Shown here: piece after piece, positions 1 to 64,000 of the stretch
How the letters are laid out: the number at the start of each line of letters is the position of its first letter
Numbering within the stretch: the first letter of the stretch is position 1
From: a virus
Length of the DNA stretch: 64,000 nucleotides
Strand: one strand, 5' to 3'
IMG/VR virus record: IMGVR_UViG_3300045988_141926
Coordinates: 380-64,379 of that record
Program-made: the position numbers and the translations under genes
Notes under the pieces: model-generated
What the model saw: the letters and a program-made list of their open reading frames with translations, nothing else
Databases searched by the model: none
What the model was told of the DNA's origin: nothing

Positions 1-3000
1 TAAAATAAATTTAATAATAGAAGAACTGTCTTCATCTTCCAAGCCATTCTATTCAGTACCGCCTTGTAATTTTAAATTTAAAGCAGTATAATCAGAAGCA
101 ATAGTATTTCCTATATCAATTAAACTAGATACCTAAAATAAATCCTTTAGAGTATCCATATTATCTAAATCAATTTTAGTATTTTTTAATTTCTCAATTA
201 AATCAACGCAAGCATTAAAAGGATATAAAAAATTATCATTATCATCAGTACCAATAAAATTAATAAACGCTTTAGTATCAGAATCTAAATTATCAGTCTA
301 TCCTAATAATTTATTTAAATTTCTACGAGATTGTTTTAAACGTCCATAATACCATAAAATTTCATGTATGCCACCCAAAACTTTTTGATATAATAATTTA
401 TCTAAAGCATCATCGTCATCTTGATCTTTTATAATAGCTAAATACCCTATTATAGTATCATATAATCCTTGAATAGAAGTCCAAGCATCAATATAATAAT
501 TCATTTGATTCCGACGAGCCTCAGCTTCAGAAGTATTGGTACTGCCCAGCCCTGCTAAAACTCTATTATAATGATTTTTTATATTAGTTAAAATCTCAGT
601 AATATTAATTGAAGACTCAATTTGCTCAAGATTATCTTTTATTGAGTTGTAATTAGAAGAAGTAACATTTGTTAATTGATTAGCTATACTCTAATAAATT
701 AAACAATATAACCATAATGCCGCTTTATATCTATAAACAGTTGCATTATAACCATCATCAGTAAGCGTTTGACCATTTTTATCAGCGATTTCATAAATTT
801 GATTTAATAAACCACTATAATCATTCGCAATAGAATTAGCATTTTCAATAGCAGAATTCTAATTATTATAAAGAGATTGTAATAAAGAATCTAATTTATT
901 TAATTTAGAATTAATACCTTCTTTAGTTGGTTGCTAAATTAAATCTAATAAATCCTATTCTTCTTCATCCTATAATTTTAATTCAGTATACATACCTTTA
1001 TTTATCTACATTCGCTTAATTGTTTTTAATACTTCTTTTTTTATTTCAGCTTTCTTCTCTTCAGTAATATCATTTGACCATAAATCAACAATATCAAAAT
1101 TCTTTAATGCTGCTGGTTTCATAGTATTTAAAATTTCATTAATAATATTACGATCCTGCCAATTAATTATTCTTTCTAAACGAGATTGATGATCATTTAA
1201 ATCTTCATAAGGAATATTATTTGATTCTGATAAACCATTTAATAAAGTATTATAACTGCGAGTTAAAGTTAAATATCTCTAAAAATTATTATCAGCTTCT
1301 GCTATTAGTTCATAATTACGATATAAAGCTCTTAAAAATTCTGATTGCTATATATAATTATCTTTAGCTCGTTTTGTTTCACTATCATTTACTTCAGTAT
1401 AATAATCTAAAATTTCTAACTAAAACGTTGCTTCCGCTATTAGCCCCGTACCAATCTTAATTATATCAGGAGAGCTTAAATTAGAAAAATATCTATTATC
1501 ATCATACTCTAACTCTACAGAATTATCAAAACGAATATAAAAATCTTTAATCTAATCTTGCTATACAATTGACTTAGCAATACTATTTTCATCAACAGTC
1601 CAATCAGTATGATAAAACTCAGGAACTGGATTATAATCTTCTTTATTCAACCAACGAATAGCTGTTGATAAATAATCTTTTTCATGAATTAATTCATTAT
1701 TATTTTTTATAGTTTTATAGAATGTAGCGTTTTTTAATAAATCTTCTAAAGATTTTATCTAAGCATCATAAAAATCATTAATAGCTTTATGGTCAAACAT
1801 AATAGCAGTTTGTAATTTTTTTTCTCTTAAATCATTTAATGCTTTAATTTGATTATTAATATAATCTTGATATTTATCTGTAGCTCCTTTAGGAATAATA
1901 TAAACATCCTTAACTAATTTATATTTTCCATCTTTTTCAACATACAACTCTAATTCATCATTTAAATATGTCTTTTTATTTTTAATTAAAACATAATATA
2001 ATCCAACTTCTTCGTCATATTGAATGTCATGTAATTTTTCATAACGATATTTTTCATTGATATAAAATGAAGTGTCAAAATCATCAATCACTGATTTCCA
2101 ATAACAATCATAATATTGACCAGTCTTTACTCCAAAAATATTAGTACGCTATGTTGGCATCCAAGAGTCAAAATGAGGAAAATACTCATACATCTAAAAT
2201 ACACAAAATTCATCATTTACATTAAAATATTCTCTTACTTTTGGAGTTAATTCATCTATTGGATAGGGCTCTCCAAAAGGAGAAACAGAATATAATAAAT
2301 ATTGACTTCCGAAATTTTCTTCATAATCATATTTAGAATAACTACCATCAGCTTGAGGCAAACATACATGAGTTGCTTTTCCATCACTAATCGCCCAAGG
2401 TACTCCAGATGGATTTTCCGCAGTTATCTTTGCCCATCCTTCAGGAGTGACATATTCATAAGGTACAGCATAAATAGGTATTAATTCGCGCACTTTTATG
2501 TGTAATTGTTCTAAATTTAAAACTTTTAATTTATCTCTAGTATAGTTATAGAATTGAGTATTAATATAAGACATAATATTGCCAGGTTCAAATCCTTTAG
2601 CCGCTAAAGTATCATAAATTTTTTCAAATGCAGAATTTGCATCTAATTTATTTAATACAATTCTTTCATTTAAAGAGCTTAATGCATTTCTAAATTTATT
2701 AACATCTGATTCAGTTAAAGACTAATCTTTCTATTTAGTAACTAAAGTGTCTAATTCAGTTAATACTGGATTAACTCCTACAAACTAATGACTTAAAATT
2801 GTTTTTAATTTTACTTCAGTGATTGCATCAAAGTCTCCATATCGAACTCCTTGATACTGGCATTCTAAAATGCCTACTGGATGAGTATATTCATCATTAG
2901 GTATTCTAATACGACTTATTTTTCGACTTGAATTATTATAAGTATATGAACCAGTAATTCCAATTAAAATTTCATCTTCTGTTTTTTCTGACACATCACC

Positions 3001-5469
3001 ATAAGTTAAGAAAATACTAGACCCAGGTAATAAATCTTGAACAGAAAATTGACTAATATTATTTGATTCAAAATCTATAGTAATATCCATACCTGGCTCA
3101 TATTCATTTAAATAATAACTACGCCATAATGAAATATATTTACTAACAATATCAGATTTTATAAATCCATATTTTAATAAATTTTCATAAGTTAAATCCG
3201 CAATTTCAACACATTGTCCGGTAAAAGAATGAAGCATACGTCCTAGTGTATCTACTGGCGACATAGAAATATTCATAATACGAACGATAAAATTCCCTTC
3301 TGGTCCAGACCGGAATAATTTAGGCTATCCATTATTTAACCAATCTAAGACTTCCATTTTAAAATTGCGCTCTTTATGAATATTATTTTCAATTAAATCA
3401 CAAGGATTTTCTAATACTTTTTCCATACGATCAAAAAATTCTGTACTATTTTTAATATCGGCATGGTCAGTACAAGTTCTAATATAATCTTGAATTTCTC
3501 TATCATAAAATAAAATTTCATCATCCATTTGGTAAGAAATTAATCCACTAATAGGAAATTCTTTATAAGCAACTTTTCCATTTCTGAAAATAAAGGGAAA
3601 TTTATTGCCAATTGTATTTGTTTTTTGTTCTAATATTGTAGTTTTAAATGAAGATACTTTAGGATTGAATTTTACTTTTAAAACTCTATCTCCATCATAT
3701 AAAAAGATATCTTCAAAATCAACTGAAACGGGTTCACTTTCAATACGAGAAGAGTAAATACCAAACAAATTATATTGAATTATACCATAAATATATTTAA
3801 CACCTTGTTTAACAGTATAATCATTATAATCCACTAATGATGGTTTCATATTTTCAAGTTTAAATCGTTTTAATTCTAACCAAGAACGATATTCATCCTC
3901 TTCGCTGGCCCTTACTAAAATGTATTGACCAAAATAAGTATCTTCTTGTTTATCTACTTGGTATTCAATATTAGAATCATATCCTAAAATATGTAAATAT
4001 TCTTTAGCTAATTCAGTAGATAAATTAGCCGTAGTAATAATATTTTGGCATAAATTAATTAAACTCTAATCTGTAACAATCTAATCTAACTCTGTTTCAT
4101 CAGCATTTATAGAATCCTATAAATAATTTAAATAAGAATTTACTCTATTCTATAAAATAATATTTAAATTTTTATATCCTTCAAATGAAGTAGCAATATA
4201 TACTGTAGTATTCCATAAAAATTTACTAAATAAATTATAATAATTTATTTCTTCTTTTTCTTTACCGATATTTTCTATAACAGAACCTAAATATTCTCCT
4301 AAATATAAATCAAATTCTTTTGATTCCATAATTAAAGACTCTAAAATACCAGTAGAAATACCACACATATCATTTAATAATGAAACATTATCTCGTAAAT
4401 ATATTCTATACTTTTCTAAAATATTAACAACAAATCCTGATTCCTAAATTCGATCAACCCACTCTTTAATTTGCGGATTATCTGGACTATTTGCCCCTTG
4501 ATAGAATCGTTTTAATTTTATCATTAAATTTTTAGAATAATTATAATAAGTATTAATACGAGTCATTTCCTTAATAACATTTTCTTGACGGACTACTCGT
4601 TCAATACCATGAAAATTAACATTAATACATCCACTATTTGGATGAGGGTCTGTTGTGATTGAAATACTTTTACTAGGAGCTAATAAAGTTTCTGCTGTTA
4701 CTCTATACATTGGGCTTGATGCCACATATCCATTTAAAGTTGTAACAGTATAAACTAATTTATAAACTTCACTAGTTTTAATGAAACTACTTAAAACAAC
4801 TGAATCAGTAGATATTCCATATTCAATATCATTAGAATTATTATGTAATAATTCACCAGTGGTATAATATAATTCCCCTTCTTCTGTATAAAATGAAAAA
4901 TTATAAGAATATACTTTTTCACTCTAATCAAAATCAGAAGATAATTCATACAAACCAAATAAATTATTATTAAATAAATTAATACTATCAATTGAATACC
5001 CTTTAACTGAAATTTTAGGTTCCTAAATACATTTAATAATACCAATAGTAGAATAGTATCCTGTTAATTTTTTAACAACATTAACTGTAATAGTTTCTTT
5101 CGTGTCAGGATCTTCTTTTGTTTCAGTCTATGTATATTGTGAAATATAGGCTAATTGTACCTTGTAATACTAACCTTCATTTAATAAGGCTCCCTAAGAA
5201 GGAGGTATCGTAAATGTAACAGTAGAATTAGCAGTATTAAAATCCATTGATTCGATTGGATTAAATAAATAAGTATTTGTTGAAGCAGTTTTTAATCGTA
5301 AAACAAATCCAACAAATTCTTTATCATTGACCGCGGCACTCGCAGTAAAAGGAATTGTAATCTGAACATCCTTTAATACTTTCGTGTCGCCTGTTTCAAT
5401 ATAACTCTTACAAAAAGCAGGTAAAGTACCTGCTATTACAGGAGGATATAATCTTTCAGGCATAGTCAT
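1..5469 (-). CDS. Giant tail fiber / tail-associated lysin-like structural protein, 3' end beyond window (>1820 aa)
   Basis: A continuous minus-strand frame runs from the ATG at 5469 (SD AAGGAG upstream) to position 1 with no TAA/TGA, only in-frame TAG, checked codon by codon. It sits after the tape measure and Dit-like genes. The start overlaps the upstream stop as ATGA. Confidence 0.6.
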
Positions 5470-8381
5470 TCTCCTTTACCACATAATTATTATTTATTTT
5501 CCAATGCTTGAATGCGTTTTACTAAATTTGGAATTGTTGTTTGCTATAATGTATTGAAATTACTTTCCAAAATTTGGATACGTTGTTCTAATTTATCGCA
5601 CCTATCAATTAAAGTCTTAATAGTAGAATTTGAAGATAAATTACATTGGACGGGTACTCCATTTAAGAAATATACTGGGTTCCCAGAGCTTCCAATATTT
5701 AATAAACTTTTATAATCAGCACTTGCTAAATTCTATGCTGAAGTAGCAGTTTTTATCCAAGCTTCTCCCTAATCGTTTATTTTAAATATATTTTTTTTAT
5801 TATCAAAAGCGTATAAACCATATTCTTCTAAATTATTATTATTTTTAAATGTACCCATTAGTACACCTTTAGTCTAATTACTATTTAATTGTCCTACTGT
5901 AGTAGAAATTAATTGTAAAGTTTCGTCATTAAAATTAATAGCTGCCCCTTGTAAATCATTCCACATTGCAATAGGATAATTATTTTTAATCACTACAATA
6001 GGCTATATCCATACTATTTTGTCTGTTTTATTCTATGCCTATACATAGAGACAAGTTGAATTATTATCTTGAGAGGAAAATACAGTAGGCGGAATAATTA
6101 TATTATTTTCAAATTTCCACTATGCTAAAATTTTGTTCTCATCATTTTTAATATTATTCTGCAAGCTCCAATTTAAATTTTCAGATACAGTTTCAAACCC
6201 ATCCATTTCAGTTGTATATTTAAAAATTTGATAATTAGTTTTTTCATATACCGGTTTTTTACCAGTAATATCATAAGTTATTATAGAGCATCCATCAGCA
6301 CAAACATATTCTGGATTAAATGTAGTAGGAATACTAATATATCCCTCTAAATTATTATTATTATAAGTTCCTTTTACTTTAACCACTAATTTTGATAAAA
6401 GATTAATATCAGATTCTGTTAATGCTTCATGAATTTTAATAATATTATCCACTAATGAAATCTTATCAGAATTTAAAGAATTATAATACCATTCATAAGT
6501 TAATTCAATATCAGAACGTCCTTGCCAAGTATAATCATATAAATTAGCAACTATTCGATACTCCTTATCTTGAGAAATAGGACAAATAACTTTACAATCC
6601 TTATACTAATCTTTAATTTTTTCTTGTAGTGATAATTGAAGTACACAATTAGCCCCAGAAGAGCCGCTATTACCAAATAATAATTCAATTGAACTGGTAT
6701 ATATCTAATTATTAATTTCAATTTCACATTTAATTGTATTATTTCTAAAAAGTGGATTGTATAAAGAGTTAATTCTAAAAGGTATATAATATATTTTAGT
6801 TGTAGGATTTAAATAATCATACATAGGAGCAGTATTTTTATCAGTATTTAATATATGCTCAAACTCATACTCATCATGCTTATTTATCTTTCCATTTTCC
6901 ACTGGAATAATCATTGTTTTTTTAGAAGGTAGCATATATCGTAATCGAACACCATTTGTCAATGTTGTAGTCTTACTAGTATCTTTGCTATTAAATTCTA
7001 CCGCAATATAATGGATTTTTTCTCCATCAGAACGAGCTAATAATTGGTTATCTTGTCCATATATATAAAATGTATTATTATTATTATTCGTAAATAAATT
7101 TAAACCAGCTAATAAACCAATATCTGGATTATATAATGTATTTGTATAAGAACATGACTAAGAATATCCTAAAACTTCTCTTGTTCCTATTTTACCTTTA
7201 AAATAAATCCTATATGATTGAGTAAAAATCTAATCTCCTAAACGGAGAGAGATAGAAATTGTATTACCCGCAAGAATAGGAATCTCATCATAGCTGCCAT
7301 CTGCTCTTGCACCTAAACGCCACCAACCTTGACCAAATACTGAACTATTTTCAGTTACATCTTTATCATAAGAATATAACCATATTTCTGCCCCAGTAAA
7401 TGTAGCCAAAGTCCCTGAAGTCATATCTATAACTCTAAACCCCATTGTAACCTTACGTTTTTCTTCATCTTGAGAGGGAGTGAACTAATATCTATTGCTA
7501 CCTCTTGGATATAAATAAACGCCAATATTACTATCAGTTGTAATATCTGAAAAATTACTTTTATAATATCCTAAATATAAATTTATATTTTTAAAAACAA
7601 TTGAAAAAGAATCTGAACTATCAATTTTATTATTATCACTATCGTAAAAATTGCCATTTTCCCATAATTCAATTTGGATATCATTAATAATTAAATTAGT
7701 AACATCTATATCAAAATATTGAGAAGTATAACCTCCTGTTTTATATGCACTTAAAAATAACATATCTTTATTAGAGGATATTGTTGTGGTCTGTCGAGTA
7801 AATGTTTTTAATTCTTTTGTTGTCTAATCTTTTCCACTTAATATAATACGGATACCATAAGTACCTTTATTTAAAGTTTTTGCGCCATTATATAAATCAG
7901 CCATTAAATTATAAGAAATACGTAAAGTCGTATATCCTACTAATTCATTATTACTTATATAACTCTGAGGACCCATAATAGTTTTACTAGACTCTCGACC
8001 TTCAGAACTAGGAATTAACACAATCTCTTTACTCTAATTAAAAAGCTAATTAGCTGCATAAAAAGTTTTAGAATCATCTTTACCAATTACTTCATAATCA
8101 CTAATTACACGTCCAGTAATCAATTTCTTACCAGAAAAATCGCCTTGTGGAATTAATACATAAACTTCTTCATTAAGAGCATAAGATTTATCTTTTTCAT
8201 TAACAAAAACTGTTAATTTAGCTCCTTTATAATTTACAATATATTTCTATGCTCCTTCAATACTTTCAGGAACACTTTCTACTACTCCAACTATTGTCTA
8301 GTCAAATGGTAAATTCTATAATCGAGCAGATACAATTGTGTCTACTGATCGGAATATTTTTTCATTTAATTCATTAGACAT
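5466..8381 (-). CDS. Large tail/baseplate protein (Dit-like position), ~971 aa
   Basis: Frame-0 minus ORF from the ATG at ~8381 (SD AAAGGAGAG) to the TGA at 5466-5468. Only in-frame TAGs were found. The TGA overlaps the next gene's ATG, so translation is probably coupled. Confidence 0.55.
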
Positions 8382-8454
8382 AATTCGCTCTCCTTTTTCT
8401 CATATTCTAATAAATTTTGAGAAAAAATCTTATTTTATTATTTATATTTGGCCA

Positions 8455-8492
8455 ATAAAAAAATGGCGAGGTTTAATTACCTCGCCATTTAA
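8455..8492 (-). terminator. GC hairpin with flanking A/T tracts at the 3' end of the tape measure gene
   Basis: aaaaatggcgaggtttaattacctcgccattt. Confidence 0.5.
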
Positions 8493-8493
8493 A

Positions 8494-11400
8494 TTAAATA
8501 GTCTTTCGACTAGCATATTGACTTGCTTCATTTTCCATCATTTCAAATGCTTCCATAATTTCATTACTATCAGTCACATTCGGGAAATCAGCATTAATAG
8601 AAACTTGTTGCATAAATTCTTGTGCAATTCTATCAACACCAAGAGAAGAAGGAATAAGATTAGATAAATAGCTTACAATAGTCTAAACATTTAATCCTAT
8701 ATTTTGTAATATAGTAGAAATATCTAAACTATCCATTAAAGCAGTATCAATATTTAATTCATTATTATTCATCCAACCTTCAATTTGTTTATTTATATCT
8801 AATTGATCTAACATATCTAAATAAGAGAATTGAGAAATATAATCAGGAATTCCAGCTGATTTATTAAAACTCTCAGAATTATGTTGAGTACTAATTATAT
8901 TATTGGCAGTCGCTGTTGAACGAGAATCAATAGCATTTTCATATTTACTATAATCAATACTCTACATTCCAGACAAAGCAGCCACCATTTCATTCATAGT
9001 TTTTACTAAAGCTTCATTACGCTTAATCGCACTATCAATTTTAGAAACATAAATAGATTCCCAATCACTGGCTGCTTTAATAACATCATTAAATGAATCT
9101 GTTGCATTTTTAACAATTTTTTCCATATCTGCAACGGCTTTATTTGATTCACCAGTAATTTTGATTGACCATCCAGAAGCTTCATCAGCAAAACTTCCTT
9201 CAATACCTGCTGTACTATTAATTTCTTTAATTTTATTTAAATAATCATCAAGTAATTTATTAGAATCAGCTACATAATTATCATGGCTTTTCCAGAATGC
9301 GTTAAACATTTCATCTAATGTAGAATATCCTGTTTTTAATGCTAAAGTAGTCTAATTGAAATTTTCAACTAATGCGCCAGAACTATCTTTATAATATGCT
9401 ACAAATTTTTCATTAGCATCTTTACTGTTTTTAAATACTTCTTCATACTACTAATGAATTTGCTGCATACGTTCATCATAATATTTTTCTAAATCAGCCG
9501 CCTACTTTTCATATTCAGCTTGAGAAATTTCACCTTGAGTGAATGACAACTTTATTGCTGTTAATTTTTCTTGATAATCAGATTGTAATTGAATAATATT
9601 ATTTTCTAAGGTTTTCAAATATTCTTCATTAGCTTTTTGATAAGCATTTAATTTATCTTCATATTCTTGTTCAGCTTCAGCTATTTTATCTTCATTAGCA
9701 CTATATACATATCCCCAATTCCCATTATTGTCACGAGTTAAACGAACAGTTTCATTAGAGTTTTGGGCGTCTTCCAATTTCTATCTAGCTAGCTCTAATT
9801 CATATTTAGATTGTAAAATCTTTAAATCATATTCACTAATTTTAGAGCCATCTTTTAATTTTTTATTTAACTCATCTTGTAATTTATTTAATGCTTGTTT
9901 ATGAGGAATAATGTCAGTATCATCAATAGAGCCTTCAATTTGGCGTCTTAGTTTATTTAATTCATAAGTCTTGTCAGCATCACTTAAATACTAATCATTT
10001 AATTCATTAGCTCTAGTAATAGCATCTTGCAAAGCCTCAATAGAACCATAAATAGGAGATATGCCATCTTCAAACTCTTTGACGATATTATCCATTTCTT
10101 CTTCAAAGATATCATGAGCTCTCTCTAATGTCTCTTGCCAAGTATCTAAGAAATTTTCTTCAGCATCATGAACTTGCTTATCAATTTCTTTTAAAGTGTC
10201 ACTCCATCGTTTAATTCCAATTGAATCTTCATTAGCAACAGCTTTATCATACTATTCTTGAGCGTCAGCACGCATTTGTTTTAATGCCTCTACTTGCTAT
10301 TTAGCTCCTGCAAGATTATTAATGCTATTATTCATTAATGAACGATTTAAATTACGCAATACTAATTTTGATTGTTCATTTAATTGAGCACCTAACAGGG
10401 AAGTAATATCTTTAACACCTTCAAGAATATTTTGATAGTGTTCAAATAAATCAATTTGGTCTTGAATATCCTCACTAAATTGATTAAAACTATCAAGAAC
10501 TTTTTCTTGAATAGTTGCTCTCATTTCAAGCAATTCTTGATTAGCTTCTAAAATACTAGAACGCCATTCTCGAATTTGATCAATTTCATCTTCAGTGAAA
10601 TTCTTAGCTTTTAAATCATCAACAGTTAATTTATCCAATTCTTCAATAGAATTAATACCATGATTATTTAATAACTCCAGCAAACCATCAGAATAAGTTT
10701 TGGTTTTTTCTAAAGCGTTTTCTGCTTTTTCACCAATTAATGCAATAGCTTCAGCCGCTGAATAGGCGTCATCTTCAATTTTACTAAGTAAATAATCAAG
10801 ATATTCCAACTCATCATCTTTAACGGCAATTTTAATTTCAATCTTGTATTGAGTTTTTTCAAAAATTACATCAGCTAATTCAGTTTGTAAATCATATAAT
10901 TTTTCTAATTCGTCTTGGCGCAGATTATTAGTTTCTTCATATTGTTCTAAAGCTTCAATAAAATCATCATAAGCCTCTTCTGCCGCTTTATCAGCATCTT
11001 CATTTTTACCAATAGATGAATTATATTTGTCAATCTGGCGCTTCATAATTTCATCATAATTAATAATAACACCAGTTTCATCAAACTCAGCCCCATAAGA
11101 TGCGATTAAAGACTTATCTTCTTCCCAGTATTTATTAATTTCATCAAGATATTGATTCTATAAATCAATCATTTCATCATATTTCTCAATTTCTTGATCC
11201 ATTAATTCTAATTTAGAAGTACCGAATGCTCTTTCTTTAGCTTTAGCTAAATGATCCATTACCTCTTGTAAATCTTCAATTTTTTGTTTAATTACATGAT
11301 AGCGCTCAATTTCATCTTTATACTCTTTTGGAGGAGGAGGAGTGTAATTACCACCGCCTCCACTAGGATTATTATCATTCGTATTATTATTTGTTGGACT

Positions 11401-14400
11401 GTTTTTATTACCACCTACAGTTTTTCCTCCAAATTTAGCTCCATCATATGTAATAGCTTGTACCGTAGGAGGAGGCTCTACCATAGTAGTTATTTCTTTA
11501 TCTTCATAACCAGTAATAATAGGCACAGGTAAAACACATCCATCAGGTCCATAATGCTCATAAATAGGATTCTATACAGTTGTAGTCTCCTCTACAGGTT
11601 CACTAGGTTCTACCTCTAAATTATAACCCATTTTACCCATTTCTTTAACAGCTTCATCTGCTGTCCATCCAAAAGCATCAACTATGCGTTGGCAGGCAGC
11701 AATAGCTTCACTGTCATCAACCCTAACACCGATCTATTTAGAATCGGCAAGATTAGCTAACGTATCAAAAGCTGAAGATAATTGTTCTACCATTGTATCA
11801 ATTTGATCTTGATTGTATTCTCCACACTCTCTTAATTTAGCTATATAAGGAGAAGTATCAGCGTCAATCATAATTTTTTTCTAAGCTTCAATTCTAAATT
11901 TAGCATAAGCTTCTTTATTTCCTTGCATCATTTTAGGAATTAATGGGCCTGCTTTTTTGATAAAATCTTTATCTTTCGCTAAAATTTTATCAAATGTTTC
12001 TTCACTTACTCCTGCCAACTATGAAAAACTATCTGAATTAGCATTTAAAAAATCTCCAAATGCATCATATTCTGATTCTGTTAATTCTACTCCTTTAGAT
12101 AATTTCTCAGCATATTTATCTAAAGCTTTACTATTATCATTCCACGCTTCCTAAATATCTTCAATAGTTCCAATATTTAAACCAGTTTTTTTTCGTAATT
12201 CATTAACTGCTTCAGCGTCTCCATTAATAGCTTTCTATATTAAATCAAAATTTTCTATAATATTATCACTATCGCTAATCCAATCTTCAAAGCCCTCTTT
12301 TGTCATATCAAACATCTTAGCATATTCTTCAGAGTTCTACTTTAAAACTTCTCCTACTTCTGATGCTTTAGATTCTAAAGCAGCTTGATAAGAATTATTT
12401 AATGTTTCTTCATCATATCCTTCAATTTGAGGGACCCCAGAATCTCTTAACTTTGAAAATTCATTAACGGTAGATTGATTTTTATCCCAAGTTTCTTTCG
12501 CTTTAGAAGCGCTTTCCCAAGTTGTTTTACTATCAGCTTCAATCCCTACATAATCATCAACATTAGCTATAGTATCTTCAGATGCTAATTTATTTTCCAG
12601 CCAAGCTCGTAACTCTGAAACAGAAATATTTTTAGTCTCTTTCTAATCTTCATCTATATATACTTCAATAGTTTTATCATTCTATAATTTAGATAAATTA
12701 CCCCAAAAATTATTATCTTTATAAGTATATCCTCTCTCTTTTAAAAACTCTTGAATATTTTCATTTGAATTATTTAAAACATTAAAAGCGGTAGCAGACT
12801 AGTCGGTATAATCTGTAGTATTAGAATTACGGACTGCATCTTCAGCCATTTTATAAGCAATATCAGAAGCATATTCATCACTAACTCCGGCTTCTTTTAA
12901 ATCTTCTAAAATGCCTTCAGAAACCATTTTATTATACATATCATTAGTTTCTATATCAGCAATTCGTTGTGCCTATATAGTTAATGCTTCAATAGCATCT
13001 TGTAAAGCACTATTATTATCAATTAAATCAATAACGCTTTGATCTAATCCTAAATCTTTTAATGTATTAGGATTAATTTCTAAACTTGGATTACGTAATT
13101 TAGCATTAACAATAGTATCCAAATCTTTAGATGTAATCTATTCTACATCATTGTCATAATGAGTCTATCCACGTTTAGTATAATCAGAAACAATTTCTTT
13201 TTTATTCTAATCATATTCATATTTGTCTTTAAATTTCTATTGAGCAGCTTTTGCTGATAATAAATTAGAACGTTCTTCATCCATTGAAGTCCGCATAGTC
13301 TCAGCGCCAGTATCTGTAATATATTTACGCCCCTGAGCATCAATATCCCAATCCTATCCCTTTATTAAACCATATTTTTCAATTAAATCATCAACTTCAT
13401 CATTTAATTCATTAACAGCATCTCGCCATTCTATAGTTCCATAAGTAAGATTGTCAATATTTTTACGCTTATCATTTAAGCCAGATAAAGTACTATTTAA
13501 TGTATTTAATCTACTATTTACATCATCTAACGCTGTTTTAGTTTCTTCTAAATTTTTATTATTCTATTCAGCATTTTCCGCAGCGGCTCCAGTAGCATTA
13601 TCATATATCGCCCAAGCCGCTACCAAAGCCCCTAAAGCTACAATTAAAGGCCAAATAGTAGCTAAAACTGGAACAATATTTAACCATAGACCTTTTAGAG
13701 CAGTAGAAAAAGCATTAGTTGTTACCGTCGCCTTTCCTGCTACAATAGCTTCAGCTTGCAATGCTGTAGTTTCAGTAACTACTCCTCCCGCTGCTAAAAC
13801 TGCTTGGATAGCATTCTTTTTAAAAGCATCATTTAATTTTTTACTAGCTAATATATTATCTATTTTCTTTTTTTGATTCTGGGTTAATACTATTGTATTA
13901 GCTCCTATTGCTACATTTTCTAAAGAAAGTGTAAGAAATTGTTTCTAGGACTATTGTTGTAAAAAAGCATTAGCAGTACCTAATCCTCGTAAAACACTAG
14001 ACACCCCAGGAACAATCATAGAAATACTAAATAAAACAGATGTAAATTTTTCCCATCCAGAAATATCAGGATCAGATAATGTTTGCATCATAGAATTAAA
14101 TGATTGTAATGCCATTGCGGCAGAACCACAAGCAGAGGCCAATGATATTATACTCTAAGTGAAAGGTATTTTATGAATTGGTTTAAAATTAATAACTGCT
14201 TGATTGAGTCCTTCTTGTGCTTCTTTTGCTTCTTTAGTAGCCTATCCCCACTATTTTAATGCTTTACCATGCGCCTAAATATCACCTTTAGCCTATTTCA
14301 TTGATTTACTTGTTGAACGACCCATTTGTTCTAAAGCATTAGCCGCATTTTTTCCTTCAACAGTAGTATTTTTTAGAACTTCTGCTAATTGTTTAAAAGC

Positions 14401-16767
14401 CTAACTTACTTCTTTTGGCTTTCCTCCATCTAATGCACTTTCAATAGCTTCTAAAGCATTTTGAAAATCTTTTGAAGATTTTGTGACTTCATCTACTGGA
14501 CCAATAAGCATATCAATAGAAGTTCGAACCGTTTCAAAATCAATTTCACCATTTAATTTAGTATACTAAGTCCCTAATTTTTTAAGTCCTTCAATTGTTA
14601 AAGAGTATAAATCATTTCCTGATAATAAAGTTTCATTTGTTTCATGCCCAATTTCAATAAAAGTTTTATAAGCATTTGTTAATTTTTCAACTGTTTGTGC
14701 TAATTGAGACGCTGCCTATTCCTGAATATCTAATTTATCATTCTAGAAAAAAGCTAAATCATTTCTAGCAGCGACTAAATCTGCCTAATTACTTTCAGAT
14801 GGATTATTACGATATGACTACTAAGCTTTATCTTTATTAGCTTTTAATTTTTGTAAATAACTAGTACCATAATCATAGATTTGATTAGGAGCATTTAAAT
14901 CAATAGGATTAGTATCTTTATTTAATTGTTCTCGTAATTTAATTAATTTTACTGTTTCCTACTATTGTTTTTCAATAAATTGAATTTCATTTTCATAATA
15001 TCTTTTTTCACTAACAGATAAATTTTCAGACACTGTTGCTAATTTATTTTTTACTCCTAATAATTCCTAAGAATTTTTTAATTCCTGCTCTTGAGCTGGA
15101 GTAAAATTAGTTCTTGCTTCTAACTATAATTTGATATTATCAGAAGTTTCTTTAGATATTTTAGCATAAACTTTATCTGCTCCACCTACTAAAATTTGAA
15201 TATTATTTATTGCATTATCTAAAGCCGGCTAAATTTTAGAGCTTAATGTCTAACCAATTAATGATAAAAATCCTAATAATAAAGGTTTAATTCCACCAAT
15301 TTTATCAATAAAAGAATCAACGCCATCAACCATATCAGATAAAAAATCTGTAAATTTAATAAAAAATTTATCATCAATTAAATCGGTGTATAAAGCTTGG
15401 AATGAAGCTTGTAAACGCTTATTAGCGGCTTCCCAAGATTCTTCATAAATTTTCTATTGTTCAGTTAATGTTCCAGTAGCATTACGAGCAGTTTCGAGAT
15501 TTTCTTTCATAAAATCCCATTTATCCATTAATGCCATTAATTGTGTATATTGACGAACACCAGCAACAGTTTGAGCTAATGCCACTTTAGCATCTTTAGA
15601 AATTAATGGATTCCCTTCAGCGTCAAATGAATTCCATTTTTCACCTAAATCATCAAGAATATCATCCATCTCTCGCAACCCACCGTCTGCTGTTTTAATA
15701 GAAACACCAACAGTTTCAAGAGCTTGAGAATATTTGCCTAATGTAGTACCATCATCAAGAGTTTTACCTAACTCTAAATCTTGAATACGAGCAAATAATG
15801 TTTTGAATGCAGTACCAACCACATCAGCAGATTGACGAGTCGTAGCAGTTACAGTCGCCAAAGCTGAAGTAGCATATTCATAACTTAAACCTACTGTGTT
15901 AGACACAGCTGCAAATTTTTCTAATCCTGCTGCTATTTCATCTGTGCTTGATGCAGTAGCTGCACCTAATGCAGTCATAACATCAGCATAATATTCCAAT
16001 GACTATGATCCATCATAGAAGTTATTCCAGACAGCAGTTAATTGATCTGATATTTTATCTGCACTTTCGCCAGCAGCATTAGCCATTTTAATTGTGACCG
16101 CAGTTCTATCTTCTACTTCTTTGTCTGACAAGCCCTGTTGATAGTAAATCAAAGAAGCATCAGTATAATTTAATGTAGAAGTGCTTAATGCCTTTGCTGC
16201 TTTATTTGCTTTATCAGCAAATTTATCCATATAGTCAATATTATGACCAGTAACAATTCGAATATCATTTAATGAACTATTTAAATTCTAAGCATAATGA
16301 TAAGCTCCTTGTAAAGCTCCCATTACACCATGAATCATACTTGAAGAAATTTGCCATTTAACTGTATTTTTAACAGTAGTTAAAAAATCCTATAAACGAG
16401 CATTTAATGTAATCATTGGCTAATCAGCAGCTGCTATTGATTGAGCTAATTTTATAAATGCTTGTTGTCCAGTTGTTCCCGCTTGGAGTAAGCTGGTAGA
16501 TAATTCAGTCACATTAGTTTTTGATTTAGCTAAACTAGCATTTAATTTACTTAAATCATAATTACCAGTTTTCTAATTATATGCTTCATTTAAATGAATA
16601 GCTAGTTCTTTAGCCGCCGCAGAAGCTTCTTTCATTTGACTGGGATCAATACCTAAATCAGTACTATATGCTACTTTAGTTAATAACTGCTGTAATTCCT
16701 AAATCTGCTATTTTGCTTGTGTGGTATTCGCAGTAAAATCTAATGCGACATTTAGTTGTTTTGCCAT
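8494..16767 (-). CDS. Tail tape measure protein (~2757 aa) with many in-frame TAG codons
   Basis: A continuous frame runs from the ATG at ~16767 (SD AAAGGAG) to the TAA at 8494-8496. The regions 8400-8960, 11520-13560 and 14160-15450 were checked codon by codon. It has coiled-coil, low-complexity sequence and a central hydrophobic segment (13564-13761) typical of tape measure proteins, and the expected position. Confidence 0.7.
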
Positions 16768-16807
16768 AAACGGGACTCCTTTCTCTCATAATATAAACAA
16801 AAAAAAA

Positions 16808-16838
16808 TGGGTGTGAGAAATAATCTTCTCACACCCAT
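16808..16838 (-). terminator. Hairpin between the chaperone and tape measure genes (possible attenuator)
   Basis: gggtgtgagaa-ataatc-ttctcacaccc with an A/T run. Confidence 0.45.
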
Positions 16839-16883
16839 ACACTTGATTATTCCTATTTAATTTTAAAAAATTAAATAGTTTAA

Positions 16884-17408
16884 TTATCCCAACTTGGTCA
16901 AAACATCTTTTAACAATCCTAATGTTTCAGGATTCTGAATATCATTAGTTAATTGCTCCATATCAAATGTTGTATCTTTATAATCAGTAGAAATAATATC
17001 TAAAATACCTGCCGCAGAATTTTTATACTCATAAATTGAATGAATAGTTTCCGCGACCCAACTTTTAATTTGTGCATATTCTCCTGGATTAATTTCTCCA
17101 AACACCTTAGCAGAAAAACCAGAGCCTACTACTAAATCATATAATTTCTTTGGATCTTCTTTTTGCTTGTCAGTGAAACTTACATTTGTATATGCCATAA
17201 TCATTTTTAAAATAGTATGAAGATATACACGAGCAGGGTTATAATAACCATTCTTATCAATAGAATCATTAATAATCTCTGAAATAAGATTTAACTTATC
17301 TCCAATAGGAAGGTAATCCTTAACTTCAATAATCTAATCTCCCCATTCAAATGTTGATACTTCTGTATTTTTATTTAAATTTAACTTTGAAAATGATACT
17401 TTTGCCAT
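16884..17408 (-). CDS. Tail assembly chaperone (by position), ~174 aa, one in-frame TAG
   Basis: ATG at ~17408 with SD AAAAGGAGG. Stop TAA at 16884. Lies immediately upstream of the tape measure gene. Confidence 0.5.
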
Positions 17409-17452
17409 TTCAAAAATCCTCCTTTTACACTTATTTATATTATACTAAAAAA

Positions 17453-18544
17453 TTAGTTTATTGTCAACCCAGATAATTTCAAATTTTTTCTTACATTATC
17501 TAAAATTTCTTTTTCCAAATCTTCATCAATTTTTTTGCTATCAATAGATGTCGCCATTGTAATTTTTAAATTTTCATATAAAAATGTCGCTATGTCCTAA
17601 CCCGTTTTATTTAAATAAGAATTTAAAGTATTAATAAAAGTTAAAAACTAAATACTAGCAATATCCCAACTACGTCCTTTTGTTCCTGATTTTACCTAAA
17701 TATTAAATAATATTTTACGAGTCCGATTATCCGCCGCAATAGCATCGCCTCCACGATACCAAGCCGTCGAATTTAAAGAATCCATAACTAATTGGATAAA
17801 ATTCCAACGCCCCTCTTCATTATAAACCGATTTCTCGAATGGAGAAACTATTATAGGATTTTCTAAATTATTTAAAGCTCTTAAATATTCTACATGTTTT
17901 CTACTAATATGATTAATAAAAGCATCATACATCTATCCTTGCGCAGCTACTTTATTCCCACTATAAAATATATCAAATAAACTCTTATTAGTCATATGTG
18001 TATCTTGAACTCGTTTATACCATTCTGTATTTTTATAATATTTACCTAAAGCTAAATGTATATTATGCCCTTCTACCTTAGTTAATTTCACTTTATTAAT
18101 TGAATTTTTCATATCCTCAAAATGTTTTTCTAATGCCATTTCAATATCACTCTAATATATTGTATTTAAAGTTGTTCGGTATTCTTTCATTAATGTCTTA
18201 TTAACTTGTATTTTCTAAGAAGTATAGCTATTTATTAAATCAGATTCTTTGTTAACAAAAGTATAATGATATTCTTTATCCCATTTTAAAATACCCAATA
18301 AAGAAACTGGAGTATTTCCAAATACTTCAGTATTAATCTATTCCCAAGAATTATATAATGCTTTTGGATTTTTTGCTGCCAATATATTACCATTTACTTC
18401 AGTTAGATAATTTTTAATTATAATCTATATTTTTTCAATAAAAATATTTTTTAATTCACTATTCCAAAATTCTTGAAAGATTTTTTTAAATTCTGCTTCA
18501 TATAAAAAATATCCTCCAAAAACTATGCCTTCTTGATTAACCAT
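17453..18544 (-). CDS. Structural (tail) protein, ~363 aa, about 6 in-frame TAG
   Basis: ATG at 18544 with SD GGAG. The frame is continuous through the fragment ORFs 17933-18139 and 17696-17932 down to the TAA at 17453. Confidence 0.5.
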
Positions 18545-18554
18545 TCTTTTTCTC

Positions 18555-18600
18555 CTAAAATAAAAAAATGGGAAGAGGAATAAATCCTCTCCCCATAAAA
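18555..18600 (-). terminator. Hairpin after the major-tail candidate gene
   Basis: gggaagaggaataaatcctctcccc flanked by A/T runs. Confidence 0.4.
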
Positions 18601-18613
18601 TTTTTTAATTAAA

Positions 18614-19690
18614 TTACCAATTATAACTATCGTGAGATTTCTGGTGAACTGTACTATGACGATGTAAGTCATCATTATCCAGATATTCAATTACTTGAAT
18701 TGCAGCCAAAACTTTCTTACTATGATTGAAACGAGTGTAATCAGGGAATGCGTCTAAGGTGAAAGTAAATGTACTTGGGTCACCAGAAGAAGCCATAGTA
18801 AAGGTGAAGTTAGACTGAATCTTGCAGTTAGGAATAATGAATTCAGCAGGCATATCTACACCGTTAGTATCACGGAATAGAGTAGAAGCCTCAAGATAAT
18901 AGTTGCCACCAAACTTATCAGCAGTAATTTCCATCTGAGTAGCACCAGACTTGCGCTCAGTATAATAATCAACTAGCACAGAATCAAACTTTAGACGATT
19001 TGGTAGAGTGACTACATCGTAAGCCGGGTCGCCACTTTCACTCTCATATTTATGTCCTTTATTCTGCTCATCTTCATAAGAAGCTAAACCAACATACATT
19101 TTATGATCCATAACAGCTACACGATAGTAGGTTTTACCATCTAGGTCAGTTACAGTCTCAGGCATAGCTTCACTATCAATAGCAGTATCATCACCCTCAT
19201 GAACAGGAATATAAGGCTCAGTAGTAATTTCACCATTCTTCATAAACATTACATAAGCAAAGTTATCACCAGCATTACCAGGTAGATAAGGCTTATTCTC
19301 AGTATAAACGGCAAACTTAAATCCAGTAGCATCAAACTTGAAACGTAATGAATCACTAGCATCAACAGTCTCAGTAATATGCTGATAGATTGGCTTATCG
19401 GCATTAGCAGCAATTAGGCCAGCACCAGAAAGAATCATAAATCCTTCAGGAGAAATTAGAGCATCCTCCATAGTGAAGGTCAGAGTTCTTTCACCTTCCC
19501 ATGCTACCAAACGAGAGTTACCACGACCACCTTGTGCATATACAGTGGTAGCAGCACCTTCTAAACTAGAAGTTTTCAGGGTGTCAAAATAAATAACAGG
19601 TTCACCAGCATAGAACACCTTATTACCGATTTTCTGTGCTGACTTAGCCTTTAATACAACATCACAAATTTCGCGGACACCGAATTTCAT
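18614..19690 (-). CDS. Major tail (tube) protein candidate, 358 aa, no TAG, elevated GC
   Basis: Intact ORF with SD GGAGG. Its GC content and codon usage differ from its neighbours, like a highly expressed structural gene, and it is followed by a terminator. Confidence 0.45.
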   Translation of the reverse strand: MKFGVREICDVVLKAKSAQKIGNKVFYAGEPVIYFDTLKTSSLEGAATTVYAQGGRGNSRLVAWEGERTLTFTMEDALISPEGFMILSGAGLIAANADKPIYQHITETVDASDSLRFKFDATGFKFAVYTENKPYLPGNAGDNFAYVMFMKNGEITTEPYIPVHEGDDTAIDSEAMPETVTDLDGKTYYRVAVMDHKMYVGLASYEDEQNKGHKYESESGDPAYDVVTLPNRLKFDSVLVDYYTERKSGATQMEITADKFGGNYYLEASTLFRDTNGVDMPAEFIIPNCKIQSNFTFTMASSGDPSTFTFTLDAFPDYTRFNHSKKVLAAIQVIEYLDNDDLHRHSTVHQKSHDSYNW

Positions 19691-19717
19691 AGTGTTATTT
19701 CCTCCTTGTATTTTTAA

Positions 19718-20446
19718 TTAATGAATGTTTTTCATCCAATTATCCGGGGTCCCTTCAGGTTTACCGCCAGCTAAACGCTAGCGTACATCCAGGTCCCAAG
19801 CAGTATATAGCGTATATCTCTCCATTAAATCATATAATTGGAACATTGTCAGATTTGTCAAATCCTATAATGACATTGAACACAATCCAATAGTCAAGAT
19901 TGACATATACTAACTAAAAACACTTACATTCGAATTACCGTTTTGGGCGGCAACTCGCTGTCTCCCTCGCATTAGCTTTTGAGCAATCTCACGAGCCTTA
20001 TCGTTGGCAGGATTGAAAGCCTACTAATCCATCGGGCCATTGTGCATACAAAAGATTAAACGCAACACTTCTTGTAATGCTTCAAAATTATTTCCATCTA
20101 CTGTAATTGGAGGAACACCTTCCTTCATAAATAACAATGAATTCGGCGTCACATTTATTTTGTATGATGGGAATAATAAATTTAAAACATTTAAAATGTT
20201 AGCTTTTTTATCCTTTGTTTCATCCTATAACATTATCGTCATAAATATCTAAAAATTATTGATACTGTCTAGAATAGTTTTGTCCTCTATAAACATTGTT
20301 TTATGCAAACAGAGGGTCTATGCTCCAATAAAAAAATCAGATTCCCCAATAAATGAAATTTCTTTTATCCTTGGTTGATGAGCGACTAAATTACATTCAG
20401 GAATCAACATATCAGTTCCGCAAATTAAATTTAAGCGGTAATCCAT
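19718..20446 (-). CDS. Head-tail joining / tail completion protein (by position), ~242 aa, several in-frame TAG
   Basis: Hand translation. The ATG overlaps the upstream TAA as TAATG. The TAA stop lies just upstream of the major-tail gene's SD. Confidence 0.45.
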
Positions 20447-21048
20447 TATTTACTAATGTAATCCTTGAATTCTTTAATAAATTGTTCCTCTTTAATTTTG
20501 CCGCTATTTTTATCAGGATAAGTTGGCATATATTTTTCATCTTCGCCACCATGAACAGTGCGATACATCAAACATAACCCAGCAAATTCATCGGTTAAAA
20601 CAATCTAAGTCGCACCCACAAATTCTAAATAACCAATACCAGTCAATTTTTTCAAATTGAACATTGAATCAATCTCTCCAGCAATTTTATATGGGCGCAA
20701 TGCATAATCTCTTAAATTCCATTGATCAAAATGACATACAATATCAAATTGAATAGTGTTATCTCTAAACTCTGGATTTTCACTGGGAATAAAATTATCA
20801 AAATTAATTAATACATAATTTAAAACAGAACCATCAACATATAATTTAGGAACTATTTTAATATTAGTCCCTAGTAAACTTAAAGACTAATCTTCAGTAA
20901 GATTAGGTTTTTCCATAGCATCACTAGTGGTATAATATAATAATTTTTTTAAACGATTATTTTTTAATATTTCATTAACAATAATCCCAGTGTCTTTTTC
21001 CATAGATAGAAAACTTGATTTTGGAATATGATATCCGTCTATTCTCAT
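20446..21048 (-). CDS. Head-tail connector-region protein, ~200 aa, 2 in-frame TAG
   Basis: ATG at ~21048 with SD AAGGAG. Translated by hand. Confidence 0.45.
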
Positions 21049-21070
21049 GTTTTCAATCTCCTTTTACTCA

Positions 21071-22225
21071 TTAAAACAATGATTCTACTACTATAGTTTT
21101 TCGACTAGTTCCATAAACTAAATCAAACTAACCACTATAAGTAGAATCCCATTTAAGTTTAATTGTTGCAAATCCTTTATCATTAGTTCCTTCGCTAATA
21201 ATTTGAACAGGAACATCATTACCTTCAATTTTCCAAGTCCCTCGAATATTTTTAATATTTAAATTAAAATCATATTCTTTTTTAGGTTTAATAAAGGTTT
21301 CACCAACAATATTTAAAATTTTATTATTATCTTTGTTATCATCTATAATTTTACGTTTTAATATTGGATCGGGTATTTTAAATACATCAGCTAATCCTGC
21401 GTCTCGATCATCAGTAAATTCATTAGCATAATATTCAACAGCGTTTACTTCAATAACGCCAGTCATGCTAATATTATTTACAGCTTCAACTCTCCAGCAG
21501 GTATCATAAACTGACCCATCTTCCGGCCAAATATAAAACTTCTAATAACGCTTAAAAAATTTCAAAGTTTTTTCATTTTTAGGAATTAATAAATTTAAAG
21601 AATAATTTGGATTATCTACACTAGTAGTATGTTTTTGAATATAATCAATTTTAGTTTCTACTGGGCCTCGATTAGCCACATAAACTACATTTAATTCATC
21701 ATCCATCATAAATGGAATCTAATAAGTACATCTACGAACATCTCCGCGGAAATAAGCTAATTCATCTAAATCTTGTAAATAAATTAACCAATATGTTCCA
21801 GTATTACACCATTCAAATACATCTCCGCAATTAAATTTATGTTCAAATCCAATCGAAATAACTTTATCATCATAATCCTATTTTAATTTATTAGGATTTA
21901 TTAATGCTCTAACTGGAGGTAAAATATTTTTTTCCTATTTAGTTTCTACCTCTGTAGCTGCACATTTACGTACCCAAGCCGCCTAATAAGAATACTTAGT
22001 GGCTTGATCTAACGAATGTCGTTTATCTTTGATCATTCGCTACTGTTGGGCAAAACCACCCGCACTCATTAATCGTTTAGCCATATTTAAACTACCATCA
22101 ACTGAATCTGGCTAAGGAATTTTTATACTTGTATCACCTAAACGAGCCCCTACAAGATTTACACTTTTATTAGTATTTAAACCATAAGGTAATAATTTTT
22201 CCATTCTTTCTGGACGTTTTGGCAT
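21071..22225 (-). CDS. Structural protein, ~384 aa, about 7 in-frame TAG
   Basis: ATG at ~22225 with SD AGGAG. Includes the fragment ORF 21128-21466. Stop TAA at 21071. Confidence 0.5.
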
Positions 22226-22524
22226 TACTTTTTAATCTCCTATAATAAACTAATACATTCAAATACAGTTTTTCTATAAATTGAGAATTCAATATCATTT
22301 AAAACATTTAATCCTTCTAATTTACTAAGCAACTATAAAAATCGCGGGTCCTAAATAAAAATTTCATTTAAGCCCGCAATTTCAATAATAACTGTATTTA
22401 ATTGTTTATCCCAATCTTCTTCATTTTCTCTCATAGGGATTAATTTCCACAGTTGATTAGTTAATCTTACTATATTTTTTTCCATGACTTCATCGGAAAT
22501 ATCTGTATGATATTTAGTTATCAT
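22225..22524 (-). CDS. Small connector-region protein, ~99 aa
   Basis: Hand translation. TAATG overlap with the downstream gene. Confidence 0.35.
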
Positions 22525-23101
22525 AAGGATAATTTTTATAATGAAATACGCCCCAATTGGATTCGTATTTCCCTTCTACTAATTTACGACGTTTATATAA
22601 ACGTTGCATATGAAATGATTGTCTCTAACATTCACTCAGTAAAGACATCAATTTTTGTAAATGATTAGCCTATGAAGTCATTTTAAAATCTGAACCACTA
22701 TACTTCATACGAGTGTGTTCAATAGAAGTAACTTGGCGCTATACCCAATTTACCATCATCAATATAGCTAAAATATTAATTTCCTCCGGTGTTAATTCAG
22801 CTCCAAAAAATGAATGTTCTATCATTACACGAGGAGGGCGGATTTCTGATTCTTCATCTTTTTCATCTTCCCACAAAAGACCAATTACAAAATCATCTTC
22901 TAATATTTCATTTTCATATTTAATTTCCTAATCAATAGTATAGTCATAAATATCAAATCTAGGAAATTCAAATTCAGGTAAAATATTTAGAAGTATTGCA
23001 CGTAAATCTTTAATTGTATCTTCTGGAGTTAATTCAATATAAAGGTCATCAGTAATTTTCCCAAGGAAGCGATTATAAATATCAGTGAATTTAGTTCCCA
23101 T
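22514..23101 (-). CDS. Connector-region protein, ~195 aa, in-frame TAGs
   Basis: ATG at ~23101 with SD AGGAGG. Stop TAA at ~22514. Confidence 0.4.
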
Positions 23102-23122
23102 GACACGCCTCCTATTTATTTA

Positions 23123-23710
23123 TTATTCAGCAGATTTAGTTTCAGTTTGCTTTACTACTTTATAAGCATTTCCAGAAGTACGACGTCCTGCTGGAGCAGA
23201 TTCTGTAACACGTCTTTCAGCTGGCTTATCTGCAATAGTTTCCTTTTTATCATCTTCTTTACTAGCGCGATCATTTTCGATAGCCTTATCTACATCAAAA
23301 CCAGTCTTAGCCTTTAAAGCTTCACGTTTAGCCATATCAGTGATAGGCAATTGAACAGACATAGTTTTAATTAAATCAATAACTCCAATAGGAGCAAAAT
23401 CAAGAGCATCTAAAAATGCGTCAATAGAACCGTTAAGAATTAAATCACGGACTTGCTCTTCTGACATATTATATTCAGGCTCACGATGAACATTTAAATC
23501 GTCAGTAACTTCATTTTCCATAATCTGTAAGAAATTAGCAATTAATTCACGTCCACCAGGTTGATAAGTCAATTTTTCTAGTTCCCCAAATGGAATGCGC
23601 TTTACCTCACCGGGCGCCCACTCGCGTCTCAAATTACTCTCAGGAATTCTATATACAACAACACTAGTACTTCTATTTTTTACATTAAACATATCTTCAG
23701 AACGAATCAT
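23123..23710 (-). CDS. Head-associated protein, 195 aa, no TAG, elevated GC
   Basis: Intact ORF with SD AAGGAG and stop TAA. Lies just downstream of the capsid gene. Confidence 0.5.
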   Translation of the reverse strand: MIRSEDMFNVKNRSTSVVVYRIPESNLRREWAPGEVKRIPFGELEKLTYQPGGRELIANFLQIMENEVTDDLNVHREPEYNMSEEQVRDLILNGSIDAFLDALDFAPIGVIDLIKTMSVQLPITDMAKREALKAKTGFDVDKAIENDRASKEDDKKETIADKPAERRVTESAPAGRRTSGNAYKVVKQTETKSAE

Positions 23711-23736
23711 TTTATTATCTCCTTTTTCTCTAAAAA

Positions 23737-23783
23737 AAATAAGGGGAGAGGGAGTAAATCCCTTCTCCCCTTAAATGAAATCT
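23737..23783 (-). terminator. Strong hairpin immediately after the major capsid gene
   Basis: aggggagaggga-gtaaa-tcccttctcccct. Confidence 0.5.
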
Positions 23784-23798
23784 ATATTAAGGTTTAAA

Positions 23799-24905
23799 TC
23801 AAATTTGTCCACTTAGACGTCCATCATAGGTAGCAACCTTACCAGTTACACCATCATAGTTCCAAGTATACATCTGACCCATTAATGAAGTATCAACATA
23901 AGAGCAAATGTTGTTAGCCAACATACAACCAACGCCGACCTTCTTATAAACCTGAATCTCACGAGAACGATCATAATTGCTGAATTCATCAACAATAGTG
24001 CCACCCTCGAAAGCAATCTTTACAGGCTTGCCATCAACACCAGTAGGAATAATCCAAGCATAACCAGGATCAATAACCTTACGGGTATTACTTTCATCCT
24101 CGAAGCCCTGCTCTAGAATAACAACCTTGGTTCCCTTATAAGAAGCCAAACGACCAGTATTCCACAGCTCAGTCTTCATAGCTTCAGTATAACGCCAAGC
24201 TTCATTAGGAATCATACGAACAGCAAATTCATAAGTACAATAAATAGTAGGAGTACCATAAGCAGAAGCGATGGTAATCAAACGATCCATAGCACCCTCA
24301 TCGAAACCTGCTGCAGCAACACGGTTAGCAGGAGGTAGCTGATTGATAGAAGACTTCAAAGCTAAAGCAACTTCCTTGTAAATCAGTTCATCCATACCAT
24401 CCATAATAATCTTGGTAACTTCAGCGAAGTCAACACGACCATCTAAGAACTCTTCGAAGCCAATTTGAGCAGCTCCACCGATAGCAGAGGTACGAACCTC
24501 AAAGCTCTCGTTCTCAGCAGGTCCCAGCTTGAAGACTTCATAAATACCAGCCAGTCCAACACGAGTTACGAACTGCTTAGCACGTGCGCGTGTATTTAGA
24601 GGACGACGGAAAATGGGCTTATCACCCTGAGCAAACTGCTTAACTTCAGCAAACTGCTCATAAGACTGAGAAACCTTCTTAGGAAGAACTTCATCCAAAG
24701 TTTCCTCAATCATTGAGAAAATCAGATTTTTATTTTCACGATATAGAGCATTGGTACCAGCCAGCTCATTCATCTCATTACGTAGAGTATCATTCAGAGC
24801 CTCATAAGAAAGGTTCTGACCATTATAACTGTAAGCCACAGGAGAAGAAGGATCAGCCTTAGCAACAGTCTTCATTAAAGCAACTAAATTGTTTCTATCT
24901 AACAT
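23799..24905 (-). CDS. Major capsid protein (HK97-fold type), 368 aa
   Basis: Intact ORF with elevated GC and no TAG. The sequence resembles phage major capsid proteins. It lies downstream of the scaffold gene. Confidence 0.7.
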   Translation of the reverse strand: MLDRNNLVALMKTVAKADPSSPVAYSYNGQNLSYEALNDTLRNEMNELAGTNALYRENKNLIFSMIEETLDEVLPKKVSQSYEQFAEVKQFAQGDKPIFRRPLNTRARAKQFVTRVGLAGIYEVFKLGPAENESFEVRTSAIGGAAQIGFEEFLDGRVDFAEVTKIIMDGMDELIYKEVALALKSSINQLPPANRVAAAGFDEGAMDRLITIASAYGTPTIYCTYEFAVRMIPNEAWRYTEAMKTELWNTGRLASYKGTKVVILEQGFEDESNTRKVIDPGYAWIIPTGVDGKPVKIAFEGGTIVDEFSNYDRSREIQVYKKVGVGCMLANNICSYVDTSLMGQMYTWNYDGVTGKVATYDGRLSGQI

Positions 24906-24922
24906 TATTCTTCTCTCCTTTC

Positions 24923-25855
24923 TTACGCAATACGTAGAATCTTAGCGCCACGTTGTCCATCAGGCATAGTATATACCTTAACAACCTGCCACTTCATATC
25001 CTGGCTCTCATCCTTAGCTAAAATACCCTTGGCATCAGGAGCTAGAATGTCACCAACAGAAACACTATCTTCATTAATCATATTAGTAGTGTAATGATCA
25101 CCAACATTAGTCTTAAAGACACGAGGAACCATTGCGGTACCTGGAGTCATGCGCTTCTCATGATATACACCAAGCTTCTTATATGGATCATTAGTCCAAG
25201 TTAGCTCTTCGTAAATATCAGCGACATCAGTTAGAACCTTATCATAAGCATACTTTACAGGTACAGGAGTCTTAGTTTGATTGGTCTTAGGATCAATCTC
25301 ATACTCTACACCATTATAAGTAAACTTATTGTCCTTAACATCATAAACTTCGCCAGCAATAGTAACGGTCTTTAGGCCCTAGTCTAAAGAAACAGTGTGC
25401 TCAAGCACCTTATGGTCAGCACCAGTTTCATCAACACCATTCCAGAAACGTCCACCATACTCAACCTCAGTATGCTCCCAATCATATGGAGAATAAATAC
25501 GAGCCTGATAATCGTCCTTTAGCATAGCAAATTCGCAATCCCACTGCTTAGTTCCATCAGGATGATCACGATATAACTTAATCTCATTGTAAACTAGCAT
25601 CCACTCGCCCTTGCCAGTAAAATTCACTTCACCAATGCCATTATCATTAGCGGCGTAATCGTACTTAACAAACTGACCGTTTTCAAGAATATTAATATCC
25701 TTGTTAGCAGGCAACTGAGCATAAATTTGAGCGGTTCTTTGTGCAGACAGGTGATTTGGCTCAACCTGACCATAACCAAACTCAACATACTTAGCCTGTG
25801 ACTTAGGTGGATTCTTACCAACGCCTAAATGAGAATTTAAAAAATCCTTAAACAT
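24923..25855 (-). CDS. Capsid-associated protein, ~310 aa, one in-frame TAG
   Basis: The fragment ORFs 25379-25855 and 24923-25150 share a frame and are joined by a TAG at 25379. GC is elevated. Confidence 0.5.
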
Positions 25856-25873
25856 TTAAGTATGTCCTCCTTA

Positions 25874-26830
25874 TTAGTTTTTATTGGCTGATTCTAGAAC
25901 AGCCTTGACCCAAGCTGGCATTCCAGCATCACTGTCATTATCTAAATTGCTTAAATTATAGGTAGTTGGGCCTTTATCATTATTATCATCATCAAGATTA
26001 AAATTAACCTTGTTGCGAACGCAAATAACAGAAAGTTTTGCTTCAATATCATCAACAGAATACTTGTCAATATTATCAATAACATCTTTCTTATCATCAT
26101 CAGACAACATATAGAATGATTGAATCATAGCTTCTTTATCCTTACGCTCAATACTATTTTTGAACTCAATCAAAGAAGTATTAGTCTCACTTAGAGTCTT
26201 ATTTTCAGCCTCTAATAAACTAAATTTATTTTGCAACTCTTCATACTGTGCCTTTAAATTAACATATTCTTCAATTTCATCCAAGGAATACTTTTTCTTT
26301 TTCTTGTCATCCTTATCATCTTTTGAAGGATCATCATCTTCATTTTCTGACTTTTGACCATTATTTTTAGAAGAATTATCATCTTTTTTCTTCTCAGGGT
26401 CGTCAGAATTATCGCCCTTATCATCGTTTGCCTTTTTATTTTCTTCTTCTTCTTCTTGCTTTTTCTTAAATTCGGTTTCATAAGCTTCAACCGCTTCTAA
26501 AGCAAATTGAGGTTCTGCTGCTGGATTATAAGATTTAGTCACTTCAATTAAACCTTCACCAGGAACAAGACCATCAGAATCATTTAAAGAAAAGTTTAAA
26601 CGATAATATTTCATATCTCCGCGGTCTTGAAGAATAGCAAATTTTTGACTATTATCTTCAAAAACACCATCAATACGATACTTAGAGCAATAATTGTTAG
26701 AGCCATCAGGGAAAGCTTTATTTACATACTCCCATAAAGCACTCCATAGAGAATCTCCGATTTCCACGGCGTATCTATTAAACACTTTTGCTCCTCCTTC
26801 TTTTAATAATTCTTTTAGTTCATTCATCAT
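25874..26830 (-). CDS. Scaffolding protein from an internal in-frame start (318 aa)
   Basis: Met-Met start at 26830 inside the longer frame. Has an acidic/Lys-rich coiled-coil low-complexity core. Confidence 0.45.
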   Translation of the reverse strand: MMNELKELLKEGGAKVFNRYAVEIGDSLWSALWEYVNKAFPDGSNNYCSKYRIDGVFEDNSQKFAILQDRGDMKYYRLNFSLNDSDGLVPGEGLIEVTKSYNPAAEPQFALEAVEAYETEFKKKQEEEEENKKANDDKGDNSDDPEKKKDDNSSKNNGQKSENEDDDPSKDDKDDKKKKKYSLDEIEEYVNLKAQYEELQNKFSLLEAENKTLSETNTSLIEFKNSIERKDKEAMIQSFYMLSDDDKKDVIDNIDKYSVDDIEAKLSVICVRNKVNFNLDDDNNDKGPTTYNLSNLDNDSDAGMPAWVKAVLESANKN

Positions 26831-27466
26831 TGAATATAGTTCATTTTTAAAACTATCATCAAATGAAAGAGAAAACTTTGTAATAGAGGAGCCTTCGAAG
26901 CAAGGTTCACACTCTTCTCCTAAAATACAAAGTTTAGAAATAATTGCTTCATTAATAATGAAAAACTACGGCTTTCCATTATTATCTTTCGTCCAAGTTC
27001 CATCTAAAGTGCCTTCATCGAGTTCCATAGAATGATTATTACCCTACTCAACAATGCGCTTACATTCTGGATATTGGCCGGTCCATAAATATCCTTCAGT
27101 CATAAGATATTCATGTTCATTAACGCCATCATCTAAAAATTTCTAAAACCAAACCTTGGCACCTAAATCTACAAAACCATAAGGTCTAGTAGTGTCTTTC
27201 ATTTCAAATTTACCATTTGAAATGTCAATAATTCTATTGTGTTCCTCAAAATCTCCATTAGATTCATTGTAAAAACCAACAATAGGACTGCCAGGGAGAC
27301 TGTTAGCCATCTCCCTTGCAATTTCTTTAGAAATAATGCTTCGATTGCGATTTGGTTCATCCCCAACGTAGCAAACTTTAATTTGGCATTTAGAAATCAA
27401 AGGATTAATAGGAGTTACATTAATAAATTCACAAGGCGTTTCAAGTTTAATACTTTGATGCTTCAT
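25874..27466 (-). CDS. Prohead protease-scaffold fusion frame (~530 aa)
   Basis: ATG at 27466 with SD AGGAGG. The frame continues through TAGs into the charged coiled-coil scaffold region. The layout resembles lambda C/Nu3. Confidence 0.45.
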
Positions 27467-27477
27467 GATTTACCTCC

Positions 27478-29139
27478 TTAATTCATTGACTCTTTATTTT
27501 TTATGGTTTTTTCACTTTTCTAATCATCAGCCTTTTCAGGTCGCCCAGACTATTTTGTTTCAGTAGTCTGTTTTGTAGTAGTCTATTGATTACTACTTCC
27601 TGAATTATTTTGTGTTTTATTCTAATTGTTTGAACCTTTATTACCCAAAACATCTTGACTGCTCATAGTAGAAGACATTAATGGTGGGATCATAATTTCA
27701 GTTAGTTTCAACACATCATTTTCAAATACCGCAGTATTTAAAATGAAACTCTAAGAATGACCAAGAGCAATTTGAGGTAACATCTTAGAATAACCAAGTT
27801 GCGTTTGCTCTTTATATAATTTTGACATTTCTTTATAATTATATTGTGTAGTTTCAAGCATATAAAATTTAAAACTATATTTCTTATTGTTCGCAACCTT
27901 CATCTTTACTATTCTATCAAAAAAAATGTTAAATTGCAACAACAAGTTTCTAACAGTTGACTCATCATTAAGGATAGACTTCTCTAATGATAAATTACCA
28001 TCAGTATTGAATAGATTTTGAGAAATACCTAAATTATTATAAACAGTACGTTCAACTTTTGCTAAATCATCTGTAGTAGTTGTAGTATTTTTATCTGATA
28101 AATCAATAGATTGAACATCAGTAAATGTTGTTAAAACATCAACGCCAATAGCTCTTGATAACATAGCAACAGCATTATTGTGTATGTCACGAGATTCATC
28201 AATATCAAATATTAAATCACCATTTTTATCCATTGGAAGTTTTTGAACAATAATTTTTAACAACTTCTACATTTGTTTTCTGCGGTCTAAATCTTGAGCA
28301 GCATCTAAATCCATAAGAGCAGGAATAGAATTAATAAATGGTGGGGTATCGCTACCATTAAAATTAAATTTCACACTTAATTCTGGGGATAGTAAATACC
28401 AGCTTCCACTATAATCTCCCTTAATATCAGGAAGTAATTTTCCTTTCTTATATAAAACATATCCACGCTAAAATTCTTCAGGGAATAATTTTAATACGCG
28501 CATACGATAATTAGGATCTGGGAACTAATCAAAAAACCGCATATCAAACTCAATTGCTGGCATACCAGCCACAAAGTATCTAGAACGGCAATAACTAGCA
28601 GGCAATTCTTGTAACATTAAACTATTTGCAGATTGCACTATATATCCATAATAACAACCATTTTTCATAATACTTTGAGCAATATCACCGCAGATTTTTT
28701 TAATATAAGTATTATCTAAGTAATTTAATAACTTTGAAAAATCTTTTAAAACTTTTTCATCTTTTACTGTATCATCTAAAATTTCTGGAGCGACATACCA
28801 ATCATATCTATACAAATAAGCAAAATAATTACATACTCGCTCATAAATGCCACTAATATCATAAAATAAATTAGAAATTCTACGCATTTCAACAATATCA
28901 CGATTTATCATAGCTCGTAATACATCATTTTTAGTGACCATGCGACATGGACCACGACGATTAGGATATAATCGAGCAAATGACCCTAAATCTAATACAG
29001 CATCATCTAATGTTTGAACCCCAACTTTTATCTTACGATATTCTGTTGGATCAGCAGTTCGATAATCACTTGTTCCATTGCTGATATTAAATCCTTTGGA
29101 GTGGATGATTTCCTAACGTGATAATTCTTTAGTATCCAA
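27478..29139 (-). CDS. Portal protein (~553 aa), TTG start, in-frame TAGs
   Basis: The fragment ORFs 28525-28941 and 27751-28263 share a frame. SD AAGGAGGTG lies upstream of the TTG. The TAA overlaps the next gene's SD. Confidence 0.55.
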
Positions 29140-29151
29140 AATTCCACCTCC

Positions 29152-29508
29152 TTAATATCCAGCTAATTTCATTATATAATCATATGTAATAAGATTTTCA
29201 TCTGTATAAGGAATCTCTATTAATTTAAAATCATGTAAAGCACAAAAACGTCGTTTCTGATTATCATTATACTGTTGTTGATATAAACCTTTTTTACCGC
29301 CAAATTTCGCACTAGGCTCATAATGCTATTTACCCTAATACTCAATAATAAAATCAATTCTACCATCATCATCAAAAACAACAAAATCGAAACGTAATGG
29401 TCTACCGCTTGGTGCTTTTAAATCTGGAAAAATATATTCCATCTTGAACGGTAATTCAGCTTGCCGCAAAATTTCTTCAATTTTAATTTCGCCTCTAGAC
29501 GCTCTCAT
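29152..29508 (-). CDS. DUF559/Vsr-like PD-(D/E)xK endonuclease (~118 aa)
   Basis: Motif RFDFVVFDDDGRIDFIIEY-G-H. SD GGAGGT. Sits between the terminase and portal genes, a common site for homing endonuclease insertion. Confidence 0.4.
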
Positions 29509-29518
29509 AATTACCTCC

Positions 29519-31252
29519 TTAGTTTAAGAAACACCAATCTTTAGCATTAAACTTTTTACGTTTCTTCTTTTTATCTTCTTCTAATTTTAAATAATATAGT
29601 CCATATTCAAAAGCAGAAAATTTATCTTTTCGGATACTTTTATTTGCTTGCTTCAGGATAATATTTACTCCTTCAGTTTCTTCACGCAAATTCATCATTT
29701 CTTCTTTTAATATGGAAGTTAAAGTAAATGGTTTTAATTCTTCTGCCCTCTATTCTGGAGTCATAGTTTGACCTTTCTTTTTAGCAAGAAGTTTATTTTT
29801 TGCTACGCGCTCATCAATTAAAAATTTTACTTTTCCAGAAGCGAGTTGTGATTTAGCAATAGCGTGAGCTTCTGTATTAAGTGGCGCATTAGCTTTTATA
29901 ATATACATAGCATCTAATACGGTATTAGATGTTTTATATTTCTTGTAAAATAAATCATCATCATTAACAACGCCAAAATCAGGGAAGATTTCGTTGGTTT
30001 CAGGGTCAATCTATGTTTTAACCATATAATCAATTAAACCAATTCCTAAACCATTACCATCAATTACAATTCTATCAGCATTATATTTATAATATAATTT
30101 TTTTAATTTAATAGTTTGGTCTTCAAAATGCTCATCAGACAATGTATATAAGTTTACTAAACTTTTAATTGAACCACCTTGTGATTGTGGGGTCACTTTA
30201 AATACACAAATAACTGAATCACATCCTTTACGGCCAACGTCGACCGCAAGTACATAAGATGCTAATTTTGAATTACGCCCAGATGCTTCATATTCAGGCT
30301 AATTTAATATTCTATTTCTATCAAATATTTCAGCATTAAAAAACGCATCTTCTACAGTACCAGACCATTTACTTTCATATTCTCGGTCAAATGAACTTTC
30401 ATTGAATGTTCCGTCCATTTTTAGGTCTTTAATAAAATTCGCATCCAATAATTTCATTAAAACAGGAATACGATAAGTACCACCCATAATAATGGATTGC
30501 TAAGGTTTAACAATTTCCCAAACTAATAATTGAATTAATTTATCATAAGGGAATGTATTTTTATACCCAGCAGTAGTAATATAAATTTGAGATTTATTAA
30601 GAGTTTCATCAGGTTGAGTAGTACCATCCATACACATACGAGAAATATTCATTGTAGGGATAATAACTTGTGATAGAATATCACCATCAACACCAACACA
30701 CTCTTCGATTAAACCACCATGGCGACGTTTACCACGAGAAGACTCTCTCGCGGCAATATTGTCAAAATATGAACCATTTTTAAATACATATTTAACATAA
30801 TCTTTTCCTTCAAGTGTCTAGCCACGGCGCCAATCTATTTCTTTCTAAAATGCAGGAATAAGAGTACAAATTTCTTGGACTTTTTCTTTTACAATTCCAG
30901 CCGCTTGTTCTTTACCACCAGAAGTAATAAATAATTTACATCTGGGATATAAAATCGCACGACACATTAAGACCATCATTGATAAAAAAGATTTTGAATA
31001 AGCACGAGGAAATACTGCATAAATATATTTATGACGCATCGCAGCGCGCAAAAAAATTCTCTAATAAAAATAGAGTTTAAAATGTTGAGGGCCGCCATCG
31101 GGTCCTGCCATAAAGTCGATAAACATATCTGGATATTCTCTCCAAAAGGCTATGTACTATCTTGCTTCTGGTATAATTGCACGAAGACGGTCCTCTGAAA
31201 TTCCAATCTTTTTACGCTTCTAAGATAAATCAAGTAAATCCTATAAAGCCAT
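29519..31252 (-). CDS. terL: Terminase large subunit (~577 aa), about 8 in-frame TAG
   Basis: P-loop-like RAYSKS and a nuclease-domain region (ESKWSG). The fragment ORFs 30845-31051, 30299-30487 and 30011-30196 share a frame. SD GAAGGA. Confidence 0.7.
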
Positions 31253-31253
31253 A

Positions 31254-32450
31254 TTATCCTTCTAAATTCCTCAAAGTCTAAGCATCTATTTCAGACTCTT
31301 CTTCAAGGAAATCATTATATTCAATTAAATCTTCATCTTTGAGATGGTCAATCTCTTCCATCGTTAAATCTTCTTCAATATCTTGGTCTTCTTCTTTATT
31401 TTCTTCTTCTTGCATTTTCTTGATAGCACCTTCAATGAGATTACCTAGATTCATTTCTTCGGTGACCAATGTATGTGTATAATTCTTTAAATCTTGTAGA
31501 GTTTCATCAACTTTATCTTTTGGACCTTCTGTGTAATACCGAGGAATAAATCCTTCAGTTTCACACATAGCCACTAATTCTCCGATAGAATCAAATGCTT
31601 CTCCTGTATCAGCCTTGTTTTGAGCGGCGGTGAAATTACCTGATTTCATTAGACTATCATAAACCTTGCTCATCTTTTGGAAACCTTCGATATCACCAAT
31701 ATCGATTAGCTAGTTCGCCTTCAAGGATGTTTTACAAATTAACTTTAATGTATCAATATGACCAGCGCCACGAATATCATAAGAACTCATCATTTCTTCA
31801 TAGAGTTGCTCTAATTTAACCCATTCTTCTGGTTTATAAGCTTTACCCCATTTCATACGAAGATATAGAATATCTTCTTCTGTTAAATCGAGGTCATCTG
31901 CTGGGTCATGTTCAATACCATTCTATTGGTCAAAATAATTATCACCATCTCTAAAACGCTCTGGTAATTCAGGAGTATAAGGTTTTAATTCTTCTTCTGG
32001 AATGGCGACGGTAGATTTAGCAATAGCAGTTGCTATTTGCTAGGCATCATAGCCTTGTCGTTTCATAGTTTGCTCTAATTTATTATTAGCCACTTCCTAT
32101 AAAAACTCAGAATCTTTCCATCTATAATCTTTATATTGTTTAAGTTTCATTTTGGACAAATATCTACCTAAAATACTCATACCAGTTAATTTAGATTTAT
32201 CTTGTCCATATTTCATCATTAATTTACTCCACTCATCAGGAACGTATGGTACATCAATCTCTTGTAAAATCCACATATAAGTTTCTGGATTCCAGTTATC
32301 TACAAGCATTGTGATGCATTTTTTACATTGAGGGAGTTTTCCATCATTTGGATATTTTTCTAAATTATTAGATGTATAGAATTGGTCAGCGCCCATAGTT
32401 CTATTACATCGTTCGCAATAATATACTTTATTACTATTATCTACAGCCAT
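31254..32450 (-). CDS. Hypothetical protein (~398 aa) with N-terminal CxxC...CxxC
   Basis: ATG at 32450 with SD AGGAGG. The frame is continuous through TAGs to the TAA at 31254, next to the terL start. Confidence 0.4.
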
Positions 32451-32492
32451 AATTTTCCTCCTTATATCTATCCAATAACAGGCATCTCAAAA

Positions 32493-33557
32493 TTATAACT
32501 GTTTGCCCTTGTTTTTGGCATTGCGGCATTTTTTACAAATACTATAATAACCATCTTTACTAGTTTTATTTTTGCTAAAATATTTATTATGTGCTAATTT
32601 AATTTGCCCACAGCGACTACATTTTTTATATTTACCTTTTGCTTTATGTAAATAGTAATCATATAGGTATTGGTCTTCAGCCGCTGAAGCGATTAATTTA
32701 GGAATTTTATTGCGCCATAAACTAGAAATATATTCTAAACTATGGGTAATATTAAATTCCTCTTGGATTCTCTTTTGGATGTCTATATTCTATAATCCAT
32801 CAATTTTATATTCAACTATTCTGTCATATAGTGGATAATCTTTAAGAGCGATGGTACATAAATTATCAAAATCTTCCATAATATACCATAAATCTCTTTC
32901 AAAATCTCCCCAACTATCTTGTTTTAAACGAGAATAATTACATAAAATTGCAGAACATACTCTAGGATCTAATAGTGAAATGCCATCCGGGATTGGATAA
33001 CCATCATCATCAAAAATGCAAGTTGTGTCCTCTAATGGAATAAAATTTCTTGAACGAGTAATTTTAGTCATAATAATTGGACGACGAACCGCATTTTTAA
33101 TAACATACTAATCTTTACGCATTTCAATAATAGCACGTTTAATTATAAATGCTTCGCGTCCTTCACTAACTCGTAATTTGGCTTCCCAAGTAGTAATGGC
33201 GTCTCTCAACTATTTTAAATGAGGTATTTCTTCTATATCTTTTTTAGTAATTGTAATTTTAGGCTAAAATATTGTATTTTTATTTTCAGTAATTAAATTA
33301 TAAATTCCATCTTCGCCATTCTCAAATTGGGAAACAAGACCTTCAAAAGATGTTTCACGTTTATTAACTGTTGCCATACGATTATCAGTTAATAGTTTAC
33401 GCTCCTTCTTCTCTTGTTTCTCCATACAAAGAATGATATAGTCCCCTAATATTTCTAAATATCGAGGAGAGGGGTCTGGGGTTTCCTCTAATATTTTCTT
33501 GACTAATTCATTTCTTTCTTCTGGAGTTTGTAAGGAATAATCTAATTTTATCATCAT
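32493..33557 (-). CDS. First gene of the late operon (~354 aa), C-terminal Zn-ribbon
   Basis: ATG at 33557 with SD GGAGGT. C-terminal CSRCGQ...CKKC motif. The frame continues through TAGs at 33264 and 32790. Confidence 0.4.
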
Positions 33558-33725
33558 TACCTCCAGATTTTTTTACGTCTTCATTATACAAAAAATTTTT
33601 CCAGGTGTCAAATTTTAATAAATGCATTTAAAAAATTTTTAAACGATACTATTAATTGGAAAAAATTTGACAATAAAAAAAATTTTTTGTATTATTATTA
33701 TAATAAAAAATAAAAGGAGAAGTTT
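33558..33725. promoter_or_regulatory. Divergent promoter region between the late operon and the plus-strand block
   Basis: ORF-free and AT-rich. Contains TTGACA...TATAAT upstream of the 33726 gene. Confidence 0.45.
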
Positions 33726-34124
33726 ATGGTAATTGCTATTGTTATATTAAGTATATTATTAATATTATCTATTATATATAATATATTGTTTACAAAGGGA
33801 GTAGTTAAACTTCTAGACCCTGAAACTATTGAACAAAAATATAATTTAATAGCAGATTATTATGAAGATGCAAATAATATTGAAGAAAGTTTCCCTTGTT
33901 GTTTACTATTACATCTTCAATTTAATGCGAAGGAATTCGCAAAAATCACAGACTTCTCTAATTATGAAAATTCTAATATAATCGCTTATTCAGTTTTGTC
34001 CAAGAGCCCACCACCGCCTGGATACGCAAATCAATTAGAGAAAGACGGCTCTATAAGAATATTAGTCCGCAATGTTCGAGTAAATAAATATAAGGATGGT
34101 GAATATTTTTGGGAGCCTATGTAA
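33726..34124 (+). CDS. Membrane-anchored hypothetical protein, 132 aa
   Basis: ORF with an SD. Hydrophobic N-terminus. Confidence 0.5.
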   Translation: MVIAIVILSILLILSIIYNILFTKGVVKLLDPETIEQKYNLIADYYEDANNIEESFPCCLLLHLQFNAKEFAKITDFSNYENSNIIAYSVLSKSPPPPGYANQLEKDGSIRILVRNVRVNKYKDGEYFWEPM

Positions 34125-34315
34125 TTGTTATCTTTTGGATAATCATTTCAGCATTAGTAATGTTTGAATATATTGATGCAATTCAAAGCGCCGGTGAAAA
34201 TAAATTAATTGTTTGTTTAATATTTTTTATTGGTGGCCCAATATTTGCTGCGAGTGATTTATTACAAAGAATTTTAGATATATTTTTACCGGAAGGGTGG
34301 AATGGTGATGACTGA
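34109..34315 (+). CDS. Small membrane protein, 68 aa
   Basis: Hydrophobic ORF. Confidence 0.4.
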   Translation: MGAYVIVIFWIIISALVMFEYIDAIQSAGENKLIVCLIFFIGGPIFAASDLLQRILDIFLPEGWNGDD

Positions 34316-34334
34316 AAAATAGATTAAATATATT

Positions 34335-34625
34335 TTGAAAAATTTTAAACGAGGCACTATTATTCTATTTATGGGTGTATCATTTAATCAATATATTAAT
34401 CTTGAACAATTAACTGAAGCAGGATATACTTGTATCCTATTGGGTGAAGGTCAAGATTATTGGCCCTATATTAAAAATAATATGATTATTTATGTGGATA
34501 ATATTGATACTAAAATAAATTGTTATCCACTACATTGTCCTATTTTTGTATATAATAAAAATCAAGTTATTAACGCGGAAGATAGAGATGTGCGCGTTTG
34601 GGCAGAAGTGTTAAAAGAGGAGTAA
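34335..34625 (+). CDS. Hypothetical protein
   Basis: ORF. Confidence 0.4.
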   Translation: MKNFKRGTIILFMGVSFNQYINLEQLTEAGYTCILLGEGQDYWPYIKNNMIIYVDNIDTKINCYPLHCPIFVYNKNQVINAEDRDVRVWAEVLKEE

Positions 34626-34626
34626 T

Positions 34627-34920
34627 ATGAAGATTTATAAATATTTAATTGAAACTCCAGGGTCAACTCATATTATGGACCATTTAACTGATATTGTATC
34701 TACTGGATTGGATGTAAATAATAATCCATGCGTATGGGCAGTTTATGATGAAAAGGCACCTGAAAAATATTTCCAGATTAATGCTGTTGGTACAGGTTGG
34801 GAATTGGATAAATATGTAAATAATAATGACAAGTATTTAGGAGTTATTAATGATGGTGAATATATTTGGCATATCATTAAGTCTTCTGGAGAAAAATGCC
34901 ATGTAATGGAGGAGAAGTGA
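34627..34920 (+). CDS. Hypothetical protein, 97 aa
   Basis: ORF. Confidence 0.45.
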   Translation: MKIYKYLIETPGSTHIMDHLTDIVSTGLDVNNNPCVWAVYDEKAPEKYFQINAVGTGWELDKYVNNNDKYLGVINDGEYIWHIIKSSGEKCHVMEEK

Positions 34921-34924
34921 TTTT

Positions 34925-35242
34925 ATGGAAGATGGAAAAAATTATTTTGATATTGTAATGCGAGAAGGCCAAGCAATAGTTCATAATGAAGGTTCTATTC
35001 ATTAGGTTGATAGTTTAGGCCGTCTTGTTTTTCCTAAAAATTTAAGACAAAAATATGGTATTGCTCCTGGCGACCGTATGGAATTTTATACTATTGAATA
35101 CAATGGTGAAATTTATGTTGGAGTGCGAGTGAGTAAACGATATGGTAGTAGAATAGAGTATTTACGCGCTAAAGAAGTATTAGATGATTTAGGAATTGAA
35201 ATTCCTCAAAAACTAACTGATGCTATTAATGGAGTAATATAA
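34925..35242 (+). CDS. AbrB/SpoVT-family DNA-binding protein with an in-frame TAG at ~35003
   Basis: VDSLGRLVFPKNLRQKYGIAPGDRMEF matches the AbrB swapped-hairpin domain. The TAG falls at the conserved RKVD position. Confidence 0.55.
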
Positions 35243-35244
35243 TT

Positions 35245-35388
35245 ATGCCTAAGTATAAAAGTTTTGGTAATGCACTTGCCGCTAAGATGCAGAAAAAAGC
35301 TAATTATTATGCTACTAAAGCAGTTCATCAAATTGTATGGGGTGAAAACCCTAAACGTGGTCGTCCTAAGAAGGAGAATAAAAAATGA
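35245..35388 (+). CDS. Small basic protein, 47 aa
   Basis: ATG after the TAA. Ends in TGA, overlapping the next ATG. Confidence 0.35.
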   Translation: MPKYKSFGNALAAKMQKKANYYATKAVHQIVWGENPKRGRPKKENKK

Positions 35389-35468
35389 TTCTTGAAGCAT
35401 TAGCATTAATAGGATTAATTTTATTTTTTCCTATTTGGTTTTTTGGTAGGAATAAAATTAAAAAATAA
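35385..35468 (+). CDS. 27-aa hydrophobic peptide
   Basis: MILEALALIGLILFFPIWFFGRNKIKK. Confidence 0.3.
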   Translation: MILEALALIGLILFFPIWFFGRNKIKK

Positions 35469-35530
35469 TTAAAAAAGTTCTACCGTTATCCAAATTGAAA
35501 AAAGTTCTACCGTTATCTGAATTGAAAAAA
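35469..35530. repeat. 2x ~25-bp direct repeat (aattgaaaaaagttctaccgttatc)
   Basis: Direct repeat. Confidence 0.6.
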
Positions 35531-35853
35531 GTTTTGGTGAGAGTTTGTACCAGCCAAACAAAAAAATAAAAATCAAAAAAAATTTTTTCCCGAAACCCAC
35601 CCCCCCCGGTCGGTTTTTATCTGAGAAAAAATCTGAACACTATCGAGGCCTTCTTGGGCTTGGCGCACGCGGAAAGGCTAGACCATCCCCAATACAGCCC
35701 CTCAACTCACAGGACCGCGAATGGCTGTCGCGGTCCTCATTCGCAATAAATACAAACTCCACAAAAAATCTCTCGCAAATTTGTGTATTCTGCCAATAGA
35801 CAAGCATCCTGAAATCTGGTATAATAGTATCATCAATCAAGGAGGAATAGTCT

Positions 35854-35949
35854 ATGTCTATCATCTACAAAGTCGTGCGCTTCATCACCGCGGTCGCTGT
35901 TGTCGCGGGCATTGGCATCCTGATGTGCCTCATCTGCCTCCCTCATTGA
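35854..35949 (+). CDS. 31-aa hydrophobic peptide with its own promoter, SD and terminator
   Basis: TAGACA-17-TATAAT, SD AAGGAGG, sequence MSIIYKVVRFITAVAVVAGIGILMCLICLPH. Terminator cctccctcattgagggaggtttttt. Confidence 0.45.
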   Translation: MSIIYKVVRFITAVAVVAGIGILMCLICLPH

Positions 35950-35977
35950 GGGAGGTTTTTTGTTGCCCTAAGATTGT

Positions 35978-36780
35978 TAAAAATTTAACAATGTAGCAAG
36001 ATTGTTAAAAGATTAACAATGTAGCGAGATTGTTAAAAATTTAACAATCACTCAACCAAGAGAAGACAAGGACACGCACGGCACAGTAGACAAGGCAGAG
36101 CGAGCCAACGAGCGAGCGACCAACAGACAAAGAGAACAACACACAACACAACACAATGATAGATACATTGTTAATGTATTAACAATGTAGTATAGTAGTA
36201 TGGTATGGTAGGGTATGGGTGGGGTGGGCTATGGGTAGTAGGTAGGGAGAGAGAGTAGGCCGACAATAAGAGAATGGAGCGCGCTTCCCACCGGTCGGGT
36301 ACACCGGGAACCGCGCACGATAAATCTAATGTAAGTATTCTATTTCTCTTTTGGGTTCATCATCGTTAACGGCCCTAATCGCCCAAGAATAAGCCCTCGC
36401 ACAATTGCCAAACAATACAGCGGCGCAGGCGCTGAACAGCGCGTATCCCGCAACACACAGCTCTCACAGAGGGGCGAGCAAGATTGTTAAAAATTTAACA
36501 ATGTGAGAGCCAAGAGCAAGAGAGTAAAGAGTGCGCTTGCACAGGTAGCAAGGAGGACACGCACGGCACAGTTGATACATTCGCTGACCGAGCAAGATTG
36601 TTAAAAATTTCACAATGTGTGGATGTGGTGAATGTGCTGTTTAATTGTTAAAAATTTCACATTCGCTGTTGGATGCCGAACACGGTCGCAACGCCCCAGA
36701 CTTCACCACATTAAAGTGTTAAAGAAAAAAAATCGCAAATCCGATTGTTAAAATAATCACAATCTTCGTCCCGAAAATAA
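35978..36780. repeat. ORF-free region with at least 8 copies of the 18-bp palindrome TTGTTAAA-NN-TTTAACAA, plus direct repeats and G-runs
   Basis: Copies at ~35981, 36008, 36035, 36166, 36483, 36596, 36644 and 36742, plus 37862. Also holds a T-depleted segment (36062-36155) and a C-depleted G-run segment (36188-36285). Confidence 0.7.
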
Positions 36781-36863
36781 ATAGGTTATTTTTGAAAAAA
36801 CCTCTTGACAAATTACCCCAAGTGTGCTACAATGATTACAGTAAAACAAAGGAGGACGATACA

Positions 36864-37100
36864 ATGTCTAACATCTATGGAGTCTGCTACACCACGAAAG
36901 AGCCTGTTGTCTACAACAGAGGGACACAGTGGGAGAAAACCTGTTCCGACTTCCTGTTCGTTCAGGCAAACAAGGACAATGGCACAAAGCTGGTGGACAA
37001 ACTGAACGCTATGCTTGCCGAGGGTGTGGAAAAATACGAACTGTTGGACATGACCAAGATTGACCATTTCTATCTTGACAAGTCCGAGGAAATGTATTAA
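36864..37100 (+). CDS. Hypothetical protein, 78 aa
   Basis: TTGACA-17-TACAAT, SD AAGGAGG. Confidence 0.55.
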   Translation: MSNIYGVCYTTKEPVVYNRGTQWEKTCSDFLFVQANKDNGTKLVDKLNAMLAEGVEKYELLDMTKIDHFYLDKSEEMY

Positions 37101-37113
37101 GGAGGAAATGACA

Positions 37114-37302
37114 ATGACACGCACTATCGCTAATACCTACATCTGTATCAACGCCGAGGGGCAGACCCTTTCCATCATCGCCCGCACGGGTAACGAAGCC
37201 CACAACATCGCAATAGGGTTTTTGCGGAAAGCCAACATCGTGAGCGTTCGCCGCGTATTCAAGTCCGGCAAGCTGGGCAAGGAAATTCTGAAAATCAAGT
37301 AA
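37114..37302 (+). CDS. Hypothetical protein, 62 aa
   Basis: SD GGAGG. Terminator at 37308-37334. Confidence 0.5.
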   Translation: MTRTIANTYICINAEGQTLSIIARTGNEAHNIAIGFLRKANIVSVRRVFKSGKLGKEILKIK

Positions 37303-37405
37303 AAAAATAGGGCGCAAGCCCTATTTTTTTTTTGAAAAAACTATTGACAAATCCCGCAACAGATGTTATAATGAATACAGAAATTAAGAAATGAGGTACA
37401 TAAAA

Positions 37406-37540
37406 ATGAAAAAAAGCACACAGGGTTGGTACAAATTCGCGGACGGCACACAAGCATGGTTTCACGGTCTGAGCGCGCAGGAGCGCAAGGTTGAGGAACG
37501 CAAGCACGGCAAAGTCGTGAGTTTCATCCCCACAGTATGA
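37406..37540 (+). CDS. Hypothetical protein, 44 aa
   Basis: Promoter with a conserved leader, SD GAGG, and a terminator. Confidence 0.45.
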   Translation: MKKSTQGWYKFADGTQAWFHGLSAQERKVEERKHGKVVSFIPTV

Positions 37541-37648
37541 CAGGGCGCAAGCCCTGTTATTTTTTTTTATTTTTTTTGAAAAAACTATTGACAAACACAA
37601 ATAAGCGTGTTATAATAAATACAGAAATTAAGAAATGAGGTATACAAA

Positions 37649-37837
37649 ATGAAGAACATCTATGAAATCGAGAACATCATCGACGGAATCTCCGCTGATG
37701 ACTGGGCTGGCATTTGTAATCTGATGGACTACTACTATCAGTCGAATTTCTCTGCTGACGCTGAACAGAGACTGGCAAGGGCAATCGCTCCTTACGGCTT
37801 GACCGTTGAGGAAATTCTGACCTGGGACGCTGAGTAA
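37649..37837 (+). CDS. Hypothetical protein, 62 aa
   Basis: Near-identical promoter and leader to the 37406 unit. Confidence 0.5.
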   Translation: MKNIYEIENIIDGISADDWAGICNLMDYYYQSNFSADAEQRLARAIAPYGLTVEEILTWDAE

Positions 37838-38067
37838 GCGTCCTATTTTTTTGCTGTTGGATTGTTAAAATTTTAACGAGCATCGTCGCGCTCATCAGGC
37901 ACGTGGCGCTCCGAAATATTATACCACAGCAGTCCACCAGTTGTCAAGAGAAAAATGCGAAAATTTCGCACAAAATTCGCCATCCCGATTTGTATAGTCT
38001 GCCAATAGACAAAATGAAATAAGCGTGTTATAATGAATACAACAAAACAACAAAGGAGATACACACT

Positions 38068-38376
38068 ATGATTAACATTCGTTCTATCCGCAAGTTGGGC
38101 AACAATGACGGGCTGACGCTCAAACTGGGCAAAAAGGTAAACTACAAATCCGGTTGGCAGGTTGCCACTGAGGGCATCGAGTGTAAGACCGCACAAGAAG
38201 CCATTGACGCGGTGAGAGACTACGGCGGCAACTGTGGCGTGTGGTTCAGTGAGGGCGTGTATTACATCGACAAAAGCAAGCGCGTGGCGACAAAGCGTGA
38301 AGCTATGGAAATCGGCAAAGCGTGTAATCAAATTTCCGTGCTGAAATGGGCGACTATGACGCTTGCCTACTGCTAA
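38068..38376 (+). CDS. Hypothetical protein, 102 aa
   Basis: Promoter, SD AAGGAG, and terminator at 38383-38406. Confidence 0.55.
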   Translation: MINIRSIRKLGNNDGLTLKLGKKVNYKSGWQVATEGIECKTAQEAIDAVRDYGGNCGVWFSEGVYYIDKSKRVATKREAMEIGKACNQISVLKWATMTLAYC

Positions 38377-38486
38377 AATAATAGGGCGAAAGCCCTATTA
38401 TTTTTTGAAAAAATTTTGAAAAAGGTATTGACAAATCCCGAAATAGGTGCTATAATTAAACCATCAAAAGAGAGGAGCTAAACGCT

Positions 38487-38678
38487 ATGACAAACTTTGA
38501 ACAGTATCTCGAAAACCTGATGGGCATGAAGAAAGCGGAAATCATCAACGAGGGCATCACCTGGGGCATCTGGGCGAACACCGAGGGCAACAAAGCCGAG
38601 CTGATGAAATGGAAAAAAGTTCTGCTGGCGCGGTGTCTCGCCGATAGGCTGGAAAGGCTGGAAAGGCGGGGCTACTAA
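38487..38678 (+). CDS. Hypothetical protein, 63 aa
   Basis: Promoter, SD GAGGAG, and a terminator. Confidence 0.5.
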   Translation: MTNFEQYLENLMGMKKAEIINEGITWGIWANTEGNKAELMKWKKVLLARCLADRLERLERRGY

Positions 38679-38744
38679 GACAAGGGCGAAAGCCCTTGTT
38701 TTTTTTATATGGCATTATGCCCATAATTCGGTTGAAAATTTTGG

Positions 38745-38940
38745 TCATTTTGCCTATTGACATTCTGCCCCATTTGTGTTATACTCGGTCGCGCGTCCAC
38801 GGCCCTGATGCGCGGAAATTCCATTATACCACAGCCCAGCCAATTTGTCAAGCATTTTGTGTTCGGTATTTTCAACAATTTTTTATCCCGAAATTTGTGC
38901 AATTTGACGGTTGACAACGCCCAGTAGGTGTGCTATACTT
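38745..38940. promoter_or_regulatory. Convergent-promoter palindromic module, copy 1
   Basis: Rightward TTGACA-17-TATACT. GC hairpin. Leftward TTGACA-17-TATAAT on the minus strand (plus-strand attata-N17-tgtcaa). Third rightward promoter TTGACA-17-TATACT. Confidence 0.6.
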
Positions 38941-38968
38941 ATACTATCAATTAAAGGAGGTCATTCAA

Positions 38969-39145
38969 ATGGCTACTATCGCAATCCTCGCAATCCTCGC
39001 CCTCGCTGGCTTCGCTGGCGTTCAGTGTGTCGGCGGGTATATGGTCTATCGTCAGACGCACGACTGGCACTTCCTCGTTGGCTCTATCCTATATGGCGTT
39101 GCCTGTATCGGTCTGGTGCGCTTCGTGTTCAATATGGGATGGTAA
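38969..39145 (+). CDS. 58-aa membrane protein with two transmembrane segments
   Basis: SD AAAGGAGG. Confidence 0.5.
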   Translation: MATIAILAILALAGFAGVQCVGGYMVYRQTHDWHFLVGSILYGVACIGLVRFVFNMGW

Positions 39146-39146
39146 T

Positions 39147-39470
39147 ATGGAAAACTACACTATGTCGAACCATCTGACAGAGGAGCGGGCTAACCGGCTC
39201 GCCCTCTTACAGGAATATCTCGGATATTCCGACCGCGTGATGATTGAGGTCATCGACCAGCGACAGACCGCTCGACTGCGTTTGCTCTCGACTGGTATTA
39301 TCCTCGTGCTGGACTTATATGAGAATTTCATCATCACCGCATACCCCGCAACTTTTGAACGGGCTGTCGCTATATACAAGAGTGCTGGCAAAAACCGTCT
39401 GCCCCAGCAGTTGGTTAAGCGCATCCGCAAGAATGAGGAACGCCACCCGGAATTTTATGTGGTAAAGTAG
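39147..39470 (+). CDS. Hypothetical protein, 108 aa. The only TAG-terminated ORF in the GC-rich block
   Basis: ORF. A TGA lies 5 codons after the TAG. Confidence 0.5.
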   Translation: MENYTMSNHLTEERANRLALLQEYLGYSDRVMIEVIDQRQTARLRLLSTGIILVLDLYENFIITAYPATFERAVAIYKSAGKNRLPQQLVKRIRKNEERHPEFYVVK

Positions 39471-39541
39471 AAAATTGGGGCTTGACAACAAGCCCCATTT
39501 CTGCTATAATGAGTATAACAAAGCAAGGGAGGACGAAAAAA

Positions 39542-39868
39542 ATGTCTGATGTAATTATCGCTGGTCTGCTTATGGCTGGTCTGATGGGTCTGCCTGTTGG
39601 TCTGATTATCGCCATTAGCCGCGACCACTGGTGGAGTAAGGTACTGGCTCTCATTATTTCCTGTGCTATCTTCTTCGGCTTCGGCTGTGCGTTCGGGCAA
39701 GAGAGTGTCAATGACCGCGACACATTTAACAACGGTGTATGTGTCAAGTGTGGTGGCGAATATCGTTTCAGTTCCTCTACTCGCTACCGTATGAGCGAAA
39801 CATTTTACTACACCTGTCAAGACTGCGGTTGGACAATCGAAACCAACTGCTTGATGAACAAAAATTAA
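39542..39868 (+). CDS. Membrane-anchored Zn-ribbon protein, 109 aa
   Basis: N-terminal transmembrane segment, CxxC-N25-CxxC. The promoter's -35 lies in a terminator loop. Confidence 0.5.
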   Translation: MSDVIIAGLLMAGLMGLPVGLIIAISRDHWWSKVLALIISCAIFFGFGCAFGQESVNDRDTFNNGVCVKCGGEYRFSSSTRYRMSETFYYTCQDCGWTIETNCLMNKN

Positions 39869-39937
39869 GATAGGGGCTTGACAAACAAGCCCTTATCTGT
39901 TATAATAGATAATACCAAGAGAAAGGAGAATATCAAA

Positions 39938-40168
39938 ATGGAATTTATTGAGTCCCCTATCTATGTCAAGTTGAGTGATGAAGAGCGCAATTCACTCCAT
40001 GAGGTTTATGTCATTCTGAATGACCTTGTAAACGCCGCCGAAGAGAATGACTGCGAGTATGTGGGCAATCCGTTGACTGGTGATGGCTATGGGCGGTTTG
40101 ATGTGAGCCAAGCCGCTGAAATTTGCCGAGTGTTCGCACCTGCTGAAAAGTTAGAAATCAGTAATTAA
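39938..40168 (+). CDS. Hypothetical protein, 76 aa (paralog A)
   Basis: Promoter and SD. Confidence 0.5.
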   Translation: MEFIESPIYVKLSDEERNSLHEVYVILNDLVNAAEENDCEYVGNPLTGDGYGRFDVSQAAEICRVFAPAEKLEISN

Positions 40169-40182
40169 AGGAGGGAAACAAA

Positions 40183-40410
40183 ATGGAAGTTATTAAAGCC
40201 CCCATCTATGTCAAAATGACAGAGAAAGAGCGGAAAACCCTGCGCGATGCCTATGACATTCTGAATGAATTGTATAACGTCATCGCCGATAATGACTGCG
40301 ACTATGTGGGCGATACTTGCGGGAATACCTATGACAGAGTGGACGTCGCGCTTACGGCGAATGTGCTTCAAATGCTTGCCCCCACTGAAAAAGTGGAAAT
40401 CGGTAAATAA
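40183..40410 (+). CDS. Hypothetical protein, 75 aa (tandem paralog B)
   Basis: About 45% identical to the 39938 product. Confidence 0.5.
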   Translation: MEVIKAPIYVKMTEKERKTLRDAYDILNELYNVIADNDCDYVGDTCGNTYDRVDVALTANVLQMLAPTEKVEIGK

Positions 40411-40498
40411 AAAAATGTGGGAGAAATCCCACATTTTTTATTGACAACAACCAGTAGGTGTGCTATAATGTAGACAATGAAACAAGGAGGTAAAAACA

Positions 40499-40705
40499 AT
40501 GACTGCATTTGAAATTCGAGAGGAACTGGCGAACCGCTACAATTTAGAAATCCGCAATGTCTGCTGTTATCACTGTCAATACTGGGGCTATAACTGCGGT
40601 AAGGTGCTGAACTCTCAGTGTGAGAGCCGATGCACCAAGAGAATGAAAGACTGGACGTGGGCAAGCCAGTATTGCCGTGGCTTCGTTCCGAAATCGGGAA
40701 AGTAA
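40499..40705 (+). CDS. Cys-rich protein, 68 aa
   Basis: Promoter and SD. Confidence 0.45.
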   Translation: MTAFEIREELANRYNLEIRNVCCYHCQYWGYNCGKVLNSQCESRCTKRMKDWTWASQYCRGFVPKSGK

Positions 40706-40729
40706 ATCAAATAAAAAGGAGATACACTT

Positions 40730-40978
40730 ATGAAAATCATTCTCATTATTTACATCATTGGTATTGTTCTCTACTGGCTGGGTATCGCAAGCATCATTTC
40801 GACTATGAAGAAAAACAAGGAACAGGCGCAAGAAGTATTCAAGAACCGGGGTGAAAGCAAGCGCAGTCCGTTCTCTAACTGGTTGACCGTTATCACCGGC
40901 TCAATCATTCCGATTTTTCATTACGCCGTAGCATTCCTCTACATTTTCAAACCGGATTTTATTTTTGAAAAGGAATAA
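40730..40978 (+). CDS. Membrane protein, 82 aa
   Basis: Two hydrophobic segments. Confidence 0.45.
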   Translation: MKIILIIYIIGIVLYWLGIASIISTMKKNKEQAQEVFKNRGESKRSPFSNWLTVITGSIIPIFHYAVAFLYIFKPDFIFEKE

Positions 40979-41034
40979 AAATCATTTGGGCTGGATGAAC
41001 AAAAATCCAGCCCAATTTTTGTATAATTTTCCAC

Positions 41035-41170
41035 TTGACATTTTCGGCCGCGCGCTCACGAATGTGGCGCCCGGCATTTTTGTCAATAGGTATACTTCAC
41101 AAATTTTTCGCCGCAATTTTGTGCATTTTGACGATTGACTTCTATCCCGTAATGTAGTACAATGGCTATA
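41035..41170. promoter_or_regulatory. Degenerate copy of the convergent-promoter module (copy 2)
   Basis: Retains the GC hairpin, the leftward -35 tgtcaa and the third promoter (TTGACT-17-TACAAT). Palindrome arms are lost. Confidence 0.4.
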
Positions 41171-41192
41171 CTGAAACAAGGAGGTATGTATT

Positions 41193-41411
41193 ATGGATTT
41201 AAAGCAAGCGTATCAGGCGGTTTTCGCAGACCTGCGTGAATGCCCTATGTTCCACGGGCGGTATGACGCCATCAATGGCAATCCCTACTTTATGTCCGGC
41301 ATTGAGACGGTTATGGAGGTAATCGCCAATCGCGCCTATGATGATGATTTTGCCGAGAAGTTCTCCAATGAATTTACTGACAATATGTTAAGGAGTAGAG
41401 AAAGTGTTTAA
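41193..41411 (+). CDS. Hypothetical protein, 72 aa
   Basis: ORF with an SD. Confidence 0.5.
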   Translation: MDLKQAYQAVFADLRECPMFHGRYDAINGNPYFMSGIETVMEVIANRAYDDDFAEKFSNEFTDNMLRSRESV

Positions 41412-41580
41412 TATTGTATTGGCACTAATCGCCGTAGGCGGGTGCGCGTGGGCGATTATCCGCTCTATTCTCTGGCGAAATGAAAAATACCTATCCACCG
41501 AGGAGCAAATCCGCGAAATGATGGATGAAACGTCTATTTCCACTGAAACGCTGTGGAATCTGTTTGACAGACTAAACTGA
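41404..41580 (+). CDS. Membrane-anchored 58-aa protein (GTG start)
   Basis: Overlaps the upstream stop. Confidence 0.3.
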   Translation: MFNIVLALIAVGGCAWAIIRSILWRNEKYLSTEEQIREMMDETSISTETLWNLFDRLN

Positions 41581-41594
41581 AAGGAGTAAGAACA

Positions 41595-41966
41595 ATGTTT
41601 GATTTTCAGAAACTGACGCTCAAAAAATGGGCGCGCAATTTCCTCATTCTGTGTGGTTTTATCCTGCTGGTGTATGGTATGTTCAAATCCACATTCGTGC
41701 TGTATGCGGCTGTCGCCATTCTGACCCTGACTATCGCGGGCGCGTGCGCGTATACTCTGATAAGTTCTATCCGCTGGGATTGGCGGTTGCGTGGCAAGCT
41801 GACAGAGGACGAGTATAAGGCATACCAATCCTGTGATAGATGGTTTGGTTTTCAAGATGATAAATACCTGCCGACTGATGAACAAATTGTATGGATGGCT
41901 GAAAACACAAACAATTCCTGTGATACCTTATGGAGTATGTATAATAAACTGACAGAGGGGCATTAA
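41595..41966 (+). CDS. Membrane protein, 123 aa
   Basis: SD GGAG, two transmembrane segments, and a terminator. Confidence 0.5.
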   Translation: MFDFQKLTLKKWARNFLILCGFILLVYGMFKSTFVLYAAVAILTLTIAGACAYTLISSIRWDWRLRGKLTEDEYKAYQSCDRWFGFQDDKYLPTDEQIVWMAENTNNSCDTLWSMYNKLTEGH

Positions 41967-42112
41967 CGCCCCTCTTGTCAGATTTAGTTCTGACTAACTG
42001 CACGGAACAAAAAACTAATCCTGTGAGAATTTAACTACGGCAAAAATTTTTCTTGACATTTTCAAATAAATGTGGTAGTATTATAATAGAAATTAAGAAA
42101 GGAATTGATACT

Positions 42113-42313
42113 ATGAACATCCCCTCTAAGCTGAAACAAGTTGCTAATGAGTTGGAGCAACTGTCCATCGAAATCGCCGCAGAAAAGAAAAACCTGTCCA
42201 ATAGCGAGGACAAGCAAGCCGCTCAAAATTTGAGTGATGATTTGTTTGAAATCCAGTCTCACCTGCGCACATCTATGTACTGGCTGGCGGAAGCTATGTT
42301 CGGGGAGGATTGA
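42113..42313 (+). CDS. Hypothetical protein, 66 aa
   Basis: TTGACA promoter, SD. Confidence 0.5.
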   Translation: MNIPSKLKQVANELEQLSIEIAAEKKNLSNSEDKQAAQNLSDDLFEIQSHLRTSMYWLAEAMFGED

Positions 42314-42789
42314 TGACTATGAACGCAATTATCCTATTCATTGTCTGCACCGCTGTGAATGTGGTGCTGTCCACCATCAAATCCATTCTCACGGTCAAGG
42401 GCAACAAGTGGGTAGCCGCTGGTATCAATGCGCTGACCTATGGCTTCTATTCCTATGTCATTATCCTGACCAACATTGACGGCGTTTCTACGCTGGCAAA
42501 GATGGGCATTACCGCCGCCTGTAATTTCATCGGCGTGCTGGCGGTCAAATGGGTGGAGGAGTTGGCGCGCAAGGAAAAATTGTGGAAGATTGAAATGACT
42601 GTCCCCACAAAGTATCGTGCCGCTGTTGATTTTGACCTGCGAGACATTCCCCACTCATACATTGAGATTAGCAACAAACACACGTTATTCAATTTCTATT
42701 GTGCCACGCAAGCCGAGAGCAAAAAGGTCAAGGACATTGTGGCGCAGTATGGCGCAAAATATTTCGTAGCAGAAAGCAAAAATCTGTAA
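42310..42789 (+). CDS. Membrane protein, 159 aa
   Basis: Four predicted transmembrane segments and a soluble C-terminus. Confidence 0.5.
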   Translation: MMTMNAIILFIVCTAVNVVLSTIKSILTVKGNKWVAAGINALTYGFYSYVIILTNIDGVSTLAKMGITAACNFIGVLAVKWVEELARKEKLWKIEMTVPTKYRAAVDFDLRDIPHSYIEISNKHTLFNFYCATQAESKKVKDIVAQYGAKYFVAESKNL

Positions 42790-42855
42790 AATAGGGGTTG
42801 ACAAATCAGCCCCTCTGTGTTAGAATGGTATCATCAAATAAGGGAGGACAACAAA

Positions 42856-43005
42856 ATGGAAATGATTAAAGTTTTCAATGACCACACTGGCGAAATCCTT
42901 GAAAAGACGTTCGTAGACCCCGCGGACGCGGACGACTTCGAGTTCATTCTCGACTTCCTTGAAGCGAGATACGAACGCTACCACAACGGCGAACAAATCT
43001 ACTAA
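42856..43005 (+). CDS. Hypothetical protein, 49 aa
   Basis: The promoter's -35 lies in a terminator loop. SD AGGGAGG. Confidence 0.4.
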   Translation: MEMIKVFNDHTGEILEKTFVDPADADDFEFILDFLEARYERYHNGEQIY

Positions 43006-43018
43006 GGAGGGCGCGACA

Positions 43019-43216
43019 ATGGAAATCAAAGATGTGTACTACAATGTTGAGTGGTGGGGCATAACCACTTGGGGCGAACGCTTCACTAATAGCGAGTGGT
43101 TCAAGGACGAAAACGAAACTCTGTCGTTCATCGCAAATGACCTGGCAAATGACCCGCTTGTTCGTGGAGCAACCTTCACCACACACAAAACCATCGTATT
43201 TAAGAGAGGTGAATAA
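43019..43216 (+). CDS. Hypothetical protein, 65 aa
   Basis: SD GGAGG. Confidence 0.45.
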   Translation: MEIKDVYYNVEWWGITTWGERFTNSEWFKDENETLSFIANDLANDPLVRGATFTTHKTIVFKRGE

Positions 43217-43217
43217 A

Positions 43218-43427
43218 ATGATTACTATTCTGATAATGGTTATTGCCCTTGGCATTTCGTTCCTGTTTACTGCTGGGCTGGTCTGGCTTCTCTGCTGGCT
43301 TCTCCCTATGATTGGCATCGCGTCCATCGGCTCTATCGCCATCGTGTTTTCGTGGAAACTGGCGTTGGTCATTTGGCTCATTATCGCACTCCTACGCTCT
43401 ATTTTCAGCATCACTGTCAAGAAGTAA
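43218..43427 (+). CDS. Membrane protein, 69 aa
   Basis: Hydrophobic. Confidence 0.45.
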   Translation: MITILIMVIALGISFLFTAGLVWLLCWLLPMIGIASIGSIAIVFSWKLALVIWLIIALLRSIFSITVKK

Positions 43428-43469
43428 TAATTGAAAAATCTCCCAAATTTAGGAGATTTTTTTTGTTCA

Positions 43470-43690
43470 TTTTACCTATTGACAAACGCCCCTATTTGTG
43501 CTATACTCAGCCGAGCGCCCACGGTCCTGGCGCTCGAAATTTCCATTATACACCCTGCCAGCAATTTTGTCAATAGGTAAATTGAACAAATTTGACCAAA
43601 CACACATCCCGAAAGTTTGTGCAAAATAACCAACGAAAATTTGACAATTCTAAAAATTTTTTGTATAATAATGTCAATGACATAGATGGG
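43470..43690. promoter_or_regulatory. Convergent-promoter palindromic module, copy 3
   Basis: Same architecture with an 8-bp GC stem. Confidence 0.6.
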
Positions 43691-43704
43691 AGGATGGTCT
43701 AAAA

Positions 43705-44448
43705 ATGGACTATTACGTTTACATAACAACAAATAAAATTAACGGCAAACAATACATTGGGTAGCACAAAGGACGCCCAGACGATAACTATTTAGGTAGT
43801 GGAACAACTATACTAAAAGCAATCAGCAAGTATGGCAAGGAGAATTTTACTAAAAGTGTTTTGTGTTTTTGTGAAACAAGAGAAGAAGCCGACGCAAAAG
43901 AACGAGAATACATCCAATTATACAACGCAGTAAATGATGATAATTTTTATAATAATGCGGAAGGTGGCACAGGTGGAGACGGCTGGCGCAGTTGTCAAAG
44001 ATGGCTGGAACAACATCCAGAAGAAGCGCAAGCCATGTATAAACGAAATGGGGAACATTTGCGGAAATGGTGTGATACTCATCCAGAAGAATACAAAGAA
44101 AAATGTATTAAGCCAATGTTAGAAGCAAGTCATAAGCGATTAAAAGAAAATCCTGAACTCGTTAAACAACAAGTAATAAGATTAAATCAGGCAAAAGAAA
44201 AATGGCAACAAGAACATCCAGAAGAGCACCAAGCACAAGTAAATGAATGGCGAAAGGCTGGAAGTATTGCTAATAGTAAAGCAGTAATTTGTTTAACTAC
44301 TAATCGTGTATTTGAGTCTCAATCAGCGGCGGCTCGATACTATGGCGTTCCACAAAGCAACATTAGTAAATGTTTGAAAGGAGAGCGTAAAAGCGCGGGA
44401 GTAGACCCTGATACGGGTGAAAAATTATTTTGGGAATTTGTAAAATAA
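43705..44448 (+). CDS. GIY-YIG homing endonuclease with a NUMOD-like C-terminal helix-turn-helix. In-frame TAG at ~43762
   Basis: YVYITTNKINGKQYIG-TAG-HKG matches the GIY-YIG motif. C-terminal region ...QSNISKCLKGERKSAG. Confidence 0.7.
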
Positions 44449-44512
44449 CTCTTGACAAATAGGAGAATAGGCGTTATAATGTAGATACAATAAAACGAAG
44501 GAGACAAAAAGT

Positions 44513-44959
44513 ATGACTATTTACCTCGATCTCGATGGGACGGTGATTGATTTTTACGGCGTCCCCAACTGGTTGGAGTGCCTCGAAGCACAGGACAGCA
44601 CACCATATCGTGTGGCAAAGCCCCTTGTGCATCTGTCCACCCTCGCCCGCTATCTGAACCGCTTACAGGCGCGGGGCTACAATATCGGCATCATCAGTTG
44701 GCTGTCCAAGAGCGGAACGGATAAGTTCAACGCCGAAGTAGCCGAGGTCAAGCGGGAATGGCTGGCAAAGCATCTCCCCAGCGTTCAGTGGGACGAAATC
44801 CATATTGTCCCCTATGGCGTCCCCAAGTCCAACTGTGCGACCTGCCCCAACGCGATTTTGTTCGATGATGAACAGCGAAATCTCAATGAGTGGACGGCAA
44901 ACACCCACAATATGGCATACAACGCCAACCTGCTTATGGAAATCCTGCGAAACCTGTAA
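44513..44959 (+). CDS. HAD-superfamily 5'-nucleotidase-like phosphatase, 148 aa
   Basis: DLDGTV motif I and a C-terminal FDDE. Confidence 0.55.
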   Translation: MTIYLDLDGTVIDFYGVPNWLECLEAQDSTPYRVAKPLVHLSTLARYLNRLQARGYNIGIISWLSKSGTDKFNAEVAEVKREWLAKHLPSVQWDEIHIVPYGVPKSNCATCPNAILFDDEQRNLNEWTANTHNMAYNANLLMEILRNL

Positions 44960-45071
44960 AAAAAATAGCAAATAGGGGTTGACAATCTCACCCCTATTTG
45001 CTATAATATGTAATGTAATTAAGGTATGGGACACGATGGTAAACCCAACCAAGAGAAAAGGAGAATGAACA

Positions 45072-45728
45072 ATGAAAAATATCTACTGCACGCTGGACAC
45101 TGAAACGGTAGGCGGCGCGGCTCACCCCACGGGAATGTATAATGTGGGCGCGATTATCCACGACCGCAAGGGCGAAATCCTTGCCACCACTTCCCTGCTG
45201 GTGATGGAGCATTATGACGAAATCGCCACCGATGGCTATGCCAAGAAGAATTTTCCGGTATATGCCGAACGGCTCAAAGCTGGTGAAATCTCCGCTATCG
45301 CCACGGAGCGCGAAGCCTATGAGGTAATCAAAAACCTGTGCGACCATTACGGCGTTCGCTATGTGATGGCATACAATTCCGGTTTTGACTTCTGCAAGAC
45401 CTGTTTCCGCGACCTGCTGGACACTTTCGAGTTCATCGACCTGTATCTCATGGCACTGGAAACTATCACCCACAAAAAGTCCTATGCGGACTATTGCCGA
45501 GAAAATGGCAAGCGTTCCAAGAATGGCAAGACCTGTGCAACCTCTGTCGAAGCGGTGTATGGTTATCTCCACGGCAATCCTGACTTTGAGGAAGAACACA
45601 CCGCCCTGTCTGACGCTATGCAGGAAATGGAAATTTTCCTTGCTTGTCAGAAGATGCACAAGCGATACACCAAGAACGTCCACGCATGGGACGCGCCCTT
45701 TGAGGTAAAATGTTTTCCCAAGTTTTGA
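45072..45728 (+). CDS. DnaQ-like (DEDDh) 3'-5' exonuclease, 218 aa
   Basis: Exo I LDTET, Exo II YNSGFD, Exo III HTALSDA. Confidence 0.65.
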   Translation: MKNIYCTLDTETVGGAAHPTGMYNVGAIIHDRKGEILATTSLLVMEHYDEIATDGYAKKNFPVYAERLKAGEISAIATEREAYEVIKNLCDHYGVRYVMAYNSGFDFCKTCFRDLLDTFEFIDLYLMALETITHKKSYADYCRENGKRSKNGKTCATSVEAVYGYLHGNPDFEEEHTALSDAMQEMEIFLACQKMHKRYTKNVHAWDAPFEVKCFPKF

Positions 45729-45795
45729 GATTGGGGCTTGACAGCCCCTTTCTCATGTGGTATAATGGCTATACTAAGACAAGGAGGTAAGCGAA

Positions 45796-46008
45796 ATGCC
45801 TAAGCAGGTTCTTTTCAAGAGCGACCATTCAGATGGCGTTCAGGCAGGTATTCAGGTAGATAATGGAAATGTTATCTGTGCCTGTTGTGGTGGAGTATTC
45901 GAGGGCGAGGAGACTACCATTCTCCACGAGTTCGACTATTGGGTTGACTTTTCCGAATGGATTGGCGACCCTGACCTGACTGAATACCGCAAGCACGACA
46001 CCCCGTAA
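45796..46008 (+). CDS. Hypothetical protein, 70 aa
   Basis: Promoter, SD. Confidence 0.5.
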   Translation: MPKQVLFKSDHSDGVQAGIQVDNGNVICACCGGVFEGEETTILHEFDYWVDFSEWIGDPDLTEYRKHDTP

Positions 46009-46122
46009 AAAAAGTTTGGAATGGGGGTTGACAACGCCCCCATTCCATGCTATAATAACATTACAAATTCAAGGTAGGGGAAACGATGGTAAGCCCCACC
46101 AATAGAAAAGGAGAAAAAAACT

Positions 46123-46656
46123 ATGAAAGCTCGCTATGCTAACCTCAGAAATTTCAACCGCACGGTCAAGACCTACAAGTGGCTGGTAGACCTGTTCGGA
46201 AACAAGGAGTTCACTTCCGAGGACTTCTCCAAGGCAAAGCACGACTACCGGCGGTACACCTACAATTCCCTGTCGTTCCTGCGGGATGAGGGTATCATCA
46301 AGGTGGTACGCACCGAACAGACCACCAAGGAAATCAAGCTCGACCCGTGGGACGCGGAAAGCTGGATGATTGACAAGAATGGCAACGCCCTGATGACCGA
46401 GTACAACTGGATGCGTTTGCCGGAAGTGGCACAGTCCGCTCTGCTGGCTCTGAATGGTCAGGACTTCCGCGTTGAGCGCAAGGACACCAAGACCGTGGAA
46501 AAGGAGAAGCTTATTTACACGGTCAATCCCGCTGGTATGTTGAACTGGCGCAAGGGCTATGGGCGTCTGTTGGCTATGAGAGCTGACGCGCTGGCGGGCG
46601 AAATCGTCAGACTGAACGAAAAGCGGGACGCATTCCTTGCTTGTCAGATGGACTAA
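46123..46656 (+). CDS. Hypothetical protein, 177 aa
   Basis: Conserved structured leader. Confidence 0.55.
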   Translation: MKARYANLRNFNRTVKTYKWLVDLFGNKEFTSEDFSKAKHDYRRYTYNSLSFLRDEGIIKVVRTEQTTKEIKLDPWDAESWMIDKNGNALMTEYNWMRLPEVAQSALLALNGQDFRVERKDTKTVEKEKLIYTVNPAGMLNWRKGYGRLLAMRADALAGEIVRLNEKRDAFLACQMD

Positions 46657-46689
46657 AAAAATGAGGGGATTTTCCCCTCATTTTTTGTG

Positions 46690-46885
46690 CATTTTTACCT
46701 ATTGACAAATGCGCCTGGGTGTGGTATAATGGCCGGCCGATTTCGCGCGTCTCGGCCGGAATTCACCATTATACACCCCGTCAGCAATTTTGTCAAGAGT
46801 TTTTTTACACAAATTTTTTTATTTATTTTTCCCGAAACTTGTGCAGTCTGACTATTGCAATCTGCGCTCACCTATGGTACAATAC
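46690..46885. promoter_or_regulatory. Convergent-promoter palindromic module, copy 4
   Basis: TTGACA-17-TATAAT, GC hairpin with an 8-bp stem, leftward attata-N17-tgtcaa, third promoter. Confidence 0.6.
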
Positions 46886-46985
46886 ATAATGTCAAGAGGG
46901 GACAGCAAGTTGCTTCTCGGGGGAGCCACGCTGGCGGGTGTGATAACTCGGTAACTGACCCGCATTTCCCCTCTTGACAATCTTC
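46886..46985 (+). ncRNA. Small non-coding transcript 1
   Basis: The 5' GUCAAGAGGGGA pairs with a 3' UCCCCUCUUGAC. The 3' arm is the next promoter's -35. Confidence 0.45.
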
Positions 46986-47007
46986 GTCAAAGGTGCTATA
47001 ATGGGTA

Positions 47008-47100
47008 GTGTCAAGAGGGGAACGGCACGGCAGATGCGTCTAATGTGTCGCTTGTGTAGACAGGTTTCAGAAATTTGAAAAAATTTCAAAAAACCTCTTG
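47008..47100 (+). ncRNA. Small non-coding transcript 2
   Basis: Same 5' motif. Closing stem caagagg/cctcttg. Confidence 0.45.
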
Positions 47101-47138
47101 ACAATCCCCAGCACCCGTGCTATAATTGATAATGTCAA

Positions 47139-47400
47139 GAGGGGAACAGCCCCACCCAAGAAATCCGCGGGTCGCGAACCGTGCGAGAGTAAAGGAAGTA
47201 AGCCCTATACCAGCGCAGTAAAGCCTGAGCATGGAGCGGAAAGTGAGCAATTTGTGAGCAAGGTACAGACCGGAACTTCTAACCGGACTGCGACGCAATA
47301 ACATGGCAATACTCTTATCCGTATTCCGGGGTTGTAAGTCGTTGTGAATACTTGTGGAGCGTTCCCCTGTTGGCACTATCAAAAAAAATCAAGAATTTTG
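47139..47400 (+). ncRNA. ~260-nt non-coding transcript 3
   Basis: Same 5' motif. 3' GUUCCCC complement, then an A-run. No SD-preceded ORF. Confidence 0.4.
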
Positions 47401-47495
47401 AAAAAAAGTCTTGACAATCCCAGCGCAAGCTGTTATAATAGATAATGTCAGGAGGGCAAAGCCCTCAAAACCAAATGGAGAAAGGAATTGATACT

Positions 47496-47876
47496 ATGGC
47501 TAACACTAACACCACCACCCGCAAGCCCACCAAGCGCGATAATTTCACCGCCCTGCTGAAACTGTCCGAGGTCAAGGCTGACCCCAAGCTGGTGGAGTTC
47601 ATCACCCACGAAATCGACCTGCTCGACCGCAAGAACACCGTGGACAAGAAGCCCACCAAGACCCAGCAGGAGAATGAGGTCATCAAGACCACTGTCCTGT
47701 CCGCTATGGAGCGCGACCGCCTGTACTCCATCAGTGAGATGCTCAAAGAGTTCCCTGTCTGCAAGGACATGAGCAATCAGAAGCTGTCCTCCCTCGTTCG
47801 GCAGATGGTGCTGGACAAGCAGGTGGAGCGCGTGGAGGATAAGCGCAAGGCGTTCTTCCGCAAGGTGAGCGAGTAA
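47496..47876 (+). CDS. Cassette gene A1, 126 aa
   Basis: ELLDRKNTVDKKPT motif. The mRNA has a 5' stem-loop. Confidence 0.55.
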   Translation: MANTNTTTRKPTKRDNFTALLKLSEVKADPKLVEFITHEIDLLDRKNTVDKKPTKTQQENEVIKTTVLSAMERDRLYSISEMLKEFPVCKDMSNQKLSSLVRQMVLDKQVERVEDKRKAFFRKVSE

Positions 47877-47929
47877 ACCGCCCAAGGGTGGGGAGAAATC
47901 CCCACCCTATCCCCGAAAGGAGTAAGCGC

Positions 47930-48286
47930 ATGAATGAGCGTATTGCCGACCTTATGCGAAAGCTGGATTGCACCGAAGCCGAAGCCAAGGATATTATTGT
48001 CCAAGATGCTATTATCGACAAGGGCGGCAATCCGTTTCCGCTGACCGAGGAACAGGAAAAGGCAAGCAAGAAAGCGCGTGGAGTAGGACGCCAGCCGACC
48101 GCATACAAGTTCGCACCAAGAGAAAGAAAGGCTAATCTCACGAAGCAGGGCATTATCACCTTGCTGACCGAGACACTGACCACATACGGCGCGACTGACC
48201 TGAACGTGAGCAACGCGGAGCGCGAATTTTTATTCACGCTTGATGGAACAAAATACAAGGTTGTGCTGTCGTGTCCGCGCAAGTGA
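47930..48286 (+). CDS. Cassette gene B1, 119 aa, basic
   Basis: PTAYKFAPRERKAN motif. Confidence 0.55.
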   Translation: MNERIADLMRKLDCTEAEAKDIIVQDAIIDKGGNPFPLTEEQEKASKKARGVGRQPTAYKFAPRERKANLTKQGIITLLTETLTTYGATDLNVSNAEREFLFTLDGTKYKVVLSCPRK

Positions 48287-48317
48287 GGGAGAGAAATCTC
48301 CCTCATTTTTTTTGTGT

Positions 48318-48520
48318 ATTTTGACTATTGACAAATCCGGGCGCGCGTGGTATAATTCGGTCGCGCGTCCACGTATGTGGCGCTCGAAATTTCTATTATA
48401 CACCCCACTGGCAATTTTGTCAAGCGTTTTTTTGCACAAATTTCAAAGATTGAAAATCCCGTTTTTTGTAGGTATTGCCTATTGTAATTCTCCTGTAATG
48501 TGTTATAATGATGATACTGA
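48318..48520. promoter_or_regulatory. Convergent-promoter palindromic module, copy 5
   Basis: Same architecture. Third promoter TTGTAA-16-TATAAT. Confidence 0.6.
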
Positions 48521-48535
48521 AAGGAGCGATGAACG

Positions 48536-49219
48536 ATGGAGTTTCCGAGAGTTCAGGATTTTATCCTGATTATCCAGCAGGCGGTATCTGAAAAGCCTGT
48601 GCGGGTCAGAAGTGCTGACAGACTATCCCGCGCTATCCACCGAGAATATCCTAATGTCAAGATAGCTACCAGCAACGGCGCAAGCAAGGAATGTCTGGTA
48701 TTCCCTGATTTGGGCTATGTTCTCAAATGGTCTACGGAGACGCGGGACGCAGAGCGCGAAGTGGCTGTGTATAAGAAAGCCGTAGAAGCAAACCTCGCGG
48801 ATTTTTTCCCCGCCACCGAGTTGGCTGGCTACATTGTTCCCCCGCGTAAGTGTGATGACCCTATCGCGTTCACCGCTCAACAGATTATCACCAACAGCGC
48901 ACACAAAATCATGTGGAATGAGGGCGGGATAAAAACTCGTCTCTTGCGTATCGCAAAGACTGTCCCCGACTGTCGCATCAAGCAGATTGAGCGGCAGTTC
49001 CGCAAAGCCGACCTCAATGGCTATGGGCGTGAGCTGGACGGACTGTGGGCGAAAGTTGCCGTTTCTATCTACGGCAAGCGCAAGGTTATCGCCCTCTGTG
49101 AGTTCGTTAAAAAGTATCACATCAACGACCTCCACGGCTCAAACATCGGCTACATTGGCATTTCTCCTGTTATCCTCGATTTCTCCGGCTATGGCGTCTG
49201 TGATGGTTTAGAGTTTTGA
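48536..49219 (+). CDS. Protein-kinase-like fold phosphotransferase, 227 aa
   Basis: HINDLHGSNIGY and ILDFSGYG, plus a lysine in YVLKW and a glutamate in EREVAVYKK. Confidence 0.45.
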   Translation: MEFPRVQDFILIIQQAVSEKPVRVRSADRLSRAIHREYPNVKIATSNGASKECLVFPDLGYVLKWSTETRDAEREVAVYKKAVEANLADFFPATELAGYIVPPRKCDDPIAFTAQQIITNSAHKIMWNEGGIKTRLLRIAKTVPDCRIKQIERQFRKADLNGYGRELDGLWAKVAVSIYGKRKVIALCEFVKKYHINDLHGSNIGYIGISPVILDFSGYGVCDGLEF

Positions 49220-49264
49220 AAAAAACTCTTGACAAACAGCCCCGCCTGTGCTATACTAACATCG

Positions 49265-49612
49265 TGAGGTGAGAAAAATGAAATGGCGATTGTATCGTCC
49301 CCCTTAGTAGTCAATCATAGTTTGATTAGATAGTTTAATGATTGATTATATTTATACCCCAGCCAAGATGGAGTTTAATAGAGTGTTTGTCCCACTCAAT
49401 AATTTCTTCTCAACCGCCATCTTGAACCCCTCGTTAGAAATTGGGACTGGGTACGAAGTTCTAACCACATTCACCGCGTGCCAAGAAAGACCATCTATGT
49501 GGGCATTGCGCCCGTCTGATTAGGTCTGCTGTGTAGAAGTGGGCTGGCTGTCCGGACGGCTGGCGAACATCAACAGGGGAACCAGCGTAGTAGCCAACTA
49601 CGCTGGTTTATT
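49265..49612 (+). ncRNA. ~340-nt non-coding transcript candidate
   Basis: TTGACA-17-TATACT upstream and a terminator at ~49575-49612. Only a 61-aa ORF with no SD. Confidence 0.35.
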
Positions 49613-49617
49613 TTTGT

Positions 49618-49810
49618 GTATTTTGCCTATTGACAAATGCGCTCAAATGTGGTATAATGGGTCGGGCGCTCACGAACGTGGCGCCCGAAATTTCCATTAT
49701 ACCACGCGGCACAAATTTTGTCAAGTGTTTTTTTGCACAAATTTTAGATGTTGAAAATCCCATTTTTTGTGAGTATTGACTATTGTAATTTGCCCAAGGG
49801 TGTGGTAATA
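49618..49810. promoter_or_regulatory. Convergent-promoter palindromic module, copy 6 (canonical)
   Basis: Perfect consensus on both strands: 12-bp arms gtggtataatgg/ccattataccac and hairpin cgggcgc-N11-gcgcccg. Third promoter TTGACT-18-TGgTAATAT. Confidence 0.65.
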
Positions 49811-49988
49811 TATAATTGTTCCAAGGGAGAGGGCGAGAGCCTCCGGCGGGGCGTGTACCTTAAAAAAATTCCACAAATCCGAAAAAAAGTCTTGACAAGG
49901 CTTCGGATATGTGTTAGAATATAGATGTTCCAAGAGGGAAACAACAATAAGGTGGGCGACACCTAAAAACGCAGAAAGGGTTGATACT

Positions 49989-50408
49989 ATGACTAACACT
50001 ACTTCCTCTGTGCGCCTGACCAAGCGCGACTACTTCACCGCCATTCTGTCCAAGGTGGATATGGACGCCACTTATGACATTCCCAAGGGCGATGCCACTG
50101 TCAAGGTTTCCGGTGCTGATGTGGCGGGCTTCCTGAACCACGAGCTGGAACTGCTCGACCGCAAGAACACCGTGGACAAGAAGCCCACCGCCACCCAGCT
50201 GGCAAACGAGGGTATCAAGGCTGACATCAAGGCGTTCCTGGACGCCCACAAGGGCGAGAAGTACACCGTCTCCGCTCTGATGAAGTCTGTCCCCGCTATC
50301 GCCGATGCGTCCAATCAGAAGGTTTCTTCTTTGGTGCGTCAGATGGTCATTGACGGTCTGGCAGAGCGTATCGAAGATAAGCGCAAGGCGTATTTCACCG
50401 CCAAGTGA
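49989..50408 (+). CDS. Cassette gene A2, 139 aa
   Basis: Shares ELLDRKNTVDKKPT and QKVSSLVRQMV with A1. Confidence 0.55.
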   Translation: MTNTTSSVRLTKRDYFTAILSKVDMDATYDIPKGDATVKVSGADVAGFLNHELELLDRKNTVDKKPTATQLANEGIKADIKAFLDAHKGEKYTVSALMKSVPAIADASNQKVSSLVRQMVIDGLAERIEDKRKAYFTAK

Positions 50409-50472
50409 GACAAGAGGGGGGGGAGATAACCTCTCCCCCTCTCTCCCCTAAAATCTGAAAAGGCGGTGTTTT

Positions 50473-50871
50473 ATGGCTGACATTTCCAAAACCGAATGGC
50501 TGAAAAACGCTATGGCGAAAATGGGCTGGACTGCCGATGAAGCGGAAGCCGTGTGGAACTCTGACCGAGAAATCGACAAGGGTAAGAAACAGGATTTTGA
50601 CCTGTCGAAAGAACAGCTTAAAATCGCCCAAAAATTCGCCAAGACTGGCACACGCAAGACCCCCACCGCATACAAATTCACCACAAGGGAACGCAAGGCA
50701 AATCCCACAAAAGCGGCTATTATCGCTGAATTGGCAACATTTTTGACCGAAAATAGCGAAAATGCCTGCGAAAATGTGGAAATTACCAACAAAGAGCGTC
50801 AAATTGCGTTCAAAATCGGTGAAAACTCCTATGAACTGACGCTTGTGCAGAAGCGCAAGCCGAAAAGTTGA
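50473..50871 (+). CDS. Cassette gene B2, 132 aa
   Basis: Shares PTAYKF-RERKAN with B1. Confidence 0.55.
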   Translation: MADISKTEWLKNAMAKMGWTADEAEAVWNSDREIDKGKKQDFDLSKEQLKIAQKFAKTGTRKTPTAYKFTTRERKANPTKAAIIAELATFLTENSENACENVEITNKERQIAFKIGENSYELTLVQKRKPKS

Positions 50872-50921
50872 GAAAATGGGGGAGAAATCCCCCATTTTCC
50901 CCGGAAATCGAGGAAAAAAGT

Positions 50922-51266
50922 GTGAAAAACAAGGAATTTTTGTATGTTGGACACTATTATGATGAAAATGGCGTCTACATTCTGAAAATAGGCACGACTA
51001 ACGACTTAAAGCGCAGACAGCGAGAGCATACACGAAACTACAAGAAATCGCCTGTTTACCGTCTACCGAAAACTGGCAAGTTCATTTACGATTTTTCGCT
51101 ACCGCTCTCCAAGTACAATACTCTACGCTACGAGGACAAAAACCGTGAACGCTGGCAAAAACTGGGATACGGCGAGTTTGTGAGAAATGACAGATTTGCG
51201 TGTCCTGTGAAGCCGAAATCTGTTGAAATTACCATTCGTCGAACTTACCAAATCGCTCTCGATTGA
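50922..51266 (+). CDS. Small GIY-YIG domain protein (~115 aa, GTG start)
   Basis: FLYVGHYYDENGVYILKIGTTNDLKRRQREH. Confidence 0.5.
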   Translation: MKNKEFLYVGHYYDENGVYILKIGTTNDLKRRQREHTRNYKKSPVYRLPKTGKFIYDFSLPLSKYNTLRYEDKNRERWQKLGYGEFVRNDRFACPVKPKSVEITIRRTYQIALD

Positions 51267-51289
51267 GGGCGATTTTTTTTTATTTAATT

Positions 51290-51440
51290 TGACTATTGAC
51301 AACGCCCTCTGACTGTGGTATAATGGGTCGGGCGCTCACGGATGTGGCGCCCGGCATTTTTGTCAATACACATTTTCAACAATTTTTCCGGCGAAAGTTT
51401 GTATAAATTGACTATTGCATTTTGTCCCGAAATGCGCTAT
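51290..51440. promoter_or_regulatory. Degenerate copy of the convergent-promoter module (copy 7)
   Basis: TTGACA-17-TATAAT and a hairpin. The 3' arm is deleted. Confidence 0.45.
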
Positions 51441-51491
51441 ACTATAAACAATCTGAGGGAGCTGGAACCCACCAACAGCACGGAGGCATCT

Positions 51492-52100
51492 ATGAATAAG
51501 AGCCAGTTTTTTGACCACGAAATCGAGTTCATTCAGTCCGAGGATTTGCGCTCATTCGTGCGCTATTACTTCGATTGTATCGTTCCCGACTATTTCTGGA
51601 CTATCGGCGCGAGTTCTTCCGGCAAGTTCCATCCGGCTATGAGCCAAGGCGAGGGCGGTTTGGTACGCCACACTAAGGCGGTTGCGTGGTTTTGTGAGGA
51701 ATTGCTCCGCATGAGCCAGTGGGCGTATCTCACTGACGAGCGCAAGGACTACGCAAGAGTTGCCTGTCTGCTCCACGATACAGCCAAGTATGGTTTACAC
51801 GAGTTCGACAAGGAGTTGTACCCCAAGCACGGGGAAATGGCGGCTGACCAAGTACGCCGTTCGTGGCTGGTCTTTTTCGAGAGCGACTGCCCCTATGAGT
51901 TGACGCAAGCCATCAAGTCCCACATGGGTCAATGGACTACCGACAAGGCGAACAGACCTTTCACTCCTATTGATAGGTTGGTACACATGGCTGACTATGT
52001 GGCAAGCCGAGCGTTTATCGACATTCCGGCAATCAACGCTGACTATAACGACAAGGCGGAGTTAAACCAGATTGTGCCTGACCTGCCGTGGGAAGATTAA
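51492..52100 (+). CDS. HD-domain phosphohydrolase, 203 aa
   Basis: H...HD...D motifs. Confidence 0.55.
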   Translation: MNKSQFFDHEIEFIQSEDLRSFVRYYFDCIVPDYFWTIGASSSGKFHPAMSQGEGGLVRHTKAVAWFCEELLRMSQWAYLTDERKDYARVACLLHDTAKYGLHEFDKELYPKHGEMAADQVRRSWLVFFESDCPYELTQAIKSHMGQWTTDKANRPFTPIDRLVHMADYVASRAFIDIPAINADYNDKAELNQIVPDLPWED

Positions 52101-52134
52101 TTTGTTAAGGGTGGAGAAATCCACCCTTAATTTT

Positions 52135-52440
52135 TGTTCATTTTACCTATTGACAAATTGGGCCAGGTGTGGTATACTAAAAGGGGAGGTACAACGGGCC
52201 GAGCGCGGGCGCTGCGGTCCGAATTCCCGATCTGTACCCCCATATGGAAAATTTTCCGTAATTCTAGCGGCCTTCATATGCGCCCATATTTTCCCAAAAC
52301 CCGAGGCACCGCTCGGTACCCATATGCCGCCCGGTTTGACATAAAAAAAAATTTATGTTATAATGATAAAAAAAACCATTTTTTTTCTCACTTGACTTTT
52401 AAAAAAATTTTTTGTATAATATGTATATACAAAATGAAAA
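52135..52440. promoter_or_regulatory. Divergent copy of the convergent-promoter module (copy 8) with a 3x CATATG repeat, followed by two AT-rich promoters
   Basis: TTGACA-17-TATACT, then a GC-rich insert in place of the palindrome, then AT-rich promoters before the 52453 gene. Confidence 0.4.
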
Positions 52441-52452
52441 GAGGTTATTTTA

Positions 52453-52827
52453 ATGAATAAGAACGATATTCTGACGCGCTTAATGAATGGCGAGAGCGCT
52501 GAGGATATTGCTAAGGAAATGACTGCAATGCTGAATGACGCCACTAAGGCATATGCTGACCAGAAGAAGGACAAGGAAAAGATGGCCCGAGCGGAAGCGG
52601 TTGCCGATGCTATCAACGACTATGCGGCCTATATTGGCTACAAGGGTGCAGAGTTGAAGGGCGAGGACGTCATTAAGATGATGGACAGTTTCTTGAAGTT
52701 CTATAAAGACCTTCACAATTTCAAGATTGAGATTCCCGGTTTCCGTTTTGAGACGAGAACTGATAAGCCCACCAAGAAGGGCAAAACCGTAGATGAAATC
52801 CTCAACGACTGGATTTCTCGCATTTAA
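52453..52827 (+). CDS. Hypothetical protein, 124 aa
   Basis: SD AAGAGG. A long hairpin terminator lies at 52838-52900. Confidence 0.55.
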   Translation: MNKNDILTRLMNGESAEDIAKEMTAMLNDATKAYADQKKDKEKMARAEAVADAINDYAAYIGYKGAELKGEDVIKMMDSFLKFYKDLHNFKIEIPGFRFETRTDKPTKKGKTVDEILNDWISRI

Positions 52828-52837
52828 TTTCGAATAA

Positions 52838-52900
52838 CGTGTCGGCCCAGGTATTTTTCATTTGGGAAATTGGCGATTAGAATACCTGGGCTCGACGTTT
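52838..52900 (+). terminator. Long (~15-bp stem) hairpin terminator
   Basis: gtcggcccaggtattt...aatacctgggctcgac followed by TTTTTT. Confidence 0.55.
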
Positions 52901-53214
52901 TTTGGAAAGGGTATCTTGAAAAATTCAGAGGATGACGATAACGATGAAATTGAGTGATGAGTTGGTACCGAGCGGGGGCACCAAACTTCCATTATTTTCA
53001 TCATTCTTTTCATCCCATCATCATTCTACCATAATCATTTTGTTATTAAGAAAAAATATTATAAGGTTTCATTATTCGTTATTTACAACTATATTCATCA
53101 AACCCCGCTAATAGGTTTATTTAATCTAGTTTTATGGAGATAAAACAATAATCAAAAGACTTCGGACTCAAAAAAAAGCATCATAAGTTAAAAAGCATCA
53201 TAAGTCAAAAAAAA

Positions 53215-53250
53215 ATGGAGTGGTTTATCGCCACTCCATTTTTTTTATTC
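53215..53250. terminator. Bidirectional terminator
   Basis: aaaaaaaaatggagtggtttatcgccactccatttttttt. Confidence 0.5.
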
Positions 53251-53628
53251 CTTAAACATCAAATCACTTAAAATGTCATTATATGCTGATTCCAGGAGAG
53301 AATCAACGAGAGTTGAATCAACATTAAGGTTAATATCATTCTTGCCACTCTCATCACCCTCAGGACACACTAGTAGCCTGCCCACCGGCGAGGTTCGCTC
53401 TTGCTTTTTCCAAGGTGATTCCCATTTACGATTTAAACTACCATCTTCACTGATATTCGCAATCCAATAGCCATCAACAATGAGAGCATTATTACAATCA
53501 TACAAGACATAAACATTATCGCCCAAATCATCATACTTAGAGCGCACAATCACATCTCTACCTTTATAATTGCCAACTCTCTTACCATATTTATTTTTTA
53601 ATACATCATAACTGAATTCATTTTTCAT
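53245..53628 (-). CDS. Hypothetical protein, 127 aa
   Basis: ORF ending in TAA. Confidence 0.45.
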   Translation of the reverse strand: MKNEFSYDVLKNKYGKRVGNYKGRDVIVRSKYDDLGDNVYVLYDCNNALIVDGYWIANISEDGSLNRKWESPWKKQERTSPVGRLLVCPEGDESGKNDINLNVDSTLVDSLLESAYNDILSDLMFKE

Positions 53629-53805
53629 TTTTCATTTCATTTTTTCATTTCATTTTTCAAAATATCTACTCCCACCGGAGTTTTTCAAATGAAATTCCAA
53701 AATGGCACCTCCTACTTTTATATATAAATATTATATAATAATTTTATATATAAATCAAGTGCCATAATATTGCCCCAGGGTACGGGAACGAAGTCCCTGT
53801 CTGTC

Positions 53806-54286
53806 ATTTATTATAAATCTTATAAAATATATTATTTAATGCATCTCCTGCTTCTTCTGCACTACATCCCATAGCATTTACTTGTTTACTCAAATCCAAT
53901 AGAGAATCAAATATAGAGACATAACTATTATCATAAATATTATTAGGCTAAGCATAATCTGTCGTATCACTATTATTTATATAATCATTATCTTGATGAT
54001 ATCCAGTAGAACGAAAATCTACATTTAACTTTTGATTGCCCTTTCCGCCATAAACAACACCCTCGGGAGGTGCGAAGGGGCGGAGCTCCTCTGCGAAACA
54101 AATCTTTACTGGTTTATAGTTGTTAGGTAATACAAAATAAATTGTATCATCTTTTAAATATGTTTCTACTTTAATTGCCTTTTCAGGTACTTCTTCTTTA
54201 CAGCATCTTTGAAAATGCTTTACATACTTACTATTTACTTCCACAGGAATACTATATTCTCCATTTAATCCACTATGATAACCCAT
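53806..54286 (-). CDS. Hypothetical protein (~160 aa) with one in-frame TAG
   Basis: The fragment ORF 53948-54286 continues through a TAG to a TGA at ~53806. Confidence 0.4.
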
Positions 54287-54465
54287 TTTTATTTCTCCTT
54301 TTGTTCTTTATTTTTGTTCTCGTCTCTACGATTTTTACATCGGGAAAATTCCCAATGGGATTAAATAAGCCGGCGTCAGCCGGATTATTTAAGCCCACCC
54401 TCTATTGCCACAAACCTATTTCAACCCTCTATTACTATTTAATAGGTTTCTAAAAATTGACCACT

Positions 54466-54550
54466 TTTATAGAAAATTTTGACCACTTTATCTAACACCA
54501 TCAGAAAATTTTGACCACTTTTATCAGAAAATTTTGACCACTTTATTTAG
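54466..54550. repeat. Iteron array: 4x AAAATTTTGACCACTTT(T)AT
   Basis: Direct repeats with about 20-bp periodicity. Confidence 0.7.
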
Positions 54551-54797
54551 GGAGTTCGTTCTTCACCCACAAAAATTCAAGACACGTCTTATTATCTTCT
54601 AATATTTTTAATCTATAATCTAATAATCCTAAACGTTTAAGAATATCAATAGTATCATCAATTATAGCATTATTAGATGTAGTAGTTGTAGCAATACCAA
54701 TATATTCTTTAATCTATCTAAATGTAGCGATAAATGGCTAAAAACTACTAGTATAGTATTTATTAAACAAATAAATATATATATTTATACTATTCTT

Positions 54798-55172
54798 CTA
54801 AAATACATTCATCATTTTTAATAATGTATTATATTCAATTAAATTAGCTTCTGACCCATCTAATACTGTTAAATAATAATATTCATCGCCTTCATCACTA
54901 ACAAGATTTGAATCAATTAAATAAGAAAAATATTTCGCAATAGTTTTACGAGACATAGCTTTTTCAATAGTTCCATCACTTAATTCACGAGTAAAATCAC
55001 GCTCAATACTAGCCCATTTAACTTTCTTTTTCTCTATTCTACGGCGTGAAGTATTTACATTTTCTCGTTCAGAATTACATTGAAGCCAGGCATATAATAA
55101 ATCGCAATAATCCTTTTCTCGCACAATAGATGTAGTTGATGGCATTTGACGAGAGTTCTTTTTAATAACCAT
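54798..55172 (-). CDS. Small basic protein (~124 aa) flanked by iterons; candidate replication initiator or regulator
   Basis: SD GGAGG. Iteron arrays lie on both sides. Confidence 0.45.
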   Translation of the reverse strand: MVIKKNSRQMPSTTSIVREKDYCDLLYAWLQCNSERENVNTSRRRIEKKKVKWASIERDFTRELSDGTIEKAMSRKTIAKYFSYLIDSNLVSDEGDEYYYLTVLDGSEANLIEYNTLLKMMNVF

Positions 55173-55235
55173 AAATACCAACCTCCTTCCATAGAACAAT
55201 AAAAATTACGCCTTTTCTATTGAATGGTCCTGACC

Positions 55236-55385
55236 AGAATTTTTTAACCACTTTTATAGAAAATTTTGACCATTTTTATAGAAAAAATTACTCTTTTTTA
55301 TAGAAAATTTTGACCACTTTTATAGAAATTTTTGGACACTTTTATAGAAAATTTTGACCACTTTTATATCAAATGACCATTTTTG
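55236..55385. repeat. Iteron array: about 6x TTTTGACCACTTTTATAGAAAA
   Basis: Same unit as 54466-54550, with about 22-bp periodicity. Confidence 0.7.
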
Positions 55386-55467
55386 TCCGACACGGTAAGA
55401 CGCGGAAACGAAATTTCGTTTATCTCAACATTTTTATTCTAAATTTCGCTAACCGCTCTTTAATTGA

Positions 55468-55510
55468 TTTTTAATAAAAATTTTTATATAATATATATAT
55501 AAACAATAAG
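55468..55510 (+). promoter_or_regulatory. Class-II AT-rich conserved promoter, copy 1
   Basis: ttttaataaaaatttttatataatatatatataaacaataag. Confidence 0.45.
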
Positions 55511-55558
55511 AAATGAATTAACAACAGTTCAACTACAACTAATCAGGAGGTAATAAAT

Positions 55559-56014
55559 ATGGATGCTGGCTTTTATCGTTTCGACGTTCATTTCTTCGAT
55601 GGCGCTGAACAGAATGCCCACGGTTTCGTATATGCGAAGAATTACGCGAATGCCGTTGAGAAGGTTTGTGATATGGTTGATGATGAAGACATCGCGGATA
55701 TCAAGATTGAAGGTATGGAGCCCAGTGAAGTCCTCCTGATGCCCGACTGGATTGCCGACAAAATTACCAAGTATGACTACTTTTCCAGCGACTACGCGCG
55801 CGAGGACAAAAATGTTCAATTTAAGAATGTTAATTCTGTGCTGTCCGCAGAAAAGACTGATGAAGTTATGAAGGAGATTGAGAAGCATCTGACCAGTGGC
55901 AACTATGGCCCCTCCGACAAACTCCCTCTGTCTCAGCAGTCTATCGAATATATCAATGAGTGCGTGGCAAATGGTCTCCCTATCCAGATGCCAGACCATC
56001 GTGGTGAAATCTAA
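55559..56014 (+). CDS. Hypothetical protein, 151 aa
   Basis: SD AGGAGG. Confidence 0.55.
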   Translation: MDAGFYRFDVHFFDGAEQNAHGFVYAKNYANAVEKVCDMVDDEDIADIKIEGMEPSEVLLMPDWIADKITKYDYFSSDYAREDKNVQFKNVNSVLSAEKTDEVMKEIEKHLTSGNYGPSDKLPLSQQSIEYINECVANGLPIQMPDHRGEI

Positions 56015-56466
56015 TGTGGCAACGAATCTGTAAAGAGTGCGCCTATTTCGATGATATGCGCTGTAAGATTAGCGGACAACCCGCTATCTCTCACAATATC
56101 GCTTGCGCCTCATTTAGTAGCCAACGCTACGAGTGCGATATTTGCCACCGTCAAATTCACCATACTGAGGTAATCTATGATAGCAAAAGTAATAAGATTG
56201 TTTGTTCAGATTGCTGTAATCGTTTGTCTACGTGTGATAATTGCCATAATGGGAATATCTGCCTTTTTGAAACAGACCCATCACCACTTCCGAAACAAAT
56301 ACAAAAACAAATCCGTCAGGGAAATATGTTCGGACAAACAATCATAAAAAATCCCGAGAGGGTTCGACAGATTTGCGAAGTCAAATGTTCTTGTTGGGAC
56401 AAAGAAAACCAACAATGTTTAAAAACTACTTCCCATTATTGTCCCAACATTCAGGAGGTTATATGA
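56014..56466 (+). CDS. Cys-rich metal-binding protein, 150 aa
   Basis: More than 20 Cys residues in CxxC pairs. Confidence 0.5.
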   Translation: MWQRICKECAYFDDMRCKISGQPAISHNIACASFSSQRYECDICHRQIHHTEVIYDSKSNKIVCSDCCNRLSTCDNCHNGNICLFETDPSPLPKQIQKQIRQGNMFGQTIIKNPERVRQICEVKCSCWDKENQQCLKTTSHYCPNIQEVI

Positions 56467-56708
56467 TATTTACAGTAATGCATAACGGCTCTCCTTACTT
56501 CACCGTCGAGGCCAGTGAAATCATTGGTATTGCCAAAGTCTATAATGGCGAGGTAAATTTCAGCACAGTAATGCTTCTCAAAAATGGCGGTTCCTATAAA
56601 TTTCCTTTTCCCACAAAAGATGAACAACTCAACAAGATTCGCCAGAATTGGCTTCTTGCTCGGACTAAAACAAATTTTCCTACGCCTGATGTAATCATTG
56701 ATGTGTGA
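56463..56708 (+). CDS. Hypothetical protein, 81 aa
   Basis: SD GGAGG. ATGA overlap. Confidence 0.5.
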   Translation: MIFTVMHNGSPYFTVEASEIIGIAKVYNGEVNFSTVMLLKNGGSYKFPFPTKDEQLNKIRQNWLLARTKTNFPTPDVIIDV

Positions 56709-56758
56709 GCACGTTGGGCAAAACTATTAAATTTAACAAAACTGACCAGGAGGAGCGT

Positions 56759-56956
56759 ATGAAACGTAAGGGCTACGACATCTACATCGGCAAACGTGGA
56801 GCGATTTATTACCTCGAAACTATCGAGGAAACTAATCCTCTCGTCGCAGATACCTATGCCTATGATAAGGCACTCGACAAGTTTGGCGATATTCCAGAAG
56901 TAGTATGGAAAGCAATCCCGGCAGTAATTTGGATACCGGAGGATGGAAGAGAATGA
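56759..56956 (+). CDS. Hypothetical protein, 65 aa
   Basis: SD AGGAGG. Confidence 0.5.
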   Translation: MKRKGYDIYIGKRGAIYYLETIEETNPLVADTYAYDKALDKFGDIPEVVWKAIPAVIWIPEDGRE

Positions 56957-57171
56957 CACTATTTAAAATTAACCTTGAAGACTGTGGCTGTTTCTGTATT
57001 GACCTTGATACCATTAGTTCATTCTATATCGGCTTCGGCAATAAACTGAAAATTCTCCCTATCGGAGGGTCTGACTACATTGCCCCTATTACGATTTGCC
57101 CGCAGGATGCTAAACGTCTTGTTGAAGCCTGGGAAAATAGACAGGAGCGCATTAACAATGGAACTCTATAA
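56953..57171 (+). CDS. Hypothetical protein, 72 aa
   Basis: ATGA overlap. Confidence 0.45.
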   Translation: MTLFKINLEDCGCFCIDLDTISSFYIGFGNKLKILPIGGSDYIAPITICPQDAKRLVEAWENRQERINNGTL

Positions 57172-57532
57172 TCTCTATTCATATATTGAAGTGGTCGATG
57201 ACCCTGATACATTTGTATATTTATGGTCGGCTCACTACGACAATGCCGAAGCCGCCCAATCAGATGCTTGGAACGAGACTTGTCTCCGTTATGAAGAGAA
57301 TGCCAAAGAATTCCAGTTGCCTGACTACGATGAAATGATTGAGCGACTCCAAGAGTTCGAGCGGTCAAGAGGTAGGCCAGATACAATAGATAAGAAAATG
57401 ATGGACCACGCAATTGAGTTAGCCATTGAAGCGCGTGATGATTGCATTGATTATTACGTAGTACCCGCTCGACTTGATGAACGAGATTACGAAGACCTCG
57501 TAGTAATAGATGCTGATGAATATAATCTATAA
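57158..57532 (+). CDS. Acidic hypothetical protein, 124 aa
   Basis: ORF. Confidence 0.5.
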   Translation: MELYNLYSYIEVVDDPDTFVYLWSAHYDNAEAAQSDAWNETCLRYEENAKEFQLPDYDEMIERLQEFERSRGRPDTIDKKMMDHAIELAIEARDDCIDYYVVPARLDERDYEDLVVIDADEYNL

Positions 57533-57620
57533 TTAAATTTGCCACGATTTTCACCACCTTATATTTCTATTATCATTATACCAAATAATTTTGGAAAAAT
57601 CAATACAAGGAGAATTGAAA

Positions 57621-57902
57621 ATGGCTGTTAAAATCCGCAAAGCGTTTACCATTATGCCCGATTCCCTCAATGATGACCAGCGCTATATTTTCCACGGCAT
57701 CGACCGCGCAGAAGCCGAAGAGATTTGTCTCGCATTTGTCGAGGAGCTCTTGGATGATGATATCCAGATGTGCCAGCGCGCTGAACACTATCCTGAGATT
57801 ACGTGGTGCCCTGATTGGTGGAAGGATGTTGAGCCTGACCTTCGTCTCTGTGAATACGATTCATTCGTATACGAAACCTCAATTTACGATTTTGGACACT
57901 AA
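57621..57902 (+). CDS. Hypothetical protein, 93 aa
   Basis: SD AAGGAG. Terminator at 57905-57940. Confidence 0.5.
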   Translation: MAVKIRKAFTIMPDSLNDDQRYIFHGIDRAEAEEICLAFVEELLDDDIQMCQRAEHYPEITWCPDWWKDVEPDLRLCEYDSFVYETSIYDFGH

Positions 57903-57943
57903 TATATAAGAGTATTTGGCGATGCCAAATACTCTTATTTGAT

Positions 57944-57979
57944 TTTTTTATAAATTTATAATATAATATATATATAAGA
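57944..57979 (+). promoter_or_regulatory. Class-II AT-rich conserved promoter, copy 2
   Basis: tttttttataaatttataatataatatatatataag. Confidence 0.45.
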
Positions 57980-58001
57980 TGAAGAAAGGAAATGATACAA
58001 A

Positions 58002-58244
58002 ATGAATGATATTGTAATGCGTTTCAGAACTGAGCACGGCCAGACTATTGAGATGACTATGAATGACCTCAAAGATGCATACGACGAGTATCGTTTCCTG
58101 ACTAAGCGTGAATATATTCTTGAAAACTATCCTGAGTCCGAGGCTTGCGTGGACAGAATCGCCGCTCGTGCCATCGAACTCGAAGACAGTTATCATTATC
58201 GGGAAGACGACGCAATCGAACAGGCGTTCGATGAGATTATGTGA
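58002..58244 (+). CDS. Hypothetical protein, 80 aa
   Basis: ORF. Confidence 0.5.
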   Translation: MNDIVMRFRTEHGQTIEMTMNDLKDAYDEYRFLTKREYILENYPESEACVDRIAARAIELEDSYHYREDDAIEQAFDEIM

Positions 58245-58256
58245 GGAGGATGCGCT

Positions 58257-58487
58257 ATGAAGTGGCATTTGTTTTCTGAGAAGCGGCCTGAGATTGGCAC
58301 TGATGTTCTCATCTGTTTCGAGCCGGGCAATCCTTTTGCCTGTGATGTGTGTAGCCTCGAAGAGGAAGGCGAAGGCCACTATGTTTGGTGGCGCCTTGAA
58401 AAAAGTTATCCCGTTGATGATACTGATTATTGGGCTGAGATTCCGATGCCTCAGCTGAGAATTCCCGCATATAAGGAGGAGGATTAA
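58257..58487 (+). CDS. DUF551-like phage protein, 76 aa
   Basis: KWH...W...IPMP pattern. Confidence 0.35.
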   Translation: MKWHLFSEKRPEIGTDVLICFEPGNPFACDVCSLEEEGEGHYVWWRLEKSYPVDDTDYWAEIPMPQLRIPAYKEED

Positions 58488-58489
58488 CT

Positions 58490-59233
58490 ATGATTGAAGG
58501 TCTCTACCCGCCGTTCCAGCACTGGGGCGCGTCCGGTACCACGTGGATTCTGAGCGATACACATTTTAATGACCCTGACCTCATTCACGCCTATGTTGAC
58601 CGCCCCTCCGCAGAAGAGCAGGTGAAGCGCATCAATGCTAAGTGCGGTCGTGCGGATACGCTGATTATCCTCGGCGATGTTGGCGATATCTCCTATGTGC
58701 GTCAGTTGCGCGCCAAGTATAAGATTCTCGTGATGGGCAACCACGACTCTGGCGCATCCAACTATCAGCGTCAGATTTTCAGACAGAAGTTTGATAAAGG
58801 CCTGTTCCAGAAGCACGAGGCATTGGACGAGATGAAGCGTCTCTATCCTGATTGCGCTTATTCTATCACTGATAGTTATGATTATCTCGATAATTTTCCC
58901 TGTTGGGAGGTTCGCGCTGATAATAAACTTTTCGACCAGGTGTTCTCTGGTGTTGTAGTTATTGGAGAGAAATTGATGCTCTCTCACGAGCCTATTAAGG
59001 GATGCGATTGGTGTATGAATATCCACGGCCACGATCATTCTCGCTCTCATAAAAATGATAAATATCATTTCAACGTGTGCGCTGATGTGATTGGCTACGA
59101 GCCCATCAACTTCAATAAGTGGATGAAGGAAGGCCATCTCGCGCCCATCGTATCCATTCACCGCGACACCATTGACAACGCAACGGCTCGCGCACGCAAA
59201 CGAGGGTATAGATTGGGGAGGAAACCCCAGTGA
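58490..59233 (+). CDS. Calcineurin-like metallophosphoesterase (Ser/Thr phosphatase type), 247 aa
   Basis: SDTHF, GDVGD, GNHD, GHDH. Confidence 0.7.
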   Translation: MIEGLYPPFQHWGASGTTWILSDTHFNDPDLIHAYVDRPSAEEQVKRINAKCGRADTLIILGDVGDISYVRQLRAKYKILVMGNHDSGASNYQRQIFRQKFDKGLFQKHEALDEMKRLYPDCAYSITDSYDYLDNFPCWEVRADNKLFDQVFSGVVVIGEKLMLSHEPIKGCDWCMNIHGHDHSRSHKNDKYHFNVCADVIGYEPINFNKWMKEGHLAPIVSIHRDTIDNATARARKRGYRLGRKPQ

Positions 59234-59402
59234 TACTACGCCTTATTCTCCTTATGGTTCTTGGAGGCTCTATTTGTATAGGGATTGAGACAATGTGGCG
59301 CGCGTTTAAAAATGGGAAATGGCCTCTTGGAATAGTAGTAATTTTTGAGGTTATAGGATTTATTCTTATGACTATATTCTTTGTGAAGGAACAGGTGCTA
59401 TA
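59220..59402 (+). CDS. Small membrane protein (~60 aa, GTG start)
   Basis: Hydrophobic. Confidence 0.3.
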
Positions 59403-59579
59403 ATGATTTTTAATATTTTGAACCAACTTCTTCTGTTTATCTTCGGTCTTCTGTTGTTCGCTATTATGCTGAATAATATCGAAGAGCCTTATTTCCATAG
59501 TAAATGGGGCATCATTCTTCCGTTCGTTGGCGCTCTCGCTTGCGCGGCCTGTGTCATTTACAATTTGTTTCAGGGGTGA
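59403..59579 (+). CDS. Small membrane protein, 58 aa
   Basis: Hydrophobic. Confidence 0.35.
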   Translation: MIFNILNQLLLFIFGLLLFAIMLNNIEEPYFHSKWGIILPFVGALACAACVIYNLFQG

Positions 59580-59584
59580 TTACT

Positions 59585-59779
59585 ATGTCTGTTTTTAGCG
59601 TTATTACATTTATTGTTTGTATAATTCTGATTTTTACTTATATGTATCAATCTTATCATATCGTTAAATATTACCGTGAGCAGGGTAGATGGGGCGTTTG
59701 GGCGATTTTGAACATTTTATCTATCCTAATTATCGTGGAGGCCACTGAAATTATGGCGGAGGTAGTACATCTATGCTGA
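59585..59779 (+). CDS. Small membrane protein, 64 aa
   Basis: Hydrophobic. Confidence 0.4.
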   Translation: MSVFSVITFIVCIILIFTYMYQSYHIVKYYREQGRWGVWAILNILSILIIVEATEIMAEVVHLC

Positions 59780-60177
59780 TTACTATTTTGTTTGTAATTG
59801 TATTTATCCTCAGCGCATCTCTATGCTACAAATTCCGCAATCACGATGTTTCTATGGTTCTTCTTTTGCTTGCGGTTATCTGTGCGGTCGGTCTTATTGT
59901 GTGCGGGGCTATGTGTGCCTGTACGCCATATGACTCTGACCTCCGCACCCAAGACGCAATGGATAAGGAGCGTATGCTTCTTGAATTGCGTATTGATGAT
60001 GACTACTGGCGCAAAGACGCACGCCTGACCGCAGAACTTGTCCACGATGTAGACGAATACAATGAATTGGTTATCTCGATGCGCAAGACCTATAACAGTG
60101 AATGGACTTCTTGGTTTGGTCGCTCTTGGATGGCTGACCTAACTACCGTAGAATTTCCAGAAGGAGGATGGAAATGA
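59773..60177 (+). CDS. Membrane-anchored protein, 134 aa (paralog A)
   Basis: Transmembrane region plus a soluble domain. Confidence 0.5.
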   Translation: MLITILFVIVFILSASLCYKFRNHDVSMVLLLLAVICAVGLIVCGAMCACTPYDSDLRTQDAMDKERMLLELRIDDDYWRKDARLTAELVHDVDEYNELVISMRKTYNSEWTSWFGRSWMADLTTVEFPEGGWK

Positions 60178-60566
60178 TTCTCTTACTGATACCTTTTGTA
60201 GTAATGATAATTTGTATCATTCTATCTTGTAAGATTCAAGATGTTGATACAAATGAATGTATCTGTGTTGTTGGAGGAGTTGCTCTTTGTATTGTTCTTG
60301 CGTTAGGCTTTGTCTGTTTCCTTATGCGCGTTTGCGATTATGACAAGTTTGAGATTGATGCGGAACGCGCAAATATTGTTCGATATATTGAACGGTATGG
60401 CGATGACGCAGAGACTAATGAAGCTACCTACAACACTATTTATAACAAGGTTTACAATTTTAATTATCGAGTATATAGATGTCAGAGAACTCGGTCAAAT
60501 CCTTTCATTAGCTGGTTCAAAGCCGGATGGTGGATGGAGATTGAGCCGATAGATTGGGCGCCATAA
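60168..60566 (+). CDS. Membrane-anchored protein, 132 aa (tandem paralog B)
   Basis: Same architecture as the 59773 product. Confidence 0.5.
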   Translation: MEMILLLIPFVVMIICIILSCKIQDVDTNECICVVGGVALCIVLALGFVCFLMRVCDYDKFEIDAERANIVRYIERYGDDAETNEATYNTIYNKVYNFNYRVYRCQRTRSNPFISWFKAGWWMEIEPIDWAP

Positions 60567-60577
60567 GGAGGTATAAT

Positions 60578-60862
60578 ATGGATTCTTTGTTTGATTTGAT
60601 GTTCGGCATTATGAATAATGATTATTCTAAGGCTGACAAGGCTGGCCACGACACTGTTGGCGACTACACCATCGACACTTGCGACACCGTGGACCAGGGC
60701 TATGAGACCGCTATGTGGAAGGGCGATGGCGATATTATCATCGTTGAGCGCTACCCCGATAAGGAGCGCGCTGAGGCTGGCCACACGAAGTGGTGTGAGT
60801 TCGCTAAGACGAACCCTGAGCACGTGTATAGTGTTCAGATGGATGAGCACGTCAATTTCTAA
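60578..60862 (+). CDS. Hypothetical protein, 94 aa
   Basis: SD GGAGGT. Terminator at 60870-60912. Confidence 0.5.
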   Translation: MDSLFDLMFGIMNNDYSKADKAGHDTVGDYTIDTCDTVDQGYETAMWKGDGDIIIVERYPDKERAEAGHTKWCEFAKTNPEHVYSVQMDEHVNF

Positions 60863-60910
60863 ATAACTAAGTCAATGGAGGGTTTTACCAAACGTAAAAT
60901 CCTCCATTGA

Positions 60911-60947
60911 TTTTTTTTAAAATTTATTATATAATATATATATAAGG
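60911..60947 (+). promoter_or_regulatory. Class-II AT-rich conserved promoter, copy 3
   Basis: ttttttttaaaatttattatataatatatatataagg. Confidence 0.45.
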
Positions 60948-60962
60948 TAAAAGAGAAAGGAA

Positions 60963-61652
60963 TTGATGTTTATGATGATTTTTCCCACCTTACATATTGA
61001 GTTTGAAAAGTGGAAATTTAATAAGGAGTATGGAGTTTGGGTTTCTAACTTCGGCAACTTCAAGGACATTCATAAGCGTCCTATTCCTAAGAAAATCTTC
61101 CAGCAAAATGGTTATGTGTCTGTGAAAACCAAGCACGGCAATCGTATGGCGCATCGCTTGGTTATGTATACGTGGTGCCCCATTGAAGACCGCGAGGCGT
61201 TCACTGTTGACCACATTGACCACAATAAACGTAATAACCGCGTTGACAATCTGGAATGGGTCAGCCAGGCTGAGAATCTGATTCGAGCCCAGGATGACAT
61301 TGTGGTGAGTGCTGTTCCTACTATTAATAATGCGGGCGCCGAACCCGCCGGTCGGGACACTGGGAAAATTCTGGAAGAGTGCGACAATACTCTGGCCAAG
61401 TGGCTTGCCACTACCACGGACACCACTTGCCGTTCCTTTATCGTTCAGGAGGGTATCACTCTTGATACTGTTTTTACCAACACTGATGGTTTTAAGGGTA
61501 CGGCGATGGAGGCTATTGACTGGCTCCAAAAGCATAACTCTAAGGTCAGCACTACCGAAGAGAAGTTCTTCTTCAAACTGTGCAATAGCATCCGTATGGA
61601 CGGTTTTATGTATTCTCGTAAGTGGAATTTTTTGAGAGGAGTTAAACAATGA
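60963..61652 (+). CDS. HNH homing endonuclease with a NUMOD4-like N-terminus, 229 aa
   Basis: WVSNFGNF, HRLVMYTW, VDHIDHNKRNNRVDNLEWVSQAEN. Confidence 0.7.
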   Translation: MMFMMIFPTLHIEFEKWKFNKEYGVWVSNFGNFKDIHKRPIPKKIFQQNGYVSVKTKHGNRMAHRLVMYTWCPIEDREAFTVDHIDHNKRNNRVDNLEWVSQAENLIRAQDDIVVSAVPTINNAGAEPAGRDTGKILEECDNTLAKWLATTTDTTCRSFIVQEGITLDTVFTNTDGFKGTAMEAIDWLQKHNSKVSTTEEKFFFKLCNSIRMDGFMYSRKWNFLRGVKQ

Positions 61653-61945
61653 GAGTAGCAATTTATGCGACTGAACCTTATTATGGTGGGCTCCACGGAT
61701 ATTTCAACTGCGGTATCTACCACATTGATATGTTTAGTGAGGCTGATGAAATTGGTCATTATCTGTGTGATGAACTGATTGATAGTTATACTACACTGAC
61801 CGATCTCTACGAAGATGGCGAACGTGAGTATGATTACGCAATCTATGAAATCCCTAATGCGTTCGATGATATCGACGATGACCAGCTCGACGCCGACCTC
61901 TATGACTACGGTTTGAGCGGTTTTATCAAGAAATATTCTCTCTAA
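61649..61945 (+). CDS. Acidic hypothetical protein, 98 aa
   Basis: ATGA overlap. Confidence 0.5.
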   Translation: MRVAIYATEPYYGGLHGYFNCGIYHIDMFSEADEIGHYLCDELIDSYTTLTDLYEDGEREYDYAIYEIPNAFDDIDDDQLDADLYDYGLSGFIKKYSL

Positions 61946-61948
61946 TTG

Positions 61949-61985
61949 ATTTTTTTAAAAATTTATAATATAATATATATATAAG
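61949..61985 (+). promoter_or_regulatory. Class-II AT-rich conserved promoter, copy 4
   Basis: tttttttaaaaatttataatataatatatatataag. Confidence 0.45.
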
Positions 61986-62008
61986 ATAAAGGAAGGGGAA
62001 ATCAAACA

Positions 62009-62197
62009 ATGTATCGTACTGTTGAAATTTGGGATGACGATGATGTCGTTGAGACTGATTTTGATACCTATAATCAGGCATTTGCCCTGTATGCGCATCG
62101 GTTCTCCTATGGTACTCTTCCTTTTGTTGATTTTCTCATTGTGGATATGAGCACTGGCGAAGTGGTGCTTCAAGCATCGACTGCTAAAATGGTTTAA
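62009..62197 (+). CDS. Hypothetical protein, 62 aa
   Basis: ORF. Confidence 0.5.
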   Translation: MYRTVEIWDDDDVVETDFDTYNQAFALYAHRFSYGTLPFVDFLIVDMSTGEVVLQASTAKMV

Positions 62198-62207
62198 GGA
62201 GGAACGT

Positions 62208-62405
62208 ATGGCTCGTCGAGAATTTCGTAATTTGGCTAAATACTGTGAGAAGACCTATGGGTCTCATTATGAAGAAGATGAGGCCTGGTTCATCTGTCCT
62301 GAGTGCGGGGAACCTATCTACTTCGATGATTGGACTGAGGAAGAGACTCACGGCTGGGCGGATTGCCCCATCTGTGAAACCAATCTGTATGAGGATGTGG
62401 AATAA
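62208..62405 (+). CDS. Zn-ribbon protein, 65 aa
   Basis: CPECG...CPICE. Confidence 0.5.
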   Translation: MARREFRNLAKYCEKTYGSHYEEDEAWFICPECGEPIYFDDWTEEETHGWADCPICETNLYEDVE

Positions 62406-62581
62406 TGAAGATTTGGTATGAGCGCACTGTTCGCAATTTCATCAATGTCCCGTGCGATTGGCCGGAGTCGAAGATTTATAAATACCTCCGCGAGAATACC
62501 TGTGGCCCGTATGATGATTTGGCTTGGTGGTATGATAAGGAGATTGTCGAGGGTGATGAAGATGAAGATGAAACTTTCTGA
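62405..62581 (+). CDS. Hypothetical protein, 58 aa
   Basis: ATGA overlap. Confidence 0.35.
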   Translation: MKIWYERTVRNFINVPCDWPESKIYKYLRENTCGPYDDLAWWYDKEIVEGDEDEDETF

Positions 62582-62768
62582 TAATTTTAAATGGCGAGAT
62601 TATTGTAATAAGTTGATGGACTTGGATATGGCGCTGGAACGTCTGGATGGTTTGTTTGATATGGTTAGCGTGGCGATGTACGAAAAGGAACTTGAAGAAG
62701 CCGAGTATGACATTCAGCGCATTTATGAGTTCCGCAATTATATTGACAAAATGTTGGAGGGCAAATAA
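62562..62768 (+). CDS. Hypothetical protein, 68 aa
   Basis: SD GAGGG. Confidence 0.35.
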   Translation: MKMKLSDNFKWRDYCNKLMDLDMALERLDGLFDMVSVAMYEKELEEAEYDIQRIYEFRNYIDKMLEGK

Positions 62769-62944
62769 TGAATATTCCTACTACTGTTAATAAGGTCGAA
62801 GCCAATGTTTGCCTGTTGAATATTCGGACTGAGATTGATGCCTTGGTCAATCACGGCGAACTGGATAACGATGAAGGGTGCTATATCGCTCACTGTCTGG
62901 ACATCATCGACACCTATATCAATCGGGGTGATGCGGAATGATGA
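62768..62944 (+). CDS. Hypothetical protein, 57 aa
   Basis: Overlapping stops and starts. Confidence 0.35.
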
Positions 62945-63225
62945 CTAAATACTTCCACATCACTATCACTACCGCGCTTAGAGACAAGGATGAGTTCTAT
63001 GTCTATTTCAGAGGTAATTCTGAGGACGAAATCTATTATACGCTTCACGACTTTATTGAAGATAACTTGGACGAGATTGCGACTAAGTATTTTGATAGCG
63101 ATGAAATCGTTAAGCGTGGTATGACCGAAGATTATTACTTTCACGAGTCCGAGGCCGACTATGATGAAATCACCGAAACTGAATACCGCGAAGCAATGAA
63201 TCAAATTTTTGGCAATCTCGATTAA
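62938..63225 (+). CDS. Acidic hypothetical protein, 95 aa
   Basis: ORF. Confidence 0.5.
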   Translation: MMTKYFHITITTALRDKDEFYVYFRGNSEDEIYYTLHDFIEDNLDEIATKYFDSDEIVKRGMTEDYYFHESEADYDEITETEYREAMNQIFGNLD

Positions 63226-63237
63226 GGAGGTAGTCAA

Positions 63238-63600
63238 ATGAAGAAAATAGATTTAGACCGTTTTATGATTTGGACTTGTCTACTATTGCTCTTGGGTATG
63301 ATGATTTGGGTGGTAGTTAAGACAATCCACAAGATGGAACAAGGTCGTATAAACGGTCCTGCGAATCAAATGGAAGAATTACAAGACGGAAGTTTCTTTC
63401 CTGTCGATAGTGAGCGATTCTTGAAAATAGACAGTGGCGACGTATGCGGACACGACGCCACAGTGTATGCCGATTCTATTACTGGCGTTATGTATATTTT
63501 CGTCGGTGGATATGGCAGTTTCTGTCCGCTATATAACGAAGATGGGTCATTGATGATATATGACCCCGGTGAGGAAATGTTAGATGTGGGATTCGATTAA
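63238..63600 (+). CDS. Membrane-anchored secreted-domain protein, 120 aa (paralog A)
   Basis: SD AAGGAGG, N-terminal transmembrane segment. Confidence 0.5.
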   Translation: MKKIDLDRFMIWTCLLLLLGMMIWVVVKTIHKMEQGRINGPANQMEELQDGSFFPVDSERFLKIDSGDVCGHDATVYADSITGVMYIFVGGYGSFCPLYNEDGSLMIYDPGEEMLDVGFD

Positions 63601-63877
63601 GAAACATCTTGGAACTGCGTGCTTGACTGCGGCGATTCTGTTGGTGGCGATTATGTTTATTAACATCTTCTCATCATTTAAGCCAAGCGTCGTAGACAAG
63701 GGCGTAGTATTTCCAGAAGATAGAGAACTATTTATTCCAGTTGATAAGGGCGAGGTGCTAGGTGGAGACGCATATGCGGTTGTCGACCGAAATACAGGCG
63801 TCGTATATATTTATACAAATGGAGCACTCTCGCCCTTATATGATAAAGAAGGGAATTTGATTATCTATGAGCGTTGA
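63584..63877 (+). CDS. Membrane-anchored secreted-domain protein, 97 aa (tandem paralog B)
   Basis: Shares FP-D-E-F and YI-GG-PLY-EGL-IY with the 63238 product. Confidence 0.5.
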   Translation: MWDSIKKHLGTACLTAAILLVAIMFINIFSSFKPSVVDKGVVFPEDRELFIPVDKGEVLGGDAYAVVDRNTGVVYIYTNGALSPLYDKEGNLIIYER

Positions 63878-64000
63878 AATTAAAAGTGGCTGGGTGAATG
63901 CCATTGAGAGCACACCCAGTGATTATCCGTCTCTCAAAGATAAGGCCAGAGCCTATGTTGTTCATACCGCTCCTATTTATCGGGGTCGCCCCGATATGAC
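63864..64000 (+). CDS. Hypothetical protein, 5' fragment
   Basis: Runs off the window. Confidence 0.35.

Follow-up and report, generated by a model that had tools for sequence, protein, structure and literature searches.

TAG as a predicted glutamine codon in the late genes of a ~197-kb tailed phage

How can a 33-kb module of phage structural genes be read as intact when the standard code breaks it into dozens of fragments? The question is raised by a 64,000-nt stretch of DNA (hereafter the window; IMG/VR record IMGVR_UViG_3300045988_141926, positions 380 to 64,379), which is part of a ~197-kb gut or rumen phage, tailed and with a tape-measure gene that is long; the genomes of its close relatives are circularly permuted and about 197 kb long. 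We favor, with a probability of about 0.9, the reading that the late genes use code 15 (TAG as Gln), that they are likely decoded by a phage amber-suppressor tRNA charged with Gln, and that the recoding serves as a timer.

Late-operon reading frames with TAG as sense

When TAG is treated as sense, positions 1–33,572 of the minus strand are tiled by 20 contiguous genes (Table 1), and in a close relative the operon extends more than 17 kb past the window start. The 20 frames comprise 10,961 codons with 174 in-frame TAG, 272 CAA and 49 CAG and not a single TAA or TGA; TAG accounts for 1.6% of late codons and ~35% of all Gln codons. Each frame has a start codon, nearly always behind a strong Shine-Dalgarno (SD) sequence such as AAGGAG or AGGAGG, and the terminators are TAA (19) and TGA (1), with one frame (g01) running off the window start. 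The longest frame free of TAA and TGA, that of the tape measure, spans 8,289–8,292 nt, against a mean of 456 nt and a maximum of 714 nt for the longest such frame in shuffled versions of the late region (n = 50). ORFs of at least 200 aa cover 11.6% of positions 1–33,600 under code 11, 74.7% when TAG is sense and again 11.6% when TGA is sense; codes 4 and 25 were rejected for this lack of gain. No TAG end is seen among the 19 complete late genes or the ~70 SD-preceded plus-strand genes; TAG never terminates among the ~90 genes called and is a sense codon in this genome.

An initial annotation had described every large late gene as broken only by TAG, with SD-preceded starts and true ends at TAA or TGA. 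The stops and gene ends agree with this, including within the tape measure and the tail gene of more than 1,800 aa, but three late genes contain no TAG at all. The predicted mis-annotation under the standard code is borne out by the coverage values, the choice being between dozens of fragments (code 11) and 20 clean genes, one of them the 2,757-aa tape measure (code 15). ATGA/TAATG coupling, given there as the usual arrangement, proved exceptional, with overlapping stops and starts at only 3 of 19 late junctions. The operon had been placed at 1–35400; this holds as far as 33,572, beyond which the genes at 33.7–35.4 kb lie on the plus strand, two of them with a TAG.

If the TAGs were real stops in a decayed phage, or sequencing or assembly artefacts, the broken appearance of the region in code 11 would be explained, and this is the only observation on that side. 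However, all 174 in-frame stops are TAG, although TAG makes up about one quarter of the stop triplets on this strand (three frames), a result with a chance of ~0.25^174 by our own arithmetic on the counts. The SD-preceded starts and the TAA or TGA ends are intact, and the same recoded pattern recurs in 61 independent assemblies, with which the window has TAG sites in common above chance. Homologue alignments do not end at TAG: profile matches to the portal, the tape measure and the terminase large subunit (TerL) run across TAG sites (residues in Table 1). Real stops or artefacts are thus extremely improbable, and the exclusion of random pseudogenisation in the initial annotation stands.

Table 1. 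Genes and promoter-like sites of the window. Coordinates are window positions; TAG, in-frame TAG codons; phrog, PHROG family matched.
Feature	Coordinates	Strand	Length (aa)	TAG	Remarks
g01, giant tail or baseplate gene	1..5469	-	>1,822	31	3' end outside window; SD start; weak PHROG matches to families of unknown function; orthologue in L084 of 7,281 nt with 41 TAG
g02, tail gene	5490..8381	-	963	19	TAA end; no match in PHROG search
g03, tail tape measure protein	8494..16767	-	2,757	56	TAA end; 13 PHROG tape-measure families, best phrog_4211 (E=1e-46, residues 17-515, across many TAG sites)
g04	16884..17408	-	174	1	phrog_30570
Promoter-like site	17439..17467	-			exact TTGACA-N17-TATAAT; upstream of g04 and tape measure gene
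g05	17453..18544	-	363	8	
g06, virion structural protein	18614..19690	-	358	0	phrog_2729 (E=6e-53); probably major tail protein
g07	19718..20446	-	242	8	
g08, virion structural protein	20446..21048	-	200	2	phrog_6123
g09	21071..22225	-	384	8	
g10	22225..22524	-	99	3	phrog_29637 (residues 18-99); start overlaps g11 end
g11	22514..23101	-	195	4	phrog_3853 (E=3e-30)
g12, head-associated protein	23123..23710	-	195	0	
g13, major capsid protein (MCP)	23799..24905	-	368	0	phrog_4088 (E=3e-56); tblastn matches to genes annotated major capsid protein in Bacillus phages; sole late gene with TGA end
g14	24923..25855	-	310	1	CAG preferred
g15	25874..27466	-	530	3	phrog_3313 (E=2e-39); possibly scaffold or protease
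g16, portal protein	27478..29139	-	553	9	phrog_2739 portal (E=4e-79, residues 74-551)
g17, HNH or homing-endonuclease-like protein	29152..29508	-	118	2	phrog_9084, phrog_559
g18, TerL	29519..31252	-	577	10	first TAG at codon 4; phrog_15503, phrog_24618; TerL families phrog_5909 and phrog_38 (TerL family matches over residues 11-216 and 351-577)
g19	31254..32450	-	398	5	phrog_3314 (E=2e-57)
g20, first gene of operon	32493..33557	-	354	4	putative sigma factor by PHROG label, which further checks did not confirm
Promoter-like site	33583..33611	-			exact TTGACA-N17-TATAAT; 25 nt upstream of g20 start
Gene with TAG at codon 7	34302..34625	+			CCA at same codon in locus L001, frame kept
AbrB/MazE-like gene	34925..35242	+			TAG at codon 27; Pfam PF04014 from residue 28; no start codon 3' of the TAG
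GIY-YIG homing endonuclease, early block	43705..44448	+			sense TAG at codon 20; Pfam GIY-YIG residues 3-75 across TAG

The residue at TAG sites and its candidate decoder

We compared 80 related IMG/VR loci using the TAG sites of the window as reference. At these sites, the relatives have TAG (23.6%), CAA (23.7%) and CAG (5.9%) far above any other codon, and the likelihood per TAG site (in nats, n = 3,888) is best for Gln (-2.29), followed by Lys (-3.32), Glu (-3.38), Ser (-3.55), Leu (-4.79) and Tyr (-5.25). Among 19 sister genomes without any in-frame TAG, the corresponding residues are Gln (49.8%), Glu (8.6%), Lys (5.8%) and Ser (2.6%), with Leu, Tyr and Trp each below 1.5%, and their Gln counts (229–259) approximately equal the sum of Gln codons and TAG in recoded genomes. 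Genomes ~96% identical in DNA exchange TAG and CAA or CAG in both directions (35 and 27 site-by-genome cases), and the four TAGs of g20 fall in invariant or near-invariant Gln columns among 50 homologues. As judged from these sequence comparisons, TAG is Gln (code 15) in the late genes, as the initial annotation had considered probable; re-calling genes raised coding density only with TAG as sense, and the Leu frequency at TAG sites speaks against code 16. The base following TAG is A in 44% of cases, versus 29% after CAA or CAG; in E. coli, an A 3' of TAG favors suppression.

The decoder would most likely be an amber-suppressor tRNA (anticodon CUA) that the phage encodes and host enzymes charge with Gln. 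The search for such a tRNA, which the initial annotation had suggested, returned no tRNA in the 64-kb window or in the 27 kb flanking it in a ~95%-identical genome (contig 140174; 17 kb left, 10 kb right), but succeeded in same-clade genomes. These genomes (MCP 81–90% identical) carry a tRNA(CUA) within an array of about 20 tRNAs, which lies on the strand of the early genes, ~33 kb to the right of where the window ends. The tRNA(CUA) slot between tRNA-Val and tRNA-Tyr is syntenic in 11 of 11 close same-clade genomes fetched there, and a tRNA(CUA) is also present in one same-clade genome whose MCP is 81% identical, while the stretch examined of the more distant locus L233 has none. Five ~96%-identical genomes gave no match to a strict tRNA pattern, an exact 40-mer from the left end of the window matched nothing in IMG/VR, and searches with a clade-specific tRNA pattern and with a neighboring protein recovered only the group with MCPs ~90% identical. 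A tRNA(CUA) is probably present in this exact genome as well, and, to judge from codon substitution patterns and acceptor-end features, it would be charged with Gln. No release-factor motif of the GGQHVN type (GGQ) was found in the 248 sequences retrieved, and no aminoacyl-tRNA synthetase or release factor gene was seen in the fetched DNA. Rfam gave no match on the window and only tRNAs on the array of a relative; neither a theta nor an HDV-like ribozyme reached the gathering score.

The form of this tRNA bears on whether TAG might be sense for another residue (Leu as in code 16, Ser, Tyr, Lys, Glu or pyrrolysine). The tRNA(CUA) of the clade is 90 nt long with a long variable arm, which in bacteria characterizes Leu, Ser and Tyr tRNAs, and ARAGORN labels any CUA tRNA Pyl. 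However, sister genomes have class-I CUA tRNAs of 72–73 nt in the same slot, Gln exceeds the next residue, Glu, by 49.8% to 8.6% in the TAG-free sisters and has the best likelihood, and the total of Gln codons and TAG is conserved across codes; a residue other than Gln is therefore very unlikely. In relatives, the suppressor tRNA bears, besides an ordinary CUA anticodon arm, an additional small hairpin with a genuine Gln anticodon (CUG or UUG) in its 7-nt loop. If functional, this hairpin would bear on how a CUA tRNA retains Gln identity, and it might help suppressor engineering.

TAG is avoided by the most abundant virion proteins, and the avoidance is conserved. Of the three TAG-free late genes, g06 has 6 CAG and 2 CAA and the MCP gene 10 CAG and 2 CAA; TAG/(TAG+Q) in orthologues is 1.2% for g06 (69 relatives), 1.1% for the MCP and 3.1% for g12. 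Because it is conserved in these proteins, the avoidance suggests that TAG suppression carries a cost.

Early and late blocks and the history of the code state

The early and late blocks, assigned from gene function, promoters and composition, contrast in TAG use, composition and promoters. The early block is GC-rich and almost without in-frame TAG, and the late block is AT-rich; GC3 is 0.62 in early and 0.18 in late genes, and the GC content of the window averages 36%, split 29%/46%. In 53 of the ~70 SD-preceded plus-strand genes (5,624 codons) there is no in-frame TAG. Three other plus-strand genes do hold a TAG (Table 1), which takes recoding somewhat beyond the late operon. Small TAG-ended ORFs at 35721, 43463, 49383 and 53342 were dismissed as repeated promoter DNA rather than genes. 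Exact TTGACA-N16-18-TATAAT sites number 27, versus 0.14 expected, and 25 of them lie within 33.5–52.4 kb; their consensus is of the host (sigma-A) type. The site upstream of g20 is present with 0–1 mismatch in 56 of 62 relatives, recoded and standard-code alike.

This layout would allow timed gating of translation. The plus-strand block at 36–64 kb, behind many host-type promoters, would be translated at once by host ribosomes, since the genes sampled there have no in-frame TAG. The TAG-bearing late genes would be completed only after the suppressor tRNA had accumulated, and this gating would include g20, which opens the operon behind a host-type promoter of its own. Such a delay would make recoding a timer of translation, a role already proposed by others for recoded phages.

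Alternatively, suppression may come from the host, through a TAG = Gln code or an amber suppressor of its own, with the phage merely adapted and no temporal switch. The lack of a tRNA(CUA) in the window and the fetched flanks is compatible with this. A search of bacterial genomes gave no host: all 22 matches were phage contigs binned into metagenome-assembled genomes (MAGs) whose taxonomy is mutually inconsistent. Some published recoded phages likewise have no suppressor tRNA genes (PMC10607447). On the other hand, same-clade genomes encode their own tRNA(CUA) in a conserved slot, no TAG occurs in 5,624 codons of genes behind host-type promoters, against a share of 1.6% among late codons, and sister lineages with the same gene order have no sense TAG, their portal gene ending at TAG; a phage-borne trait fits these lineages better. 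No bacterium is known to use a code in which TAG is Gln. We consider host-derived suppression unlikely and retain the phage-encoded suppressor tRNA as decoder.

Within the clade, IMG/VR contains both recoded and standard-code genomes, their MCPs being 77–100% identical to that of the window, and in 19 TAG-free relatives the first stop reached by the portal (g16) orthologue is TAG. With the most distant recoded lineages, the sharing of TAG sites exceeds chance (odds ratio 2.3, p=3e-5, TAG-avoiding genes removed); with lineages adjoining the standard-code ones it does not do so significantly (odds ratio 1.27). Ancestral recoding followed by reversion was considered and not adopted, as the pattern of site sharing leaves the direction of change unsettled. 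Because recoded and standard-code genomes occur side by side, the order of code-change events can be read from alignments, which makes the clade a convenient natural experiment on code change; the readable steps are TAG ceasing to be a stop, the tRNA being acquired, TAG spreading into genes and, possibly, a reversal.

A more elaborate scheme can be offered tentatively, although we regard it as rather doubtful in its entirety. It combines a two-dialect genome, an array of ~20 tRNAs, an undescribed kind of suppressor tRNA with a Gln-anticodon decoy hairpin and at least two code switches. Amber recoding would be only one component of this scheme. The early dialect, behind sigma-A-type promoters, would be GC-rich with host-like codons and no TAG, and the late dialect AT-rich with TAG as Gln, served by the ~20 phage tRNAs; the hairpin could be a decoy identity element that keeps the tRNA a substrate for Gln charging by host enzymes, and the code state may have switched at least twice among sister lineages.

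Relation to known phages

The window phage has relatives among Enterococcus, Bacillus and Brevibacillus phages. The closest named one is phAss-1 (OQ749652; NCBI "Caudoviricetes code 15 clade"), a gut phage of the proposed genus Phassvirus (Babkin et al. 2023, PMC10607447), whose MCP is 50% identical; MCP identity is 41% for Enterococcus phage EF1, H1 and the VRE9 phages (coverage 88–92% throughout). Like the window phage, phAss-1 has a very long tape measure and reads TAG as Gln in the genes for TerL, portal, tape measure and tail. It carries three genes for tRNA(CUA) (PMC10607447), among them one of 90 nt with the long arm seen in the clade. In contrast, megablast of 10.6 kb of the window gave no phAss-1 match, with no DNA-level similarity in the phage collection; the phAss-1 genome is 136 kb versus ~197 kb here, with a GC content of 44.5% versus the window average of 36%; and, unlike in phAss-1, the small early genes here lie on the strand opposite the late operon and point away from it. 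Given the lack of a nucleotide match, an MCP only 50% identical and the differences in genome size and gene orientation, the window phage lies outside Phassvirus, belonging at most to the family-level group proposed in PMC10607447, which includes Enterococcus phage EF1.

The recoded gut clades of Borges et al. (bioRxiv 10.1101/2021.08.26.457843), namely Lak, crAss-like, Agate, Jade, Sapphire, Garnet, Topaz and Amethyst, resemble the present phage in that in-frame stops are concentrated in structural and lysis genes while replication and early genes remain compatible with the standard code, in phage-encoded suppressor tRNAs (here those of same-clade genomes), and in the occurrence of recoded and standard-code genomes among close relatives. 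Their model, recoding as a post-transcriptional timer, is the same as ours; their close pair of standard-code and recoded genomes concerns TGA in Agate phages, whereas the pairs here concern TAG. For crAss-like and Lak phages, which use the same code (15), TAG = Gln has been proven by proteomics (Peters et al. 2022, PMC9523058); their virion modules are unrelated to that of the window, which has a siphovirus-type tape measure. Reading TAG as Gln is correct here but not new, such recoding having already been documented in phages that include a published distant relative.

Reading frames of the late operon

Six-frame stop counts of the window (GC 36%) were unremarkable until TAG was taken as a sense codon, which opened minus-strand frames of 8,292, 5,475 and 2,910 nt, whereas taking TGA or TAA as sense in the same count gave no comparable frames. 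When every frame lacking TAA and TGA was mapped, positions 1-33,572 of the minus strand resolved into a gapless row of 20 frames (genes g01-g20), each with a start codon near its upstream end; nearly all of these starts follow an AAGGAG or AGGAGG motif at normal spacing. The initial annotation had held that the late frames are interrupted by TAG only and that true gene ends use TAA or TGA; both statements stand. The 10,961 codons of these genes include 174 TAG, 272 CAA and 49 CAG with no in-frame TAA or TGA, and the closing stop is TAA in 19 genes and TGA in one. Over 50 shuffles of the region, the longest frame free of TAA and TGA was 714 nt, compared with 8,289 nt in the real sequence. The share covered by ORFs of 200 aa or more rose from 11.6% under code 11 to 74.7% with TAG as sense and remained at 11.6% with TGA as sense. 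The in-frame TAG pattern is real and far beyond chance. The base following TAG in late genes was A in 44% of cases, compared with 29% after CAA or CAG, and T followed 14 of 19 true stops.

PHROG profiles identified several virion and packaging genes in the operon (see table), and their alignments span many TAG positions, so that homology is not ended by TAG. The major capsid protein (MCP) gene, g13, also matched unannotated homologues in Enterococcus phages of ~140 kb.

Table. Features of the window and of related viral loci (L-numbers).
Feature	Gene or locus	Position	Strand	Basis or remark
Tape measure protein, 2,757 aa	g03	8494-16767	-	PHROG profile
Virion structural protein	g06	18614-19690	-	PHROG profile
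Virion structural protein	g08		-	PHROG profile
MCP	g13	23799-24905	-	Matches Bacillus phage genes annotated as major capsid proteins
Portal	g16		-	PHROG profile
HNH-type endonuclease	g17	29152-29508	-	PHROG profile; between portal and terminase genes
Terminase large subunit	g18		-	PHROG profile
Promoter motif		upstream of g04 and the tape measure gene	-	Exact motif match
Promoter motif		25 nt upstream of g20	-	Exact motif match
GIY-YIG homing endonuclease, sense TAG		43705-44448	+	Early block; Pfam domain spans TAG
AbrB/MazE-like gene with TAG			+
Third TAG-bearing plus-strand gene			+	CCA in place of TAG in one close relative
Palindrome ATTGTTAAAAATTTAACAAT, six copies		35966-36620		Three copies at 28-nt spacing
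Paralogous pair		47496-47876; 49911-50408		Stretches 73-81% identical
Tandem 22-23-nt repeats AGAAAATTTTGACCACTTTTAT		54448-54570 (~5 copies); 55214-55390 (~7 copies)
ORF between the tandem repeats		54543-55205	-	3 TAG
Element TTGATTTTTTT-N-ATATAATATATATATAAG		52391, 55463, 57938, 60906, 61945	+	Very AT-rich, promoter-like
TAG-free relatives (n = 19)	L023-L034, L036, L056-L059, L069, L070			MCP 81-87% identical
Long-arm tRNA(CUA), ~90 nt	L222; L140; L123; L082 (phAss-1)	15549-15638; 7965-8054; 7777-7866; 3443-3533	- (L082)
Class-I tRNA(CUA), 72-73 nt	L223; L230; L231; L232	6666-6737; 6473-6545; 7688-7760; 15138-15210		Same Val/Tyr slot
tRNA-SeC (UCA) call	L149 (= L222)	7726-7805 (= 16211-16290)		ARAGORN; by the tRNA array

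The residue at TAG and the code of relatives

The MCP was used to recover 80 related IMG/VR loci, five of which are ~96% identical to the window in DNA and the rest ~70-73%. Opposite the TAG codons of the window, these relatives have CAA (23.7%), TAG (23.6%) or CAG (5.9%), every other codon being rarer, and their own TAGs mostly lie opposite glutamine in the window. Between the window and the five ~96%-identical genomes, TAG and CAA/CAG were exchanged in both directions, as would be expected of synonymous codons. Residues at TAG sites were also scored against the profile of substitutions that each of the 20 amino acids shows in these alignments, and glutamine gave the best likelihood (-2.29 nats per site, compared with -3.32 for lysine and -3.38 for glutamate; n = 3,888). 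In addition, 19 of the 80 relatives lack any in-frame TAG in ~5,500 aligned codons; at the TAG sites of the window they have glutamine in 49.8% of cases, followed by glutamate in 8.6%, and their glutamine counts (229-259) are close to the sum of glutamine and TAG codons in recoded genomes. All four TAGs of g20, which opens the operon, fall on invariant or near-invariant glutamine columns among 50 database homologues. Codon exchange, likelihood, the TAG-free relatives and the g20 columns all point to the same residue, and TAG therefore encodes glutamine in the manner of code 15, the assignment that the initial annotation had thought probable.

In the portal orthologue of the 19 TAG-free relatives the first stop met is TAG, which thus seems to act as a terminator in these genomes. 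A neighbour-joining tree placed them in two groups nested among recoded lineages, which implies that the code changed at least twice among the relatives, whether towards recoding or away from it.

Distribution of TAG, promoters and composition

TAG accounts for 35% of glutamine codons in the late genes, unevenly between genes. It is absent from g06 (virion structural), g12 (head-associated) and g13 (MCP), an outcome with a chance of ~1e-5 given their 25 glutamine codons, and occurs once in g14. In ~70-80 relatives, the share TAG/(TAG+Q) was 1-3% in the orthologues of these four genes and 13-38% in other late genes, and the avoidance is therefore conserved. Their products are presumably the most abundant virion proteins. 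GC3 is higher in these four genes, and the larger three prefer CAG.

Beyond 33.6 kb, the plus strand carries ~70 small genes with SD starts, which end in TAA (44) or TGA (26) and in no other stop; 53 of them (5,624 codons in total) contain no in-frame TAG. Since three plus-strand genes do carry it, TAG is readable as sense genome-wide, but it is used chiefly in the virion module. Both homing-endonuclease-type genes, HNH (g17) and GIY-YIG, contain sense TAG, and these mobile genes are thus adapted to the phage code.

Exact TTGACA-N16-18-TATAAT motifs number 27 in the window against 0.14 expected. Of these, 25, with N17 spacing, fall within 33.5-52.4 kb; most are plus-strand, many have a TGn extended -10 element, and they often form repeated 50-140-nt cassettes and sometimes back-to-back pairs on opposite strands. 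Translation of the promoter repeats alone accounts for several small 'ORFs' in this region, which were rejected as genes. The motif before g20, one of two on the minus strand, has been kept in 56 of 62 relatives. Composition also differs: the late block (1-34000) has a GC content of 25-32%, a GC3 of 0.18 and 676 TTA versus 21 CTG codons, whereas the 36-53 kb block has 43-51%, 0.62 and 14 versus 128, with opposite codon choices for Leu, Ile, Lys and Arg. The tRNA array of relatives is rich in anticodons for A/U-ending codons.

These promoter, composition and TAG distributions fit the temporal model proposed by Borges et al. (bioRxiv 10.1101/2021.08.26.457843), under which host-compatible early genes would be translated first and late genes would be completed only once the suppressor tRNA accumulates.

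Other repeats were found in the right part of the window. In 52-62 kb, groups of genes are preceded by the element TTGATTTTTTT-N-ATATAATATATATATAAG, which may be a promoter of another temporal class, and the palindromes, just downstream of the AbrB/MazE-like gene, look like operator sites. Within an AT-rich island (53.2-55.4 kb), the tandem repeats bracket a minus-strand ORF and look like iterons around an initiator gene, making this a candidate replication origin or inserted element. The paralogous pair lies where the window is richest in GC (~45-51%).

Suppressor tRNAs and known recoded phages

An ARAGORN scan covering the window and the structural regions of 60 relatives detected no tRNA. 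The genomes of close relatives are circularly permuted and ~197 kb long, and in one the late operon runs >17 kb further left, with more giant TAG-rich genes. The named relative phAss-1 (OQ749652) has three tRNA(CUA) genes, and a search pattern derived from these detected tRNAs of that kind in contigs of the same clade. Eleven close same-clade genomes were gathered through the protein neighbouring this tRNA, and in all 11 it lies between tRNA-Val(UAC) and tRNA-Tyr(GUA) in a tRNA array; in L233, a more distant locus from the same search, it was not seen in the stretch covered. Gene order places the slot ~33 kb past the right end of the window, on the early-gene strand. No release-factor motif was detected in the window or in the relatives' DNA examined. 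That glutamine is inserted at TAG is well supported, the decoder most probably being a suppressor tRNA of the phage. In sister genomes, the slot is filled by differing class-I tRNA(CUA) genes rather than the long-arm type, the suppressor tRNA having been swapped at a fixed position. The tRNA-SeC call has an Rfam tRNA score of only 33 bits, and the gene may be tRNA-like, either degenerate or reading TGA.

In the clade's ~90-nt tRNA(CUA), the CUA anticodon arm is accompanied by a short hairpin in the variable arm, with a covarying stem of 2-3 bp and a 7-nt loop (Y-U-[C/U]UG-R-N) that resembles an anticodon loop bearing CUG or UUG, both glutamine anticodons. Of 38 unique long-arm CUA tRNAs from unrelated viral contigs, 33 have this hairpin, which is all but absent from ~100 tRNAs for Leu, Ser and Tyr in those loci. 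Judged by E. coli identity rules, the acceptor ends of the clade's 90-nt tRNA(CUA) resemble tRNA-Gln. No description of such a hairpin was found in the literature searched, and we regard it as a lead, not a result.

Whole phage contigs of the clade (up to 175 kb; L248-L269) occur inside public MAGs labelled as Mollicutes, Gastranaerophilales, Treponema, Bacteroidales and others, evidently through mis-binning by composition.

phAss-1, of the proposed genus Phassvirus, is filed by NCBI under "code 15 clade". The window belongs to the same broad group; it shares no DNA similarity with phAss-1 and its MCP is 50% identical, and it is therefore not a Phassvirus. Recoding of TAG to glutamine is established in phages: proteomics has proved it for crAss-like and Lak phages (PMC9523058), and phAss-1 with its relatives is a published case (PMC10607447). 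Closely related genomes of which one is recoded and the other uses the standard code are likewise known, for TGA in Agate phages (bioRxiv 10.1101/2021.08.26.457843), so that the present finding adds to a known phenomenon.

Follow-up and report, generated by a model that had tools for sequence, protein, structure and literature searches.

The genes of the major capsid protein (MCP), of a putative capsid decoration (cement) protein (Dec) and of the tail tube in an amber-recoded gut phage were found to be almost free of in-frame TAG and to use a codon set distinct from that of the other late genes. The most probable explanation, to which we assign a probability of about 75%, is translational selection in which the suppressor-dependent TAG codon is penalised additionally, within a mutation-selection balance on synonymous codons. 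Codon selection linked to expression is in itself ordinary; here it would also cover a stop codon that has been reassigned.

Genetic code of the late module

The source of the window (the whole analysed stretch of 64,000 nt) is a large siphophage of the gut, a relative of phAss-1. Its late module occupies bases 1-33572 on the minus strand, where TAG is read as Gln (code 15). Read-through of TAG resulted in long ORFs across this region, and the coverage by ORFs of at least 150 codons increased from 29 to 59 kb. The TerL, portal, tape-measure and other genes contain 2-56 in-frame TAGs each, the highest number being that of the tape-measure gene (2764 codons). The residues aligned with TAG in standard-code orthologues (eight genes, ten unrecoded orthologue sets) were Gln in 55% of the cases, followed by Glu with 9%. 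The early-type region at 36.8-63.9 kb has 42 plus-strand ORFs with a total of 4721 codons, zero in-frame TAG, and TAA or TGA as stops. With ARAGORN, no tRNA gene, the suppressor with the anticodon CUA included, was detected in the 64-kb window and 26 related stretches, the genome size being roughly 130-197 kb. The decoding of TAG by a suppressor is assumed here, tRNA genes being absent from the window and the flanks examined. The relatives of the phage were binned into MAGs of many phyla.

Identity of the genes

The features of the late module are presented in Table 1. The four genes 24923-25855, 23799-24905, 23123-23710 and 18614-19690 are referred to as the islands.

Table 1. Genes and regulatory elements of the late module. 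Expected GC3 values are based on the amino acid composition.
Feature	Position	Strand	GC, %	GC3	Expected GC3 (z)	Characteristics
Putative capsid decoration (cement) protein gene (Dec)	24923..25855	minus	39.8	0.326	0.180 (7.7)	310 codons; adjoins MCP gene; one in-frame TAG (25379-25381)
Major capsid protein gene (MCP)	23799..24905	minus	41.4	0.318	0.179 (8.0)	368 codons; phrog_4088; no in-frame TAG; Gln = 10 CAG + 2 CAA
Conserved gene after MCP terminator	23123..23710	minus	36.1	0.185	0.168 (0.7)	195 codons; phrog_30998; no in-frame TAG
Tail tube (major tail) protein gene	18614..19690	minus	38.6	0.265	0.166 (5.7)	358 codons; phrog_2729; no in-frame TAG
Counter-example gene directly upstream of tube gene	19718..20446	minus		0.339	(6.9)	8/14 Gln codons are TAG
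Putative intrinsic terminator/attenuator, immediately 3' of MCP stop	23731..23773	minus				G+C-rich stem of ~14 pairs (23740-23773), then U8 run (23731-23739)
Putative intrinsic terminator after tube gene	18558..18596	minus				perfect 12-pair stem (18568-18596), then T-rich run
Sigma-70-type consensus promoter, head of late module	33583..33611	minus				TTGACA-17-TATAAT

In tblastn searches, the MCP showed identities of 50%, 41% and 24% with phAss-1, Enterococcus phage EF1 and the annotated MCP of Bacillus phage Kirov, respectively. The tube gene matched the annotated tail tube or major tail proteins of the Bacillus phages Kirov, Thrax3/4/5, KoopaTroopa and PJNS-type PJN02, and the gene order was the same as in Kirov. 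The Dec fold is common to the solved decoration proteins, i.e. the trimeric cement fold of TW1, FCWL1, Pam3, BB1 and XM1. As the position of the gene beside that of the MCP also supports, Dec is a putative binder of the three-fold or quasi-three-fold sites of the capsid, probably at a ratio of roughly 1:1 with the MCP; the virion of T1 consists of 415 MCP and 420 cement subunits (PMC11945409). The product of 23123-23710 gave no sequence match in Pfam or PDB. Judged by the copy numbers in solved virions, the MCP, tube and Dec would be the highest-copy proteins of the virion. The original prediction presumed the islands to be the most highly expressed structural genes, an assignment which leans on the virion stoichiometry of other phages.

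TAG and GC content of the islands

The islands were confirmed to be real and non-random, while several of the predicted numbers and one generalisation were found to be wrong. The GC contents of 36-41% were lower than the predicted 40-47%, a value of 46% being reached by a single 300-nt window only, and the neighbouring genes varied between 25.5 and 34.4% instead of a uniform level of about 28%. The prediction of zero or one TAG per island was valid in frame (0, 0, 0 and 1), but not in the other frames of the coding strand, where 6-15 TAG trinucleotides per gene were counted; the depletion is thus frame-specific. The sole in-frame TAG of Dec lies within a lineage-variable inserted domain. The in-frame TAG density of the neighbours, 17.4 per 1000 codons or about one per 57 codons, agreed with the anticipated spacing of ~100-200 nt.

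The pooled islands contain 1 TAG in 1231 codons, whereas about 21 would be expected (Poisson P=1e-8). As a measure already corrected for Gln content and gene length, the share of TAG among Gln codons was 1/38 in the islands and 37.7% in the other late genes (binomial P=3.6e-7), and TAG density is therefore not simply a function of gene length.

Codon positions 1 and 2 accounted for about 58% of the GC elevation, mostly due to amino acid composition, and position 3 for about 42%. The GC1 and GC2 values were 0.53 and 0.37 in the islands compared with 0.40 and 0.31 in the comparison genes. After the control for amino acid composition, the GC3 shift persisted in the Dec, MCP and tube genes but not in 23123-23710 (Table 1), which is TAG-poor and has its GC raised by amino acid composition only.

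The coupling between elevated GC and freedom from TAG implied by the prediction is not strict, since 19718-20446 is GC3-high and TAG-rich at once. The family of this gene is the most TAG-rich of the module: in relatives, TAG makes up 53% of the Gln codons of the family, and a single gene can contain as many as 18. The gene lacks the optimised codon pattern, ATA, GGG, ACG and CCG being in use. The likely protease/scaffold gene, 25874-27466, has optimised codons (z=5.3) yet has kept 3 TAGs.

Preferred codons

The shift in the islands is codon-specific, not a general GC enrichment. The shares of AAG, CAG and CGT were 79, 66 and 74% in the islands compared with 16, 5 and 38% elsewhere, and ATA decreased from 20% to 0%. 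The raised codons are GCT, GGT, CGT, ACT, AAG and CAG; the preferred set also includes CCT, TCT, GTT, GAG and more TTC and AAC, without CGA or GGG. In general, four-fold boxes favour codons ending in T, and two-fold boxes those ending in G or C. The different codon optimum which had been proposed thus exists as a specific preferred set, but not as one of higher GC. With the same weights, orthologue families of the 61 recoded relatives were ranked consistently.

Conservation in relatives

The analysis of relatives covered 80 loci of the same family, 61 recoded and 19 standard-code. In the recoded relatives, TAG made up 1.4-2.0% of the Gln codons in the Dec, MCP and tube genes and 5.5% of those in 23123-23710, compared with 19-53% in ten other gene families. 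The depletion was present in all 25 recoded portal-clusters, and zero TAG in all three genes was determined for 18 of the 25 cluster representatives. In phAss-1, the MCP has no TAG and all of its 15 Gln codons are CAG; the tube gene is also without TAG. In 11 untrained gene families, the MCP-like codon bias, determined with the Gln codons left out, predicted the TAG share with a Spearman coefficient of -0.94 (P=2e-5).

From the other genes to the islands, the TAG/CAG ratio dropped ~100-130-fold, whereas the TTG/CTG, CAA/CAG and AAA/AAG ratios dropped 7-9-fold. The depletion of TAG beyond comparable synonymous pairs was about 11-fold, and about 14-fold in the pooled set; the reference pair TTG/CTG, taken as 'neutral', may itself be under selection. 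The TAG/CAA odds ratio was 0.083 with P=3e-37. P-values from pooled counts overstate independence as the relatives share phylogeny, which de-replication to 25 clusters corrects only partly. Selection against dependence on suppression in the abundant proteins, as originally suggested, is supported by the 25 lineages, phAss-1, the rank correlation and the excess over synonymous pairs.

In several lineages, the orthologues of MCP, Dec and tube contain occasional in-frame TAGs, and those in MCP and Dec indicate that suppression is active while these genes are translated. In the unrecoded relatives, the CAG share was 41-75% in the same genes and 13-32% otherwise, so that the bias either predates recoding or is independent of it.

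Terminators and promoter

The original prediction placed a hairpin after each island gene. Hairpins were found after the MCP and tube genes, while no terminator follows 23123-23710 or 24923-25855. The folding energies were -25.9 kcal/mol (z=-2.3) on the MCP side and -21.9 kcal/mol (z=-2.7) on the tube side. A hairpin with a T-run was present at the MCP-side position in 92% of 79 relatives, and the tube-side position was kept in 55% of 67 relatives; after control genes, the corresponding value was 0-5%. Judged from sequence and folding, both fit intrinsic (Rho-independent) terminators. The 33583-33611 promoter has at least 11/12 matches in 91% of the relatives, and no other conserved promoter-like site precedes the capsid genes. 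In the 300 nt before each island gene, no comparable site was detected.

Discussion

The depletion of TAG would be reached in the following way. AT-biased mutation moves Gln codons from CAG to CAA and TAG. In genes of modest output, TAG would drift near its mutational equilibrium because the suppressor decodes it. The MCP, the ~1:1 decoration protein and the tail tube are probably required in hundreds of copies per virion, and selection for fast and accurate translation would keep the preferred codons in their genes and purge TAG harder than all the remaining non-preferred codons. This is probably so because TAG depends on a suppressor tRNA which competes with release factor 1; with each TAG, some of the product would be lost through truncation or slow synthesis, and the cost would grow with the protein amount. 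The expression ranking, the cost of suppression and the function of the terminators are what we infer, whereas composition, codon statistics, gene identities and conservation across lineages are observed. The GC islands combine the amino acid composition of abundant structural proteins with codon choice. The conserved terminators behind the MCP and tube genes, below one consensus promoter, are consistent with a boost of these genes at the transcript level.

A quite unlikely alternative is that TAG acts as an adaptive rheostat: positive selection would favour the codon in the genes of low-copy assembly proteins because it lowers their output from the shared transcript, with the TAG-free genes as the unthrottled end of a stoichiometry gradient. 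The TAG share is indeed continuous, from ~1.5% in MCP, Dec and tube to 49-53% in the families of 21071-22225 and 19718-20446, the most TAG-rich gene lies directly upstream of the TAG-free tube gene, and in other phages, recoded stops are significantly over-represented in a few gene families (Borges et al., bioRxiv 10.1101/2021.08.26.457843). However, the highest TAG/CAG ratios, ~7-8 in the 19718 and 21071 families, are not above the TTG/CTG ratios of the same genes, 6.4-8.4, which reflect the corresponding T/C change at the first position of Leu codons, and mutation pressure alone can therefore explain the upper end. The 56 TAGs of the tape-measure gene also demand a very efficient read-through per codon, which would limit the throttling achieved by a handful of TAGs.

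Timing by code-independence was considered very unlikely. Here, the capsid, Dec and tube genes would stay in the standard code to be translatable before or without the suppressor and the TAG-laden genes would be held back, which would split the late operon into two regulatory groups. Recoding has been proposed to time the expression of late and lysis genes (bioRxiv 10.1101/2021.08.26.457843), and since a host-type consensus promoter drives the module, mRNA could precede suppression. In contrast, the portal, protease/scaffold and terminase genes carry 3-11 TAGs each, and as these proteins are needed with or before the MCP for prohead nucleation, early MCP alone would be useless. The in-frame TAGs in MCP, Dec and tube orthologues and in the Dec of the window would be lethal if suppression were absent at that time, and the depletion is graded with codon bias, not all-or-none.

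It is highly improbable that the islands are an artefact of composition, i.e. of their amino acid make-up (Ala, Gly, Val, Asp, Glu), few Gln codons or short genes. The raised GC1 and GC2, the lack of a GC3 shift in 23123-23710 and a milder GC bump of the MCP region in the unrecoded relatives, Kirov and VRE9_4 agree with a contribution of this kind. As a complete explanation it is contradicted by the GC3 of three genes above the amino-acid-conditioned expectation, by the TAG share among Gln codons together with the presence of out-of-frame TAGs, and by the conditional tests, which hold on independent genomes.

The least probable is a recent, not yet ameliorated horizontal replacement from standard-code relatives of higher GC. 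Standard-code relatives do occur in the same family (19 of the 80 loci) and phage structural modules are generally mosaic, but the pattern recurs in 25/25 recoded lineages and in the distant phAss-1, Dec and tube identities to unrecoded and recoded relatives match those of the neighbours (61.6 vs 64.0% and 64.2 vs 63.7%), the GC3 of the islands is lower in the unrecoded relatives (0.19-0.23 vs 0.26-0.31), and the shift is codon-specific (T-ending in four-fold boxes) without a uniform GC difference.

Selection on codons, the preferred reading, has precedents in other systems. Phage head and tail genes are biased to host-preferred codons (Lucks et al. 2008, PMC2266997), and as in that study, a non-random GC3 and codon bias over high-copy structural genes was kept after the amino acid control. 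In contrast to it, the synonymous set here includes a reassigned stop as its most avoided member, the bias separates the three most abundant proteins from the portal, tape measure and connectors, and 'preferred' is defined within the phage.

In ciliates (e.g. Oligohymenophorea sp. PL0344, Paramecium, Tetrahymena), highly expressed genes are higher in GC and have fewer reassigned stop codons, which was explained by translational inefficiency of the reassigned codons or by stronger selection for canonical ones (PMC10553269). An AT-biased genome with GC-richer islands which avoid the reassigned codon is shared with the phage. In the ciliates, however, the codes are fully reassigned and the release factors altered, and expression was measured, while here it is deduced. 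As the phage imposes TAG=Gln on a host presumably still terminating at TAG, a larger penalty per codon would be expected than in ciliates.

Recoded phages are the subject of Ivanova et al. 2014, as cited in PMC7886860. The phage resembles the amber- and opal-recoded gut phages in having a low-GC genome in which only late structural genes are recoded and the early-type genes carry no in-frame TAG, and in the close relationship of standard-code and recoded members (Borges et al., bioRxiv 10.1101/2021.08.26.457843; Yutin et al. 2021, PMC7886860). Studies of these phages sought families enriched in recoded stops, such as lysis genes and a crAss-like tail tube family, and the MCP of crAss-like phages, unlike that of the window, does carry reassigned stops. 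In the literature consulted on recoded phages, no account was found of the genes for MCP, decoration protein and tube being systematically depleted of TAG in connection with codon bias. The principle itself is already known from phage structural genes and from ciliates.

A broader reading, which we consider unlikely, is that the TAG number per gene forms a translational gradient along one late transcript, incomplete suppression helping to set virion stoichiometry. If true, the gradient would extend from zero TAG in proteins of ~10^2-10^3 copies to up to half of the Gln codons in low-copy assembly factors. Two regimes would exist: G-/C-ending host-type codons in the early genes and in the three abundant virion genes, and a reliance on AT-rich codons, TAG and phage-supplied tRNAs in the remaining late genes. 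Codon statistics would then record directly, on the evolutionary scale, what suppression costs in vivo, and this cost bears on why phages recode.

The nearest annotated relative, phAss-1 of the 'Caudoviricetes code 15 clade' (Babkin et al. 2023, PMC10607447), belongs to another genus-level lineage. It similarly has TAG=Gln in the terminase, portal and tape measure, a siphovirus architecture and a tape measure of ~3000 aa, and its MCP, the gene upstream of MCP and the tube gene are TAG-free and GC-rich. The TAG-carrying ORFs of phAss-1 are listed in PMC10607447, where the TAG-free abundant proteins are not discussed. The relatives of the window reach about 197 kb and phAss-1 about 136 kb.

Recoded late module and its gene products

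Two compositional regimes were distinguished within the window. In the first of them, bases 1-33572, the genes lie on the minus strand (Table). The standard code shreds this late module into short ORFs, and reading through TAG gives continuous long ORFs. TAG in eight late genes was aligned with glutamine of standard-code orthologues at 55% of the aligned positions, therefore code 15 was assigned. The genes run in the order terminase large subunit (TerL), portal, a likely protease/scaffold, 24923-25855, 23799-24905, 23123-23710, several head-completion and tail genes, 18614-19690 and the tape-measure-like gene. What looks like a gap of 280 nt between 22514-23101 and 21071-22225 is occupied by an ORF of 86 codons at 22226-22485 (minus); its reading frame contains three TAGs, and the standard code does not reveal it.

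Of the annotated relatives, phAss-1 ('Caudoviricetes code 15 clade') is nearest, with an MCP identity of 50%; Enterococcus phages EF1 and VRE9 and Bacillus phage Kirov, whose gene order agrees, are more distant. A megablast search of 17-30 kb found no match among the GenBank phages. No Rfam family was found in the whole window, and tRNA scans, which covered the window as well as 26 related stretches, gave no hit, hence no suppressor was located.

Features of the window with GC content and in-frame TAG codons of the four island genes
Feature	Position	Strand	GC	In-frame TAG	Basis
Tape-measure-like gene, 2764 codons	8494-16785	minus			
Tube	18614-19690	minus	38.6%	0	
23123 family	23123-23710	minus	36.1%	0	
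MCP	23799-24905	minus	41.4%	0	
Dec	24923-25855	minus	39.8%	1 (25379-25381)	
Likely protease/scaffold	25874-27466	minus			
Portal	27478-28941	minus			
Terminase large subunit	29519-31252	minus			
NT5C	44513-44956	plus			Pfam
HD	51492-52097	plus			Pfam
Metallophosphatase	58490-59230	plus			Pfam
HNH	60966-61649	plus			Pfam

The gene 23799-24905 encodes the major capsid protein (MCP). The 18614-19690 protein matches proteins of several Bacillus phages whose annotation is tail tube or major tail protein, and its gene has the same position as the tube gene of Kirov. Pfam gave no match with the island proteins, and the PDB sequence and profile searches with the tube, the decoration/cement protein (Dec) family and the 23123 family resulted in chance-level matches only. 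A short Enterococcus-phage homologue was aligned with the N- and C-terminal thirds of the 24923-25855 protein (E=1e-8 and 1e-9). Between these conserved parts, the 24923-25855 protein has an insert of some 130 additional residues that varies with the lineage, which fits a surface-exposed decoration protein. The structure of the short homologue was modelled confidently from a diverse alignment (pLDDT 87), and the AF2 model of a near-identical Dec protein on a shallow alignment was unusable (pLDDT 50). Cement proteins of this kind are present at about 1:1 with the MCP in solved virions, e.g., 420 cement and 415 MCP subunits in T1 (PMC11945409). Judged from known virion architecture, three of the four islands would encode the proteins expected in the largest numbers.

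GC content and TAG codons of the island genes

The GC contents of the four island genes were determined to be 36.1-41.4%, lower than the 40-47% of the original prediction, and those of the adjoining genes were 25.5-34.4%. The islands had been described as TAG-free, which is correct for the reading frame (Table) and not for the other frames, where each gene carries 6-15 TAG trinucleotides. The pooled islands contain 1 TAG per 1231 codons compared with 17.4 per 1000 elsewhere (Poisson P=1e-8), and 1 of their 38 Gln codons is TAG compared with 37.7% elsewhere (P=3.6e-7), which rules out that the TAG density tracks gene length only. The predicted GC3 shift was retained after conditioning on amino-acid composition in the tube (z=5.7), MCP (z=8.0) and 24923-25855 (z=7.7) genes, but not in 23123-23710 (z=0.7). 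About 58% of the overall GC elevation resides in codon positions 1 and 2.

The codon shift of the islands does not amount to a general rise in GC. In the four-fold boxes T-ending codons were favoured (islands versus others: GCT 81% and 54%, GGT 63% and 38%, CGT 74% and 38%, ACT 75% and 59%), and in the two-fold boxes G or C was favoured (AAG 79% and 16%, CAG 66% and 5%, GAG 46% and 16%, TTC 45% and 15%), whereas ATA, CGA and GGG were almost gone. Selection for particular tRNA-codon pairs usually leaves such a pattern. AAG, CAG and GAG are preferred both in the islands and in the plus-strand early-type block at 35.6-64 kb.

The gene 19718-20446, located inside the same interval, breaks the coupling of high GC3 with TAG-freedom: its GC3 is 0.339, yet TAG makes up 8 of the 14 Gln codons, and its codon choice does not follow the optimised pattern. 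Its family is the most TAG-rich of the module, with TAG accounting for 53% of Gln codons in the recoded relatives and for up to 18 codons per gene. This gene lies directly upstream of the TAG-free tube gene, and its positional counterpart in Kirov is annotated as 'putative tail assembly chaperone'.

TAG depletion in the relatives

An IMG/VR scan yielded 80 loci, taken with 10 kb on both sides of the MCP gene, of which 61 are recoded and 19 are not. In the recoded loci the TAG share of Gln codons was 1.4% in Dec, 1.5% in MCP, 2.0% in tube and 5.5% in the 23123 family, compared with 19-53% in ten other gene families. The corresponding CAG share was 49-68% in Dec, MCP and tube and 4-22% in the remaining families. 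When the recoded loci were grouped by portal identity (90% or more) into 25 clusters, the island TAG share was below 0.37 of the other-gene share in all 25, and Dec, MCP and tube were without any TAG in 18 of the 25 cluster representatives. The same depletion pattern was detected in phAss-1. A codon-bias score, trained on MCP versus portal and TerL with the Gln codons omitted, predicted the TAG share in the 11 remaining gene families (Spearman -0.94).

Protein conservation was rejected as the cause of the TAG paucity: Dec and tube have a mean identity of about 64%, which does not exceed that of the TAG-rich portal (66%) or TerL (75%). CAG is already preferred in the same genes of the standard-code relatives, therefore the bias is not a consequence of recoding. 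For standard-code relatives, an in-frame TAG within the MCP gene was rejected, as the TAG that seemed to be one was located upstream of the start codon.

Standard-code members (L025-L036, L038, L058-L061, L071-L072) and TAG-recoded members (the other loci of L003-L082) are interleaved in one family, the MCP identities to the window being 81-87% in the unrecoded clades and 77-100% in the recoded ones. This interleaving implies that recoding was gained or lost repeatedly across short distances. The AAA/AAG ratio in the genes of abundant proteins was 0.46 in recoded members and 2.5 in unrecoded members, AAG thus being preferred far more in the former.

A probable additional penalty on TAG

Codon ratios of the islands and the other genes were compared using one representative per cluster; the pooled data, although the counts are non-independent across relatives, agree. 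From the other genes to the islands, TTG/CTG, CAA/CAG and AAA/AAG decreased 9.4-, 8.5- and 7.1-fold, respectively, and TAG/CAG decreased 102-fold. Relative to CAA, TAG was 12-fold under-represented in the islands (odds ratio 0.083, P=3e-37). TAG is not merely one more non-preferred codon. In ordinary late genes TAG/CAG was 2.6-3.5, reaching about 8 in the most TAG-rich families, values near the analogous TTG/CTG ratio of 6.4-8.4 and never exceeding it. These ratios suggest to us that TAG is almost neutral in genes with a low protein output and carries a marked cost in genes with a high one.

A timing explanation for the TAG-free genes is argued against by the occasional in-frame TAG inside MCP, Dec and tube orthologues, since suppression must therefore operate during their translation. 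Selection against suppression-dependent TAG in abundant proteins, the core of the original prediction, is the best-supported interpretation on the comparative evidence.

The finding holds, as a further case of a well-known principle and not as a new kind of system. Head and tail genes of 74 phages are biased to preferred codons in GC3 and CAI landscapes (Lucks et al., PMC2266997), and in ciliates with reassigned stop codons the highly expressed genes have higher GC and fewer reassigned codons (PMC10553269). Expression-linked codon selection, reassigned codons included, is thus already known. Previous work on recoded phages sought families enriched in recoded stops, such as lysis genes and a crAss-like tail tube family (bioRxiv 10.1101/2021.08.26.457843), and reassigned stops in the MCP of crAss-like phages were taken as evidence of recoding (PMC7886860). 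TAG depletion of the present kind was not found described for phages in a limited literature search.

The results provide comparative evidence that amber suppression, by which TAG is decoded as Gln, is not free of cost for recoded phages: across 25 lineages TAG is near the mutational expectation in ordinary late genes and is purged about tenfold more than other non-preferred codons from the capsid, cement and tube genes. In the late module, TAG acts like a codon that is tolerated at a cost and not like a regulatory mark that is uniformly favoured, which constrains models of why phages recode. The quantitative prediction is truncation or slow decoding at TAG in proportion to protein output. Annotation requires caution, as MCP and tube, the marker genes that are easiest to recognise, can give the impression of the standard code although the phage is recoded; code detection relying on them can therefore miss recoding.

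Transcription signals

Classic intrinsic terminators were predicted from the sequence 3' of the MCP and tube genes, and their position is kept in 92% and 55% of the relatives, respectively. The same check after portal, TerL, 22514 and 23123 gave 0-5%. A hairpin after each island gene, as had been proposed, was thus confirmed for two of the four, MCP and tube; neither 23123-23710 nor 24923-25855 is followed by one. No dedicated sigma-70-type promoter is conserved before the island genes; the only conserved consensus promoters of this type are at 33583-33611, at the module head, and at 17439-17467.

The region 33573-33725 is a divergent control region. Its minus-strand consensus promoter (33611-33583) probably drives the late module, and a plus-strand near-consensus promoter (33667-33695, TTGACA-17-TATTAT) faces the low-GC plus-strand ORFs 33726-35388, which precede the GC-rich block. 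Just upstream of the tape-measure gene, the gene 16884-17408 (minus), probably a tail assembly chaperone, has within 16807-17467 its own promoter on one side (17467-17439, a perfect TTGACA-17-TATAAT) and a strong terminator on the other (16838-16807); the two are kept in 85% and 100% of the relatives, respectively.

GC-rich blocks and the junction

The composition is strongly bimodal for one phage genome. The late module has 30% GC and a GC3 of 0.165, and the plus-strand blocks 35600-53000 and 55200-64000 have 42-46% GC, a GC3 of 0.57 and no in-frame TAG. About 60 small ORFs are packed tightly into these blocks; their ribosome-binding sites are strong, and nearly all of them end with TAA or TGA. 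Embedded between them on the minus strand (53804-55172) are two TAG-containing genes of low GC (27-31%), 53804-54286 and 54543-55172. Two independent IMG/VR contigs, both about 197 kb long, have the same bimodal arrangement.

Contigs of the phage family were found inside MAGs labelled Mollicutes, Clostridia, Lachnospiraceae, Erysipelotrichaceae, Gastranaerophilales, Bacteroidales, Muribaculaceae and Treponema (L104-L125); these labels evidently reflect mis-binning and are unusable as host evidence.

The palindrome TTGTTAAAAATTTAACAA and its close variants occur at about 8 sites. With up to 3 mismatches, 17 strand-hits were obtained in the whole window, 14 of them in 35974-37879, against 0.86 expected. 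The sites cluster in about 0.9 kb with few ORFs, precisely where low GC changes to high GC, and look like a candidate operator array for a DNA-binding regulator.

What the first reader, a model, noticed from the sequence alone, without database searches (positions are those of the whole stretch)
34925..44448. TAG recoding extends into the GC-rich plus-strand block: AbrB-like and GIY-YIG genes with TAG at conserved motif positions
The AbrB-like gene has TAG where AbrB/SpoVT has RKVD. The GIY-YIG endonuclease has TAG right after YIG, normally YIG-Q/S-T. Both genes read through into well-conserved C-terminal domains. These motif positions help identify the inserted amino acid, and they show the 50% GC block is translated in the same TAG-suppressing context. 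Across about 60 plus-strand ORFs, only one (39470) terminates with TAG.
Basis: partly seen in the sequence, partly recalled or inferred. Interest (0 to 1): 0.7.

Follow-up and report, generated by a model that had tools for sequence, protein, structure and literature searches.

The report
Amber-as-glutamine phage; early genes avoid TAG
This is part of a gut phage that reads the stop codon TAG as glutamine, and the two flagged genes really need that reading, but they are AT-rich outliers: the GC-rich early genes around them avoid TAG entirely, as already described for such phages.

Summary
The AbrB-like gene (34925-35242) has an in-frame TAG at 35003-35005. The GIY-YIG homing-endonuclease gene (43705-44448) has one at 43762-43764. 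Both TAGs lie inside the conserved domain. Both are kept in relatives diverged to 60-69% protein identity, with purifying selection on both sides. TAG means glutamine: 119 of 120 endonuclease homologues have Q there, and TAG swaps with CAA/CAG between lineages. A third plus-strand gene (34308-34625) also carries a conserved TAG.

These three genes are among the six most AT-rich of 61 plus-strand genes (GC3 0.12-0.27). They share the codon usage of the heavily recoded late module (173 in-frame TAGs). The 46 truly GC-rich genes hold one TAG, at a natural C-terminus, where about 38 would be expected (P about 6e-13). TAG is also almost never their terminator. The GC-rich block carries 25 perfect sigma-70 consensus promoters. 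It therefore looks like an early region that works under both readings of TAG.

The phage is a distant relative of Phage Phass-1, in the published "code 15 clade". It is a new member of a known kind. No suppressor tRNA lies in the window.

The parts
34925..35242 (+). AbrB/SpoVT/MazE-type swapped-hairpin DNA-binding protein gene, 105 codons. Has an in-frame TAG at codon 27 (35003-35005), read as Gln. AT-rich (GC 0.32, GC3 0.12).
   Evidence: The TAG is conserved in L001, L082 and L083-L088. The L083 clade has a second TAG where the window has CAA. Omega is 0.13-0.34 upstream and 0.06-0.45 downstream of the TAG.
43705..44448 (+). GIY-YIG homing endonuclease gene with a C-terminal I-HmuI/NUMOD-like DNA-binding domain, 247 codons. 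Has an in-frame TAG at codon 20 (43762-43764) in 'YIG-TAG-H', read as Gln. It is an AT-rich island (GC 0.38, GC3 0.27, CAA 13 to CAG 1) inside the GC-rich block.
   Evidence: The TAG is kept in L001, L091, L089/L090 and L198. L092 has CAR there but a TAG four codons upstream, where the window has CAA. TAG-free homologues (L002, L003, L006, L199) have CAG/CAA there. Omega is about 0.09 upstream and 0.07-0.17 downstream, with dS above 2.
34308..34625 (+). Third plus-strand gene with a sense TAG (codon 5, 34320-34322; 'MTEK-TAG-IKYILKNF'). 105 codons, function unknown, GC3 0.18.
   Evidence: The ATG, Shine-Dalgarno site and TAG are conserved in window, L001, L082 and L083. L083 has a second TAG at codon 49 where the window has Q. 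Omega is 0.10-0.27.
33726..35388 (+). AT-rich five-gene plus-strand cluster (GC 0.27-0.35, GC3 0.12-0.24). Holds two of the three TAG-bearing plus-strand genes. Its composition matches the late module.
   Evidence: A sigma-70-like promoter, TTGACA-17-TATTAT, lies at 33667-33695.
36864..52827 (+). GC-rich block of about 34 small genes (GC3 0.45-0.87), apart from the AT-rich GIY-YIG island. No internal sense TAG. Dense in perfect TTGACA-N17-TATAAT promoters and intrinsic terminators. Inferred to be the early region.
39147..39485 (+). Real GC-rich gene (GC3 0.63) missed by simple gene calling. TAG at 39468-39470 sits at the natural C-terminus and is backed by TGA at 39483-39485. It is the only TAG in a GC-rich gene and is harmless under either reading.
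   Evidence: 15 of 16 substitutions against L001 fall at codon position 3. The L083 homologue ends one codon later with an ordinary stop.
1..33572 (-). Late and structural module (AT-rich, GC 0.30, GC3 0.18). Includes tape measure (8494-16785, 56 TAG), portal, large terminase, virion proteins and a phage sigma factor. In total 173 in-frame TAG, which is 35% of TAG+CAA+CAG. Stops are 18 TAA, 1 TGA and 0 TAG.
   Evidence: TAG interchanges with CAA/CAG in 11 of 12 changes against L082 and L083.
32493..33557 (-). Phage sigma-factor-like gene (phrog_5767) at the head of the late module. Has 4 in-frame TAG. It is preceded by a perfect sigma-70 consensus promoter at 33611-33583.
43641..43669 (+). Perfect TTGACA-17-TATAAT promoter directly upstream of the GIY-YIG gene. 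Its AT-rich spacer resembles that of the sigma-factor gene promoter.

Best explanation
The window is part of a large siphovirus-type gut phage from the SPbeta-like / Phass-1 group that uses genetic code 15 (TAG = glutamine). Its genes fall into two codon-usage classes.

In the AT-rich class, TAG behaves as an ordinary synonymous Gln codon. This class contains the late structural module, a small minus-strand island at 53-55 kb, and six plus-strand genes. Three of those six are the AbrB-like regulator, the gene at 34308 and the GIY-YIG homing endonuclease, and those three carry a TAG and need TAG read as Gln to give full-length, functional proteins.

The GC-rich class consists of small plus-strand genes. 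In the 36.8-52.8 kb block most have their own consensus host-type promoter and terminator. TAG is excluded from this class as a sense codon and almost never used as a stop, so these genes give the same protein whether TAG is read as stop or as Gln.

Inferred mechanism: the GC-rich genes are expressed first by the unmodified host machinery. A phage suppressor tRNA-Gln(CUA), encoded outside this window, then opens translation of the AT-rich genes. Those include the late sigma factor, which is itself behind a host-type promoter.

Shown here: the TAG positions, their conservation, the Gln identity, and the class split. Inferred: the timing and the suppressor.
For: Code 15:
- The longest ORF rises from 381 to 2764 aa when TAG is treated as sense.
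- The late genes hold 173 in-frame TAG and no TAG stop.
- 11 of 12 TAG changes against L082 and L083 are to or from CAA/CAG.
- 119 of 120 endonuclease homologues have Q at the TAG column. TAG-free homologues encode it as CAG/CAA.

The three genes are functional:
- Their TAGs are conserved across lineages.
- Omega is well below 1 on both sides of each TAG.

Class split:
- GC3 against TAG density gives Spearman -0.70, p 2e-13.
- In the AT class, TAG/CAG is 5.2, close to TTG/CTG at 7.7. In the GC class, TTG/CTG of 0.42 predicts 38 TAG and 1 is observed.
- The split replicates in three relatives.

Early character of the GC block:
- 27 perfect sigma-70 promoters are found against 0.14 expected. 25 of them lie within 33583-52364.

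Family:
- The capsid-region protein is 50% identical to Phage Phass-1 OQ749652, filed under 'Caudoviricetes code 15 clade'.
- Phass-1 carries three tRNA-Sup-CTA genes.
- Phass-1 shows the same concentration of TAG in AT-rich genes.
- The published model has early genes in the standard code and late genes recoded (bioRxiv 10.1101/2021.08.26.457843).
Against: - No tRNA of any kind was found in the 64-kb window or in the held pieces of close relatives. The suppressor is therefore assumed by analogy with Phass-1.
- No expression data exist. 'Early' and 'late' rest on promoter consensus and gene content only.
- The three TAG-bearing plus-strand genes sit behind host-type promoters, so they do not fit a simple late-transcription class.
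- Phass-1 has some TAGs in moderately GC-rich ORFs, so the class split is not absolute across the family.
- The gene list is my own (Shine-Dalgarno plus ORF packing). A few small genes may be wrong.
Confidence: 0.8

Rival explanations
1. One reading: the whole plus-strand GC-rich block is translated in the same TAG-suppressing context as the late genes. TAG would be a freely usable Gln codon there, and the two genes would be examples of it.
For: Two or three plus-strand genes need TAG read-through. TAG is a terminator in at most 1 of 61 plus-strand genes. About 6 would be expected from off-frame trinucleotide frequencies, giving P about 0.01.
Against: The TAG-bearing genes are AT-rich outliers, not GC-rich genes. 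GC-rich genes have 1 TAG against about 38 expected. Relatives have 0 against 6-36 expected. The single TAG in a GC-rich gene sits at a natural C-terminus.
Confidence: 0.1
2. The two genes are pseudogenes or split genes created by nonsense mutations. Only the downstream fragments, or nothing, is made.
For: Under the standard code both are interrupted (one search lists only 35078-35242 and 43861-44448).
Against: The same TAG is kept in lineages diverged to 60-69% protein identity with synonymous sites saturated. Omega is 0.09-0.34 upstream as well as downstream. The reading frame is unbroken. TAG alternates with CAA between lineages. The fragments would lack the GIY and YIG motifs, or the first strands of the AbrB fold.
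Confidence: 0.02
3. TAG is decoded as an amino acid other than glutamine. Candidates are Lys or Arg, as the AbrB 'RKVD' alignment would suggest, or pyrrolysine.
For: AbrB and SpoVT have K/R at the aligned position. ARAGORN labels the CUA tRNAs of Phass-1 'Pyl', but only because of the anticodon.
Against: 11 of 12 TAG substitutions are with CAA/CAG. Q is near-invariant at the endonuclease site. TAG aligns with CAA at three further sites in the three genes. The Phass-1 authors assign their suppressor tRNA to Gln (PMC10607447). The Q-like codon fraction of late genes is 4.5% with TAG included and only 2.9% without it.
Confidence: 0.03
4. The GC-rich block is foreign to the phage: an assembly chimera, host DNA or a recent acquisition. 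Its lack of TAG would then say nothing about the phage's translation.
For: The GC contrast within one contig is very large (0.28 against 0.46; GC3 0.18 against 0.6).
Against: The junction and the bimodal composition recur in independent assemblies (L001, L082-L088, L089, L198) and in the complete Phass-1 genome. A TAG-bearing endonuclease and an AT-rich TAG-bearing minus-strand island are nested inside the block. Gene content is phage-like.
Confidence: 0.03

Closest known systems
Phage Phass-1 (OQ749652) and the proposed Phassvirus / 'Caudoviricetes code 15 clade', within the wider group that includes Enterococcus phage EF1 (Babkin et al. 2023, PMC10607447)
   Same: - Human or animal gut origin, and a very long tape-measure gene.
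- TAG = Gln in terminase, portal, tape measure and tail genes.
- TAG is concentrated in AT-rich genes.
- The capsid-region protein is 50% identical.
- Relatives carry the YonD_N and YonG_N domains typical of SPbeta-like phages.
   Different: - No nucleotide-level similarity.
- The AbrB-like, 34308, sigma-factor and GIY-YIG genes have no homologue in Phass-1.
- The likely genome size is 158-175 kb, judged from relatives' contigs, against 136 kb.
- No suppressor tRNA lies in the part seen here.
Stop-codon-recoded gut phages with partial recoding: crAss-like, Lak, and the Garnet, Topaz and other clades (Ivanova 2014; Yutin 2021; Borges et al. 2021/2022; Peters 2022)
   Same: - In-frame TAG is concentrated in structural and late genes.
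- Early genes are compatible with the standard code.
- Low GC is linked to the loss of TAG stops.
- The proposed switch is a phage suppressor tRNA.
   Different: - A different phage lineage (SPbeta-like, probably infecting Bacillota).
- Here the split is also a sharp within-genome codon-usage bimodality (GC3 0.18 against 0.6). I did not find this described in the two papers I read.
- TAG-bearing genes also sit behind consensus host-type promoters.
Free-standing GIY-YIG homing endonucleases of phages (SegE and I-TevI type, with NUMOD or I-HmuI-like DNA-binding domains)
   Same: - An N-terminal GIY-YIG domain plus a C-terminal NUMOD-like helix-turn-helix.
- Its own promoter.
- An AT-rich island next to a conserved gene (an NT5C-like nucleotidase) in every relative.
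   Different: - The catalytic-domain Gln after YIG is encoded by TAG in at least five code-15 lineages. The enzyme can therefore be made only where TAG is suppressed.
AbrB / SpoVT / MazE swapped-hairpin family (PF04014)
   Same: - The sequence matches the N-terminal DNA-binding domain of AbrB, Abh and SpoVT.
- The conserved 'LGR-[VI]-[VI]-P' segment is present.
   Different: - A 25-residue N-terminal extension and an unrelated C-terminal 40 residues.
- His-Gln(TAG) where AbrB has Arg-Lys.
- No toxin partner identified next to it (the downstream 47-codon gene was not searched), so it is not evidently an antitoxin.

Membership tests
Genetic code 15 (TAG = Gln) phage | Long conserved genes are open only if TAG is a sense codon | tested here: met
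   With TAG as sense, the longest ORF rises from 381 to 2764 aa. ORF coverage of 1-34000 rises from 17.7 to 33.6 kb. The late genes hold 173 in-frame TAG.
Genetic code 15 (TAG = Gln) phage | TAG aligns with glutamine in homologues | tested here: met
   Q is at the TAG column in 119 of 120 endonuclease homologues. TAG-free homologues have CAG/CAA there. 11 of 12 TAG changes against L082 and L083 are with CAA/CAG.
Genetic code 15 (TAG = Gln) phage | TAG is not used as a terminator | tested here: met
   0 of 19 late genes and at most 1 of 61 plus-strand genes reach a terminal TAG.
Genetic code 15 (TAG = Gln) phage | Phage-encoded suppressor tRNA with anticodon CUA | tested here: inconclusive
   No tRNA in the window or in the held pieces of close relatives. 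However, the window is probably well under half of a genome whose relatives' contigs run 158-175 kb. The relative Phass-1 has three such tRNAs.
Phass-1 / SPbeta-like phage group | Homology of the structural module | tested here: met
   The capsid-region protein is 50% identical to Phass-1 and 41% to Enterococcus phage EF1. Portal matches phrog_2739 and a virion protein matches phrog_2729. Relatives carry YonD_N and YonG_N.
GIY-YIG homing endonuclease | GIY-YIG catalytic domain plus a DNA-binding domain | tested here: met
   PF01541 scores 34.3 bits (cut-off 22.6) over residues 3-75. PF22083 scores 27.6 bits (cut-off 27) over 201-231. phrog_314 scores 1e-40.
GIY-YIG homing endonuclease | Site-specific DNA cleavage and homing | not testable with these tools
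   Only the conserved position next to the NT5C-like gene in relatives is seen.
AbrB/SpoVT/MazE swapped-hairpin family | SpoVT-AbrB domain above the Pfam threshold, alignable to solved members | tested here: met
   PF04014 scores 29.3 bits (cut-off 24.7). AbrB 1YFB scores 2.6e-4 and SpoVT 2RO5 scores 2.8e-4.
Type II toxin-antitoxin system (MazE-like antitoxin) | An adjacent cognate toxin gene | tested here: inconclusive
   The neighbours are a DUF7352 gene and a 47-codon gene. No toxin domain was seen, but the 47-residue protein was not searched.

The most novel reading that the evidence does not exclude
TAG codons may act as translational gates on genes that the host polymerase can transcribe from the start of infection. 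Those genes are the late sigma factor (4 TAG, behind a perfect consensus promoter), the AbrB-like regulator and the homing endonuclease. Together with the two sharply separated codon-usage classes, this would form a code-based timer. GC-rich, TAG-free genes would run on host machinery. AT-rich, TAG-bearing genes would switch on only once the phage suppressor tRNA accumulates. On this reading, the retention of 'YIG-TAG-H' in five diverged endonuclease lineages, and its replacement by a TAG four codons upstream in a sixth, would reflect selection for a gate rather than drift.
Probability: 0.3. Interest if true: 0.55.

Novelty: new member of a known kind. Interest (0 to 1): 0.3.

Why it matters
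The result gives a clean example, replicated in relatives, of how a code-15 phage partitions its genome. One gene class treats TAG as a normal Gln codon. The other avoids TAG in both roles. That is what a mid-infection code switch predicts.

It also shows that strand or map position is a poor guide to which genes are recoded. Codon-usage class is a better one, which helps annotation of such phages.

The TAG-dependent homing endonuclease is a mobile gene locked to TAG-suppressing genomes.

None of this changes the established picture of recoded phages.

Tried and rejected
- Megablast of the early block and of the tape-measure gene against GenBank phages found nothing.
- ARAGORN and Rfam on the window found nothing. 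No suppressor tRNA was found in the relatives' pieces either; the only tRNA was a tRNA-Lys in L089.
- IMG/VR and the JGI/ENA metagenome scans gave only one close relative (L093). The remaining hits were distant endonucleases.
- The genome-contig scan found relatives only in MAG bins of mutually inconsistent taxonomy. No host could be assigned.
- Phass-1 has no homologue of the sigma factor, the AbrB-like gene, the 34308 gene or the endonuclease, so it could not be used for these genes.
- ORF 35721-35996, which would end in TAG, was rejected as a gene. Substitutions against L001 show no codon-position bias anywhere in 35389-36863.
- ORFs 38501-38914, 42866-43216 and 49326-49754, which contain in-frame TAG, were not kept as genes. 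The TAG either lies upstream of the start that has a Shine-Dalgarno site, or the ORF lies on the repeated intergenic element.
- I tested whether the TAGs cluster near N-termini, as a 'gate' would. The fractional positions are 0.05, 0.26 and 0.08, which is suggestive. But relatives have extra TAGs elsewhere, and the sigma factor's four TAGs are spread out, so this is not established.
- Retention of TAG at saturated dS cannot be read as selection. TAG is reachable from CAA only through the rare CAG codon.

Full report
**What the window is.** The window has two compositional domains. Positions 1-34000 are about 28% GC and positions 36800-52800 are about 44-50% GC. When TAG is treated as a sense codon, the longest ORF rises from 381 to 2764 aa. 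ORF coverage of the AT-rich half nearly doubles.

The minus strand of 1-33572 is a late module. It contains a tape-measure-sized gene (8494-16785, 56 in-frame TAG), a portal (phrog_2739), a large terminase, a virion protein (phrog_2729) and a sigma-factor-like gene (phrog_5767). Its capsid-region protein is 50% identical to Phage Phass-1 (OQ749652) and 41% to Enterococcus phage EF1. Phass-1 is filed by NCBI under 'Caudoviricetes code 15 clade'. Relatives carry the SPbeta-type YonD_N and YonG_N domains. Phass-1 was described as a TAG = Gln phage with three tRNA-Sup-CTA genes (PMC10607447). There is no nucleotide-level match to any GenBank phage.

**The observation.**
- The AbrB-like ORF runs 34925-35242, with its only TAG at 35003-35005 (codon 27).
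- The GIY-YIG ORF runs 43705-44448, with its TAG at 43762-43764 (codon 20).
- Pfam domains span both TAGs. PF04014 covers residues 26-65. PF01541 covers residues 3-75, and an I-HmuI NUMOD-like domain covers 201-231.
- Against solved AbrB and SpoVT, the TAG falls on the K of 'VRKVD' and the second R of 'VRRID'.
- In the endonuclease the TAG follows YIG. 119 of 120 database homologues have Q there. TAG-free homologues encode it as CAG or CAA.

**Not pseudogenes, and TAG is glutamine.** Independent assemblies of relatives keep the same TAGs.
- For the AbrB-like gene these are L001, L082 and the L083-L088 clade, which is only 60% identical in protein.
- For the endonuclease these are L001, L091, L089/L090 and L198, at 64-88% identity.
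- L092 has CAR at that site but a TAG four codons upstream, where the window has CAA.
- The L083 clade has extra TAGs in the AbrB-like gene and in the 34308 gene. Both align with Gln codons of the window.
- Nei-Gojobori omega is 0.06-0.45 on both sides of the TAGs. Synonymous sites are saturated for the endonuclease.
- In about 2,800 aligned late-gene codons per relative, 11 of 12 TAG changes are to or from CAA/CAG.

A third plus-strand gene, 34308-34625, has a conserved TAG at codon 5.

Per-gene composition shows that the TAG-bearing plus-strand genes are not GC-rich genes.
- The AbrB-like gene and the 34308 gene belong to a five-gene AT-rich cluster at 33726-35388 (GC3 0.12-0.24). This cluster precedes the GC-rich block.
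- The endonuclease is an AT-rich island (GC3 0.27; CAA 13, CAG 1) among neighbours with GC3 0.55-0.68.
- All three are among the six lowest-GC3 genes of 61 plus-strand genes (Mann-Whitney p 0.003).
- Over all 84 genes, GC3 and TAG density correlate at rho -0.70 (p 2e-13).

Composition alone does not explain this. TAG and CAG differ only by T or C at the first codon position, as do TTG and CTG.
- In AT-class genes, TAG/CAG is 5.2 and TTG/CTG is 7.7. TAG therefore behaves as an ordinary synonymous codon.
- In GC-class genes, TTG/CTG is 0.42. With 89 CAG, that predicts about 38 TAG. One is observed (binomial P 6e-13).
- The same test on relatives gives 0 observed against 6, 12 and 36 expected.

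That single TAG (39468-39470) ends a real gene. 15 of 16 substitutions against L001 fall at third codon positions. The TAG sits at the natural C-terminus and is followed by TGA four codons later. The L083 homologue stops one codon further on.

**Terminators.** My plus-strand gene set was called with TAG as sense, so the fair statement is as follows. Only 1 of 61 genes has a TAG near its end. About 6 would be expected from off-frame trinucleotide frequencies, giving P about 0.01. TAG is therefore avoided in GC-rich genes both as a sense codon and as a stop.

**Early character of the GC-rich block.** The window holds 27 perfect TTGACA-N16-18-TATAAT sites, against 0.14 expected by chance. 25 of them lie within 33583-52364. 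Most have an extended -10 TG, and many are paired with intrinsic terminators. One perfect promoter (33611-33583, minus strand) precedes the TAG-bearing sigma-factor gene. A perfect promoter at 43641-43669 precedes the endonuclease. An 11-of-12 site at 33667-33695 precedes the AT-rich plus-strand cluster.

The simplest reading is the published model. Genes compatible with the standard code are expressed first. A suppressor tRNA then opens the recoded genes. Here the recoded set includes regulators transcribed from host-type promoters. The timing and the suppressor are inferred. No tRNA lies in the window or in the held relatives' fragments.

**Family context.** Phass-1 also concentrates TAG in AT-rich genes. 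Its tape-measure gene has GC3 0.22 and 110 TAG, and other genes with GC3 0.14-0.27 carry further TAGs. However, it also has some TAG in moderately GC-rich ORFs. A relative whose held genes lack in-frame TAG (L199) has a GC-rich sigma-factor orthologue (GC3 0.59, 0 TAG) and a TAG-free endonuclease. The code-15 relative L198 has AT-rich late genes that carry TAG.

**Verdict.** The genes are functional and TAG is Gln. The claim that recoding extends into the GC-rich block should be replaced. Recoding follows the AT-rich codon-usage class wherever such genes lie. The GC-rich early genes are kept free of TAG. This is a new, distant member of a published group showing a known phenomenon.

Noticed in passing
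window 38720-38880, 43440-43600, 46665-46825, 48290-48450, 49595-49755, partial copy 52115-52275: A repeated intergenic element of about 130 nt. It consists of the upstream gene's terminator, a plus-strand consensus promoter, a central GC-rich hairpin of about 11 bp with compensatory changes, and then a perfect consensus promoter on the minus strand facing the first one. The two face-to-face promoters are about 45 nt apart. It is also present in relative L001. Function unknown.
   Followed up: partly
window 33583-52364: 25 of the window's 27 perfect TTGACA-N17-TATAAT promoters (0.14 expected by chance) lie here, almost one per small gene. None lies in the second GC-rich plus-strand block at 55.5-63.9 kb, and only one in the late module (17439-17467, minus strand).
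   Followed up: partly
window 35389-36863: About 1.4 kb between the AT-rich cluster and the GC-rich block shows no codon-position bias in substitutions against L001, so it is probably non-coding. It holds repeats of about 30 nt (35970-35994, 36475-36505, 36589-36619) and a 37-column indel. There is no Rfam match.
   Followed up: partly
window 18614-19717 and 23123-25855, minus strand: Four late genes, probably highly expressed (a virion protein and capsid-region proteins), are GC-richer than their neighbours (0.36-0.41). They prefer CAG over CAA and carry 0-1 TAG, while adjacent late genes carry many.
   Followed up: no
window 53245-55205, minus strand: A small AT-rich island of three minus-strand genes (GC about 0.31) with 4 in-frame TAG, lying between the two GC-rich plus-strand blocks. 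No Pfam match.
   Followed up: partly
window 29152-29523, minus strand: A second homing-endonuclease-like gene (phrog_9084 and phrog_559, 118 aa, 2 in-frame TAG) sits between the portal and terminase genes of the late module.
   Followed up: no
window 39938-40168 and 40183-40410: Two adjacent paralogous small genes (MEFIESPIYVKLSDEERNSL... and MEVIKAPIYVKMTEKERKTL...). This is a tandem duplication in the early block, and each copy is preceded by a perfect promoter.
   Followed up: no
L199 (ERZ28614706 scaffold_35, 140.9 kb) against L198 (ERZ15609738 NODE_49, 175.6 kb): A relative with no in-frame TAG in the two genes checked (L199) has a GC-rich sigma-factor orthologue (GC3 0.59). The code-15 relative L198 has AT-rich late genes (GC3 0.20-0.24). 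Within this family, AT-enrichment of late genes seems to accompany recoding, based on one comparison.
   Followed up: partly
loci L176-L197 (genome contigs): Contigs of this phage family (up to 158-175 kb) are binned into MAGs labelled Mollicutes, Clostridium, Lachnospiraceae, Bacteroidales, Treponema, Gastranaerophilales and others. These are evidently mis-binned phage genomes, so the labels give no host information.
   Followed up: no

What the first reader, a model, noticed from the sequence alone, without database searches (positions are those of the whole stretch)
35960..36790. 800-bp ORF-free region with an array of the 18-bp palindrome TTGTTAAA-NN-TTTAACAA, mono-nucleotide-depleted segments and G-runs
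There are at least 8 copies here, three in tandem at 35981-36055, plus a further copy at ~37862. Direct repeats (ggacacgcacggcacag, twice) are also present. A ~95-nt stretch nearly lacks T (36062-36155). It is followed by a ~95-nt stretch nearly lacking C, with the G-run series GGTATGG, GGTAGGG, GGGTGGGG, GGGTAGTAGGTAGGG (36188-36285), which could form a G-quadruplex. An operator or iteron array next to extreme strand asymmetry is typical of a replication origin, a partition centromere or a packaging site. The AbrB-like protein encoded just upstream could bind the array.
Basis: seen in the sequence. Interest (0 to 1): 0.65.

Follow-up and report, generated by a model that had tools for sequence, protein, structure and literature searches.

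The report
Phage array of host Rex operators
A ~200-kb gut phage carries, in a gene-free stretch, nine strongly conserved copies of the DNA site bound by Rex, the redox-sensing repressor of clostridial bacteria. This suggests the phage either soaks up or listens to its host's NADH/NAD+ sensor; the stretch does not look like a replication origin or packaging site.

Summary
Eight copies of an 18-bp palindrome lie in 35974-36762 and a ninth at 37862 (9 found, 0.19 expected). The T-poor and C-poor/G-run blocks are also statistically exceptional.

The palindrome is the published, EMSA/DAP-seq-validated clostridial Rex operator, TTGTTAA-N4-TTAACAA. Five copies are perfect and one carries the canonical TTCACAA half-site. 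Among 11 clade members only 6% of half-site columns vary, against 34% of the central N4 and 27-50% elsewhere.

The tandem unit (28-bp period, same flanks) recurs in metagenomes mainly in two contexts: these phage arrays, and the adhE promoter of one uncultured gut Clostridiales bacterium. No Rex, AbrB, ParA/ParB or initiator gene was found.

The array is patchy: 101 of 139 family loci have no boxes. Only 6 of 84 boxes overlap a strong promoter core. A related phage adds a LexA-box array; another phage adds CodY-like boxes.

Best reading: a high-affinity binding array for host Rex. A copy-number-dependent sink is favoured, and local redox gating is possible. Origin, pac and centromere readings are not supported. 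The skewed blocks evolve fast, do not fold and remain unexplained.

The parts
35974..36047 (.). Three tandem Rex-type boxes (35974-35991, 36002-36019, 36030-36047), all perfect matches to TTGTTAA-N4-TTAACAA, with a 28-bp period. They start 12 nt after the terminator T-run of the upstream mini-gene.
   Evidence: The same 28-bp unit with the same flanks (AGATTGTTA...AACAATGT) forms the adhE operator of a gut Clostridiales bacterium.
36168..36185 (.). Box 4, a perfect Rex box at the centre of a 24-bp palindrome (36165-36188). It is flanked symmetrically by -10-like hexamers: TATCAT on the minus strand (36161-36156) and TATAGT on the plus strand (36191-36196). This could be a Rex-gated pair of weak divergent promoters.
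   Evidence: 9/12 promoter matches on both strands, with the -35 hexamers inside the box. Nearly invariant (one substitution) in six relatives. Promoter activity is inferred.
36484..36501 (.). Box 5, a perfect Rex box.
36598..36615 (.). Box 6: a clostridial half-site TTGTTAA plus a canonical Rex half-site TTCACAA.
   Evidence: Mixed half-sites are common in the family.
36645..36662 (.). Box 7 (TTGTTAAAAATTTCACAT), one mismatch to TTGTKAA-N4-TTMACAA.
36745..36762 (.). Box 8 (TTGTTAAAATAATCACAA), degenerate. It lies 42 nt upstream of the -35 of the strong promoter at 36805-36833, with its centre at about -86.
37862..37879 (.). Box 9, an outlying copy. It lies just after the terminator of the 37649-37837 gene and about +40 downstream of a perfect antisense promoter (37947-37918, minus strand).
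   Evidence: Present in all five closest relatives.
36049..36156 (+). T-poor block (A 50, C 32, G 24, T 2), made of low-complexity ACG sequence. It contains one copy of the direct repeat AGGACACGCACGGCACAG (36069-36090).
   Evidence: 29% of columns vary among 11 relatives. No excess folding. Function unexplained.
36186..36259 (+). C-poor G-run block with G4 potential in this sequence.
   Evidence: It is the most variable part (50% of columns, with indels). A canonical G4 motif is kept in 6 of 11 relatives.
36260..36475 (.). GC-rich non-coding core containing the hairpin GCGCGCTTCCCACCGG...CCGGGAACCGCGC (36279-36316).
   Evidence: 42% of columns vary. Fold z-scores are -0.6 and -0.4. No Rfam match.
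36554..36575 (+). Second copy of the direct repeat AGGACACGCACGGCACAG. Together with the preceding box it forms a diverged duplicate of 36023-36090, so the array grew by segmental duplication.
   Evidence: families D2, D15.
35797..35962 (+). Left neighbour: promoter (35797-35825), RBS, gene for a 31-aa hydrophobic peptide (35854-35949) and an intrinsic terminator (35936-35962).
   Evidence: conserved, with conservative substitutions.
36805..37100 (+). Right neighbour: strong promoter (TTGACA-17-TACAAT, 36805-36833) and the first gene of the early run downstream of the array (78 aa, 36864-37100).

Best explanation
The palindromes are operators for Rex, the host's NADH/NAD+-sensing repressor, and the phage has collected nine of them, five perfect, in a gene-free stretch at the head of its early region.

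Rex dimers of a clostridial host are expected to bind these sites when the NADH/NAD+ ratio is low. Most boxes do not overlap promoters. They match the consensus better than the two boxes of the native adhE operator found here. The phage encodes no detectable Rex of its own. The mechanism I consider most likely is therefore a sink. As phage DNA replicates, hundreds to thousands of high-affinity sites titrate the limited pool of Rex. That would de-repress the host's NADH-recycling fermentation genes (adhE and the rest of the Rex regulon) and keep NAD+ regeneration and ATP supply running during infection. A secondary, local effect is likely at box 4 (weak divergent promoters inside the operator) and box 8 (upstream of the first strong promoter to the right).

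Shown:
- motif identity with the Rex operator;
- clustering;
- a selection footprint on exactly the Rex-specified bases;
- identity of the tandem unit with a native adhE operator;
- absence of a phage Rex in the window and fetched loci.

Inferred:
- that Rex binds in vivo;
- that binding titrates Rex;
- the metabolic consequence.

The T-poor and G-run blocks are not explained by this model. They look like fast-evolving low-complexity spacer.
For: - Consensus. TTGTTAANNNNTTAACAA is the published Rex consensus for Clostridiaceae. It is matched by DAP-seq and validated by EMSA for C. thermocellum Rex.
- Clustering. 9 sites against 0.19 expected, all within 1.9 kb.
- Selection footprint in 11 distinct clade sequences. 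Half-site columns vary at 6.2% (7/112), the central N4 at 34%, other columns at 27-50%. Fisher p = 3.5e-11. This is the information profile of the Rex motif.
- Half-site interchange. Canonical (TTGTGAA/TTCACAA) and clostridial (TTGTTAA/TTAACAA) half-sites interchange within arrays: TA 102, GA 21, TC 9, GC 5. L043 includes a perfect canonical box, TTGTGAATCATTTCACAA.
- Native context. The exact inter-box junction occurs in metagenomes mainly in two contexts: six arrays of this phage clade, and 14 copies of the adhE promoter of one uncultured gut Clostridiales bacterium. In the bacterium the two boxes overlap the predicted promoter.
- No phage Rex. tblastn at E<=10 finds none in the window or in any locus fetched by then (L001-L022). 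The Rex signature peptides find none in 2.9 million viral contigs.
- Other host operators. Phage L002 (same family) interleaves 10 Rex boxes with 5-8 LexA boxes. L017 (family membership not established) pairs Rex boxes with a CodY-like palindrome. This points to host global regulators rather than a private phage protein.
- Promoter overlap. Only 6 of 84 boxes lie within -45..+40 of a strong promoter, which fits a promoter-independent role.
- Patchiness. Presence in the family is patchy, as expected for a host-specific accessory trait.
Against: - No binding data exist and the host is not identified. The adhE-bearing bacterium is only a candidate.
- The boxes share flanks beyond the Rex consensus (GA...TC). 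That could reflect a different or additional binder.
- L014 and L098 use a variant with 4 extra central base pairs, which a Rex dimer should not accommodate.
- In L017 and L043 the boxes sit regularly between terminators and early promoters. That pattern looks more like cis-regulation or stoperator-type roadblocks than a pure sink.
- Only 64 kb of a ~197-kb genome was inspected for a phage-encoded binder, and the viral-collection search for Rex used just two peptide patterns.
- Titration depends on Rex copy number and phage burst size, both unknown.
- The skewed blocks next to box 4 remain unexplained.
Confidence: 0.45

Rival explanations
1. Host Rex binds, but the purpose is cis-regulation. 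The boxes act as redox-gated operators or roadblocks ('stoperator'-like) that hold back local phage transcription when NADH/NAD+ is low and release it when NADH rises or NAD+ is depleted. The affected transcription would be the box-4 divergent promoters, read-through from the upstream cassette and the antisense promoter facing box 9. The phage would thereby sense host energy or defence state.
For: - Box 4 carries -35-like hexamers for symmetric -10-like elements on both strands and is nearly invariant in six relatives.
- Boxes 1-3 start 12 nt after a terminator.
- Box 9 lies at about +40 from a perfect antisense promoter.
- In L002 one box lies at about +16..+33 of a strong promoter.
- In L017 and L043, pairs of boxes sit in early-cassette spacers.
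- CodY is reported to repress by a roadblock mechanism as well as by promoter competition.
Against: - Only 6 of 84 boxes overlap a strong promoter core, and distances to promoters are irregular, from -50 to -750.
- Eight sites in 800 bp with no strong promoter inside is excessive for gating.
- Box spacing is not helically phased: 28, 32, 39, 41, 47 bp and more.
- The box-4 promoters are weak (9/12) and unverified.
Confidence: 0.25
2. The boxes are sites for a phage-encoded DNA-binding protein whose specificity resembles that of Rex. This could be a phage repressor with many dispersed operators, as in mycobacteriophage L5 or phiC31, or a ParB/SopB-type centromere-binding protein of a plasmid-like prophage.
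For: - Extended flanks are conserved beyond the Rex consensus (GA-box-TC).
- L016 has a regular 41-bp tandem array that resembles sopC.
- L014 and L098 use a +4-bp spacing variant.
- Two-thirds of the phage genome was not inspected.
- A ScpB-like winged-helix gene lies at 54543-55205.
Against: - The scanned window ORFs (three flanking ORFs plus most larger early-region ORFs) include no repressor, ParA/ParB or Rex-like protein.
- The box unit is identical to a chromosomal adhE operator.
- LexA boxes (and CodY-like boxes in L017) occur in the same kind of spacer in other phages.
- The arrays are absent from most family members, and no accessory protein was identified as co-varying with them.
Confidence: 0.15
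3. One reading: the region is a replication origin (iterons plus strand-asymmetric, R-loop/G4-prone flanks around box 4) or a pac/cos site.
For: - Three tandem palindromes resemble lambda-type iterons.
- The strand asymmetry is mirror-symmetric around box 4: GT-rich non-template strands in both directions.
- The cumulative GC-skew minimum is nearby, at 33-34 kb.
- The array keeps its position 1-2.5 kb upstream of the sigma/terminase block in several relatives.
Against: - 101 of 139 relatives with the same layout lack the array, and no other repeated palindrome replaces it in most of them.
- No initiator, helicase loader or small-terminase-type gene was found among the scanned ORFs nearby.
- There is no AT-rich unwinding element beside the triplet; the T-poor block is 52% GC.
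- The skew inflection coincides with the switch of coding strand.
- The G-run block is the least conserved segment, and the G4 motif is lost in 5 of 11 relatives.
- In other phages the boxes are dispersed among early cassettes.
Confidence: 0.07

Closest known systems
Rex operators (ROP sites) of Clostridia, e.g. upstream of adhE, ldh and the butyrate-pathway genes
   Same: The 18-bp inverted repeat TTGTTAA-N4-TTAACAA is identical. The central 4 bp are free. The canonical TTGTGAA half-site is tolerated. The 28-bp tandem unit and its flanks match a native adhE operator.
   Different: The sites are on a phage and number 8-15 per locus, against the two seen at the native adhE promoter. They sit mostly away from promoter cores and are not linked to any redox or fermentation gene. 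They match the consensus better than the two boxes of the native adhE operator do.
Phages that co-opt a host global repressor through its chromosomal-type operator (LexA boxes in Bacillus phage GIL01, CTXphi, coliphage 186 tum) - from my own knowledge
   Same: A host repressor's operator sits on a phage genome and couples the phage to a host physiological signal. L002, in the same family, carries LexA boxes in the same kind of region.
   Different: Those cases use one or two operators that overlap a specific promoter, and the signal is DNA damage. Here the regulator is the redox sensor Rex and the sites form large arrays, mostly promoter-distal.
Stoperators of mycobacteriophage L5 and conserved inverted repeats of Streptomyces phage phiC31 - from my own knowledge
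   Same: Many copies of one repressor site are scattered in short intergenic spacers of early regions, often after terminators. This matches the dispersed boxes of L017 and L043.
   Different: Those sites bind a phage-encoded repressor and are dispersed genome-wide. Here no phage repressor was found, the motif is a host operator, and in the window the sites are concentrated in one gene-free array.
Decoy or titration arrays of transcription-factor sites (synthetic tandem decoys, Lee & Maheshri 2012, PMC3322331; the E. coli datA locus for DnaA, from my own knowledge)
   Same: Clustered high-affinity sites with no target gene, whose effect scales with copy number.
   Different: A natural phage-borne decoy for a host metabolic repressor did not turn up in the literature I could search. 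Titration here is an inference.
Iteron origins (lambda ori) and repeat centromeres (F sopC, P1/N15 parS) - from my own knowledge
   Same: Tandem palindromic repeats in non-coding DNA. L016 has a regular 41-bp tandem array.
   Different: No cognate initiator or ParA/ParB gene was found, there is no AT-rich unwinding element, the array is not conserved across the family, and the repeat equals a host operator.

Membership tests
Rex operator (ROP) site | 18-bp inverted repeat TTGTKAA-N4-TTMACAA (clostridial form TTGTTAA-N4-TTAACAA) | tested here: met
   Five perfect copies and four with at most 1 mismatch to the degenerate consensus. Consensus taken from the literature.
Rex operator (ROP) site | Information lies in the two 7-bp half-sites, with a free central 4 bp | tested here: met
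   Variable columns: half-sites 6.2%, central N4 34%, spacers 27%. Fisher p = 1.4e-4 against N4 and 3.5e-11 against all non-box columns.
Rex operator (ROP) site | The same site architecture occurs at native Rex-regulon promoters (NADH-recycling genes) | tested here: met
   Two boxes with the same 28-bp period and flanks overlap the predicted promoter of a 900-aa AdhE in an uncultured gut Clostridiales bacterium.
Rex operator (ROP) site | Site overlaps or closely follows the regulated promoter (repression by occlusion) | tested here: not met
   Only 6 of 84 phage boxes lie within -45..+40 of a strong promoter. In the window only box 4 overlaps promoters, and those are weak. This weakens 'classical operator', not 'Rex-binding site'.
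Rex operator (ROP) site | Bound by Rex dimer and released by NADH | not testable with these tools
   Needs EMSA, DAP-seq or ChIP with Rex from the host.
Iteron-type replication origin | Repeats adjacent to an AT-rich unwinding element and to (or inside) the initiator gene | tested here: not met
   The block beside the triplet is 52% GC. No initiator or replication protein was recognised in the scanned flanking ORFs.
Iteron-type replication origin | Core element present in all members of the phage family (possibly with a co-varying repeat) | tested here: not met
   101 of 139 loci have no boxes. 52 of the 63 loci screened de novo have no repeated palindrome upstream of the sigma gene. L029 has packed genes at that position.
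Iteron-type replication origin | Skew inflection at the site | tested here: inconclusive
   The cumulative GC-skew minimum is at 33-34 kb, 2.3 kb away, and coincides with the switch of coding strand.
Partition centromere (parS/sopC type) | Adjacent ParA/ParB-type genes | tested here: not met
   None among the scanned window ORFs. Only a ScpB-like winged-helix gene, 18 kb away. The rest of the ~197-kb genome was not inspected.
pac/cos packaging site | Located in or next to the small-terminase gene and conserved with the terminase | tested here: not met
   The array is 4.7 kb from TerL (29519-31270), separated from it by the sigma-factor gene and the divergent promoters. It is absent from most relatives that share the terminase block.
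G-quadruplex element | Four or more G3+ tracts with loops of 7 nt or less, conserved | tested here: inconclusive
   Present in the window (6 tracts). A canonical motif is kept in 6 of 11 relatives, and the block is the most variable part of the region.
   No Pfam hit at E<=0.1 for the 54-, 47- and 31-aa upstream ORFs, and no PHROG hit for the 54-aa ORF.
Structured non-coding RNA | Match to a known family, or folding better than shuffles | tested here: not met
   No Rfam hit at the gathering threshold or at E<=1. Fold z-scores are +0.27, +0.18, -0.59 and -0.38.

The most novel reading that the evidence does not exclude
Phages of this family carry protein-free 'operator sponges': arrays of consensus-strength binding sites for host global repressors. 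The window has Rex sites. L002 has Rex plus LexA sites. L017, whose family membership is not established, pairs Rex sites with possibly CodY-type ones. As the genome replicates, the arrays would titrate those repressors and switch on whole host regulons (NADH recycling and fermentation, SOS, nutrient acquisition) without any phage-encoded effector. This would be host metabolic takeover written directly in non-coding DNA.
Probability: 0.3. Interest if true: 0.85.

Novelty: new variant of a known kind. Interest (0 to 1): 0.65.

Why it matters
Phages are known to take over host metabolism with proteins (auxiliary metabolic genes, anti-sigma factors), and a few use single LexA boxes as induction sensors.

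An array of consensus-strength operators for the host's redox sensor, kept under selection on a large gut phage, would show one of two things. Phage non-coding DNA can itself act on host regulons by titration. Or phages read the host's NADH/NAD+ state, which also changes when NAD+-depleting defence systems fire.

The finding also gives a concrete and cheap experimental handle: Rex EMSA, and the array on a plasmid with an adhE reporter. It supplies a sequence-based host clue for an uncultured, TAG-recoded ~200-kb phage lineage, pointing to a clostridial host with a TTGTTAA-type Rex regulon. The same search logic can be applied to other phages and other regulators, for example the LexA and CodY-like arrays seen here.

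Tried and rejected
1. Chimeric window or prophage junction as the cause of the 29% to 45% GC jump at 35.6 kb. Rejected: the same jump upstream of the sigma gene is seen in most of the 12 relatives profiled.
2. Structured RNA or paired T-poor and C-poor blocks. No Rfam hit and fold z-scores near 0 on both strands.
3. Hidden coding under TAG readthrough. An ATG at 36184 opens a frame through the G-run block, but I saw no RBS, and block lengths differ by non-multiples of 3 among relatives.
4. tRNA or suppressor tRNA in the region. None in the window.
5. Phage-encoded Rex. None by tblastn in the window and the loci fetched by then. None in the viral collection by Rex signature peptides (sensitivity is limited by the two patterns).
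6. AbrB, ParA/ParB, initiator or repressor among the neighbours that were scanned. None.
7. The left-edge 27-bp direct repeats and C-run as the family-wide core element. Found in only 18 and 15 of 107 loci, so not robust.
8. Skewed blocks as a constant companion of the arrays. Only L014 and L017 show anything similar.
9. Cultured phages or plasmids with the array. None. The best 'phage' hit turned out to be a bacterial adhE promoter.
10. Host identification from MAG bins. The labels are scattered (Clostridia, Lachnospiraceae, Bacilli, Mollicutes, even Treponema and methanogens), so the contigs are mis-binned phage and not decisive.
11. CodY identity of the L017 palindrome. It differs symmetrically at two positions from the consensus, so it is only 'CodY-like'.
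Full report
WHAT IS THERE. The window comes from a tailed phage.

- Bases 1-33572 carry a minus-strand structural module: a protein matching a sigma-factor PHROG family, a 410-aa protein, large terminase, portal, capsid, tape measure and tail. Long ORFs appear there only if TAG is read as a sense codon.
- From about 33.7 kb the genes run on the plus strand. They are small and use the standard code. In the part scanned (33.4-40 kb) many have their own near-perfect sigma-70-type promoter, AGGAGG ribosome-binding site and terminator.
- GC content jumps from about 29% to about 45% at 35.6 kb. Most of the 12 relatives profiled show the same jump, so the window is not a chimera.
- Close relatives are contigs of 129-198 kb.
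- The finding lies in a 1.47-kb stretch (35390-36860) whose only gene encodes a 31-aa hydrophobic peptide.

CHECK OF THE OBSERVATION.

- The palindrome gives 9 hits against 0.19 expected. With a weight matrix, the nine strong sites are confined to 35973-37880.
- The three tandem copies are at 35974-36047 with a 28-bp period.
- The 18-nt direct repeat occurs twice.
- The T-poor block (36049-36156) has 2 T in 108 nt and is unique in the window. The C-poor G-run block (36167-36259) exceeds every shuffle.
- Corrections: the coordinates are shifted by a few bases, the C-poor block ends near 36259, and no AbrB-like protein is encoded upstream.

IDENTITY OF THE PALINDROME. TTGTTAA-N4-TTAACAA is the consensus operator of the redox-sensing repressor Rex in Clostridiaceae. 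Several papers use it in that sense. For C. thermocellum Rex, the DAP-seq motif matches it and was validated by EMSA. In the window:

- Five boxes are perfect.
- Box 6 has one canonical Rex half-site (TTCACAA).
- The other three have one mismatch to the degenerate consensus TTGTKAA-N4-TTMACAA.

Three independent lines tie the phage boxes to Rex rather than to a look-alike.

(a) Selection footprint. In 11 distinct sequences of the window's clade, only 7 of 112 half-site columns vary (6.2%). This compares with 34% of the central four positions, 27% of ordinary spacer, 29% of the T-poor block, 42% of the GC-rich core and 50% of the G-run block (Fisher p = 3.5e-11). Constraint therefore falls exactly on the bases the Rex consensus specifies.

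(b) Half-site interchange. Across the family survey the clostridial and canonical half-sites mix freely: TA 102, GA 21, TC 9, GC 5. L043 includes a perfect canonical box. This T/G alternative at position 5 is the difference between the two published Rex consensus forms.

(c) Native context.
- A BLAST of the tandem triplet against GenBank phages hit an 'unverified bacteriophage' record that is really a bacterial contig.
- In it, two boxes with the same 28-bp period and the same AGATTGTTA...AACAATGT flanks overlap a promoter-like site directly upstream of a 900-aa bifunctional AdhE.
- A scan of 241 million metagenome records for the inter-box junction returned 26 loci.
  - 14 are this same adhE promoter. 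The AdhE is 99.5-100% identical, the contigs reach 644 kb at 47-49% GC, and NCBI names the organism 'Clostridiales bacterium'.
  - 6 are arrays of the window's phage clade.
  - 6 are singletons.

WHO BINDS.
- No Rex homologue is encoded in the window or in the loci fetched by then (L001-L022; tblastn at E<=10 gave only noise).
- The two Rex signature peptides found no Rex gene in 2.9 million viral contigs (this test is pattern-limited).
- The scanned window ORFs include no AbrB, ParA/ParB, repressor or initiator.
- Other phages carry operators of other host global regulators in the same kind of spacer.
  - L002 interleaves ten Rex boxes with GAAC-N4-GTTC LexA boxes: 5 exact against 0.4 expected, and 8 with at most 1 mismatch (consensus).
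  - L017 pairs its Rex boxes with AATTGTCWGACAATT, two symmetric mismatches from the CodY box. I call that motif 'CodY-like' only.
- The simplest reading is that these phages exploit host regulators, not a private protein.

DISTRIBUTION.
- The exact palindrome forms arrays in several other phage contigs.
- In L002, L014 and L004 the boxes lie 1-2.5 kb upstream of the homologous sigma/terminase block.
- The trait is patchy. Of 139 loci anchored on the sigma gene (sigma identity 39-98%), 101 have no box and 16 have three or more.
- 52 of the 63 loci screened de novo have no repeated palindrome at that position.
- L029, with no strict-consensus box, has packed genes there and a different short tandem repeat.
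- A replication origin, pac site or centromere should be a core feature. This array behaves as a host-specific accessory.

HOW IT PROBABLY WORKS. Rex binds its operator when NADH/NAD+ is low and leaves when NADH rises. Two mechanisms fit.

Sink, which I favour at about 0.45.
- Eight sites in 800 bp have no strong promoter among them.
- Five of the nine boxes are perfect, whereas the two adhE boxes each carry a mismatch.
- Only 6 of 84 boxes lie within -45..+40 of a strong promoter.
- The spacing is irregular and not helically phased.
- On a replicating genome such an array would multiply to hundreds or thousands of sites and could draw Rex off the chromosome. That would de-repress adhE and the other NADH-recycling genes.

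Cis-gating or roadblock, at about 0.25.
- Box 4 is a 24-bp palindrome whose half-sites serve as -35 elements for symmetric -10-like hexamers on both strands. It is nearly invariant in six relatives.
- Boxes 1-3 follow a terminator, and box 9 faces a perfect antisense promoter.
- In L017 and L043 the boxes sit regularly between terminators and early promoters.

The two mechanisms are not exclusive. In vivo binding and all downstream effects are inferred.

THE SKEWED BLOCKS. They are real, but I cannot assign them a function.
- They flank box 4 with mirror symmetry. The strand that would be non-template for divergent transcription from box 4 is GT-rich on both sides.
- They do not pair with each other or fold better than shuffles. 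They match no RNA family.
- They evolve as fast as spacer or faster, with indels.
- T-poverty and C-poverty are retained in all 11 relatives. T does appear among the substitutions, however, and a canonical G4 motif survives in only 6 of 11.
- The repeat AGGACACGCACGGCACAG and its flanks show that the array grew by segmental duplication.
- The most economical view is low-complexity, slippage-prone spacer. An R-loop or G4 role in a transcription-primed origin is not excluded, but it has no positive support.

RIVALS AND VERDICT.
- A phage-encoded binder, such as a stoperator-type repressor or a ParB-like protein (0.15). This cannot be excluded because two-thirds of the genome was not seen. The flanks are conserved beyond the Rex consensus, and L014 and L098 use a +4-bp variant.
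- Origin or pac site (0.07). The evidence against it is the patchy distribution, the lack of partner genes and of an AT-rich element, and a skew minimum that simply marks the switch of coding strand.

Its identity is a host Rex-operator array on a TAG-recoded gut phage, which I did not find described in the literature I could search.

CONTEXT. TAG-recoded gut phage clades of about 150-210 kb have been described. Whether this phage belongs to one of the named clades was not tested.

Noticed in passing
window 1-33572 (minus strand) and 54543-55205 (minus strand): TAG is read as a sense codon. Giant ORFs (1825, 969 and 2763 aa, and others) appear only with TAG as sense, with 2-56 in-frame TAGs per gene. 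Three of the structural ORFs (18614-19717, 23123-23770, 23799-24941) have no TAG and lie where GC is locally higher. No suppressor tRNA is present in the window.
   Followed up: partly
window 35600 (boundary); L025-L098: The genome has two compositions: about 29% GC for the recoded late module and about 45% GC for the standard-code early region. Most of the 12 relatives profiled show the same jump just upstream of the sigma gene. A 2-kb low-GC island at 53-55 kb interrupts the early region.
   Followed up: partly
window 32493-33572 (minus strand): The first gene of the late module is a 354-aa protein of the phage sigma-factor family (phrog_5767, E = 1e-53) with a C-terminal CxxC...CxxC zinc ribbon. 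It is driven by a perfect TTGACA-17-TATAAT promoter (33611-33583) that diverges from the early promoter at 33667-33695. It proved an excellent anchor for the family, with more than 433 relatives.
   Followed up: partly
L002 300-1250 (IMGVR_UViG_3300031760_000072): About 1 kb of non-coding DNA holds ten Rex-type boxes interleaved with eight LexA (Cheo) boxes, two of them perfect CGAACGTATGTTCG. It lies 2.4 kb upstream of the homologous sigma gene.
   Followed up: partly
L017 800-7000 (IMGVR_UViG_3300021400_001091): In several early-gene spacers a Rex-type box, single or paired, lies next to a 24-bp palindrome, AATTGTCAGAAAATTCTGACAATT. The palindrome resembles two overlapping CodY boxes. There are 23 hits with at most 2 mismatches against 2.9 expected.
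   Followed up: partly
L162 = MT835503.1 10455-18519: A GenBank record labelled 'UNVERIFIED: Bacteriophage sp.' contains, at least in the stretch read, chromosomal-type bacterial genes: a LysR regulator, a Rex-controlled adhE and a kinase-like gene. It is probably a misclassified bacterial contig.
   Followed up: partly
window 35471-35524 and 35589-35607: At the left edge of the gene-free junction are two 27-bp direct repeats (AAAAAAGTTCTACCGTTATCYRAATTG), which contain a near DnaA-box (TTATCCAAA). They are followed by a C-run (CCCGAAACCCACCCCCCCC). Similar repeats plus a C-run occur in L014 and L043, but in only 18 and 15 of 107 family loci. The stretch 35530-35800 is almost invariant among close relatives.
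   Followed up: partly
window 35854-35949: A 31-aa hydrophobic peptide gene (MSIIYKVVRFITAVAVVAGIGILMCLICLPH) has its own strong promoter, RBS and terminator. It is conserved in relatives, with conservative substitutions.
   Followed up: no
window 37947-37918 (minus strand): A perfect 12/12 promoter with an extended -10 points antisense into the 37649-37837 gene and towards box 9. A similar perfect minus-strand promoter lies at 38851-38823.
   Followed up: no
window 36695-36722; L022 (alignment A1, columns ~1015-1085); L043; L014: A second recurrent spacer motif, TTCACC-RCRTTAAAGYGTTAAAG, accompanies the boxes in several clades. No binder is known.
   Followed up: no
L014 1070-1210; L098: A variant palindrome, TTGTTAG-TTAATTAA-CTAACAA, has the same outer half-sites but 4 extra central base pairs. 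It replaces the Rex-type box in some copies and is hard to reconcile with a single Rex dimer.
   Followed up: no
L029 4065-4128: A close relative with no strict-consensus Rex-type box carries a different tandem repeat (TGATATTCAT-like unit TGTATATTCAT, about five copies at an 11-bp period) in one early spacer. It may be the site of another regulator.
   Followed up: no
window 43861-44448 and 60966-61652: Two homing-endonuclease genes (HNH / I-HmuI-like) are inserted in the early region. The nearby 54543-55205 (minus strand) gene is a ScpB-like winged-helix protein that contains TAG codons.
   Followed up: no
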